Assembly (NCBI GenBank): GCA_951406725.2
Contig: OX597815.1
Coordinates: forward strand, 63,426,001 to 63,490,000
Source: Octopus vulgaris
Lineage: Eukaryota
Length of the DNA: 64,000 nt
Direction: 5' to 3'
Under the pieces are notes generated by a model. It saw only the letters and a program-made list of their open reading frames with translations. It had not been told where the DNA came from and searched no databases. Every line of letters starts with the position of its first letter. Position 1 is the stretch's first letter. Of the stretch, positions 1 to 64,000 are shown piece by piece. The translations under genes and the position numbers were made by a program.

Positions 1-206
1 ATAACAAAATCGTGAAAATGTAAATAGTACAATACAACCTATCGTCACGCGTGAGCGAGTAGAACTTTGGGGCACTAACGATGCTTTTACTAATTGGTTC
101 AATGAATGTAATGGCGAGCATTCATAGAAGGCCTTTCAGTCCCTTTTACACCTGATCTAGTGGAACATTAAGATGGTGCCAAGGGAAGAGAAGGAGGTTG
201 GTGTGT

Positions 207-241
<35 letters not shown>

Positions 242-876
242 AGAAGGAGGGGAAAGAGGAGAGAAACCTGTATTAGAAGTAGTAACCATTAATAGTGCGT
301 GTGAGATGAATACATTAAAGAAACGCGAAATGAAGTGTCTTGCTGAAGAACACGATGGACAACTCAACTAACGAATTGAAATCATACCCCAAAGATATAT
401 ATATATATATATATATAATACTTACACCATTCCAAAATACTCTAGGTATAGGAACCAAGAGAGATAGACACAGACAGAGACAGACAGACAGACAGCATCC
501 ACATAGCAGCGAAACCTCCCTCAAATTACATCAATACCCTCTTACATAATAATACTCTAGATAATGAAGTCTTGAATTACTTGCACATTGAAAATGTTTC
601 GTCACGACCGGAATGTCTTTGATCAGAAACCTTCTGGTATTAAAGATGCCCTGGAGCTAAACAATATCTACAAGTATGTCATCTTACGTACGTTATACCA
701 CTGTAGCTATTTGGAAATTCTGTATTCGTTGTTCTAAATGTATGTGGATGTCAAACCGCAATAAATCATCAGGGGAAACTTTATTGCATCCTGGTACCCA
801 GAACTAACGGTGAAACTTATATAAGAACTAAATATTGATATGAATGTCCTCTTCTTAATATTAATACTATCAAGTA

Positions 877-1070
877 AAGCGGTGAGCTGGCAGAAACGTT
901 AATGCACTGGGCGAAGAGGTATTTCGCCCGTCGCTATGTTCTGAGTTCAAATTCCGTCGAGGGTGACTTTGCTTTTCATCCTTTCGGGATCGATAAATTA
1001 AGTACCAGTTGCGTACTGGGGTCGATCAAATTGATTGGCCCCTTCCCCCAAAATTTGAGGCCTTGTGCTT
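877..1070 (+). mobile_element. tRNA-derived SINE, family A
   Basis: Head gcggtgagctggcagaaacgtt, B-box-like gagttcaaattcc, central gactttgcttttcatcctttcgggatcgataaattaagtaccag; more than 10 related copies in the window. Confidence 0.85.
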
Positions 1071-1099
1071 ATAATACAAAGTATCGTTATCACTCCTGG

Positions 1100-1275
1100 A
1101 AAAATGCTTAGTAGCATTACTTCTGACTTTACGTTCCAAGTTCAAATGCCGCCAGGGACGACTTTGCTTTTAAAGTTTTTAAGTATCGGTAAAATAAGTA
1201 CCTATTGAACATTAGGGTTGATGTAATCGACTTATCCCTCTTTCCGAAATTGCTGCCCTTCTTCCGAAATATGAC
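1100..1275 (+). mobile_element. SINE family A, 5'-truncated/diverged tandem copy
   Basis: aaatgcttagtagcatt...gttcaaatgccgcc...aaaataagtacc...gatgtaatcgact. Confidence 0.7.
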
Positions 1276-1384
1276 ATCAATATACTGTCACTGAGAAGAC
1301 AGAGAGCGACATCAGTACTAATAATCTCCTCAGCTCTAAACATGGTTCTGGGAATCTATTGTAGATCACGAGCATGTTATTGTT

Positions 1385-1688
1385 TTATCGCTTCCTTGCT
1401 TCAGTGGCTGGACTGCGGCCATGGTGAGGCACCGCCTTCAAGGATTTAGTCGAATGAATGGACCTTAGTACTTATTTCTTTAACTCTGTTATCTATTCTA
1501 GCCGCTAAGTTACGGGGACGTTGACAAACCAACGCCGTCTGTTAAGCGGAGGTGGTGGACATACGCATACACAAATACATGCACACAAATGGATATATAC
1601 ATATATACAACGCGCTTCCTTCAGTTTTTCTGCCAAGACTTTGGTCGACCCACGGCAATCGTAGAAGACATTTGCTTAAGGCACCACT
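1385..1688 (-). mobile_element. SINE family B, diverged
   Basis: Reverse complement of ...ccgctaagttacggggacgt...cttccttcagtttt...gtagaagacatttgcttaagg; aligns to 13149-13528. Confidence 0.75.
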
Positions 1689-2304
1689 CTTTTATTTATT
1701 GAGAGAATCAGATTTTGTAGAGAAACACTTTCCTTGTCTATCAATTAGGATATAAAGACGGAACAAATGATTAAAACTAGCAAACCTTACTCATCACCCA
1801 ACAAGCGATACCCCATTTCTGTCACCCAGCATTCTATAATCCCTCATTCAACACGTGATAAACAATCACCAAGAAATCGATACTCTTACCCAATAAATGC
1901 TGACTACGGGGTTCTATTCCCCAAAGTAATCTTCCAAAATGGTACTTATGGCGCCAAACATGATTTACCTTAACTCCCTAAACGATTTCGAGTGATAGAA
2001 ATTAGCATTTGCATCGACCCTAATATATTACTGTTATTTATTTATTTATTTATTATCCCATGATTGATTGAAAATTAGAATCGATTACAGCGACATTTGA
2101 ACTCAGAATATTCTTATTTTAATCAACGTTCTTCCAGCACCGATAGTGACCAACACAGGCTAAAACATGTACGCGCGTGTATACACGCCCTCCCCACACA
2201 CACACACACATACATACGCATATCATATATACATATATATGCATGTATATTCAAGTATGTAATAAGAACGTACGAATGTTTCTACACACACACACACACA
2301 CACA

Positions 2305-2349
<45 letters not shown>

Positions 2350-2871
2350 TCACACAGATTTATAAATGCATACATTCAAACGTACAAACATATATGTATG
2401 CATACACATTTATACAACCATCCATGAATACATACATACATACGTACGTACAGACACACATACACACACACATACTTATAAACATGAAACATGAGAAAGA
2501 TCTAAGAGCATAAAGTTCTAAAACTGGTCATTTTGTATTTGATAATAATCTCAAGATAGAAATGTCTAAAGAATAAAAGATCTTCCGGCAGATTAAAGAG
2601 AAGACTGTTACCCTCTCATCCCACCTCAGCCAACAATAAATAAAAAATACCGATAAAATAATATAAAGTGGGCGGTGATAGAGTTTGTGGAAACAGATGG
2701 GAGTAGCGATGCCACCAGGAGAAATAAATTAATTTATGGAGCTGCAGTAGTCTCAAAGGGGACTGAGTACTTCTGCAAAACTTCTGGTATAGGAATATTT
2801 AAGCCCAAAATAGCATATAGAAAATAGACGTTTTATATATGCATGTATATGCGTTTTTATATAGTCGATAG

Positions 2872-3205
2872 TGAAGGTGCATGACTCAGTGCTTAGAGTA
2901 TCGCGCTCACGATCATGAGATGGCGAGTTTGATTCCGGGACCGGGCTGTATGTTGCGTTTTTGAGCAAGACACTATTTCATGTTGCTCCAGGTCACTCAG
3001 CTTAAGAAATGAGATGCGATGTCACTGGTACCAAGGTGTGTCAGCCTTTGCCTTTCCCTTGGATAACATTGGTGGCGTGGCGAGAGGAGACTAGTATGTT
3101 TGGGCAACGGCTGGTCTTCCCAAAAACCTTGCCCAGATTTGTGCCTTGGGAGTTAAGTTTCTAGGTGCAATCCCATGGTCATTCATGACGGAAGGGGCTC
3201 TTTTT
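2872..3205 (+). mobile_element. tRNA-derived SINE, family C
   Basis: A-box-like tgactcagtgcttaga, B-box-like gagtttgattcc, then ttgagcaagacac body and T-rich end. Confidence 0.65.
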
Positions 3206-3255
3206 TTTATATATCTGATTTTATACGTATATGCATGTATGCGCGTATGTATTTG

Positions 3256-3326
<71 letters not shown>

Positions 3327-3338
3327 ACACAAGAATTG

Positions 3339-3426
3339 AACGTTTACATGCAAAACCCTGAGTTCCTTGATAGCGACTTATCCGAGCCGTGCAAATGAAA
3401 ATCTCAGGGTTCTGAATGTAAACGTT
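3339..3426. repeat. Fold-back inverted repeat (~26-bp arms) next to (TA)n
   Basis: aacgtttacatgcaaaaccctgag ... ctcagggttctgaatgtaaacgtt. Confidence 0.8.
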
Positions 3427-3562
3427 CCATGTTGCATTAATTAATAAATTTAGTTCACTATTTCTAACGATATTGAGGCCTACCTCTAGTGTTGATGCAC
3501 ACACAGTTTGACAGATAAATTCAAATAGGATGTACTTATTAACTATTCTCCTATCACATTTT

Positions 3563-3594
3563 CCTTGAAGAAGGACTTTGTCCGAAACGTTAAG
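3563..3594 (+). ncRNA. Minimal type I hammerhead-like motif (degenerate)
   Basis: TTGAAGA-a-ggac(ttt)gtcc-GAAA-CGTT; C3 altered, palindromic ACGT stem III as in Penelope minimal hammerheads. Confidence 0.5.
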
Positions 3595-4066
3595 TTTTCC
3601 ACTCCTACTTCACTGTATCCTTCTGTTAATTATATATTATATTTGTGTGTGTGTATATACTAGGGTATTACTCGTTATATGACGTGTAACTTCAGGAGTA
3701 ACGTCTTATTACCGTGGATAATCAGTTACAGTTAAAATTACATGCGCACACAAATACGCACGCACATATGTAGACATACTATGTAGACATACTGTTTCTT
3801 TATCTCCTACCAACTCCTGAGTTTATTTTACTAGTTAAACCGTACTTGTTTGTGTGCCATGCATTTAGCGTCTGTAGACTACGAAGCTTCTCTCATCTCC
3901 ACCATCCTCCTGCCACTGCCTGTAAATATCAGCGTTCTCTCTATCGACATATGTCAACTCTCTCTCTCTCTCTCTCTCCCTCAACCTCTCTCTATATAAT
4001 GGAAAAAGAAAAACTAACAAAACCCATTTCTATCGGCTATCATTGTCGATTGAGTTTAGATCCCAT

Positions 4067-4453
4067 TTGTGGTTGTGTGGTAAGACGCTTGCTTCCAATC
4101 ACACCGTTCCGAGTTCAGTCTCACTCCGTGGAACCTTAGGCAAGTGTCTTCTTCTATAGCCTCGGGCCGGCTAAAGCCTTGTCAGTGGATTTGGTTGTTA
4201 GAAACTATAAGAAGCCCGTCGTATATATATATATATATATATATATAGACGCACACGCACACATATACATTTATGAGTGTGTCTTTGGGTCAGCGTTTGT
4301 CCCCTTACCATCGCTTGACAACCGATATTGGGGTGTTTAAGTCCCCGTAACTTACCGGTTCGGCAAAAGCGATCGATACAATAAGTACTAGACTTACAAA
4401 GAATAAAACTTGGGGGGGGGGGCAATTTCTTCGACTTTAAGGTGGTGCTCCAG
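4067..4453 (+). mobile_element. SINE family B with internal TA/GT microsatellite
   Basis: tggttgtgtggtaagacgcttgct...gagttcagtctcact...aagaagcccgtcg(ta)n...cgcttgacaaccgat...ggtgctccag. Confidence 0.85.
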
Positions 4454-5482
4454 TTTTCCACTCCCACTTCACTGTACTCTTTTGGACAGGTTACATATGT
4501 CCCACCTATACCAGAAAAAAAAGATCAATATATGTAAATCAAATCCCATCAGTAAAAAATATCGAAAATAATCGACGTCAGAAAGAGAAATATAATAATC
4601 CGTGATTGTTCGACAAAACTAGTCGGGAATCGGCCCATATCTGGAGGATTTCCTGAATCTGGAATTCTAGCAAGAGAAAGTAATCATTAGACTTGAAGCT
4701 GTAGCAACCGCACTTTGCTTTTGTTACATTTATTCAAACTCCAAAGAATCCCTCTCAAAACATGGCTTTGATGCTTCTCCAGAGTAGCAGCAGGACTAAA
4801 ATGTTAAATTATCAGCCATACTACGACAATATTGAAAACATCAATAACACTGAAAGATAACGAAAGATAATATAAGCTTGTCCGATCCCCAATTAAAGCA
4901 CTTTGAGCGAGGCTTCTTAACCTCAAAATATTTTAATCTGGTCCTAATTTTGAAGCTGAGGAATCAATAAGGACCAACTCAAAAATATTTTCTTCATCGT
5001 AAATGATTAAAAACGTTGGAAAAGAATGAATATCCAGCAAAAGAACCTCTACAAAATTATTCAAGAATTTAACATTTCTATCAAAATAACTACGGAGTCA
5101 AAGAAATATGTTGAAGCTAATATACGAAGAGGAAAATTAATTAAAATTCAAATTATTAAGATACACAAATCAGAGAATTCTAAGGAGAGACACCTATAGA
5201 AATATTCAAGAGTAGATGAGGTTGATACAACACAAAGGAATGGAGAAGAACATGTAAGAGTAGAATAGTAGATTGAAGTCAGACGAATATTAAATCAGAA
5301 ATGTGTTATTAGATATAAATACACTAGCCATCACAATTAATCAGAAGGTTTGTGTGAATTAAAGGGATTAATAGAAACAAGAAAAATGTTTCAACTTTTT
5401 TTAACTATAAGATACTGTATTGGTATAAAAACTCAAGGCAAAACTTGAAAATTATGCACACGCACACACACACGCACGCACG

Positions 5483-5607
5483 CAAGGCCTTGGTCAGCCC
5501 GAGGCTATCGTAGAAGATACTTACCCAAGGTTCAATGCAGTGGAACTGAACCCGGAACCATAAGACTGGAAAGCACGCTTCTTACCACTCAGCCACGCCT
5601 GCGCCTA
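5483..5607 (-). mobile_element. SINE family B, 5' half
   Basis: Reverse complement reads taggcgcaggcgtggctgagtggtaagaagc...gggttcagttccact. Confidence 0.8.
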
Positions 5608-6065
5608 CTGTAGAATATATTAATAAAATAACACAAAAAGGAAAACAAAGATGTATTTTGGGGGCAGGAAACAATAACAATACAAAATAAAGTAAATAAA
5701 TAAAATTGTTAAAAAAAAGATTGATTCGATGAAGAACTTCGCAAAATGGAGGGAAAAGCCTTGATGCTCAAAATTCGAAAAAGTGAACTCAGAGCAAGTT
5801 AATTAAGTATAGGAATCAGCAAGTACTCAAAAGCACTGTGCTAAAACCAGAAAATCTGTACATATCAATGCAGAGTTAAACAAATTATCACAGAAAATAG
5901 TAAAAGCAACAGAATGCCTTCAACTATATATGATGATATCAACTTATAGAAATTATGACCTTCAAATTCACGTAAAGATAGGATATATCCAGATATCTCA
6001 CACGTCTTCTACCCAGAGAGTACAGTAGTAGTTTTTCAAACCTTCTCACTAATTATTATTTTTAT

Positions 6066-6484
<419 letters not shown>

Positions 6485-6559
6485 ATTATTATTATTATTA
6501 TTATTATTACTATTATTATTATTACTATTATTATTATTATTATTATTAATATTATTATT

Positions 6560-6655
6560 ATTTTATACCAAGACAAAACAATGTACATGATAACACGTCC
6601 AATCAGTTAAGATCAGGAGCCATGAGAGCCACTGTCTGGTACTGCATCAGGGCAT
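6560..6655 (-). mobile_element. End fragment of the ~560-bp (TAA)n-targeted non-coding element
   Basis: ttttataccaagacaaaacaatgtacatg...actgcatcagggc nearly identical to 7452-7545. Confidence 0.85.
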
Positions 6656-6663
6656 CATCATCG

Positions 6664-6727
<64 letters not shown>

Positions 6728-6806
6728 CACCATCACCATCACCATCACCATCATCATCATCATCATTATCATCATCATCATCATCATCATTATTATTATT
6801 ATCATA

Positions 6807-6843
<37 letters not shown>

Positions 6844-6846
6844 TTA

Positions 6847-6910
<64 letters not shown>

Positions 6911-6988
6911 TATAATCATCATCATCATCATTATTATTATCATTTTCATTATTATCATTATTATTATTATTATTATTATTACTATTAT

Positions 6989-7548
6989 TGAGTGAGAGAG
7001 CAGTTCATGCCATCAAAGTGACACTGGGGTAAAATATACGAAGCCCAAAATACCCATCATGACTACCCGTCTGATAAGGGTACACCAGACACATGCATCA
7101 CAACCATATGTGTGCGACATGGTGATCTCATAAAAAGATAAACAGCACATGACCTTGCAGGTGGGGCCCAGTTAGAATTTTCTTCTGGTTGAGTAGCCCA
7201 TCCCGCTCAAAAAGGTCCCTGAATAAGGATTGTTTAAGGATGTTGAAAGAACCACCCATGTTTCCAGAGGTGAATTATTCAAACCCCAAAGAATCCCTCT
7301 CAACACACGGGTATGATGCTCCCCCACTACTTCTGCTCGTGATCAGAGATGCACATATCGTCAGCCACTAAGGGACATGCTCAACTGGTTAAGGTCAAAC
7401 AACTGACAAGCAAATATGTGGCATTGAGCAGAATATTTGCTGTAGCCCATCTTTTATACCAAGACAAAACAATGTACATGATAACACTTCCAATCAGTTA
7501 TGATCAGAAGCCATGAGAGCCACTGCCTGGTACTGCATCAGGGCATTT
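6989..7548 (-). mobile_element. ~560-bp non-coding interspersed element in a (TTA)n array, full length
   Basis: Highly similar to 26830-27389 (opposite strand) and 8444-8931; both ends abut (TTA)n; strand inferred from truncation polarity. Confidence 0.85.
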
Positions 7549-7552
7549 ATTA

Positions 7553-7619
<67 letters not shown>

Positions 7620-7620
<1 letters not shown>

Positions 7621-7976
7621 CAATCACCAGATTAGACTGTTGGAAAAGAAAAGAATCCTAACATAGTGTTACAACAAGTAACCTTAGAAGCCAAGAAGAC
7701 TCCTAAGTGTCCTAGCTGTCCCTAATAACACTATTTTCTGGAGCTGTACTAAACTGGGTTTTATGCCTATTTCCTCTATCCATCTGTTCAGATCTTTACG
7801 GATAGTTCCCAATGCACTTATAACTACTGGGATACATTTTACCCGCACTTTCCATAGTCTCTGTAATTCAGTAGCTAGATCCTGGTACTTTACTATTTTT
7901 TCTATACTTCTCATATTAACTTTTTCATCATTTGGGACTGTAAAGTCAATTATCTGACACTTTCTATTCTCTTTAT

Positions 7977-8061
<85 letters not shown>

Positions 8062-8185
8062 CAAATCAGGCCTTCTAGCTTTTATTACTCTGTCAGTCTG
8101 AATATTGAAGTCCCACATCTTATATTTCTTGCTTTTTAGTACTTTACGAGGTTCATATTCATACGATTTACCAGTATTGATGTTG
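7620..8185 (-). mobile_element. 5'-truncated R4/Dong-type LINE, restriction-like endonuclease domain with in-frame (GTA)n expansion
   Basis: WDFNIQTDRVIKARRPDL-(V)n-DKENRKCQIIDFTVP...EKIVKYQDL...PVVISALG...LQKIVLLGTARTLR. Confidence 0.9.
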
Positions 8186-8199
8186 TTATTATTATTATT

Positions 8200-8381
8200 A
8201 AGGCGGCGAGCTATCAGAATCGTTAGCAGACTCGACAAAATGCTTAGCAGTATTTCGTCCATCTTTAAGTTCCGTTATGAGTTCAAATTCCGCCGAGGTC
8301 GACGTTGCCTTTCATCCTTTCGGGATCGATATAATCGACTAGTCCCTTCTCCACAGGTTTGAGGCCTTGTTCCTCCAGTAG
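8200..8381 (+). mobile_element. SINE family A
   Basis: aggcggcgagctatcagaatcgttagca...gagttcaaattccgccgaggtcgac. Confidence 0.85.
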
Positions 8382-8383
8382 AA

Positions 8384-8443
<60 letters not shown>

Positions 8444-8929
8444 GAGTGAGAGAGCAGTTCATGCCATCAAAGTGACACTGGGGTAAAATATACGAAGCCC
8501 AATATACCCATCATGACTACCTGTATGATAAGGATACACTAAGCAGATGCATCACAACCATATGTGCTCGACATGGTGATCTCATATCAAGATAAACAGC
8601 ACATGACCTTGCAGGTGGGGTGCAGTTAGAATTTTCTTCTGGTCGAGTAGACCATCCCGCTCAAAAGGTCCCTGAATAAGGATTCTTTAAGAATGTTGAA
8701 CGAAACAAGCATGTTTCCAGAGATGGATTATTCAAACCTGAAAGAATCCCTCTCAACACACGGTTATAATACTCCCCCACTACTCCTGCTCATGATCAGA
8801 GACGCACATATTATCTGCCACTAAGGGACATGCTCAACTGGTTAAGTTCAAACAACTGACAAGCAAATCTGTGGTATTGAGCAGAATATTTGCTGTAGCT
8901 CATCCTTTATACCAAGACAAAACAATGTA

Positions 8930-8931
<2 letters not shown>
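8444..8931 (-). mobile_element. Truncated copy of the ~560-bp (TAA)n-targeted element
   Basis: Colinear with 6989-7478; lacks the last ~70 bp on the right. Confidence 0.85.
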
Positions 8932-8962
<31 letters not shown>

Positions 8963-8963
<1 letters not shown>

Positions 8964-10569
8964 TACTTTTAATCTGCATGTTTGATGCAATCACCTGCCG
9001 GGGCACACCCAGCGCCCTAGGGCAAGTGAAGGTTAAGAGTTGTTGAAATATAGCTGAAAGCTTGGGGAGGGGAAGTAGAGAAATATCTCCATGTAATACA
9101 AACACAAACATTTACATTGATAGGGTTTTTCTAAGGATGTGGGCAGTACTTGTTAGCACAATCTTTTGGATTTCCTTGAGACATGGTTTTCCAGGGATAT
9201 TGTCTAGGTGTTTCTGACATCCCTTTTTTATCATACCTAGGGCACCTACAATAACAGGAACAGTTTTTGTTTTAAGATTCCACATCCTCTGTATTTCGAT
9301 TTCCAGGTCCTTATATTTACTAAGTTTGTCAAATTCCTTGACAGATACATTTTTATCAGTGGGGACGCTTACTTCTATTAGTCTGCAGGTATTTTCTTCC
9401 CTGTCTTTAACAATTATGTCTGGTCGATTAGCCTTGATCGTTCTGTCAGTGTTGACTGGAAAATCCCAGAGGATGGTGACATCTTTACCTTCAACAACTG
9501 GCTGAGGATGGTGTTCATACCAGTTAGCAGGAGTGTCGGATTTGTAGTGTTTACATATCTTCCAATGTATATACTGTCCTACCCTATCGTGGCGATTTTT
9601 GTATTCGTTTGGTGTCAGCACAGGACATCCCGAAACGAGATGGTCTATTGTTTCGTCAAATGTGTCACAGAATCTGCATTTAGGGTCAGTACCGTTTCGG
9701 AGAACGTTAGCCTGGTAATTTCTGGTAAACAAGCTTTGATCTTGTGCTGCCATTATGAAGCCTTCAGTCTCTGCTTTCAATCCAGAACTCTTCAGCCACT
9801 GATGGGTTGTTGCTTGGTCTACATCAGCATTTTGGCTTCGGAGAATGTATTGTCCATGCAGGGGCTTCTGGCTCCACCGCCTCTCAATTTGATTCTGCCC
9901 ATTCTTTTTTGCAGTCTGCCTGATTCGCTTTGCTTGCTTGGTAGCAGTGGTTTCTGGCTCTTCACCTGATTCAAGGTTAATGCCTAGTTCCCTTTCGAAC
10001 TTATAAGCTTCCTTGACAATAGAATGCAGCTTTTTGCTGCTTTCGTGTTCACACACAAGTCGCAGCATCCAGTCTTTTGTACTAGATAGGTACCTGTTCA
10101 TTCCTACAGTAGAGGTCTTATAGCACAGCTCCAATTGCATCATTCCTCTCCCCCCGCTGCTTCTAGGTAGGTACAAGCGGTCTACATCTGCCTTAGGGTG
10201 GTGCATGCTCCTGGATGTCAGTAACTTTCTTGTCTTCCTGTCCAAGCGTTGGAGTTCCGTAAGGTTCCAGTTAATGATGTTAAAACTGTACTGGACTACT
10301 GGAAGTGCCAGGGTGTTAATGGCCTCAATGCAATTTTTGGAGTTGAGTTCAGTCTTCAGTACAAGCCTTATTCTCCTATAGTACTCCTTTCTTATTTTTT
10401 CCTTCATAGTAGCATGATGTATACCATCTCCTTCGTTGATTCCTAGGTATTTGTAGCTTTCTTGTGGGTCAAGTTCCTTGATGGTAGTGTCAATATCTAA
10501 TTTAACAGAAGCTGTTTGCCTGAGCTTGCCTCTTACAAAAGTTGCTTTAGCACACTTATCAAGGCCAAA

Positions 10570-10570
<1 letters not shown>
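8963..10570 (-). mobile_element. 5'-truncated R4/Dong-type non-LTR retrotransposon inserted in (TAA)n
   Basis: Open frame plus ~150-bp 3' UTR; (TTA)n on both flanks, the known Dong target. Confidence 0.92.
9112..10569 (-). CDS. Partial ORF: RT C-terminus/thumb, CCHC zinc knuckle and restriction-like endonuclease (no start codon; N-terminus of the track ORF is microsatellite/SINE)
   Basis: FGLDKCAK...YKYLG...RLYLPRSSGGRG...CRFCDTFDETIDHLVSGC...RHD...WDF...RPDII...IEVSVP...KLSKY. Confidence 0.9.
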   Translation of the reverse strand, partial: FGLDKCAKATFVRGKLRQTASVKLDIDTTIKELDPQESYKYLGINEGDGIHHATMKEKIRKEYYRRIRLVLKTELNSKNCIEAINTLALPVVQYSFNIINWNLTELQRLDRKTRKLLTSRSMHHPKADVDRLYLPRSSGGRGMMQLELCYKTSTVGMNRYLSSTKDWMLRLVCEHESSKKLHSIVKEAYKFERELGINLESGEEPETTATKQAKRIRQTAKKNGQNQIERRWSQKPLHGQYILRSQNADVDQATTHQWLKSSGLKAETEGFIMAAQDQSLFTRNYQANVLRNGTDPKCRFCDTFDETIDHLVSGCPVLTPNEYKNRHDRVGQYIHWKICKHYKSDTPANWYEHHPQPVVEGKDVTILWDFPVNTDRTIKANRPDIIVKDREENTCRLIEVSVPTDKNVSVKEFDKLSKYKDLEIEIQRMWNLKTKTVPVIVGALGMIKKGCQKHLDNIPGKPCLKEIQKIVLTSTAHILRKTLSM

Positions 10571-10631
<61 letters not shown>

Positions 10632-10648
10632 CATTATTATCATTATTA

Positions 10649-10724
<76 letters not shown>

Positions 10725-10744
10725 CATTATTATTATTATTCCAG

Positions 10745-10905
10745 CGATTAGCACGCGGAGCAAAATTCTTTGCAATGTTCAAATTCTGCAGAGGTCAACT
10801 TTGGCTTTCATCCTTTCAGGGCCGACAAAACGAGTACCAGTTGAGCCATGGGGTCGATGTAATTGAGTTTACCCCTCCCTCAAATTTCAGGCCTTGCGCC
10901 TAGTA
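10745..10905 (+). mobile_element. SINE family A, diverged
   Basis: ttagcacgcgg...gttcaaattctgcagaggtcaactttggctttcatcc...gtaccagttgagc. Confidence 0.75.
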
Positions 10906-10913
10906 GGAAGGAA

Positions 10914-10991
<78 letters not shown>

Positions 10992-10999
10992 AGTTGTAG

Positions 11000-11039
<40 letters not shown>

Positions 11040-11231
11040 AGTAGTAGTAGTATTATTATTATTATTATTATTACTACCATTATACTATTCTATGCACTAC
11101 CCAAAATTTTTTATCTCTATATATGTATATGCATATACAAACATACATACACAGACACACACAGAACACACACACAGGACACACACATAGACATACTCAT
11201 AAAGACACACACATACACATAGATATACACT

Positions 11232-11305
11232 ATTCATTAAATAATATTAAATAATCTCTTACCAGATGGAGTATATTTTTGTTGATCTTACCTTCACGGA
11301 ACGGC

Positions 11306-11310
<5 letters not shown>
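11232..11310 (+). repeat. Solo copy of the 3' tail of the 12378-12717 hairpin element
   Basis: cattaaataatatt...atctct..ccagatggagta..tttttgttgatcttacctt is the reverse complement of 12395-12453. Confidence 0.7.
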
Positions 11311-11369
<59 letters not shown>

Positions 11370-11698
11370 TATATATATACATACATATATATATAAATAT
11401 ACATATACATATATATACATGTACATATAAATATATACGCATGCATACACGCACTGTCACACAGATTCGCATACATATATATTATCTTTACAACTTCCAT
11501 AATTTATTGTCTAGGTGGGTTGTGTGCACCAAGTGGAGCCCAGGTGGAAATGTTCTGATGTTTCGAATAAAACTTCATTTGTTTGCTTACTTTTTGCCAA
11601 TAAATTCTGCTGCGTTATCCTTATTATTCATTTTGTTCTGGATTTTTTAAATTGTAATGATAACACCTGGACACCCTGTATCTCTCCTCTTCAACCCC

Positions 11699-11768
<70 letters not shown>

Positions 11769-12377
11769 GTAGCAGAAATCAAATTTTTTTCTCTTTGTCC
11801 GCATTTTGTGAAAACCATTTCGAAGAAAAAGCTTAACAGCGCCATCTACTCCTATTTATCTGTTGGTCTGACGACGTACAGAATGGTGTTAAAGTCCTGA
11901 TGTAGTTTTCTTGTCTTTGATCTTTTAACGTTTTACTTTATCTACGGTTTCCTACTCATATCTTCTTTTTAATTACAGTCAGTCCTCACTATCTGCCAGG
12001 CTATTTAACCGTATAGGTATACGGCCGAATATCTACCTCTGAATAAGTCAAGCTAGTAACTTTTCTATACGGTTATCTGCCAATACCCATCAACACCGTC
12101 ACATTCCACTCCTTCATATTTCCCGTTTACACACACACACACATACACATATATTTAAATATATACATATACATTTGTTCATATATAAATACAATTCATA
12201 TACATATACGCATACAAATATACATCCACACACACACGCATACACACACAACATATATATATATATTTATACATTCATACATATATATATGTACATATAC
12301 ATATATATATACATATACATATACATACATACATATATATATATATGCATATGTATACACACACACAGACACACACA

Positions 12378-12717
12378 TATGGTCTACTTTTCCATTAAGG
12401 TAAGATCAACAAAAAATGTACCCCATCCGGGGAGAGATAAATATTGTTTAATGTGCACAGTATATAGTTATGAGCTACTAATAGTTTCATACATTAAAGA
12501 TATCATCTACGCAGGTATTAAAACACACCAAGGGTCACCAAGTAATGTTCAGGCTCTGGGTATATGGATCTTATTAGGCTCTTTCTTCCATATATCGAAA
12601 GGCCAAGCGTACAAACCTGAAGATTTCTTGGAGACACAAGGCGAGTTTAAAACGAAAATTTCAGTGTATAAAACTATTAGTAGCTCATAATTATATTCTG
12701 CGTGCATTAAACAATAT
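12378..12717 (-). mobile_element. Fold-back hairpin element: arms 12441-12498 / 12659-12717, unpaired tail 12378-12440
   Basis: atattgtttaatg...gagctactaatagttt vs aaactattagtagctc...cattaaacaatat; arms carry GAAACTATTAGTA (hammerhead 3' half) and the loop has CTGAAGA. Confidence 0.75.
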
Positions 12718-12720
12718 CTA

Positions 12721-12814
<94 letters not shown>

Positions 12815-12816
<2 letters not shown>

Positions 12817-12975
12817 AAAAAGGAGATGTAGAACACGAGTTGTTATATATAAAAAAAGGAAATGAAGAAAATGCTGACAAAATAATTTAAGTAAGGGAGA
12901 GTGTATTTAATTAGGTGAAAGTTATTTTTACCGGTTGCGCATTTGTTATGCTTATCAAAAGATAGAGTTCCTTTC
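12815..12975 (-). mobile_element. Short (TA)n-flanked element with degenerate hammerhead at 12925-12960
   Basis: Minus strand TTGATAA-gcat(aacaa)atgc-GCAA-CCGGTA; 3' tail caactcgtgt shared with 52985-53010. Confidence 0.55.
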
Positions 12976-12994
12976 TGATTGATTTTTTCTCTTA

Positions 12995-13561
<567 letters not shown>

Positions 13562-13669
13562 CGGACTACTAACATATGTTCCTTTACCCTTTATTTATAT
13601 TATTATAACGAGTTTTTATTTCTTTGGTTTGCTTTTCTTATTAATATCATTGGTGTTATGTCTTCGTAA

Positions 13670-14372
13670 ACTCTGTAACTCTTCTGAACGGTTCCCTTGT
13701 TTAAGATGGTGAATGCTACCATGATCCTTGCCTTTAGTTCATCTTTGGTGTTACAAGTAGTTTTGTTGGTCTCTCGTTCAACACCGCTCCACACATAATA
13801 ATGAAGGTGGTTGAAGTCTGGAGAGTTAGGTGGTCAGATGTTAGGGGTGGTGTGGCCGCAGAAATTGTCTGACAGCCATGACTGAGTTTTCCTGCTTGTG
13901 TGGCATAGTGCAGAACCCTGTTGCTAGACATATGGTCTTCTAGCAGTCACCCTCTTGACCCAGGGCGGCACTACCTCCTCCAGACACTTGATGTAGGCCT
14001 AGTGCTGAGTCCGAGGGCGAGTGAGATGAATGGAGGCATAACGTTGTCATCACTAGTGATCACTCCAAACACCATGATGTTGACTGGATGTTTTAATTTT
14101 TATCACTCTCGGTACAGGTCTTCAGATTGCACTGACCTTAGATTGACACCCAAACGCTGAAATGTTCGTATTGGGGCTTCTGGCGCGAATGCCATGAATT
14201 ACAGCATGCTGCTTCCAAATTTCTGTCAGAGTGAAGTACGTCTTGGTGTAGTATTTATCATAGATTGCTCCTAACTGAACATACTATACTGTGTAGTTAA
14301 CAAAATAAAAAACAATGCGCATGTGCGAAATTAAAAATATAAATTGGCAACAATTTACCCATCTCACCCTTA
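13670..14372 (-). mobile_element. Tc1/mariner (maT/DD37D-like) deletion derivative, degenerate
   Basis: Minus strand encodes WSGVERETNKTTCNTKDELKARI; colinear with 34183-35072; end agggtgagatgggtaaattgt. Confidence 0.8.
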
Positions 14373-14793
14373 CTGTCTTTATCGTTATTTGTACTGTTTT
14401 TTCTTCATTTGTATTGCTTTTACGTCCTGTTCTTGTCACTTTTTTTATTACCCCTCCGCAAAAATTTTTATTTAATTCATTTTGCGGGAAGGACTGTTTC
14501 GGTGTGGTCGTGTTCTGCTCTTACCTTCGAAACACGCATTGAGTCGAAACAGGGGAAGCTGAAGAAGGGAAATGCTCTTTGTGTTGTTTGTCTTGCACTC
14601 TGTTTTTTCGTTGTTAAAAAAAGTCCGTTTCCTTGCTTGTGTTTTTTGTTTTCGTTTCTCGTTGTGTTCTACGTTTATTTATGGTGTCCTGTACTCATAT
14701 ATGCATGTATATATACATATAGATGTAGGTATATACATATATGTATGTATGTATGCATATGTTTTATTTATTAAATTGTTATTATATATATAA

Positions 14794-15024
14794 ATAAATA
14801 CAGTGTACTTTTAAACACCTAAGAGGTATCCGTCATAGGATTCCTTACACGCCAGAAGGATCAGCTAAAGTCCAAACCTGTTCCTTCTAGGGTGCAAGGA
14901 ATCCTATGACGGATACCTCTTAGGTGTTTAAAAGTACACTGTATTTATATGAATAATATATAGTCTATTGACTACATGCTAGGACACAGGTAGTAAAAAA
15001 ATTTCTAAAATCCATATTACCCTG

Positions 15025-15025
<1 letters not shown>
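14794..15025 (+). mobile_element. Fold-back hairpin element, family H1 (palindrome 14794-14948 plus tail)
   Basis: ~53-bp perfect arms ataaatacagtgtac...ggattcctt / aaggaatcc...gtacactgtatttat; tail tagtctattgacta...taccctg. Confidence 0.9.
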
Positions 15026-17290
<2,265 letters not shown>

Positions 17291-17467
17291 CGTCTGTGGA
17301 ATTGTTCAGCCTGACACACCAATTCCATTGTAAAATCAAACGAATTCTCTTCGATGAATGATGGCACTTAACATACTTACCATTCTGTCGGTCGTCCAAT
17401 TAATCTGGACTATTCTGTTGCAATAAACTTCTGACGTTTTCACAGAGCCAGACACACACACATGCTC

Positions 17468-17581
<114 letters not shown>

Positions 17582-17681
17582 GCGTGTATATATGTATATA
17601 TTTATATCATCATCATCATCATCATCATTTAGCGTCCGTTGATGATGATATAAATATATACATATATACATATATATATAT

Positions 17682-20182
17682 ATGAACCTCATCAACACCC
17701 TGTACATGGAGCAAGTAATACTCCAACCAACCAGGACAGGTAACACACTGGATCTCTGCTTCACAAATAATATGGATCTCATCCATAATGTGAAAGTGAC
17801 ACCGACACTACTCTCGGATCACAACATGGTAGAGCTGACCATGTACGGGCCAAAGGAAAGCATGGACATGCAGCCTACAATAAACTTTCAGAATCTTTCC
17901 AGCTTGAACTTCCATAAGGCAAACTGGAAACAAATTGAGAAAGAGATCCTCAAACAAAACTGGCCTGAATGTCTCTCCTCGCCAGACATCGACGTGAAAC
18001 TTCAAAAATTCATGTCTGTAATGCAAGCCATATGCTACAAATGTGTCCCAGAGAGAAAGGCCACTGTACACAAGAACAAAATCCCCAGAGAGAGGAAAAT
18101 TTTAATGAGACGGCGTACAAAAATTTCAAATCGCCTAAACAAACAAATTGAAAGCAGTGAAAAGTCCCGCCTGAAAATAAAACTGTTGGAGATTGAAAAA
18201 TGTCTACAACTCTCCCATGAAAAGAAAAGAGCAGACAAAGAAGCCTGGGCTATAGACAACATAAAATCTAACCCCAGAGCTTTCTACAGGTATGCCAAAG
18301 AAACAGCTACGGTGCACTGTAGGATAGGACCACTCCTTGAAAAGGATGGCACACTCACAGGAAATCCAATGAGGGTAAGTGAAATACTGAATGAGCATTT
18401 CAAGAGTGTTTTCACACCACCCCTTGGGCATTTCCAAATCACCAATCCAACTGACTTCTTTACCACTGCAGATATAAAATCAGAGGCAGCGACGATAGAT
18501 TACATCGATATAAAGGAAGACGATGTAATAAAGGCTATAGTTGAAATGAAAACAGACTCAGCTACTGGCCCCGATGAATTCCCGGCAATCCTCCTAAAAG
18601 TATGTAAGAGAGTCCTAGCAAGACCACTGCAGTTCCTCTTTCAGAGCTTCCTTGCAACTGGCAAACTTCCAAGAAAACTGAAGGAAGGTAAAATATGCCC
18701 TATTCATAAAGGAGGTAGCAGAGCGGAGGCCAAGAACTACAGACTTATCTCTCTGACCTCACACATCAGCAAGATCATGGAACGAATAGTCAGAATGAAA
18801 CTGATCACCTTCCTTGAAGAAAATGACTTGCTTCCTGACACCCAGCATGGTTTCCTACCAGGAAGAAGCTGCTTAACTCAGCTCCTACAACACTACGACT
18901 GGGTGCTGAAACGACTGCTCAACCACTCAAATGTGGAAGTGATATATCTCGACTTTGCAAAGGCCTTTGATAAAGTCGATCATGGAATGATATGTCACAA
19001 ACTGCGTGAACTTAGCACAGTTGGAAAACTGGGAGAATGGCTTCATGACTTTCTGAAAGATAGAAGTCAGGTGGTAGTAGCCATAAACACGCAAATAGTG
19101 AGCGGTGTTCCGCAGGGCACTGTTTTGGGACCACTACTGTTCATAATGGCCCTCTCAGACATGCCCTCAGCCACGCAGAGAGCAACGATCACAAGTTATG
19201 CAGATGATACAAAAGTTTCACAGGCAATACAGAACCCTGTGGACACTAAACGCCTGCAATGTGAGCTGGACAAAATATACAAGTGGGCTGAAAAGAATAG
19301 CATGCAGTTCAATGCTGAAAAGTTTCAAGCTTTATGCTATCAGCATAAATACCCAATGAATACACTGAACTCGGAGGAATTGCAATCCCAGAGGCACAAT
19401 CAGTGCGTGACCTGGGTATTTACATGAGTGATGACGCAACCTTTCGTGTACATGTTGCTAAATTGGCAATGGAATGTAGACGACTGACCGGATGGATTCT
19501 TAGAACCTTTAGAACAAGAGAACAAGAAACCATGATGGTCCTCTGGAGGACACTTGTCCTAAGCCACTTTGACTATTGCTCTCAGCTATGGTCACCATCC
19601 AGTGTCAAGTTGATCACAGATACTTGAGGCGATCCAACGTAGCTACACGAAGAAGATAGCTTCTGTGCAGAATATAAGCTACTGGGAAAGACTCAAGAGA
19701 TTAAAACTCTATTCCCTAGGAGCGTAGGCGAGAAAGATATGCCATAATATACATCTGGAAGATCCTGGAAGGACTTGTCCCAAACTTCGGCATCGAGAGT
19801 TACACAAATGCCAGAACTGGGCGCCACTGCGTGGTGCCAAGGACTCCAAATTTGCCATCAAGATGTAGGACAAGATACTGTGATAGCCTGGGCTTCCGAG
19901 GCCCACAGCTCTTCAATATCCTCCCGAAGATAGAACCTAAGAGACCTGCATGGGGTGGATGCAGATGTCTTTAAAATGAAACTGGATCTCTTCTTGTCAG
20001 GTATCCCAGATAAACCAACTTCACGGCGGGAGGTGCAGATGAGGACAGCTGCATCGAACTCTCTCATGCACCAAATGGCAGTTGCTAAAAAGCATTCGTG
20101 AAGTAAAACCATGTAGCAACACCAAATGGTGGTGCCCCAGCATGGCCACAGCTCCTGAGCTGAAACTAGAATCAATCAATCA

Positions 20183-20186
<4 letters not shown>
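17682..20186 (+). mobile_element. 5'-truncated CR1/L2-group LINE (APE C-terminus + RT), frameshifted, (AATC)n tail
   Basis: PTRTGNTLDL..SDH; GPD; NYRLISLTS; QHGF; YLDFAKAFDKV; GVPQGTVLGP; YADD; frameshift near 19345, then RDLGIYM...YCSQLWSP; ends gaatcaatcaatcaatc. Confidence 0.92.
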
Positions 20187-20263
<77 letters not shown>

Positions 20264-20266
20264 TCT

Positions 20267-20633
20267 TAGGGTAGCAAGAATATTCATAGAAAAATTCTTA
20301 GTTACCAGTGGTCTAGCGAGAAAGAAAAAATTAGTCAATAGACTATATATTATTCAAAGAAGAATACAGTGTACGTTCAAACACAAAAGAGATACCCGAA
20401 GAATAGGTATCTGTCTCGCTAGAAAGAGCAGTTAAAACTCCAAGCCACCAATTGTTGTAATTCCGAAAGTGATTGGAAGATAAAACTTTTACCTTAATCC
20501 ATAGGATTTAGGTAAAAGTTTTTATTTTCCAATCACTTTCAGAATACAATAATTGGTGGCTGAGTTTTAACTGCTCTTTCTAGCGAGTCAGATATCCTAT
20601 CCTTCTAGTATCTCTTTTGTGTTTGAATGTACA

Positions 20634-20639
<6 letters not shown>
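20267..20639 (-). mobile_element. Fold-back hairpin element, family H1 (palindrome 20364-20639, 3-nt loop; tail 20267-20363)
   Basis: ~137-bp arms centred on aatcc-ata-ggatt; tail agggta...tagtcaatagactatatattattc is the reverse complement of the tail at 14950-15023. Confidence 0.9.
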
Positions 20640-20678
<39 letters not shown>

Positions 20679-20736
20679 TATATACATATACACCTGCATA
20701 TATGCATGCATAAATATATATATATATGCATTACAC

Positions 20737-21625
20737 GTACACATCTTTTTTGCCTGCCTTTCTCTTGTCCGCCTTGTATCGTCAATCTGTCCGAATGTTT
20801 TATTGTACTCTATTGCGTTTTTGTTCCATTTTTGTACTTATATGCACACATAGCGGCGTACGTACACAGTTGTGCTCACCTTATAGTAGGTATGTATCTA
20901 AATTTTGTACGGATCTTACTCTATCATTTATTCCACACCTCTTACTTTCTTCCCTTTTCCTTTTTCTCGCTCCCCTCTCTTTCTCTCTCACACATTTCTT
21001 GGCCCTCTCTTTAACTCCCACTATTTCCCACCGGTTTATCTCCCTTGTACCTTTCTCTTTGTCTCTGATATTTTTCTAATCCTTCAATCTCGTTGTCCCC
21101 TACCCATCTCAGCTCCTTCCACATGATCGGTGTCCGGCCAGATCCCGGCTGGCCGGACACCGACCTGATCTGGCCTGACTGCTGACTGTCAACACCTCTT
21201 GTGTCCATCTCCCATGTTCCTGCCTTTAGGCTTTCACCTCATACACGCCTGCTCAATTTGATTCGTTCTCAGTCGAAAGACGCTTGTTATTTTCTTCTTG
21301 TTTGTATTTGTAATTCGTACCATGTTCTCCATTTTTTGTTTGATTGTTTTGTTTTTTTTGCCTTTGTTGCCGTACACATTCGCTAGCTTTCTTACAAAGG
21401 GGTCTAATGCCCTTAGCGTAGACTTTTTGGTAGGCAACCAGATCGAACCGTCGTAAGTGTAACTGCCCGAAACTCGTCACTTCTGGGACATGACTGAGAA
21501 AAGAAGGCCACGAATGACCCGTCTTTTTTCTACCTTGTCCTAATTGTTGTTTCTCTTGTCCGCCTTGTATCGTCTATCTGTTCGAATGTTTTATTGTCCT
21601 CTATTGCGTTTTTGCTCCATTTATA
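20737..21625 (+). mobile_element. Element bounded by ~75-bp direct repeats (pseudo-LTR-like), (TA)n-flanked, probably Penelope-derived
   Basis: tttctcttgtccgccttgtatcgtc...ctattgcgtttttg at ~20759-20832 and ~21550-21622; related to 33820-34060. Confidence 0.65.
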
Positions 21626-21964
21626 TATATATATATAGGCATGCCGAACAAAATCTTAGGAGTGAATCTAGTAGACGGAAGCTGTAACAAGCCCGTCGTA
21701 CTTAACTGTGTGTGTACCCGTCTTGTATAAATGTGTGTGTGTTGTGTGTGTGAATAAGTGTGTGTATCTTTCTGTATATGTTTGCCCACCATCACCACTT
21801 GACAACCGGTGTTGGTGTTGTTACGTCCCCGTAAACTAGCACTTCGACAAAAGTAACCAAAGGAATAAGTACTAGTCTTAAAAAATACATTCTGGGGGCG
21901 ATTCATTTGATTAAAAATCTTCAAAACGGTGTCTTAATAATATTCGTTTCTTTCTCTCTTTTTC

Positions 21965-22340
21965 ATCTTTTATACTTGTTTCAATCATAGCAGCACCGCC
22001 TAGAAACAATTTTTCAGTCAAATGAATCGATGCCGAACTTACTTTTTTCTTAAGCCTGGTACTTATTTTATCGATGGCTTTTTCTGCACTACTATGTTAC
22101 GTAGGCACAAACACAGCAGAACCAGTCAAATGGTGCCAGGGGACATGTTCAGACACAAAGGCACACGCGCGCGCGCATACACATATACAACGGGCTTCTT
22201 TCAGTTTTTGTCTACCAAATTCACTCACAAGGCTTTGGTCGGCTCGAGACTATAGTAGAAAGCACTTGACCAGTGGGACAGAACCTGGGACCATGTGGTA
22301 GGTAAGTACTCTTTTTACCACACAGCCATAACGGCACCTA
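21965..22340 (-). mobile_element. SINE family B
   Basis: acgggcttctttcagttt...ttaccacacagcca..cggcaccta. Confidence 0.8.
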
Positions 22341-23236
22341 ATAACAATGAAAAATATTGCATGAAAACGTTAACAATTACTATAGTGAATATGCTATTAA
22401 TCCTATAGTCATTATCATCATCATCATCTTCATCATTTTCATCATCATCTTCATCATTTTCATCATCATCAGCAGCAACAGCAGCAGCAGTAGCAGCGGC
22501 AGTAACACCTACATTGGCAGCAGCAATGACATGAAAAATATCAGCGAAGACATTGTCATCTTTATACTCAATAACATAACTCATATACTCATAACCGATC
22601 ACGGTAACAATACCGACACCATCACCGCCTCCAACCACCACTACCAACAACAACACTACCACTACCACGACAACTACCATCGCCATCACCACCACCACCA
22701 CAACCACCAACCACCACCACCACCACCACCACTACCATCGTCATTGTCAGCAGCAGCAACAACAACGGCAACTACAACAAAGGCGATAACGATGATGATG
22801 AGAATACGCACAATACACTAACAAAAAAATAACATGGGTACCAGAAACATTAACAGGAATAACAAGAATAATAGCCGTAACAACAACAACAATAAATCTA
22901 ACAACAATGACAAAACCAATAATAATAATTACAACAGCAATGATACCAACAATGACAACAGCAAAAGCAATAATAACAATATATTAACTAATTCAACATT
23001 AACAACAAAAAGTGTTAAAATTGCTGAGCGGAAGAAAACAATTTGTTTTTCTCTGGTAAAGTTTTCTCTGAGAAAGATAGAGGAAGGGGGATGTGGTAAG
23101 AGTTGTGGGGGGACAAATAGAGTTGTGTAGGAAGCAAGGTAGGTGGCGACAGAGGTTGGAGGGGAAATAAAGAGAAAAGAAAATTAGGAAAAAGACGTAC
23201 ACACACATACACACACACGCACACACACACATGGAC

Positions 23237-23391
23237 GGAGGCGTGGCTGTGTGGTAAGAAGCTTGTTTCAAAACTACATGGTTCCAGGTTGAGTTCTACA
23301 ATGGGTAAGTGCCTTTTACTTTTGTCCCGGGCCACCCAAACTCTTTTGAGTGGATTTGGCAGGCTGAAACTGAAAACTGAAAGAAACCCAT

Positions 23392-23395
<4 letters not shown>
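23237..23395 (+). mobile_element. SINE family B, 5' half
   Basis: ggaggcgtggctgtgtggtaagaagcttg...actgaaagaaaccc. Confidence 0.8.
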
Positions 23396-23435
<40 letters not shown>

Positions 23436-23521
23436 GGCAAAGCTAAGATCAAAGAATCAAGGTGTAGGAAGTTAGTAAGCTTCGAGCTGGCAATGTAACT
23501 TCGTTTGACTAACATATTTTT

Positions 23522-23603
23522 GGGCCGACGAGTAGCTAGCAGATAACCCCTCATTTGGACATACTGCTTCCGAGATTTTGCTAGTTATGAAACACATGTA
23601 GCC
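23522..23603 (+). ncRNA. Type I hammerhead-like motif with long stem II
   Basis: ggc-CGACGA-gtagctagcaga...tttgctagttat-GAAA-cacat-GTA-gcc; 12-bp stem II; core lacks one nucleotide. Confidence 0.6.
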
Positions 23604-24055
23604 GGGACGTTATCTACTCCATTCCCTAATTTTGAACATATATATATATATGGTAGTCCAAACGGTCTAATAGACATAGACCCAAAGGTCAAATTACTCT
23701 CTCTCTCTCTCTCTTTCTTCCACTCTCTACTATCTAGCTTTCGTTCCTTCTCCTTTTTCCTAACTCCCTTTGTTTCTTTCCCTTGACCCCTTCCCCTCTG
23801 CTTGATTGCTCATACGTGACTACAGGCCATTTCTCTCACCTCTAGCTTTTCTAGACGTAATTTCTCTCGCCTCCCGACATTTTTTCTCTTCTACTATTTT
23901 CTTTTCTTCTATTTATTCTATATCCTTTCAAGATCTCTCCCAGGCATTACTCATTACAATGCGTCTTGACCTAACGACCTTAACGTCCACTCTGTTGCTG
24001 CTTGTTCGTTCGAAACCCTAACTCTCCGCAAGTTTTATATTTTAAAATGTTCTGG

Positions 24056-24312
24056 CTGCCTCTGAACAGGTATCATCAAGCTCTTCACGGAATTTTATGC
24101 AGATACTCAGCTCAGCTTTCTCTGTCATGGTCAATGCGACGATAACACGCTACACACCTTCTTTCCAAGCACTGCTGTAAATAACTCTGCCTCTGAACAA
24201 GTATCATCAAGCTCTTCACGGAATTTTATGCAGATACTCAGCTCAGCTTTCTCTGTCATGGTCAATGCGACGATAACACGCTACACACCTTCTTTTCAAG
24301 CACTGCTGTAAA
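24056..24312. repeat. Near-perfect tandem duplication, period 131 bp
   Basis: ctgcctctgaaca...aagcactgctgtaaa at 24056-24181 and 24187-24312. Confidence 0.95.
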
Positions 24313-24559
24313 CAGCAGAAGTGAGCTGGAACGTTAAAACTTGGTGTGCATGCACAGCAGAGTTCAAAGTCAATATGTGCCAAGCGGCTTTACTCTCCGC
24401 GCTTTAGTAGTATGGTAACAGTCCGTATACTTATTGATCAGACCATACACACACACACACATATATATATATATGTATGTATATGTATGTATGTCTATAC
24501 ATATACACATATATATATGTGTATATATATATATACATATATATATACATATATAGGCT

Positions 24560-24624
<65 letters not shown>

Positions 24625-24853
24625 GCTTTGCGGGAGCAACTGTTTTGTCGAAAGAGCATATTGTTGTTAAATGCACGAAATACGAGACTAGAGAAACAGC
24701 CAACAACAGATGAAGGGTCGTACTTTATGTTTGTTTTGTTTCCTACGTGTGTTTTTCGCTGTTCGAAAGAATAGTTCATGTTCCATATACTCATGTTGCG
24801 TAGTTTTTTTGGTGTACACGTTTCATGAAGTCCTGTGCCCACATATATATATA

Positions 24854-24930
<77 letters not shown>

Positions 24931-25609
24931 TACTCATATTATAAATAACATACATACATGCATATGTATGTTTGTGTGTCTTTCTGTATGTGTCTATCCC
25001 TCACCACTGCTTAACATCAGGTATTGGTTTGTTTACGTCCTCGTAATGTAGCACTTTAGCGAGAGAGACCGATAGAATAACAGTCTTTAAATATTTGTCC
25101 TGGGGTTGATTTGTTCGACTTAAACACTTCAAGGTTTTGCTGCCAGCATGGCCAAAGTCGAATGACTCAAACAAGGAAAAAATAAAGGATAAATACAAAA
25201 TAAAAGATAAAAAAATAAATTCAAAAATGACAATTGGGCATATTCTTTTAGGATTGTATCAATTGCAGTCCGAGTTCTACAGCCATGCTGGAACCGCATT
25301 TCCACAGATGTTAACTGTTGGTGAATGAACTTTAAACTCAGCCACATATATGTATGTTTTTTGTGAATGTATGTATACGCACAGAAAGCAGAGATAGACA
25401 CATAGAATGAGTGATAAAAATATAGAAGTAAAGAAGAAAGGGTGGTACTTAGCCAAAACTCAAATAGCGAGAGAAAGAGCAGCAGAGTGATTCTCTAAAG
25501 ATTCTCTGCATTTTTTTTATTGTCGAGATGAAGATACACTATATCTATGCACTCATAAACATGACACACGTTTGAACAAATTGTTTTTGCTGAGAAATTT
25601 GAAAACAAC

Positions 25610-26759
25610 CGGAGACACCACAATATCTTAGATAGCTGACATGCTTTTTACATTGCATGTCAGGAAATTTAAAGCAACGGGCATAATTGGACTGAACCAC
25701 AAAGAATTAGATGTACCCGTAAGAACATTTCTTGTGTAATCAACATGGTAGTTATTCCAACTGAAATATGAAACAGAATTTGAAAGATAATACAAAATAA
25801 TAACAATAATAATAACCAAGTGGGGAAATAATGAAAGTAATACAATTTCAGTAGTTCGGTATGGCGCAGGGATCCTGAAGTGGAAATAGAAGAAGCTAAA
25901 GGAGATAGATAAGAAATCAAGAAAGCTCCTATCGATGCATGGAGCCCACCGTCCACATGCAGACACTGATGACCTATACATGAAGAGAGCAAAGGGAGGA
26001 AGGGTACTGATAAGTGTGAAAGACTATGTGCATATCGAACTCAAGAGTTGTCAACCTGAGGAATGAGCAAGTGTTTCCGCTGTACCGCATCTGCAATAGA
26101 GTGGATGAAACCATTGCCCATATCACGAATGAATGCCTTAAACTTTCCCCAAACCACTACAAGTTGGGGTGATACGACCAAGTAGCGAAACTACCACATT
26201 AGAAACTGTGCGAAAAGTGGGGGATAGAGAGAGGTAAGACGTGGTATGAGCACAAACCGCAGAGAGTGGCAGAATTGGAAACTAGCAAAATCCTCAGGAA
26301 TTTCCCAATCCAAACAGATCAGATGTTAGAGCATAACAGACCAGACCCAGTGGTGGTGGACAAGGTGCACCACATATGCTATATAGCTGATGTTGCATGA
26401 CCCTTTCACCCACGAATAGTCAAGAAGGAAAGTTAAAATATAGATACAACTCTCTTAAGTATGAAATAGCCCAGCTATGGAAAATTAAGAAGGCGAAGGT
26501 AGTGCCAATTATTGTTGGGTCCTTGGGAACAGTATCAGAAAGCATCAACTGGAATATCAAGGAAATTGTAAAAGACTGCCCAGTAGAACTGATACGAAAG
26601 ATTTGCGTCCTTGGCATGGCTAGAATAATCAAGAAAGTATTAGATAGCTGAAAAGAACGATAGCATGGTAACGTAGGCTGCAGGTAGCATGTTCGCTACG
26701 CATGCAAGACTCCAGGAGTTCCAACATAACCTGTGATTAAAGAGATGATGAAAATAATG

Positions 26760-26760
<1 letters not shown>
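25610..26760 (+). mobile_element. Degenerate R4/Dong-type LINE ending in (TAA)n
   Basis: LYMKRAKGGRVLISV; CFRCT..DETIAHITNEC; WYEHKPQRV; QTDQMLEHNRPD; VVPIIVGSLG...LGMARIIKKVL; many stops and frameshifts. Confidence 0.85.
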
Positions 26761-26829
<69 letters not shown>

Positions 26830-26834
<5 letters not shown>

Positions 26835-27389
26835 GCCCTGATGCAGTACCAGGCAGTGGCTCTCATAGCTTCTGATCTTAACTGATTGGAAGTGTTATCA
26901 TGTACATTGTTTTGTCTTGGTATAAAAGATGGGCTACAGCAAATATTCTGCTCAATATCACAGATTTGCTTGTCAGTTGTTTGACCTTAACCAGTTGAGC
27001 ATGTCCCTTAGTGGCTGACGATATGTGCATCTCTGATCACGAGCAGAAGTAGTGGGGGAGCATCATAGCCATGTGTTGAGAGGGATTCTTTGGGGTTTGA
27101 ATAGTTCACCTCTGGAAACATGGGGGTTCTTTCAACATCCTTAAACAACCCTTATTCAGGGACCGTTTGAGCGGGATGGGCTACTCAACCTGAAGAAAAT
27201 TCTAAATGGGCCCCACCTGCAAGGTCATGTGCTGTTTATCTTGATATGAGATCACCATGTCGCGCACATATGGTTGTGATGCATGTGCCTGGTGTACCTT
27301 TATCAGACGGGTAGTCATGATAGGTATATTGGGCTTCGTATATTTTACCCCAGTGTCACTTTGATGGCATGAACTGCTCTCTCACTCAA
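26830..27389 (+). mobile_element. ~560-bp (TAA)n-targeted non-coding element, full length
   Basis: Reverse complement of 6989-7548; (TAA)n on both sides. Confidence 0.9.
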
Positions 27390-27414
27390 TAATAATAATA
27401 ATAATAATAATAAT

Positions 27415-27809
27415 GATCTCAAATTTTTCCACAAGGGCAATAATATGGGAGGAGGGGTTAGTCGATTACATCGATCTCAGTGTTCAACTGGGACTTATTT
27501 TATCGACTCCAAAAGGATGAAAGGTAAGGTAAGCCTCGGCGAAATTTGAACACAGAACGTAGCGACAGGCGAAATACCTATTTCTTTACTACCCACAAGG
27601 ATCTCAAATTTTTCCACAAGGGCAATAATATGGGAGGAGGGGTTAGTCGATTACATCGATCTCAGTGTTCAACTGGGACTTATTTTATCAACTCCAAAAG
27701 GATGAAAGGCAAAGTCGACCTCGGCAGAATTTGAACTCAGAACGTAACGGCAGACGAAATGCGGCTACGCATTTCGCCCGGCGTGCTAACGATTCTGCCA
27801 GCTCGCCGC
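27415..27809 (-). mobile_element. SINE family A, dimeric/tandemly duplicated
   Basis: gatctcaaatttttccacaagggc...ggatgaaagg repeated at 27415 and 27600. Confidence 0.85.
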
Positions 27810-28560
27810 CATGATAATAATAATAATGATGATGATGATGAGGATGATGATGATGTTGAAATTAGTGGACAAAATAACGAAGGTATTTGTTAATCACAGA
27901 AAGGTAACAATGCTTGTATTATTCGACTCCGATAGATTGGTGAATTGTAATGATTGGTTACTTGGATAAATGGAAGATTTCGATTGTTACAGACAAAAGG
28001 AACGATTCAACAACATTATCTAAAGATCTTCCGTTAACTTTGATTAAAATTTCAAATTGCAAAACTGGAAAAGGGTTCAAGACTATATTTGACATAGTGT
28101 TTGTGATGGGAGCAACAGTGTTGGGTGTGTTATGTTAATTTATGTCAAGACATCAACAAAATTGTGGATGGTTATAGCACTGTGGGGAGAGGGGTGATAG
28201 TTGGAGATGGTAATAGTGGTAGGGGTTAGTAGTGGAAATTGGTAATAGTGCCATACTATGTATAACATATATCTGTAGTTGTACAGAATGAAGGGGAATA
28301 TATATTCATGCTCTGTTATATGAGGACATTTCTGACAGGCAGTTCAGAGGACTGACATATATTTCCTATACACACATACAAGCACATACATACATGCATA
28401 CATACACACCCACACACACTCACACATATAGCGATGTATGTATATAGATATATGTGCATATATATATGTATACAGGTATATATTTATGTACATGCACGAA
28501 TATATTTATGTACATACACACACATACATACATTCGCATATACACATATATAAATATATG

Positions 28561-28824
28561 GAAGAGATTGGAAAAAATGTTTGGTATAATTTATTCACGT
28601 GCTTCATTCGCTAATAGGTGTCACAAAACTGTACATGTCGGAAAACATGTAAGATATCTCCTATTAGAAATTTTTCGACGAAAAATCAAATAATGTTATT
28701 TTTTGATCTCTAATAGGAAATATCTTACATATTTTTCTACATGAACAATGTTTTAAACTTGTATTAGCAAAGGAAACACCTGTAATGGTAAATAAATAAT
28801 CCTAAAACCTTTCTCTAACCTCTT
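28561..28824. repeat. Old, diverged fold-back palindrome with right-hand tail to ~28980
   Basis: atgtaagatatctcctattaga vs tctaataggaaatatcttacat; outer aagagattggaaaaa vs tttctctaacctctt. Confidence 0.75.
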
Positions 28825-28986
28825 GTTTCGATATGTAATTACTCAGGAAAAAGTATTTTCCAGGATATTTCAACTCTTATACACACCTCACGCGAATATA
28901 ACATCTACGTACAACTTTGATGCAGATGTGCTCCATGCAGATGTGTTTCATGACGGCACAACCAGGATTATAACCGTATTTACGTA

Positions 28987-29114
<128 letters not shown>

Positions 29115-29128
29115 ATGTATATATAATC

Positions 29129-29174
<46 letters not shown>

Positions 29175-29238
29175 CACATGCATTCACATATATATATATA
29201 TATATGTATATTCATTAACCTATACATATATATGTACA

Positions 29239-29287
<49 letters not shown>

Positions 29288-29749
29288 GCGCGCGGGCGAA
29301 TATGTATCTATGCATGCATGTATGCATGCATGTATGTATGTATGTACGTATGTACGTACGTATGTAAGCATAAGGTGGGATCTCGTGTGGTTTATCCGCA
29401 GGGAGACAGTTCCATTGAATATCACTGTGTTAGTCGTGTTGTTAACAAGATAATTACGTTCCTTCGGCGTACTAAAATGGAGCTAGTGAGGGGAATACCA
29501 TAGTAACAGTGAAAGAAATCCGTGTTTATAACATATAATGAACTACAGTTATGCAAGGAAATCAATTGAATTAGTGGCGTTTGAGATCATACATACATAC
29601 AGACAGACAGACAGCAATCATTTGGTAGCTGAGACTGAATTATCCATCTGGATTCGTAAGATGTTCTAAAATTCGGTAGTATGTGGGATATGAATATATA
29701 CACTTAACTCATAAAAACAGAAAAATGTAATGGTATATTTTTTTTCCTA

Positions 29750-29827
29750 GCTCCGACGAGTGTCAACTTTATGATGTTTTAATTATTTTAATTAATTTCT
29801 AAAGTTTGAATCGAAACAGTTGTCAGT
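29750..29827 (+). ncRNA. Type I hammerhead-like motif with long AT-rich stem II
   Basis: gct-CCGACGA-g..tcaacttta...taaagtttga..tc-GAAA-cagtt-GTC-agt; upstream IW*LRLNYPSGF resembles a Penelope endonuclease C-terminus. Confidence 0.55.
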
Positions 29828-31135
29828 GATTTTGTCTATTTTTGTAATTAATAAATGATTATTAATTACTTTATCTCTATTTTCTTATTTTTCTTATATA
29901 TAATCAATCTTATATATTCCACGTACAGACTACACGCATTTGCCGGTAGGCCGCGAATTGGCATGGTGGAGATAACTCCTGCAAAGCACTGAGTGTTAAA
30001 ACACCTGAAAGTCGTGGACAAGCAGGATAAATCACCCCAAATCCCATCCAGGAGTGGTGGACATCGATGCTTCGCCATGCTTATCAACATCACGTACCTG
30101 AACAAAATCAGAAGTGAATAGATCACCGGTCTTCAACTTATAATATGCATATAGGGTGAAAACTATGTGCTGGTATGCTCAGACAATGCATACACAAGAA
30201 TAAATTCAAATATGAAATAGAAGCAGCGCCAGTGTAATAAACACTGTTGGCCACACACATTTAACGCGTATAGCCTCGGTGCATTTGCCGGTAGGTTGCG
30301 GTTTCGCGTAGTGAGTATTACTCTCTCAACACATCGAATGTTGAAACACCTGGAAATCATATGGAGTGTGAATATACATACACAAGGAATACAAGCAAAA
30401 TATATATACAGATGAAATATTGATAAATGTGATCGGAAACTATTTTGGATACAAAAGAAAAAGAAAGAGACAAAACTATATTCAAAAATATAGGGAAAAA
30501 AGTCAAGATAGCAGCAAGATATAATAGGATATGACAGAGCGAAGGTAGTAAACGCTGATAGTTAAATGCCAATGTAATTCAGTGTCACAAAATGATAACC
30601 GACATATTAAGGTCATAAAAATACTTCACATGGGTATCATCAGGCAGATTAACTGACATTTGGGGAAGATAATAATATCTCTTCATATGAAGAGAAGCAA
30701 TATCGAAGTGGTGATGGTGGTAGAGGTGGAGAGGACAGCGGGATTATAGCTACAGAGATCAATTACTGATCAATATAACTATAACAGAAGATGGCTGGAA
30801 AAAAATGAGGCGGAGAAGGAAAAGGTTTATTTTTTAAAAAAAAGAAAGGAAGTGGAAGAATTTTAAAAAAAGAAAGAAAAAAGGAAAATCTTTCATCTCC
30901 CACATAAAATAACTGGCAGTTATTATAATTACCTTGCTCAACTAAGCATCTGTCTATCTATCTATATATCTACCTATATTGTGTGTATGTATATACATAT
31001 ATACATACATATATATGCATGTATATATATATAATATATATTTATATAATATATATATATGTATGTATGTATGTATAATATATATATACATATACAGAAA
31101 TATATATATATATATATATTTATATACACACACAC

Positions 31136-31191
<56 letters not shown>

Positions 31192-32679
31192 ACACTGAAA
31201 TCTAAAGCTGTATACATGAAAGAGAGAAAAATCAACCAACGAGACTATGGGGGCACACCCCTTTCTGTCTAATGTTAACAACCTTAATTACGAAACTGAA
31301 ACACGCCGCGGTTACATAACGTTACAGGCGGTAAAAAGTCGAACATTAGAATATATCGATTAATTAGATGCATATAGAAGAGGAAATGGTAACAGTTCGG
31401 ACATGAGAATTGTTTCACGGTAAAATGGCTCGCAAAGACACTTCAATGAAAAGCGCAGGGAAAACGTGGACAGAAATCTACCTTAAATAGGATGAGATTG
31501 ACTTGTAAATATATCTAATCCTTCATAATATGAAGGTTTAGAAAAAGAAATAGAAATTAACGAATGAAGTTATGGTCTGAAAAAAATAAACATTTATGAT
31601 TTACATATAAAAAAAATATAGATAGGTAAGTGGCTCGATTAGGTACAAATAACTATTATCCCGGTGCTTAACTAAATATTGTGCGATGTTAAACAGATGA
31701 ACGATTAACATCAAATGCGGGCGGCGTACAAGTAGGCTTGATATAGAAGATTCTAAGCTCAAAACTCGGTATGCGGCCCATATCTAAGTTGAAAGGTCGA
31801 CCACCAGATGGGATAAACTCTACTGGAGTTGATGCTCTTGGTTTCTGATTACTATAACATGTATACTCTATAATATACTCTGTGATAAGACACGGGGTAT
31901 ATTAGCACAGAATATAATAGAATATGATACTGCAAAGTGTCCAAGTAAAACATATTTACGTCATTTAAATTGTTGATGGAACAATCAGTGGCGCCAACAA
32001 CCTCACGTGACCAATTGCGAAGTTGTTTTCCCGTGTTTGTTGTAGATATTTATTGTGTTCAGTTTTAAAATATTATTATTCAAAATGATTTATTAGGAGT
32101 TAAGGGCCGAAACACTTACCTGAAAGGTGTTTCTTCTTAGAAGATCTTCTGTTTTTCAGCTCTCTTAAGAATTTCTTACCAATTATTGTTCCAAATGTCT
32201 TATGCCATGGCCCTCAGCAACGAAACGTGTGTGATATGACACTAATTGTAACCTGATGATTTATGTAATTATGTCTTCTTCAAACAACAGAGTCACAAGA
32301 GGAGGTATGGAAGAAGTACATATTATGCTTTATGGCCTCGGTCACTCATTCCCTGCCTGTGTTGTAACACGAAGATGATGACGAATTGTTACCGGCGTCC
32401 TTAAATATGTCCTTAATATTTCGTCGCCCCAATTCGACAAAATCGAAATTGGGAATAGCTTCCAACAGGGATGGAATCTCAAGTATCAAGGATTCTCCAA
32501 AATTGACCTCCCGTTACAGAAAAATAGTTTGAGTGTCTGAAGGCAAAAGGAAAGCTTGGTACACGTATGTCTCCCTTTAAAGCATCATCAGAAAAGCCGC
32601 TGTCCCACATTGACTCCCGGGGGATGTGGACCAATATGCCTAGCCAGCGAAGTGGTGTCAGGCAAAGCGAAGAAATGCA

Positions 32680-32825
32680 TTATCAACCACATGGTTCCAG
32701 GTTCAGTCCCACTGTATAGCATATTGGGCAAGCGTCTTCTACTATAACCTTAGACTGACCAAATCCTTGTGAGTGGATTTAGTAGACGGAAACTGAAAGA
32801 AGCCCGTTATATATATATATATAAA

Positions 32826-32863
<38 letters not shown>

Positions 32864-33113
32864 TGTGTGTGTGTACGTAAGTGTGCGTGTGTGAGTGTGT
32901 GTGTATGTTTGTGTGTCTGTGTTTCTCACCCTAACATCGCTTGACAACCGATGGTGGTGTGTTTACATCCCTGTAACCTAGCGGTTCCGCAAAAAGACCG
33001 ATAGAATAAGTACTAGGCTTACAAAGAATAAGTCCAGGGGGCGATTTGTTCGACTAAAGGCGGTGCTCCAGCATGGCCACAGTCAAATGACTGAAACAAG
33101 TGAAAGAATAAAA

Positions 33114-33117
<4 letters not shown>
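32680..33117 (+). mobile_element. SINE family B
   Basis: caaccacatggttccaggttcagtcccact...gactgaaacaagtgaaagaataaaag. Confidence 0.9.
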
Positions 33118-33151
<34 letters not shown>

Positions 33152-33249
33152 AGTTTGAGTGTCTGAAGGCAAAAGGAAAGCTTGGTACATGTATTTCTCT
33201 CTTTAAAGCATCATCAACGCCTGTTGATATATATATATATATATACAGT

Positions 33250-33574
33250 TATAATTAAAGTTTAGATTTAAATTTAAACTATGTTTTGGTTATCTCCCTA
33301 GTGGTATGCCGGCAAAGCACATTCATTGTGTATGGCTACCTGGCGTCATTTACGGTAATTGCACAATCGTCACTCCATCTACGTTAGGAATTCCACGGTG
33401 CACGTTGAGTATAGTAAAAACAATTGATACGGAAGATAGAATATACTGGAAACTTGAAATTCATTGGCATTCATTGCATAACTGCGAGCGAGTGATGCAG
33501 GATGTGTCAAAATGATCGGTGTGATAAATTATATTTCCAGTATATTCCATCTTCCGTATCAATTATTTTTACTA

Positions 33575-33579
<5 letters not shown>
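33250..33579 (-). mobile_element. Fold-back hairpin element: 45-bp arms 33408-33452 / 33534-33579, left tail
   Basis: agtatagtaaaaacaattgatacggaagatagaatatactggaaa vs tttccagtatattccatcttccgtatcaattatttttactatact. Confidence 0.85.
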
Positions 33580-33631
<52 letters not shown>

Positions 33632-33667
33632 AATGTATGTATGAATGTATGTATGTATGTATGTATG

Positions 33668-33724
<57 letters not shown>

Positions 33725-34059
33725 AGACGCCTGTTGATTTTGTCCTGTTATTATCATTATTACTATTATAATTATTATTATTATTATTATTATTATTGTT
33801 TTTTGTATTTATATTCGTATAACATCGTCCGTTTTTCTGTCCTTGTTTCGTATACATTCGAACCTTTTTCCAAGAAATCTAATGCTCGTAGCTTAGTTTT
33901 TACTTGGGGCTGGCCAGATCGGAGCAATCTCAAGATTAATCAGCCGAAATTGCGAGGATGATCCGGTTATTGACTGAAGATTAGAGGCTTCGAATGACCC
34001 GTCCGTTTTTCGTATCGTCTATTTGAATGTTTTGCGTTCTTGTCCCATTTTGTATTTTT

Positions 34060-34134
<75 letters not shown>

Positions 34135-34182
34135 CTGGGTTCGATGGGTAAATTATATATATATATATATACATATATACAT

Positions 34183-35072
34183 ACTGGGTTCGATGGGTAA
34201 ATTGTAGCCATTTTGTATTTCTAATTTTGCGCATGCTCATTGTTTGTTTTTGATTTTGTCGACTGCACAGTATAGTAGGGTCAGACGGGCACCACCTAAG
34301 AGAAAAACAGCATCATGACGCACTTCGCTCTGACAGAAATTTGGAAATGGTATGCTATACTGCTTGGTATTCGCGCCGGAAGCTCCAATACAAACATTTC
34401 AGAGTGTTTAGGTGTCAATCTGAGGGCAGTGCAATCTGAAGACCTGTACCGAGAGTGATAAAAATTAAACATCCATTCAACAGCATGATGTTTGGAGTCA
34501 TCACTAGTGATAGCAACGTTATGCTTCCATTCACCTTCCCAGACGGCCTCAGACTCATCACGGAGGCCTACATCTGGTGTCTGGAGGAGGAAGTGCCGCC
34601 CTGGGTCAAGAGGGTGCCTATTGGAAGACCTTATGTCTGACAACAGTGCTATGCACTATGCCACACCAGTGGGAGAACCCAGTCATGGCGGTCAGATAAT
34701 TTCTGAGACGACACCACTCCTAACATCTGGCCAATTAATTCCCCAGACTGCAACCCCCTTAATTACTATGTATGAGGCGCAGTTGAGCGAGAGACCAACA
34801 AAACTCTTTGTAACAGCAAAGATGAACTGAAGGCAAGGATTATGGTAGCTTTCACCAATATAAACCAGGAGACCACCCAGAAGAGTTGTAGGTGATTCTG
34901 AAATAGTCTGGTGGCCATGGTTGAAGCCAATGGCGTTTTATTCAATAAATTTACTCATTAGTATTTCAAGATATTTTTATGTAGTCTTGGTAAATACATC
35001 TGTTAAAATGAGATGTCAATGTTATTTACATTCATGCGTAATTTAGATCACACTTTATTCACCGCACCCTCT
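34183..35072 (+). mobile_element. Tc1/mariner (maT/DD37D-like) deletion derivative with both ends
   Basis: KIKHPFNSMMFGVITSD...EEVPPWV...PYV; NIWPINSPDCNPLNYYV; imperfect TIRs gggttcgatgggtaaattgt / acactttattcaccgcaccct. Confidence 0.85.
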
Positions 35073-35485
35073 ATGTAAAAGTTATTAGTGAAGGATTATC
35101 CGTCCAGGCAAAATACTTTATAAACTCTCAGTTAGTACACCAGGCTAACAATAATGTTTGGATTAGTAAAGAACTCCGCGTAGCCTTGTGGCAGAATCCG
35201 AGGTTATAGTTCATCACCATTTTATATTGTAAATCCATAGCTGTATTCCAGGTATACTGGCTTTACAGAAGTTGATACACACGCACACGCAATGCACACA
35301 CACAGGTGTGTGTGTTTGTGTTTGTGTGTGTGTTTGTGTTTAAGAGAAAAGAACACGAGCATTACTTGGTAATCCCCTGTTTCAGTTGTTACATATGTTT
35401 CAGTATTAGACAACACGTGAGAACGTTTTCAATAAATAATGAGTTTACTATATATATAGTATTCAGTATCCCCTTATTCAATATG

Positions 35486-35516
<31 letters not shown>

Positions 35517-35652
35517 CGCACACACACCCTCATGCACATACATAGATAAGCATATACACACAACAAGTATAAACACATGTGTATGTGTGTGCGTGTGTAA
35601 GTGTGCGCGTGTATAAATGAGTTTATTCATACATTACATATGGCGTTCATTG

Positions 35653-35709
35653 TCTTATCGAAGCAAATGTCTGCTAAGAGGACATTTGTAGACTGAAACT
35701 GTTGTAAGA
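35653..35709 (+). ncRNA. Degenerate hammerhead-like motif
   Basis: tct-TATCGA-a-gcaaatgtc...gacatttgt..-GAAA-ctgtt-GTA-aga. Confidence 0.4.
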
Positions 35710-35801
35710 ATATGAATAAATCCATTTACATGATGCCCTTTGTCCTACACTGAGTTCTTTGATAATACTGAACTCAGACGGTTACAAGAATCTTCCGTAT
35801 A

Positions 35802-35845
<44 letters not shown>

Positions 35846-36551
35846 TAGACATATACATAAATATACATTACTACATATATTAATATCTATATATGTATAT
35901 ATATATATACATGTAAATATATATATACACATGCATACATACATATAAAAATACATGCATACATATATATATGTGTGTGTGTGTATATATGATATCTTAT
36001 GTTAACATGTACGTGCTTTCAGCGTGTGTGTGTGTGTGCCTGCGTGTGTTGTAAGAATGTTAAAGAAAGAATTCATTTAGTAAAAATCTTGTCCTTCTCT
36101 ATAAACATACACATTTGATCGATCTTTGAAAAACGTATATACAGAGAGAAAGCATAGAGAGAGAGGGGGGGAGAGAATGAGAGAGAACAAGAAAGAGAGA
36201 GAGAGAGGAAATACAGAATCGTAAGTATCATCCCAAGTTCTGTAAATAACGACCAAATCTCCCAACAATGTCGACTTTGTGTACAAACGGATGGAGAGAT
36301 TCTCGGCTAGAACGTTTTTAATCACAGGTCTACTCGGCCAGGTCTAAACAACAGCAAAAATAATAAAAAGCATCAACAAATAAACCGGAAGGTATGTCTC
36401 AATTAATGAATTGTTGATTTTGTTTTTCTTTTTAATTAAATTATATTTCGTCATTTTATGGTGAATTTAATTCATACTCAACCAAAGCGTCAGTGCAATT
36501 ATCTATACCAATGATACATATATACTCATATCCAGACACACACACATACAT

Positions 36552-36588
<37 letters not shown>

Positions 36589-36867
36589 CACCCATATACA
36601 CACGCACACACGTGCGAATAAGCGTACACACATACACACACACACACACACATATGTATGTTAATGAGAAGATTGCAAAATAAAAATAGATATAAATATA
36701 AATATATACTGTTGTTTTGAGCTGTATTAATCCTGTTTGCACAAGCAAACTTACACACATACACACACACATATACTCACACACACACATACACTCACAC
36801 ATACACATATGTAAATATATGTATATAGATATATATACATATATATATATGAATATGAATATACATG

Positions 36868-36912
<45 letters not shown>

Positions 36913-37407
36913 GTGCGTTCAGCGCGCATGTGTGTGTGTGTACCTGCGTATGCTGTAAGAATGGTAAAGAAAGAATTCATTTACTAAAATTCTTGTCCTT
37001 CTATATCTTGCTATCTCCTTTAGAAATATTTTTTTCTAATTATCGCCATTATCACCGTTATGACGTCATACTAGATCGTGATATTCTTATGAAAAGCAGC
37101 GAGTTGTTTTGCTGTTTCGTTTTTCTTTCTTTTTTTATTTTTCTTCATATCTTCAATGCTTCAGCAGACACCAACACTGGAATCATAATAGAAGACAAAA
37201 TCTTCTTGTCTACAACCAATAACAGCAACCTTACAATTACTATCACCATCACCACCAACACCCACCAGCACCCTCTCATCCCCACCCACACCCCCACGCA
37301 CCACCACCACCAATGTCAACAACAATAACAACAACCAGCATTGACATATTTTCACCCATATTTCATTCAATATAAGAGAAATGGTTAAGCGTACAATATA
37401 TATATAT

Positions 37408-37615
37408 ATTCTTTTATTCTTTTACTCTTTTACTTGTTTCAATCATTTGACTGCGGCCATGTTTGAGCAATGCTTTTAGTTGAGAAAATCATCCCCAGGA
37501 CTTATTCTTTGTAAGCCTAGTACTTATTCTATCAGAACCTTTTGCCGAACCGCTAAGTTACGGGGACGTAAACTCAGCAGCATCGGTTGTCAAGCGATGT
37601 TGGAGGGAACAAACA
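37408..37615 (-). mobile_element. SINE family B, 3' half
   Basis: cttttacttgtttcaatcatttgactgcggccatg...catcggttgtcaagcgatg. Confidence 0.85.
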
Positions 37616-37764
37616 CACACACACACAAACATATACATCCTTTCGGGGTCGATAAATTAAGTACCAGTTACGCACTGGGGTCGATCTAATAGACTTAATT
37701 CATTTGTCTGTCCTTGTTTGTCCCCTCTATGTTTAGCCCCTTGTGGGCAATAAAGAAATAAGAG

Positions 37765-38050
37765 TATTTGCCAACTCTTCATCTCCAGGGTTGTCAAATA
37801 TGCAACAGTGTGGTCGCTATTTGATACCCCTGAGGAGGCTCGCATTTTTGCGAGCCAGCCCCTGGAGGACAATAAAATTTTGTTACTTCGAACGTATTGT
37901 GGGAGGAAGTTGACAAGATCTTGGGTCTGTGGGTCGCCACTCGGAATAAAACCTGAGTGGATAGAGGAAACTATCCGCCGGGGTCTGGGAGGCAGCAGAG
38001 CGAGGCTCCTTAGCATGAAAGTTTTTCCTGTGGCTGATTGGGTTGGGTGA
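37765..38050 (+). pseudogene. GC-richer coding-like fragment, possibly LINE ORF1 remnant
   Basis: Open 80-codon non-repetitive frame WSLFDTPEEARIFASQPLEDNKILLLRTYCGRKLTR...; family assignment from recall only. Confidence 0.35.
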
Positions 38051-38164
38051 AATGCTGTTTTGACCCTTCATCAGGTGTCTTGGGGAAATTTCGAACCTGG
38101 GTTCTCATTCCTAAGGTTCTCATTTCGATGTTGTTGTTGTTGTTGTTGTTATTATTTTTAATAC

Positions 38165-38221
<57 letters not shown>

Positions 38222-38240
38222 CATTATTATTTTTATTTTT

Positions 38241-38320
38241 CAGGTCACTGCCTAGAATCGAACTTGGAATCTTGGAATTAGTAGCCTGCGCTCTTAACCA
38301 CTACGCTATATGCCCGTGGG
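38241..38320 (-). mobile_element. tRNA-like SINE head / tRNA pseudogene
   Basis: Minus strand gggcatatagcgtagtggttaagagcgcaggctactaattcc...aagttcgattct; A and B boxes present, acceptor stem not paired. Confidence 0.6.
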
Positions 38321-38975
38321 TATAAGACCTTCAAGTGAAGGAGAATATGTTGCTTCTTTAAGATTTTTCCACTGTTCCAATTCCGCCGAAGTCGACTTTG
38401 CCTTTCATCATTTCGTGGTTGCAAAAAATTAGTACCAGTTGGACACTAGGTTCAATGTAATCGATTCATCCCCTCCCCTGAAATTGCTACCTTTGTGTAA
38501 AAATTTGAAATAATATTTTCTGGAATTTCAGCTCATTCAAGTTCCACATCGAACAATTGGGACAACATAGCTCTTCTTCTGCATCGACTTGACCCACAGC
38601 GTATATATACGTATAGGTATATATACACATACCTATACGTATGTGTATATATAAAAAGCTCCTTCATGAGTCATTTAGGTATATAAGGCCGATTTTCCCG
38701 CTGGTCTGTCGCAGGATAACTCATTGTTGCCAGTTGAGTGGAGCCAGCGCGAAATGAAGTGTTGTACTCCAGTACACAGCACCCTGTCCAGGAATCTAGA
38801 TCACACTCCTATAGCACTAAGCTATATATATATGCGCATAGAACTCAATATACAGAAGCTGGTGTAGAACTCAGTATACTGATGGTTCAGAACACAATGT
38901 TAGAGTATAGAGCGGTAATAGAAAACAAAGAAATGACACCGAAAAAAAACAAATGTTATGTCATGAACTTCATTA

Positions 38976-39054
38976 GCTTACATCTGTTTCTGCTATTAGG
39001 TGATATGGACTTTTAGTTGAGTAGCAGGATAGCATCTTATAGCTTCATCAGAGC
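38976..39054 (-). ncRNA. Type I hammerhead ribozyme with intact core inside a ~290-bp (TA)n-flanked element (38834-39117)
   Basis: Minus strand gct-CTGATGA-a-gctat...atagc-a-GAAA-cagat-GTA-agc; stems I, II and III all present. Confidence 0.72.
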
Positions 39055-39363
39055 CTTGAATATGAAGTGAACTTTGTTTGGAAAACTTACATTTTCAGAA
39101 CATACAGAACCTGTTAAATATATATATATACGTAAATGTCGAGTGATGAAAATGAGTGCTCAACACCGCATTGGTAGATAGAATTTCTTTTGTAGTAAGG
39201 CTGCTATTGGTTTCATGTTAAGAATAATATCTTAATATATGAGCAATTTTTCAAGCCCGTCACACGGAGGAATGGTGTTCGTCTCCATTTTCGAGAAAAA
39301 ACAGTCACATTTTTACATATATATATACGGAGATAGATAGATAGATAGATAGATAGATAGGTG

Positions 39364-39397
<34 letters not shown>

Positions 39398-39631
39398 TGT
39401 ATGTATGTATGTATGTATGTATGTATTTGTACAAACACACACTCACTCACACACACTTCAGCGTTTTCTCTACATTATTGTATTATTATGTTTATTCCAT
39501 TTAGTTGGCCTTCCTGTCAAGTAAGGAAGTCAACACCACTACCACTACCAATCTAGCAAAAGTCTACCACTCTGCCACCATCACCCAACTCCATCAACGG
39601 CAATTCGCATCAAACCACCATCACCACCACC

Positions 39632-39701
<70 letters not shown>

Positions 39702-40122
39702 TTATTAAATTTACGATGAAATAATTGACATCACCGTTAGTGTTCGTGTTTTAATGTTTCTCTTGTAGTTGTTGCTGTCATTTTTGCTTTTGCTATTGTT
39801 GTTTTTGTTGTTGTTGTTACTGCTGCTGCTATTTTATGTCTTTGCTGGTGATTTTTGTTATATTTTTTTGTTACTTTTTTTTCTGCCGCTGCTGTTAATA
39901 TTGTTGTTACAATTTTTTAGTTCTTGTTGATATTTTCATACCCAAAACACAACTTCGTCTTTTATCATCTTTGCAAAACAAGAAAGACAAATAAATAAAT
40001 AAATAAAAACAGAAATCAAAACAGAAATCAAAAATCGTATTTTCGATATTTTTCTTGTTCTCGAAAGTTCTGCTGTAGTAGTTACTCCCATCATGATTGT
40101 GTTTTACATCATTCTGGCTATA

Positions 40123-40275
<153 letters not shown>

Positions 40276-40366
40276 CACATACATACATGCATACATATTT
40301 TTTAAGTTTACAGATTTTCTATAGAATTAACACACGTATCTATATATATGTGTGTGTGTTTATATA

Positions 40367-40416
<50 letters not shown>

Positions 40417-41023
40417 TACATGTATATATATATATATACATACATGTATGAGCGTATTATCTATATATGTATATAAGTATCACACTCTGACGCACACACA
40501 TACACATACACATTCATATATATCCTGGATTTTGGGTCTTATGTGGTATCTATTTTTTGACGGCAGGGACGTATGCGACACTTGACGAAAATTCAGAGAA
40601 TATTTTGGGCAGAACAAGAGATTACGTAAACTGAAAACAGAAAAAAAAACTAAAATTCCCTCACTCTACGCCATCGATATTCGACTATCTGGAGACATTT
40701 CAAACTTTTGTTTTTCCCCAAATACGTTTTCTTGCGGAACCCAACCAAACATGATCTATATACACACTGCTGAACCCATGAGAATACTAGCTAATAGTGT
40801 ACCTGCCTCTCGTACCGCTTTCATCTCATGTGAATACAATTCATTCTGAATGCAGTACAACACGGCAGTGCAATACAAACATGCACACACACATACATAC
40901 ATACATACATACATACACACGCACACACACACACATACAGATACACATATACGTATACATACATATAAATATATACATATCAAACCATATTACATCTTTA
41001 TATGTCTACATATATATATATAT

Positions 41024-41083
<60 letters not shown>

Positions 41084-42454
41084 TATAGTTATATGCATAT
41101 TATATATATGTATATATATATAATATATAATATATATATTTATATATAATGTATTATATATTTATATTATTTATATATATATATACACACACACGCGCAT
41201 ACACACATATATATATGAATGTAGTGTGAATATATGTATGTATGTGTCTGTATGTATGTATGTAAGTATGCATGTATGTATGTATGTATGTATGTATGTA
41301 TGTATGTATGCATGCGTGTATATATACATTTTGGATTATAATAACAATATTTGGATAGAGTTAGCAGTGATATTGTATTCTCTGTAAAAGAGAAATGTGT
41401 TCCTTTTATCTTGCTTGGTCGCCATATTGGTATTTGGCCATCGAAACTGGGATGTGTTGTGTTGTATATTGTATATCTCACTTCCGCCTCCGCTTCTAGC
41501 ATGTGATCCATTGTTGTATTTCAGCAAATACATGTAAATATTCAATAGAACATAAGACAACGCGCTCCCGGCGAAGAAAGATAATACGGATCACATGATA
41601 TACACATGTATATCTATATAGATACACCCATAAATATACAGTTATACAGTTACGTATGAATATATATATATATGTATATTAACCTATATAGATTTATATG
41701 TATGAACGTATGAACATATGTATGAATGTTTGTCTATGTATGTATGTATATATATATATATGCACACATATATATATACTGTCTATATACATATATTATC
41801 TATATACATATATATATATTGTCTATATACATATATATATTTATCTATATACATATATATGTAACCATGTAATTTTATTTATGTCTGTATGTGTGTGTTC
41901 GTGAGTGTGTGTGTATGTGTATGCGTGTGTATGTGTGTGTATTCGTGTGTGTGTGCGTATGTGTGTGTGTGCATGTATGTGCAAATATATTTTTTTCCTT
42001 TTCTTTATTGGTATTCTTCCTAAGAAGGAATTAGATTCTGACAAAGAAACAAGATATCCATCGCTAAAATTTGAATAACAACAACGATGATTATTATGTA
42101 TCCAACTTTCGGAAAATCTTGCATATTTTTACTCTTGTGCTTACAGATTTTATTTGTAATTTCATGTTAGCCGGTATCTTAATTTGCTTTAAAGCCTGGG
42201 ATTCTCCAGACTGTCGCTTATATTTTTCTAACGTAACTGAGTTCAACAATAATTATGAATATAAACGAATATTTATAATTAGGTTAGAGAAATTTGCAGA
42301 TCGTAGCAGTTCTTAAATTTCCTTTTCTTAATGATTTTCGAAGAGAGGTTCTCAATTTGACGACAGCTAACATCTATGACTGTATATGACTTCTTTTTAC
42401 TCACAAATAACTATGTCAGTCCTGTTTACGTTTGCACTTAGTAGGCGTTTTGAT

Positions 42455-42522
<68 letters not shown>

Positions 42523-43651
42523 GCATAAAAATGCGACTTGGTAAAAAAAAGTCAAATATTTAGTGATAACAATGTAGTGTTCGTAAAACGTGCAAATGCA
42601 GTTCTTAATCTGATTGGTTAATCAACGAAGAAGTCCAGTGACAGATACCTATCTAGGATTATCGAATTAAAGATGAGTCTGTGAAAGACAGACAATGAGA
42701 CAGACAGCTATCAGTATTTAGATCAATAACTAAAGTACACTTAGCAGGAAGTTGAACACTGAAAAGAAGAAGACCTAAGATATTCCATACTACATTCCAA
42801 GGAGAGTCGATATCATTCCAAGTTATCGAACCGACCATATATTTACTCGAGATGACTTGCACTGGTACAACTTCAACTGCAAAAATATTAACAGAGGCTA
42901 AAAATATCGCTTTTGTCCTCATTAGCGCAGTATAGCACTACAATATTTAATAGGGACATTTATGTAACGAACAAGTGAGACTTATGATGAATTATGTGAT
43001 TGATCACTTTTATAACGTTACTGCATCTATCCCTTCTTTCATCTTTTACTCGACCCAGCTTGAGGAATTTGTCTATCATATTCATGAAAACGCTGAACAG
43101 TCGAATCAGTTTCTCAAATATTTTCATTAGTCTATGCATTGAGATTATTCTGTGTCTACGATTTCGGGACTTACCAAAAAGACTTGAAGATCAGCTAAGT
43201 GTAACGGGTGTTTTTTATCTTCTCTTTCGCCCTTCATTTTTTACACTCCCATAGGCAACAGACTGTTCTCTTCCGAAAGTCTACAAAACCAAAGCCATTT
43301 CGTTCTTTCTAAGATCCTTAGTTCTCAAAATATTGTCTCTTTACTATTTTAATCTATGTCAACCATTTTCTCTAACTTACTCCAATGCTTTTTATACATC
43401 TTTCGTCTGATATTATCCATTTCAAAATGTAATGAAAAGACCAGATAACTCCGTAACCGAGATCAGAGTATGGTGTTCTGCAGGATCTAGTGATGCCCAC
43501 ACACACGCGCGTGTCTGTGTACGTATGTATATATGTGTGAATCTGAGAGGGTGCTGTCTTATGTAAAGATTACAAGAAGAAATATGCGTTGATAAGTAGA
43601 GGCAAGAAAGGGTTAGCGTGTGTGGCCATGATTCTTATTTTCTACTTATTT

Positions 43652-43818
43652 TACTTGACAGCCGATGGTGGTGTGTTTACGTCCCTTCGGCAAAAGTGAC
43701 CGATAGAATAAGTGCTAGACTTACAAAGAATAAGTCCTGGGTCGATTTGCTCGACTAAAGGTGGTGCTCCAGCATGGCCGCTGTCAAGGGACTGAAACAA
43801 GAAAAAGAGTAAAAGAGT
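43652..43818 (+). mobile_element. SINE family B, 3' half
   Basis: cttgacagccgatggtggtgtgtttacgtccc...aaaagagtaaaagag. Confidence 0.85.
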
Positions 43819-44139
43819 ATATATATATATATAAACAGACAGCCACACCTACGAAAATTCTTACTATAAATTCTTCCTATGACCTTAAACGATACTAAGT
43901 CCAACCACACACATACATAAACAGCCACAACCACACTCACACACACGCACACACACACGTGCTATTATTACACACACGCACATACCCACACTTACACACA
44001 CGTACCTCCTTCCCTTGCACTCTCCTGTCTTTGAAGGAACATTCTATTCACCCAGTCCCTTCCGGTCATTTCAGTATGTCCGCGTGTGTATCGTTGGCGA
44101 TTTTCTTTCTCCGTCTTCCCTTCTTTGGACTTTTTCTAT

Positions 44140-44174
44140 GTTTCTGATAAAGAGCTTAGCTCGAAACGTGAAAT
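44140..44174 (+). ncRNA. Minimal hammerhead-like motif (degenerate)
   Basis: gttt-CTGATAA-a-gagc(tta)gctc-GAAA-CGTG-aaat. Confidence 0.55.
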
Positions 44175-44278
44175 CCTTTTTCTTTTCATTCCTGAGCGTC
44201 CAATAACACTGTTTTTATTCCACGTCCTCGCGTTGTTGTTTTTTGTTGCTTGTTCATGTTTGGATTAACTATATATAT

Positions 44279-44415
44279 ACGACGGGCTTCTTTCAGTTTC
44301 CGTCTACGAAATCCACTGATAATGATTTGGTCGGCCTGAGGCTATAGTTAAAGAAACCTGTCCAAGGTGCCCTGAAACTTGATCCATGTGGTTGGGAAGC
44401 AAGCTTCTAACCACA
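44279..44415 (-). mobile_element. SINE family B, 5' half
   Basis: gacgggcttctttcagtttccgtctac...catgtggttgggaagcaagctt. Confidence 0.8.
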
Positions 44416-44939
44416 TAATTTAGTCATGTTTATGAATGTTTTCACTCGTTTCTCCTATAGCCATTACCTGGCCTTCTCTCCGGAGCAGACACGTTGATTA
44501 TACCCGCGTTCTTATATTTAATATTCGAACAGTTAGATATTACAAAAGCCAAAACTAAACTTCTTAAGTTTGATAGTTACAGAAATGCATGTATCATCAG
44601 TGAAACAATCAATAAATAAACAAACAAACGTACGGAAACAGTGGTGCCTAAATATTCGTTGTTTGGATATGAATGTTGTGTTTTTTTTTTTTTTTAGCTC
44701 AAGTCAGCCTTGATGAATCAAACCAATGATCAAAGACATTCTGGCTCTGACCATCACGTATTTTTCTATGTAGAGGAAACCGTGCACTAGATGACTTAAA
44801 GCGTCCTTGACATGACAATATGATGCAATTTGTGTGAGATCTAGCTGTAATTTCTAGCAGTTTGATGACCTTGTAGAAGAAGCACCCTTGTTTGCTCGTG
44901 TTTGGATATATTGAGCTGGGGATGTCGGTAAAGATACAC

Positions 44940-46330
<1,391 letters not shown>

Positions 46331-46796
46331 CAACATTGTAATTTTCTTCTTTTCTTGTATATCCCGTATTTTGAGAATAATATTGACGATGGATTTAGGT
46401 TTCCAATGAGACATTCAAAGATTCATAATATTTACTGTGACCAGAATTATCGAAGAGTGTATTTCTTTACTAATGGAATAGGATGAATGCAAATCGGGAT
46501 TTTTTGTGAACCGGTTTGCCACTTTTTACGCGAGAATTTACACTTTGTTCACCGCTATGAATCAGTCAAAGATGTATACACCCATCAGTCAAAGATTATA
46601 CACCCACACGCAGTTGCACACATTCGTAGACATATATATATATTTATATATACACATACACAAATACAGATGCATATTTTATTACTTTGGCGATATAGGA
46701 ATGTACAGTTATTAAAATGCATGTGTATGCATATGTTTATGCATGTTTGTATGTATGTATGTATGTATGTATGTATGTATGTATGTATGCGATTTT

Positions 46797-47150
46797 AGGA
46801 CTGTGTCAAGTACTCATTAAAGGCCAGTGATACGCAGGAGACTGACTGGGAGAGCAATGCCTGTTATCGCCGCAGATGGAGGAAGCAGGTTAAGGAAGGG
46901 GTCGACACCTTTGAGAGAGCACGTATTCAGCATGAATAACTTAAGTGTGCTGCTCTAAAACGCACTCCTGGTGTAGTGAATGGGGAAAGCTTGGTTTGCG
47001 ATGTTTGCAGTCATGTATGCTTGTCAAGAGCAGGGCTCGTTAGCCACCAACGGAGTCGCAAATGCAAAATATAAGTTAATCCTAGAGCGTACAATGTTCC
47101 TGAAAGTCAGCAATAGTCCTCCTCGGCAACGAGTGGACGGCCATCATCGT

Positions 47151-47155
<5 letters not shown>
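46797..47155 (+). mobile_element. 3' end of an RTE (BovB-type) LINE with C-terminal C2H2 finger
   Basis: DCVKYSLK...WESNA.YRRRWRKQVKEG...CDVCSHVCLSRAGLVSHQRS; (CAT)-like tail. Confidence 0.8.
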
Positions 47156-47205
<50 letters not shown>

Positions 47206-47289
47206 CGTATGTACGTATGTACGTATGTACGTATGTATGTATGTATGTATGTATGTATAATTGGGGTGTCATGACACATAAATTTGAGG

Positions 47290-50131
47290 TGATATAACAC
47301 GAAACTACCAGACCGATAACCTAGACACTCATCGGCACCTATGCCATTTTAAGCAATGTGGCTCTGAGTGAACCTCTTATCAAATACATACTACATATAT
47401 TGACTGGTGAACCAAAGCTGACTCGTCCCGGACACAGCAATAGGTGGCGGATAGTGAAATTTCCCCTCATATATGTGGAACAACTGCAAAATACATAGAC
47501 ACAGGTCTGACGAATTAGCTTCGCGGGCCAACAACTGCAGTGGATCGTCAGGGTTCAGTGGGCCATTGTGTGGTAGCAATGGGCTTACAAAAGTTTCAAA
47601 AGCTCTATAACAGTACTGTGATTAGGCGGGAAAAGGTCGCTTTAAATAAGCTTTGCCGAATAGGGCAGATGATGCTCTCATCTACGTGAAAGCAGACCAT
47701 CTTGAAGCTGGCAAACTCCGACTCCAAACAGACCACAATTGACTCTCTGGCTTTTTTTTAGGTTTGAGCCTAGAGCTAGCAACCCCACCTTGTAAAAGAA
47801 ACACCTGCTATGGAAACGATGAGTCACAATAACAGCTATATACAGAGGCGAAGAAAGGGTGGTAAATTATCTACCGATGCGAGTATATCGAGTTCGGGGG
47901 GAACCCGTAAGGAAGCTCGAGCTCTGACGAACCAGATCTTCAATATCAAAACTATAATCAAAGTAGGCACTTTGACCAGGCGCTGAAGGAAATGAAAGCC
48001 TATTGCCTAGACGTAATGGGTGCCAACGAGATCAGATGGACTGGAGAGGGGCAATTCCACTGCAATGAGATGACTGTTCTGTGCTCTGGGCATGAAGACC
48101 AGCCTATACATGTAAGGAGGCATCACAAGCACTGATTGGATAGAAGCCAGTTATCAACCGAATAATCACAACTAGGTTGAACATTGGAATTGCAAAAGTG
48201 ACCATAGTGCAAATTTATGTCCCTACAGACTCAGCTGAAACATATTAAGAACGCATTTTACAAGCAGCTACACAGTGTCATTGACGAATCCTCTAGTTTC
48301 GACTTCAAACTAGTCAAAGGTGATTTCAATGCCATGATCAACCCAGGCAGATAGGGTATTGGGGTGATCACTAGCCTTCGTGGCTTACAAGATGAAATCA
48401 GCAGCCATAGAGAAAAATTGCTAAATCTCGGCAACACATGTGACCTTAGTGTCGGAAACACTATCTTCAGACATAAACGCATACACAAGATGACGTGGAC
48501 ATCACCTGATGGAAGCATACGGAATGAAACTGACAATATCTTTATAAGCACAAGGCAGCGTAGTTCCCTTCAAGACTTTTGCACCTACCAGGGAGCAGAT
48601 GTAGGATCTGACCACAATCTTGTGATAGGAAAAGTTTGCTGGAAGCTGAAGAAAAACAAGGTTGCAAAGAAAGTGAGATCGTACGCATTAGAAAGATTGA
48701 AAGACCTACGGATAGCAGATATTTTTCATGAGGTACTGCAAAGCAGATTCTAGGCACTGGAAAAGGCAGATGACATTGAAGACCAGCGGATAATGTTTAC
48801 GCGGGCTGTGAGGGAGAAAGCAGATGAGGTACTCGGAAGAAGAGGAACTCACTGGGAACGATGGATTACAGACAACTCGTGGAGACTTGTCGACAAGAGG
48901 TCGAAGCAATAAGGGACCAGGCCAAAACAAAATAAAGTGGAGCACAGAGGATGCAAAATACAAAGAGTTGAACAAACACATAAAAAAGAGCTGCCGCAAA
49001 GATAGGAGGAAGTGGCTAGGGGACAAACAGTAGAAGCACAAGAGGCAGCGGATGCTAACGACACCAAGACACTTTACCGGATAGTTAGAGAATTGAGTAG
49101 AAGCCGCTGTGAGAGCAGTGTTCCAATTAAAAGTAAGGACGGTCGTATCCTACTATCAAGTGAAGAACAGAATCAGAGATGGATCGAACACTTTCAGCGG
49201 GCTTTGAACCCTGTACCTCCATTATAAATGTCGTGTCAGAATAAATGGCGGAAACACCGAGATGTTCGATATTGTTATTGGGCTACACAGGGATGCATCC
49301 TGTCACCCACAGGCAGGGATCAGATGGGATGAAGGGAGGTTATGTAACATGGATTATGCAGTTGTCGTGGTTGTTAACCACACACCTGAAGTACTGCAAC
49401 AACTAACCAATAACCTCAACAGCAATGCAGTTAAAGTGGGCATGCACACAGGCTGTGAGAAGACAAAAAGTACGACCACTAATACGCCAATAAATCTTTC
49501 AGTAACAGTTGGAAGCAACAGTCTGAAAAGCAAAGCGAATTTCAAATATCTAGGAAGAACCATCCACTATGATGGCGACGCGAAAGGTAATGTACAAGCC
49601 CGTATTGGACAAGCTTCAGGTGTATTCAGACGACTTTGCCAGTCCAGTCCAATAATTCCATCACCAAAGGTGTGAAAATCCATCTCTATATGTCGATTGT
49701 AGTGCCTACTGCTATCTATATGTGCGGAACGTGTAAAAGCACAGTAAGCATCATCAACAAATTGGACGTTTTCCTTAAGCGATGCATTCGTGTTATACTT
49801 GGAAAATCGTGGAGGTACTACATATCCAATGAGGAGGACATTACGGTGGTCAGGGCTAGACAACCTATCAGACATCGTTAAAAGGCAAAGATTACGATTC
49901 ATTGGATATATAATATGGCTAACGGAACACAGGCTACCACACATTGTATTGACATGGACACCGGCTGAGAGCAAACGAGGGAGAGGGAAGCTGCCTCAAA
50001 ATTGGTGCAGTACTCTCCGAGAAGAACAGCAATTGACTTGGACTGATGCAAAAACGTCTCCAGCAGATCACACTCAGTGGAAGCAACTCGTTGCCCAATG
50101 AACCGTTAAGAACAGGTGGAACTAAGACTAA
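47290..50131 (+). mobile_element. Degenerate RTE-clade LINE with a large internal deletion in the RT
   Basis: EIRWTGEG; GDFNA; GNTIFRHKRIHKMTWTSPDG; GADVGSDHNLV; WIEHF; GCILSP; FKYLG; RLRFIG; KRGRG; 5' boundary approximate. Confidence 0.85.
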
Positions 50132-50616
50132 TACATGTATTGAGTAGTACTTCCTTTTATTTGCTCTATCCTTCGCATACACACACAAGAATGATAGAGA
50201 GATAGAGAGAAGGGGAGGGAAAGAGATACTGAAAACAAAAATGAATTCACAATAAAATTATTAGGTTGCTACTCGGAGACCAAAAACCGATTACGAGGCT
50301 TCGGATATTGTCCTTTCTCAAAATATAGAATAAAGAGTGGAAAGAAAAGAAAGACAAGAGATTAAAAAGTAATGTCCACGCAAAATAACCCTGTTAGTTT
50401 ATATGGAGGCCGTTAACTGATTAGAATTTGTCGGCAGTCCAAACCTGATGTTCACATCGAATATAAAGGGGCGATACAACCAACATTTTGCTTTAAGATA
50501 CCAACTTCAGCACCACCGATAGTCATATCTATAATTCCTGTACAAGATATATCACCAAAGTGGTGTAGTTTTGAAACATTTTACAACGGAATGCTTGTTA
50601 GCATCTTCCAACATAT

Positions 50617-50815
50617 AAGGCGGTGTGCTGACAGAACCGTTAGCACGCCAAGCAAATTGCTTAGCGGCATTTCGTCCGTCTGTACATTTTGAATTCAAAT
50701 TCTACCGCGGTCTATTTTGCCTTTCATCATTTGAGGATCGATAAAATAAGTACTGGGGTCAATGTAAGAGACTATCCCCCTTCCTTGAAAATGCTGGCTT
50801 TGAGCCAAAATTTGA
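50617..50815 (+). mobile_element. SINE family A
   Basis: aaggcggtgtgctgacagaaccgttagcacgcc...tttgcctttcatc. Confidence 0.85.
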
Positions 50816-50929
50816 TACCAATATACTTGGAGACCCAAATATACTTGGAGACCCGAAATAAAAGTGAAATTACTCCAGGTAGGCCTGACCAACTTTTTTC
50901 TTATACAAAAATCATAGAAAATGGTAGCA

Positions 50930-51100
50930 GACAGACAGACAAACCAGAAGGCTGAAAATAATAGACCTGATATTATTTTCTATAAAAATGTCAGCAGCCT
51001 ATAAATAGACGTCACAAAAATAACAAATGAGCAAAACGCAATGTGGAAGTGGGATAAAAATAGCAAGGAACTATACTGACTTAGTAAGTTAGAATCACCA
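50930..51100 (+). pseudogene. Very degenerate Dong-type endonuclease fragment
   Basis: QTDK..NNRPDIIF...IDV. Confidence 0.4.
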
Positions 51101-51613
51101 TTAGTGTAGAAACAGTTTCAATATGGATGACGTTAATCTTGCCTGGAATTCTCTGTAGTAACGAAAAACTGTCGACGACGAAGAATACAATGCACTGTAC
51201 ACTATATCGTGATAGGTTGTATATACAAACCACACCCGTAGACCACCAACAGAATGAAATAAAAATACTACAGATGGAATATTAGCCGGACATGCAAGAA
51301 TATTGTTACTGTAGAAGCTTCCAACTGTGTACAGAATTACTTTGGCATTTTATGTTCAATTACTACTGAAATATATCCTAAAGATAAGGACTACTCCCTT
51401 GATCCTTCCAGTCGCCGAAACACTCAAGGAATACAACGGAACACACCACTAATAGCGTCTGATCAAGCACCAATGATCTCTACAACGAAAGAACAGCTAA
51501 AGACCAAGGCATGGGTGTACAGAAGTTCATTTTCCAACTACGTGGGGTTGACAAATGATAATAGAAACTATACAAGAAACCGTCCTTTGCAAATATTCAT
51601 CCATCCATCCCAA

Positions 51614-51736
<123 letters not shown>

Positions 51737-52338
51737 ATGTCGCCACAATATATATATATATATAATAAGAAGTAACAACAAAAGAATGAGACATCGATAT
51801 TAGATAAAATAAAGGATTATTTATATATGTTATAACTTAGAGCAAACAGTAACAGGTGTCGGAGCAAAGAGCTACGGTGCATTCTCGTCAGATATTTATG
51901 GCAACAGACGATATGAAAAACTGTTGAATAAATGGGAAGTTACTCTAATAGATAGAAAAAGAAAGAAAACAAGATAAAAAATACACGGAACCATATTCTC
52001 ACGATACATAGACATAAACCTCTTGCGTTCACAACGTTTACATACGTACACACTCACAGAAACATGTATGCATACATGCGTATACACACACAAACATATA
52101 TGTGTATGTACGTACTCATACATGTACACATATTTACACACGCACACGTGTATATATATGTATGCACCCTGATCCTCATATACACATAGGTGTTTACATG
52201 CATACACGCAACATAATAAATATATATTTAGGCATTTATACATATAAATATACGTATATATATACAGACATACATTCACACTCCCGCATCCGAACAAATA
52301 CATATATGTACATATATATACACACATACATACATACA

Positions 52339-52374
<36 letters not shown>

Positions 52375-52388
52375 TATATACATATATA

Positions 52389-52431
<43 letters not shown>

Positions 52432-52876
52432 GCGTACCCTTCCATCACACACCTACACCCGCACATATGTACTGGACACAGTGCTACGCTCATAGATATA
52501 CACATACACATATATATACACAGGCACATACATATACAAATAAAATATATACATATGCATATACTCACACACGTACACATTCACACAATTAAAAAAGAAA
52601 CCGGAAAAAATGAAAAATACATAAAGAAATAAAACTTATGGAAGTTAAGACCTACGGGAAAGCTTGTGCAAGAACAAACTAAAAATGTGAATTCTAGCCG
52701 TGATCTTGAGGGGCCCAAAGCCGTCACAAGTACTTTGTCATATGTGGACATGTGACAAAAATGAAAGGCAAAGTCAACCTCGGCGGAATTTGAACTCAGA
52801 ACGTAAAGACAGACGAAATACCGCTAAGCATTTCACCCAATGTGCTAACGTATATATATATATATATACATATGTA

Positions 52877-53585
<709 letters not shown>

Positions 53586-53596
53586 TATGTATATAC

Positions 53597-53634
<38 letters not shown>

Positions 53635-53658
53635 ATATTCATATATATATACATATTA

Positions 53659-53702
<44 letters not shown>

Positions 53703-53945
53703 TATATCTGTATATATATATCTGTATATATATATGTATATATATGAATATGTATATATATATATGTATATATATGAATATGTATATATATATATATAAA
53801 TGATGTGTGTGTGTATATAATGCATATATATATATACATATGTATATATATATATAAATGCATTTATACACACACACACACACATATATATATACATATT
53901 CATAAATATACATATATATGTATATATACATATATGTATATATAC

Positions 53946-53991
<46 letters not shown>

Positions 53992-53992
<1 letters not shown>

Positions 53993-54465
53993 ATTAGTGT
54001 ACAGTTATACACAAAAGAGGTGACCCTAACAGGACACTTTACATGCTAGAAGGAACAGCTAAAATCCAAACCACGGTTAAGAACAATTTCGAAGGGAATG
54101 AAAAATAAAAGCATTTACCATATTTCTTTACCGGAATTAGGTTTCGAAATTTAATTAACAAATAAAATAATTTCCTAAGCGAAGTTCTCATCAACGGGTA
54201 CGCCAAAGATTAGTATATAATTATGTGATAAAATAGCACATCTCATCTCTGTATATTATAACTTTTCAAATCCACCGCGCAAGCACAGTTTTAGTTGGCA
54301 GCAAATAAAAATGTTGACTTACTAAAATCATGTTAAGGAAGCTGTAAGTTGTCCTGTTAGGGTCACCTCTTTTTTGTTTAAATGTACACTAATTTTATTT
54401 AAAATATATATTGTCTATTGACTATTTTATACATGTAGAAAAATTTCTATAATTTTCCTACCCTG
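53992..54465 (+). mobile_element. Fold-back element, family H1: arms 53992-54043 / 54343-54394, right tail, hammerhead-like motif in spacer (54126-54197, minus)
   Basis: aattagtgtaca...aagaggtgaccctaacaggaca vs tgtcctgttagggtcacctctt...tgtacactaatt; tail gtctattgacta...taccctg; TTGATGA-gaa...ttc-GAAA-cc..g-GTA. Confidence 0.85.
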
Positions 54466-54739
54466 TGTATATATATTGAATATATATATATCTTCAATGA
54501 CACTCCTACTGTTCCTCACGATGGGATCAGAGTAATAGCAGGCACAGAGACGGTGAGGGCGGTGACGAAGATAGACAGACAGACAAAGAAAGAAAGAGAC
54601 AGAGAGGGAGAGAAAGAGTGGGTATATGAGAGAAAGAAAGTGATGATATACAAATTTGCTTAACCATGTCTCTTTGACAGAAATTCCTGTCGCCAGCATA
54701 CTGAACACTATTACTTTTGCTTTATTTTTGCTTTCTTTA

Positions 54740-54823
<84 letters not shown>

Positions 54824-54971
54824 ACACAAAAAACACACACACATAAAATACACTTTAATTGAAATAAAGATTCCCCAAAATTAAACGTATCTAATATAAT
54901 AAATGTGAATGTCAGTGCGTCACACTTATTCAACTTTAATAAATCCTTTCTACTTGAAGTACAAGGTCTCT

Positions 54972-55333
54972 TATTTCGGTGGAAGTGATTCGGTCGATAA
55001 CATCGACTCCAGAACATAACTGGCACTAATTTTATCAATCCCGATGGGATAAAAGGTAAAGTCGGCTTCGGCGGAATTTGAACTCAAAATTTAACGGAAG
55101 ACGGAATACCTATTTCTTTACTACCCACAAGGGGCTAAATACAGAGAGGACAAACAAGGAAAGACAAAAGGATTAAGACGATTATATCGACCCCAGTGCG
55201 TAACTGGTACTTATTTAATCGACCCCGAAAGGATGAAAGGCAAAGTCGACCTCGGGGGAATTTGAACTCAGAACGTAACGGCTGACGAAGCATTTCGCCC
55301 GGCGCGCTAACGTTTCTGCCAGCTCGCCGCCTT
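54972..55333 (-). mobile_element. SINE family A, dimeric form with linker cassette
   Basis: Two ggaatttgaactca units joined by tacctatttctttactacccacaagggg... Confidence 0.85.
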
Positions 55334-55508
55334 AATATAATACAATACAATACAATATAATATAATACAACATAATGTAATATAATATAATGTAATGTAA
55401 TATAATATAATGTAGTATAATATATGTGAATGACAGTGTGTCAGTGTGTCATACTTTTTCAACTTTACTCATTGAGGCCGTAGCCCAACATATACCATTT
55501 TGGAATCA

Positions 55509-55812
55509 GGCTGACTCTGTGAGTAAATAAAAACATTCTGGGCCGAATCCAGAACCACAATTCTGAAATTTTGGATTCCCAAGTTTTCATTACTGTGATT
55601 GTTTTCGGCGATTTTTTTTTACGTGACTTTTTGCGACAAATTTTTTTTGTACGATAACAAATTTTATAATCTAAAGGCTAACTCCATGAGTAAATTAAAA
55701 ACATTTCAGGACGAATCCGGACCTGCAGTCCTGAAATTTTGGATTCCTATCTTTTCATAACTTTGATTGATTTTGGTGATTTCTTTTACAAGTTTTTTTT
55801 TTTTGTGACAAA
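55509..55812. repeat. Diverged tandem duplication, period ~167 bp
   Basis: ggct.actc..tgagtaaat..aaaacatt...ctgaaattttggattcc at 55509 and 55676. Confidence 0.8.
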
Positions 55813-56009
55813 TATGATCATTATTGGGATATGAATCTGCAGGAGGCAATTGCAACAAATTCTCCAAAACAAGTCAGAGATCTGTTTGTAGGTCTTCACA
55901 TTCAGGGTCAGTTGCTTAAAAGCTATATACTAGCTTAAAAGCCGCCCGATAGGCATCTTGATGCAAACAAGAAAAAGAGAACTCAAAATATGAATATATG
56001 TATATTTTT

Positions 56010-56446
56010 ATTAATATTTAGTATAAGTAACAGAGTGACTCAAGGTTCGAGAGTTTCGTGTGTTGGCACTTATTAAATTATTCACAGGTCGAAGGTCTGT
56101 AAGTTTATATAGATGTTGACAGATAAATATATTTCCCTATGGAATGTTCTAGAACGTATTATAATAATGTCACGTGGATAATTCAAACTGTTTACCCGTT
56201 ATGTCGTTCAATAAGCAAATACATAAATTTGCTTATTGAACGACATCTCGGGCAAACATTTTGAATTATCCGCGTGACATTATTATAATACGTTCTAGAA
56301 CATTCCATAGGGAAATATATTTATCTATTTTATCAGCAGCTATAAAAACTCACAGGTCTTTGACCTCTGAATACTTTGATAAATGGTGCTAACGCACGAA
56401 ACTCTCGGGCCTTGGGTCACTCTGTTACTTCTATTTGATATTAATA
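56010..56446. repeat. Fold-back palindrome, ~210-bp arms, ~6-nt loop, hammerhead-like remnant in the arms
   Basis: Centre caataagcaaat-acataa-atttgcttattg; TTGATAA..gtgc(taac)gcac-GAAA-ctctcg at 56376-56412. Confidence 0.92.
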
Positions 56447-56455
56447 TATGTATTG

Positions 56456-56631
56456 TATAAAAGATCGTGGGTAAAGCCAAAATAATGCGAAGTAAATGCA
56501 AGGTAAACCACAGGAAAACAAATATGTGAATTAATGTAGATTTACCTTGTATTCAATATTTCGAGATTATGATCCCATCTCCAAAAAATTGACGAATGTT
56601 GCCGATGTGGCCTTACCCACGATCTTTTATA
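56456..56631. repeat. Fold-back inverted repeat, 24-bp arms with an inner hairpin
   Basis: tataaaagatcgtgggtaaagcca / tggccttacccacgatcttttata; inner tgcaaggtaaa / tttaccttgta. Confidence 0.85.
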
Positions 56632-56674
56632 GAATATATTCTACACAATGCTTCATAGTAATTATTCCATTATA

Positions 56675-56732
<58 letters not shown>

Positions 56733-56889
56733 TTATTTATCTATCTATTTCATATATGTACCACAGGTAAATGCATATATGTCTATTGTGTGTATATTAC
56801 CCTGTATGTATCTGTGTATTATTTACGATTTTCTCTCTCTCTTCTCTTCCCTACTGTCTTTAGTTATGTGGTGTGTGTGTGGTGGGTGT

Positions 56890-57277
56890 TACTGTTCCGG
56901 TCGTGTTTTCTATTGAGGCTCGGTCTGTTTACTGCTATGTGTATAGCCTCTGTGATCTAAGTGTCCTGTCATTTCTATGTGTGAATAGTATTTTAACCTC
57001 TATGCTAATATTCGAGCCTCAATGTTGGTAGAGCGCTGACGAGCTTTTCTCTGACGTTCTCCTATGCTGCGTGCAGTCTCTGCAATGTAGGTAGCTGTCA
57101 TGTTTCTGCACCGTCCCCCAGTACATCGTAAGCTATACACTACATTCCTAACCTTACAGTTAGTTAACCCGTGGGTTCTTCCTATATACAAAAAATTGCA
57201 CGCTGTACAGAGGGACTTATGAATGGGACAGATGCTACAGATCAGGAATTTTATAAGGGCATCAGGCCTCTCTACTG

Positions 57278-57280
<3 letters not shown>
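56890..57280 (-). pseudogene. Penelope-like element GIY-YIG endonuclease fragment (3' end of ORF)
   Basis: CSICPIHKSLCTACNF...NCKVRNVVYSLRC...C...TYIAETARSIGER, then after frameshifts EAIHIAVNRPSLNRK. Confidence 0.85.
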
Positions 57281-57331
<51 letters not shown>

Positions 57332-57342
57332 TGTGTGTGTGT

Positions 57343-57569
57343 ATGCGTACCAGAGTAAGCACATAAATGTGAAACAAGGTGAAGAAAATAGTACTGGAAT
57401 ACCGGAGGTAGAGTAATGTCCTTTTTTATTAATGCTGCAAAAACATCACAAAAATATCACAAGAAACTGCTACTCAGAGTTTCATGTTCCCATTCTCAAC
57501 TATGTCCGACGAACTGAAACGTGAAACTCTGAGTAGCAGTTTTTCGTGATATTTTTGTGATGGTTTTGC
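57343..57569 (-). mobile_element. Fold-back hairpin element (palindrome 57437-57569, left tail) with hammerhead at 57503-57538 (+)
   Basis: Arms catcacaaaaatatcac..aaactgctactcagagtttca / tgaaactctgagtagcagttt..gtgatatttttgtgatg; tgt-CCGACGA-ac..gt-GAAA-ctctga-GTA-gca. Confidence 0.85.
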
Positions 57570-57587
57570 CCGTTTCTTTCTGTGTTC

Positions 57588-57623
57588 CTTTCTGTGGAAG
57601 AGCGTAAGCTCGAAACGTTAAAG
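57588..57623 (+). ncRNA. Minimal hammerhead-like motif, variant core CUGUGGA
   Basis: cttt-CTGTGGA-a-gagc(gtaa)gctc-GAAA-CGTT-aaag. Confidence 0.55.
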
Positions 57624-58223
57624 ACTTTTTCACTTCCCGAGTTGTCTACACCACCTGTCTTCGTCTTTTGTTGTTGTTTTTTGTGTGAATTCTCCCTATA
57701 TATTTATACACACACACACATGTGTGTGTGTGTATGTATGTATGTATGTATGTATGAGTGGTAGCACAAAATTTTCTTTAAAGCCTTGTTTCTCTTGTGT
57801 TACACTGATACCCTTTTGTTACTCTCACCATCAAAAATCTACAGCTGTCAATAGAAATCTGTTTAAACAGCTACTATTGCGTTACGTAGTTATACCTATC
57901 TTCATTCTTAAATGGAGAACCTGTGGAGGTAAAGGGCATTGCCATTTCTTTCTGACGAATGAAATGAGAACTCGTAAAAGAACTGCATGAGCTTACGGGT
58001 ACAGGAAGCGAATAACTTATTTATACAGAAAGTGAGTGACCGATGGAGAAAATACGATATGTCACAGGATAAGCCAGTGTAGTGCTTGTGGAGACGGTGC
58101 CCAGGGGACCCAAGGAACTCTCAAATGTCTGACTATGCTTTATTGTTTGACCAAGTAACAAAGATGATATGGAACTGTTAGGTAAGAGATGACCATTGTG
58201 ACACGTCAAAAGAACTGCAAGTG

Positions 58224-58259
<36 letters not shown>

Positions 58260-59140
58260 ACACACAAGCACTATCACTACTAACATCAACAACAGCAGTA
58301 ACAAAATCAAAGTAAACACTAGGAACGCTGAAATCGCTGCAAGCAACCGGTCCATCTGCACCACTTGATCACCAGAATAAACATTACCGCCATATCAGGT
58401 ATACACTAAAACCGACACACCAGTTCCCCTATAACCACTATCGCCACCACCACCACCACCACCACATCACAATCACCACCACCCCTACTACAGTGCTTAT
58501 AATCAACTATCACCAACGCTAACGTTCCCCATTTCGATACCAATAATACAACTAGCTTTACCTGTACCACTAAACTTCACCTACCGTCATTGCCATGGCC
58601 ATCATCGCCTCCGCCGCCGCAACTTTTCCCCACCACCACAACCACCACAACCACCACCACCAATCAAAGCTAACATTACTACCGTATCTACCGTTGCCAC
58701 TAGTGCTATTATCACCACCACCACCACCACCACCGGAGAGAACAACCACTGATACCATCACCACCACTGTAACCACAACAGCAACCACCACTACTACCAC
58801 CATCACCACCACAACCACATCTCCACCACCACAATCATCTCCACCACCGGCTCCAGTCAGAACCGCCAGCTGTGATGTGAGCCTGTTGTAATATCAGACG
58901 CTATGAATGCTGAAGGCTGGCGTTGGATCTGTTGTGGAGAGGATTAACGTATTAGTTCCACATCATGTGACATTTGATCAAGCTATACTCACTCACACAC
59001 ACGCACACACATTCACATGTACACAGACATAGCCATACTTACATACATACATACATACAGACAGACACAGACCTCAAACACCTCCATACTAAAGACATAG
59101 ACATATGTGTGTATGTATGTTTGTATGTATGTATGTATAT

Positions 59141-59189
<49 letters not shown>

Positions 59190-60453
59190 GAGAGAGGTAA
59201 ATATAAATATAGATATATATGTGTGTGTCTGTGCATATATATATGTAAATACATTTGAGTGTGTGTATACATATATACATATATACATAAACACACACAC
59301 ACATGTATATATTTAAACATTTACACAACACTCCGCCATACACAGTCATGAACATATATATCCCGATAAATATTCACATATGTGTGTATACATACATACA
59401 TACATACATACATACATACATACACACACACACATACATACATACATACATACATACATACATACATACATACATACATGCATACACGCATACATACATA
59501 CACACATACATCCATCCATACATACATACATACATACATACATACATACATACATACATACATACATACATACATGTGTATACATATATGAATGTATTTA
59601 AGCACGTATTTGTTAATATATTCTATATCCAGTGAACCCACCTCTCTCTCACCGACACACAACTAACTCACACCCTCCCTACCTCACACATCACCTATGA
59701 TACCAAACACGCGTACAGACACGTACGAGTCTATACAAATATAAATATATACATACACGAATACAATCCTATTTATACATATAGATACTCATACCCTATT
59801 ATACATACTAGTTTATACATGCGTAGGTTTCTTGTCGCCAATATATATATATATATATATATATGATATATGATATATGATATATGATATATGATATATA
59901 TATATATGATATATATATACATGTATATATATATACACACATATATATATGTGTGTGTGTGTGTGTATGTATATATGTATGGATGGATGTGTATGCATGG
60001 TTGTATGTAAGTATGCATGTAAGTTTGTATGTATTTATGTATGCATTTTTTTCAATGTTTCTTAGGACTAAACACATTTTCTATATTCTCTCCAAGGCAC
60101 TCACCCGGTCTGTCTCTGTCTCTGTCTATGTCTGTCTGTCTCTCTCCCTCTTTTACACAAACATATGCATACATAATACATTCATACATACATACATACA
60201 TACATACATACATACATGCATACATACATACATACATACATACATACATACATACATACATACATACATACATACATACATACATACATACACATGCATA
60301 TAGATCTAGCTAACATGGGTAAATATATACAAACTTATATGTAGAAATGCGCTTCAAAATATCTATGTGTATATATATATATATATCGTTATATATACGA
60401 ATGTATGTGTGTGTTTGTGTGTGTGTGTACATGTGTAAGTGCGTGTACATGTT

Positions 60454-60493
<40 letters not shown>

Positions 60494-61720
60494 ACATACG
60501 ATTTATGACTTCTTATGTCCATTCGAAGAATTTGCAGACATATGTAATCTATCAACGAACTTTGCGCAGGAATATGTCGACTTTAAGATAGAAACATCAA
60601 CTCTATATGTGTGCGCGCGCGCGTAAGTTTTAGAGATAGAGTGGGTATGTGTGTAAAAAAGAGAGAGAAAGAGAAAGAGAGAAATAATGTGAGAATCAGA
60701 GAGAGTGGGTGTATGCTTCTTTGTAAGATTGTGCTACGTTTTGATCCTAATGTGTCTTCGTATATGACTTTATGTCCATAGTTCTTAATCCAAATATTAA
60801 TGTATGTAGATATATTCTACGTATATTTACATACATGTTTATAGCTATATATTGGTCTTTATATAAGAATACATGCCGTGCATATACATACTATAATGCT
60901 TAACATATATATATACCTATGTGTATGTATGTATATACTTGTGTGCGTGCGTGTGTGACAGAAATTTCGCATATAGGAAGCATAGCATAAGTGATGACTG
61001 TCTTGGAATTAATTAGTCTTAAATTTATTTAAGTTTATTCAAATTGATAATCGCAACTTTTGTAATAATACATTTGGTGTTTTTTTTATTTTAATGAAAC
61101 AGGTGTCGAGCACAATTTAAGTATGGAATTTATACTTTCCTTATCTTATTGTAAATATGTTGCTCTCAAAGATATTTTTAATAAAGTATTGGAGTTTAAC
61201 CGTTTATTGATTGATATATTAATTACCGTTGATATATTCTTTCATGTTTGTACATCAGTTCCCTATATGAATATATTGCATGTGTGAGTGTTTGTGTGTG
61301 TGCGTGTGTGTATGTGTTGCTGTGAGTGAGTGTGTGTGTGTGCATGTGTGTGTGTGCGCGCGCGCGTATAATTTACTGGAAACTAAAATTTCGCAAATCC
61401 CTAGAGTTTTTCGTTGACGATGTTCGGACGATTATGAAAGCTGGAAACAAAAATTCAGTATTTAAAACCCATGCTGCGAAGTTATCTGAATATATATATT
61501 CCACGTCGTAAAAAAGATAGGTTTGGTAAGAAAAAAAAAATCACTAGATGCTTCAGATATATTTTTATTCCTAACAACAATTATTTGGAATATTTGCTTG
61601 GGAAATTATATCCAGTGGATCTCGAAGCAACTCCATAAATGAGACTAACTATTTAGATGTTAAGGTGGTTACTGTATATGGTTAGCATTCATAATAACAG
61701 CTAATATTAATTTCTACGTT

Positions 61721-61907
61721 AAGGTGGCGAGCTGGGAGAATCGTTAGCAGGTAGGGCAAAATGCTTAGCAGCATTTCGTCCGTCTTCAGGTTCTGAGTTC
61801 AAATTCCACCGAGATCGATTTTTGCCTTTCATCCTTTCTGTGTTGATAATGTAAGTACCAGTTGAGCACTGGGGTCGATTTAATCGGCTTCTCCCCTCAC
61901 TCAAAAA
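61721..61907 (+). mobile_element. SINE family A
   Basis: aaggtggcgagctgggagaatcgttagca...gagttcaaattcc. Confidence 0.85.
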
Positions 61908-62344
61908 TTGAAACTAATACAAATTTATAGACTGCATGGTTGCCATTGGCCTGATAATAGATTTCCTCTTTGGATAGCATATAATGTGCATTTCAGTCAA
62001 GTTTTTAAATACCGTAGAAATATAAATGAGGTTGAATTGTTTGGGAATAAGGTTAAAAAGTTAATGGTGCATGTGGAAAAACAAGGTTAAAGTAGTAAAG
62101 GGTTGGTTAATTGCTTGGGGAGAAACATGGTGAACGTTTGAGAGAATATAGAATGATCTCAGGTTTACAGCCGAGCAAGGAATTGTAAGGAGTTTTAGCT
62201 TAAGGTGAGGTTATATCACTGTTTAGCAGTTTTTGAGTTGATTGTCATTCATTGTCGTGTGTAACGTCACTTCCACTTCCATAGGTATGGACTTCCGCCT
62301 GTTGATCGCTAATGATCTCTTAGCATTCTTTTCTTTTCTACTAT

Positions 62345-62480
62345 AGGCACAAGGCCCAAAGTTTTGGGGGAGGGAACCAGTCGATTAGATCGGCCCCAGT
62401 GCACAACTAGTACTTATTTATCGACCCCGAAAGGATAAAATGCAAAGTCGACCTCAGCGGAATTTGAACTCAGAACGTAA
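62345..62480 (-). mobile_element. SINE family A, 3' part
   Basis: aggcacaaggcccaaa...tcgaccccgaaaggat...ggaatttgaactcagaacgt. Confidence 0.85.
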
Positions 62481-63065
62481 ACAATGATCTTTTAGTATTT
62501 TGGCAGCAATGGGTTTGCATGTAAGTGTGGCTTTCATTAATTTCTTTGCAACGCGTGGAGTTGTGTTACCTTATACTTAGAACAATTTTATGATGATATA
62601 TTTGTTTTACCAATTTTAAATGTTTGTAGACGTTAAGCGTATATGTTAATGTTGTTTATTCTATAATTTCAGTGTCGTTTAAGTTGTTACCAAATAACAG
62701 GAACACTATGTCGTTTAATTAGTCCTGGATTATTCAGCCCCTTTGTAGTTGGGACGTTTAACTTATGCCTTAATCTGTTTCAGTATGGTAGTTTTTGCCA
62801 TGCCTATATTATTTTATATTATATATTTTATACATAATATTCTTGTAATTCAATTCTATTTTTATTTCAATTTATTTTACTTTCATTTTACTTTTAATTA
62901 GTAATTTATTCAGTTAATTTATTTTATAAACTGAACATATAAATTTAATAGATATTGATCTATGCTTGTATTTTTCCCTGTACATCGTTTGAAAACGTTG
63001 ATTGAAGGGTGTAATGTTCCGCTAGTTTATATTTCATGCTTTTGGTGTGGTTTCATGTTTCATAT

Positions 63066-63472
63066 ATTCTTTTGTTCTTTTACTTGTTTTAGTCATTAGA
63101 TTGCGGCCATACTGGAGCACCGCATTGAAGGGTTTTTTAGCAGAATAAATCGACACCCCAGCACTTATTTCTTAAGCTTGGTACTTATTTCATCGGTCTC
63201 TTTTGCCGAACCCCTAGGTTACATGGACGTAAACACACCAGCATCAGTTGTCAAACGGTGTGGGGGATAAATGCATACACACACACACACATATATATGC
63301 ATATACACGACGGGATTCTTTCAGTTTCCATCAACCAAATCAACTCATAAGGCTTTGATCGGCCCGAGGCTATAGTAGAAGACACTTGCCCAAGGTTCCC
63401 CGCAGTGGAACGGAACGTGAAACCATGTGGTTGGGAAGCAAGCCTATTACCACACAGCCACGCCTGCGCCTA
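63066..63472 (-). mobile_element. SINE family B, full length
   Basis: Ends ttaccacacagccacgcctgcgccta; colinear with 13149-13528. Confidence 0.9.
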
Positions 63473-63599
63473 TGATATGATATAAATTCAGGAAAAACAT
63501 ATCAAGTATATAGTGAGAATTTACAAAAAAAAAGAAAAAAAAAAAGACGAATACGTGCGTAAATAGCAAACAGGTATATTAGTTTAACAATCGGTTAGT

Positions 63600-63635
63600 C
63601 TTTTACGTTTCGAGCCTACGCTCTTCGACAGAAAG
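63600..63635 (-). ncRNA. Minimal hammerhead-like motif, variant core CUGUCGA
   Basis: Minus strand cttt-CTGTCGA-a-gagc(gtag)gctc-GAAA-CGTA-aaag; same family as 57570-57700. Confidence 0.6.
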
Positions 63636-63904
63636 GTACTCAGAAATAAACTGGGAGAGAAAATAGAAAAAGGTTTAGTAGCTAGCAATCTATCATGGAG
63701 AATCTAGTAGTCTATGATCATTATGTAATTTATGTGTTTTAAATTCTGGGTTTACTGTTCTTTGTGTTGGTCTATCATGTTAGGTATTGGTTATTGAATA
63801 AGTTTTAAAACTCAATAAGTTTAGTTCTATTTTGTACTCTAATTTAAGAATCTCAATTTCTTTAAAGATATTGTTTTGTGACAACTATTTAATATTAGTT
63901 TCAA

Positions 63905-64000
63905 ATTTGGCACAAGGCCAGCAATTTCAGGGGGAGTGGGTAAGTCGATTAGATCGATCCCAGTGCTCAACTGGAACTTATCGACTCCGAAAGGATGAAA
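63905..64000 (-). mobile_element. SINE family A, cut by the window edge
   Basis: ttggcacaaggccagcaattt...gtcgattagatcgatcccagtgctcaactgg. Confidence 0.8.

Follow-up and report, generated by a model that had tools for sequence, protein, structure and literature searches.

The window analysed here, a 64,000-nucleotide stretch of Octopus vulgaris DNA (contig OX597815.1, positions 63,426,001 to 63,490,000), contains hammerhead ribozyme motifs in non-coding islands, large fold-backs, TA/CA-type microsatellites and the remnant of a Penelope-like open reading frame (Table 1).

Table 1. Islands, fold-backs and coding remnant in the window, with motif positions and soft scores.
Positions	Strand	Feature	Description
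3324..3643	+	Island with minimal hammerhead relic	Motif 3561-3595; U3.G8-type core, 4-bp stem II, CG helix III, stem I lost; score 26.9
11222..11309	+	3'-terminal tail region of a second 12368-12720 family copy	79% identical inverted match; ends in (TA)n
12368..12720		Head-to-head fold-back, 70-nt one-sided tail	Arms 12438-12720; inverted-pair search
12814..12996	-	Island with U3-A8 hammerhead relic	Motif 12962-12925; A13C lesion, ACCGGT helix III; score 27.7
14763..15025		Fold-back, 63-nt one-sided tail	Family of 20257 and 53993; this copy without hammerhead
20257..20634		Fold-back, 112-nt one-sided tail	Family of 14763 and 53993; no scored hammerhead
23436..23635	+	Island with U4C hammerhead	Motif 23518-23607; stem II of 10 bp with long loop II; helix III ACA-CA-TGT; score 31.1
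28553..28824		Old fold-back	Without a confident hammerhead; 67% identity
29749..29825	+	Probable U4C hammerhead relic	Upper stem II of 9 bp above a broken base; helix III ACA-GT-TGT; GUC site; manual parse
33409..33577		Fold-back flush with (TA)n on right	One weak motif (23.8), facing inward
38841..39117	-	Island with best-preserved motif	Motif 39055-38975; score 31.8
44110..44280	+	Family A relative, minimal hammerhead relic	Motif 44140-44174; score 25.5; alignment
52983..53507		Young head-to-head fold-back, 34-nt one-sided tail	220-nt arms, 95%; inverted-pair search
53993..54500		Inverted pair, unequal arms, tail on right	Family of 14763/20257; 54126 motif on left arm
56009..56446		Fold-back	Probable outward U3-A8 hammerhead relics on both arms (core 56378, plus); no scored match
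56448..56639		Short element, 32-nt inverted ends	No hammerhead; may be a MITE
56733..57278	-	3' remnant of putative Neptune-type Penelope-like ORF	GIY-YIG endonuclease with Cys linker, frameshifted
57351..57569		Family B fold-back (57437-57569), 86-nt tail on left	Motif score 25.6
57570..57704	+	Family A 3' end, minimal hammerhead	Motif 57588-57623; complete except A6U; score 30.8
63500..63660	-	Second family A copy, minimal hammerhead	Motif 63635-63600; complete except A6U; score 30.8

The presence of decayed type I hammerhead architecture above chance in the window largely holds. Motifs were ranked with a soft score of our own, which was tuned once after the candidates and the literature were known, so that its significance is somewhat flattered. 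At scores of at least 24, 26 and 30, the window has 14, 7 and 4 matches, compared with means of 3.4 (maximum 9), 0.91 (maximum 4) and 0.06 in 100 shuffled sequences and with 1, 0 and 0 matches in the reversed window. The observed count was reached by none of the 100 shuffles at any of nine thresholds. Ten of the 14 hammerhead coordinates listed in a first-pass annotation of this DNA score at least 24.5 (3563, 12925, 23522, 38976, 44140, 53068, 53419, 57503, 57588 and 63600), and two others, 29750 and 56376, are probable relics recognized by manual parse only. The remaining two are unsupported: 54126 has a soft score of 19.7, which is within noise, and 35653 gave no match of at least 19. An additional motif, absent from the list, was found at 12552 on the minus strand. 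Matches at 51548 (25.9) and 59089 (25.2) were taken as chance hits of the kind expected at such scores: one is in unrelated sequence, with 4.3 kb between it and an upstream repeat, and the other is within a microsatellite. The approximately 11 real motifs in 64 kb amount to about one per 6 kb; the proposed density of about one ribozyme per 5 kb is unsupported, these motifs being single and decayed and none passing the published descriptor.

No motif in the window is intact. The published min-HHR descriptor, which demands a CUGANGA or UUGANAA core, stem II, GAAA, UH and stem I all together, found no match in the window in its literal form, and two relaxed descriptors (U3-A8 core; helix III up to 9 nt) found none, whereas the positive control, the metagenome relative L002, passes the published form. 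A descriptor allowing U4C or A6Y gave two matches (57592, plus; 63631, minus) against a shuffle mean of 0.05. Rfam yielded no hammerhead in the window at the gathering score, none at E<=10 in four sub-regions and none among the matches listed (150 of 440); there was also no twister, and the top matches listed are microsatellite and hairpin artefacts. Folding energy does not separate the motifs, none of the 11 being more stable than shuffled sequences (z -1.26 to +1.33). Helix III is palindromic in 10 of the 11 accepted motifs (CG, CCGG, CACATG, CTC-T-GAG, CTA-T-TAG) and imperfect at 39051, a property which is rewarded by the soft score and is hence not independent evidence.

The motif with the highest score (39055-38975) has full CUGAUGA and GAAA cores, a GUA site and a 4-bp stem I, together with an A.A mismatch at the stem II base and a long loop II. 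Stem II of the 23518-23607 motif appears in the predicted fold, and a TA-type repeat lies 36 nt downstream; the 3324..3643 island has such a repeat 53 nt downstream. The 3' stretch of this latter island recurs at 4452-4484. At 29749..29825, the best soft score is only 20.5 and belongs to another core. Position A6 is canonical in the family A relative at 44140-44174, which carries the lesions G8A and H17G and whose island ends in (TA)n. By alignment, the 12814..12996 island has its tail in common with the 52983 element.

Of the 12 top matches, 11 have a TA/CA-type repeat no more than 200 nt downstream of their predicted cut site (random expectation 0.31, p=2e-5), and 9 have one within 150 nt, versus 13 of 40 low-scoring matches. 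The islands had been described as 150-500 bp long; nine of the 14 listed coordinates lie in repeat-bounded segments of 183-525 bp and five in segments of 691-1365 bp. Since 40% of all non-microsatellite bases in the window fall in segments of 150-550 bp, island size is weak evidence, and the polarity of the motifs towards the repeats is stronger.

Twelve local inverted pairs were detected in the window versus none in each of 20 shuffles, comprising 10 large fold-backs, one 37-nt hairpin and one dispersed-repeat pair (21643/22243). The 10 large ones are real; the first pass had counted about 11 palindromes. In five of the 10, one arm directly abuts a microsatellite (0 nt) and the other is extended by a one-sided tail (34 nt at 52983, 63-112 nt at the four others), which is kept between copies. 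At 12438, 53017, 56009 and 57437, both arms bear outward-facing motifs, while five fold-backs (14783, 20369, 28562, 33409 and 56448) have no confident motif and 53993 has only a weak one. The left arm of 12368..12720 bears a Hydra-type hammerhead relic (12552 to 12476, minus, score 25.7) with the helix III ACTA-T-TAGT, the same as in Penelope-1_HM, and the right arm a more decayed mirror motif with its core at 12617. The 52983..53507 element has outward U3-A8 hammerheads at 53106-53067 (minus, 24.5) and 53418-53457 (plus, 28.4), with an ACCGGT helix III. The probable relics of 56009..56446 have a Hydra-like stem II and helix III (compare Hydra-2_aMil), with stem I missing. Long hairpins of -76 to -310 kcal/mol were predicted for the four fold-backs that were folded.

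The coding remnant at 56733..57278 matches the reverse transcriptase (RT)-endonuclease proteins P0018 from O. vulgaris and P0002 from O. bimaculoides (tblastn E 1e-11 and 3e-12, respectively; HMM E 5e-11). A word-based protein search with the 92-aa remnant gave no match and an exhaustive one gave five; Pfam has no family for it, and its relatives show only sub-threshold GIY-YIG and RVT_1 matches. Its domain order and linker suggest the Neptune clade. No hammerhead was found behind the remnant, whereas in its metagenome relative L002 the matched ORF is followed ~140 nt on by an intact hammerhead in sense orientation and then by (TA)n. With 23 Neptune-type protein queries, no ORF was found adjoining any motif; these queries matched only 56900-57278. 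Two other coding candidates, an endonuclease end in the 53017 loop (probability 0.6%) and a Penelope-like N-terminal motif seen by eye at ~4860-4920, were unsupported by tblastn, HMM and profile comparison.

Families A and B have a high copy number as judged from aligned depth, although contig depth summed across copies does not equal copy number. When other copies were aligned, 57570..57704 was the most heavily covered part, and the second family A copy is 88% identical to 57569-57626 over 58 nt. Apart from CpG sites and a loop change of the window copy itself, only N7 varies among family A copies. The family B motif (57502-57539, plus) carries U4C and an ACTC-T-GAGT helix III, with a truncated mirror on the left arm. 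In other copies of this family, 57515 T>G (82-95% of depth) restores a stem II pair and 57536 G>A (67-91% of depth) turns a stem I wobble into A-U. Stem changes within a family are one-sided lesion repair in family B, and no two-sided change was seen; other genomic loci also fold back, with different centres. Reads from three organisms indicate that A6U and U4C are a family rule, not decay, in these two high-copy subfamilies, which published descriptors and Rfam miss entirely. The family A pattern had no matches in viral contigs and none in metagenome contigs. Among the data sets listed as covering 55358-56670, none was of RNA.

We interpret the islands, with a probability of roughly 0.8, as dead 3' ends (pseudo-LTRs) of many Penelope-like families, each with a decayed type I hammerhead pointing to a TA-type microsatellite. 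The core of the first-pass reading, namely 5'-truncated Penelope-like products that carry type I hammerheads and occur with inverted partial copies in (TA)n, agrees with all that was tested and with the published anatomy; its additions (retrozyme-like, under-annotated, one motif per 5 kb) are not supported. Penelope-like elements make up 6.83% of the O. vulgaris genome, in 190 families (PMC13282606), and as repeats the islands are probably annotated already; it is the ribozyme motifs alone that standard tools miss. In the proposed mechanism, the GIY-YIG endonuclease would nick (TA)n, as in published work. Reverse transcription would start downstream of the hammerhead, ~35-170 nt away, with alternative start sites giving the optional tail, and would stop after 150-500 nt; often it would turn back and add an inverted 5'-truncated copy. 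In source elements, the hammerhead would cut tandem transcripts as a dimer. Two published architectures occur in the window, the minimal one (2-4 nt palindromic helix III) and that of the Hydra clade (3-4 bp). The window copies likely do not cut, because they are single and damaged and because a single long hairpin is predicted for the RNA of the fold-backs.

Some families, above all family A, might instead be non-autonomous, pseudo-LTR-only mini-elements copied in trans by Penelope-like proteins rather than truncated coding elements. The very deep cover of family A is confined to ~110 nt, with unlike sequence upstream in many contigs, its three copies in the window are divergent on the upstream side of the motif, and pseudo-LTRs have been reported to be sufficient in cis for trans mobilisation (PMC3846280). 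However, 5' truncation would itself produce varied 5' ends, the end of the window copy accounts for the upstream drop in cover, and no fixed-length unit was seen; we consider such mini-elements unlikely. That the islands are retrozymes spreading via ribozyme-made circular RNA is barely credible, even though the type I motifs sit in non-coding units of 150-500 bp, which match animal retrozyme monomers in size, and retrozymes have been proposed to derive from Penelope pseudo-LTRs. Animal retrozymes are defined by head-to-tail tandem units, but a same-strand copy within 1.5 kb was found for 0 of 13 motifs, the pairs are head-to-head, the architecture is minimal or Hydra-type, and there is no intact core. 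With neither an intact motif nor a head-to-tail tandem, the earlier term retrozyme-like is unsupported.

The fold-backs could also be DNA transposons of the MITE or fold-back type that have TA target sites and carry chance motifs, in keeping with the TA flanks, the 963 TIR families of O. vulgaris (PMC13282606), the five fold-backs without a motif and the short inverted ends that are all that 56448-56639 has. This may hold for 33409 and 56448; as a general explanation it is very improbable, since motif counts exceed all 100 shuffles, one-sided tails kept across copies misfit terminal inverted repeats, and copies of one family fold back about different centres. MITE-type inverted repeats at the very ends, which 33409 and 56448 may have, were not found in the others; conserved extensions on one side were present instead.

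With the islands read as Penelope-like 3' ends, the kind of element is already described, and the apparently altered core of two subfamilies is the new part; the rest is ordinary repeat biology. It is conceivable, at somewhat less than even odds, that in octopus genomes some highly abundant hammerhead subfamilies of Penelope type stem from source elements in which the core was already changed, with A6U for family A and U4C for family B as well as for two unrelated motifs (23525 and 29753). If true, the altered cores are either natural active variants or crippled ribozymes in elements that still spread to high copy, and the crippled case would be a natural demonstration that cleavage is dispensable for Penelope transposition. 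Hammerheads are absent from Naiads (PMC8557442), and hammerhead core mutants do not change Penelope insertion in vitro. A ready test pair for the role of the hammerhead would come from natural subfamilies that are abundant and fixed for a non-canonical core. If the window is typical, Rfam-based ribozyme counts for cephalopods, such as the 235 Hammerhead_1 in giant squid, may be far too low.

The window motifs resemble the min-HHR of metazoan Penelope-like pseudo-LTRs (Cervera and de la Pena 2014, PMC4209133) in being type I, with an extra base after A9, G10.1-C11.1, a palindromic 15.2-16.2, U3-A8 and U3.G8 cores and U allowed at position 17. Both systems have many unrelated families per genome, mostly single, with some opposite-strand pairs 100-700 bp apart; such pairs are known from Schistosoma (PMC4209133), and the outward pairs of the window are alike. 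In contrast, Octopus has no match in the searched supplement file of that paper, the listed examples consulted include no U4C or A6U core, and its descriptor finds none of the window motifs. Animal non-LTR retrozymes (PMC7229834; bioRxiv 10.64898/2026.07.22.740005) share the type I motif, the short non-coding unit and a proposed Penelope origin, but the window has neither head-to-tail tandems nor an intact canonical ribozyme.

Relatives of the 56733-57278 remnant have the Neptune order of RT, Cys linker and C-terminal GIY-YIG, with a microsatellite bias; the window remnant differs from its relative L002 in having no hammerhead. The inverted pseudo-LTRs of Adineta vaga Penelope elements (Arkhipova et al. 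2013, PMC3846280), for which self-priming was proposed, enclose an ORF that is missing between the arms here, but are likewise head-to-head, with a tail on one and junction palindromes. Published Penelope-like tails are 30-40 nt long, like the 34-nt tail at 52983. Hydra-clade elements (Craig et al. 2021, PMC8557442) include Hydra-1_Obim from Octopus bimaculoides, whose motif is another sequence; five 10-nt window motifs had no match in the supplement of that paper, and loop II at 23525, 29753 and 39051 (~40-50 nt) is longer than in the Hydra rows. Nevertheless, the helix III strings of the window match the Hydra-clade table, and both have a 3-4 bp palindromic helix III, a mismatch at the stem II base and a hammerhead near the 3' end. 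Insertion into (TA)n, the preference of 26 of 27 listed Hydra-clade families (PMC8557442), is also shared, as is a 5'-truncated copy in inverted orientation that places motifs on both strands; in Penelope-13_HM they likewise face outward.

No hammerhead was found among the window's matches to Rfam models, and the published descriptor of the minimal hammerhead (min-HHR, coded from the paper's supplement) gave no hits in the window, even when relaxed to accept a U3-A8 core or an extended helix III; the same descriptor recovered the control motif in L002, a metagenome locus. A strict scan of the window yielded one motif with one core mismatch and three with two. A soft score, revised once after published alignments to tolerate U at position 17 and an extra base at 11 and also to admit odd helix III loops and a long loop II, was compared with 100 dinucleotide shuffles, made chunkwise (500 nt at most) around fixed microsatellites (the mask takes in 16.6% of this AT-rich animal DNA). 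At thresholds of ≥24, ≥26 and ≥30 the window contained 14, 7 and 4 hits versus shuffle means of 3.4, 0.91 and 0.06 (n = 100). None of the 100 shuffles matched the window's hit count, and the reversed window gave 1, 0 and 0 hits at these thresholds.

The first-pass annotation had proposed 14 hammerhead coordinates, ten of which scored at least 24.5; two others (29750 and 56376) are probable relics on manual parsing, and those at 54126 and 35653 are unsupported. Together with 12552, the ten make up 11 accepted motifs among 13 hits at ≥24.5, the remaining two (51548 and 59089) having been dropped as chance hits expected at that level. All of the accepted motifs show some lesion or a non-canonical base. 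Eleven motifs were folded, and none was more stable than shuffles.

Of the 12 top hits outside microsatellites, a set that includes 51548, 11 have a TA/CA-type repeat no more than 200 nt downstream of the predicted cut site (expected 0.31; p = 2e-5), and within 150 nt a repeat was present for 9 of 12 top hits versus 13 of 40 low-scoring hits. The window also holds 12 local inverted pairs, ten of them large, versus none in 20 shuffles. Five of the ten large fold-backs have one arm that directly abuts a microsatellite and an opposite arm that bears an extension; such extensions (Table) recur between copies. Outward-facing motifs occur on both arms of fold-backs 12438 (12368-12720), 53017 (52983-53507), 56009 and 57437 (57351-57569), and the weak motif of fold-back 33409 points inward. 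No confident motif was found in five fold-backs; the inverted pair 53993-54500 carries a weak one. The four fold-backs that were folded are predicted to be 69-90% paired. The centre of the fold-back at 20257-20634 (20490-20520) resembles, in an ambiguous alignment, a possible helix III of the weak same-family motif at 54126, as if turn-back had occurred at this hairpin.

Hammerhead cores, one-sided fold-back extensions and other elements in the window (labels of the other repeat families are our assumption except where a search supports them)
Feature	Positions	Remarks
Minimal-type motifs	3565, 44144, 57592, 63631	
Minimal-type motifs with 4-nt palindrome	12958, 53102, 53422	
Second-type motifs	12552, 23525, 29753, 39051, 56378, 57506	palindromic helix III of 3-4 bp
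One-sided extension	at 52983	34 nt
One-sided extension	at 12368	70 nt
One-sided extension	at 20257	112 nt
T-rich elements	14343-14695, 24621-24839	TA-repeat ends, internal hairpins; no scored hammerhead
Head-to-tail duplications	24056-24312, 27415-27760, 55497-55787	125-185 bp; no hammerheads
Related repeat-bounded elements	20732-21621, 33798-34058	69% column identity; no scored hammerhead; could be a Naiad-type pseudo-LTR (Penelope-like repeat end); no Rfam match for 33798-34058
Direct repeat at both ends of 20732-21621	20759-20830, 21550-21621	72 bp; 37-nt hairpin at 21127
Copy of 3' stretch of 3565 element	4452-5452	33 nt, then ~1 kb of degraded, A-rich DNA; Neptune-type proteins gave no match
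Retroelement 3' ends inside (ATT)n/(AAT)n repeats	6982-10569, 26833-27387	presumably Dong/R4-like
Open frame	9115-10569 (-)	485 aa; weak zf-RVT match
LINE remnant	17685-20169	580-aa open frame; RVT_1 E 8.5e-29
Long coding stretch, LINE-like	47260-50150	degraded; presumably RTE-like
Probable DNA transposon remnant	13677-14369, 34186-34887	inverted pair of copies; 82% over 703 nt
SINE-like, at least three dispersed families, many copies	875-1283, 8201-8383, 27415-27810, 54943-55335, 61720-61910, others	one family often on both sides of TA/CA repeats

At 56900-57278 (-) lies the disrupted 3' end of an RT+GIY-YIG ORF (tblastn E as low as 3e-12; HMM E 5e-11), which by its domain order and Cys linker we call Neptune-type; its two closest species-named proteins are from Octopus bimaculoides and O. 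vulgaris, which makes an octopus the likely host. No hammerhead is detectable at this remnant. Among three metagenome loci with its relatives, only L002 reaches beyond the ORF, into an intact hammerhead in sense orientation and then (TA)n. Past this repeat, L002 1780-1861 looks by eye like the beginning of a further Penelope-like ORF, judged by a motif of such ORFs. No motif family was tied directly to an ORF with the 23 Neptune-type queries, because all of them derive from this single remnant, without Hydra- or Poseidon-type queries.

The one lead that merits follow-up is the presence of altered cores in abundant subfamilies. Four of the 24 listed runs were aligned to 57360-57700 at 80% likeness. 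Three of them, DNA runs that bear different organism codes, contributed 7,884-9,149 contigs apiece, and the fourth, presumed to be RNA, contributed 1,781; contigs were chosen by likeness to the window copy, and depth does not equal copy number. In family B (the fold-back 57351-57569), G at 57515 in 82-95% of depth restores a stem II pair and A at 57536 in 67-91% replaces a wobble in stem I with an A-U pair; at the U4C site (57507), alternative letters all stay below 10%, with clipping of alignments possible around 57503-57508. In family A (57570-57704 (+) and 63500-63660 (-), with a relative at 44110-44280 (+)), alternatives are all below 10% at 57595 (A6U) and in stems I and II, the recorded changes affecting N7, a single base of the loop and three CpG sites. 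U6 is present in both intact window copies of family A, and A6 in the relative 44144. U4C is present also at 23525 and 29753; the change creates a CpG, which we take to run contrary to the usual direction of decay, though its 7-mer by itself is not above chance (3 versus 1.4). The alignments indicate that large subfamilies carry U4C (family B) or A6U (family A), a claim that does not extend to all copies because of the likeness selection, the possible clipping and the use of depth.

Loci elsewhere fold back too, with differing centres. At 57351-57704 a single island joins two unrelated families on one strand, first B and then A, and 86 nt separate the two cores. Since the families have unlike helix III palindromes, the fused motifs would not pair as a dimer. 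U4C is known in a viroid and A6C in a phage, with lowered activity described for both. Literature searches turned up neither U4C nor A6U for retrotransposon hammerheads, and no survey of octopus; the single listing that names A6U is a paper on a twister. Lunse et al. 2017, reportedly on hammerhead variants of Penelope-like elements, may cover them.

The islands had been read as Penelope-like or retrozyme-like. The retrozyme reading does not survive the test that defines such elements, as none of 13 motifs has a second same-strand copy within 1.5 kb. For Penelope-like elements, alongside the observed motifs, polarity, fold-backs, tails and abundance, a route is inferred in which a GIY-YIG endonuclease would nick (TA)n, target-primed reverse transcription would start at sites just downstream of the motif and stop early, and a turn-back would yield the inverted copy. 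Tandem RNA of source elements would be cleaved by the motif acting as a dimer, weakly in vitro (PMC4209133) or with protein help. The window copies themselves likely do not cut.

The motif islands are real, mostly located correctly by the first-pass annotation, and of a known kind. The minimal type matches examples that Cervera and de la Pena present (PMC4209133), U3-A8 and U3·G8 cores included, and the second type, whose stem II base is mismatched in some copies, shares its helix III palindrome and this mismatch with the Hydra-clade elements tabulated by Craig et al. (PMC8557442), one of which is from Octopus. The polarity, fold-backs, tails and motif pairs all match published Penelope anatomy. 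This includes 5' truncation, an inverted 5' copy, a 30-40 nt tail and microsatellite bias (PMC8557442), head-to-head inverted pseudo-LTRs with proposed self-priming (PMC3846280), and motif pairs on opposite strands spaced 100-700 bp apart (PMC4209133); the published source of the tail is internally initiating reverse transcription. An Octopus Penelope hammerhead is already in print (PMC8557442), and the candidate islands, totalling ~9% of the window with boundaries set by eye, are of the same order as the 6.83% of the O. vulgaris genome assigned to 190 Penelope-like families (PMC13282606).
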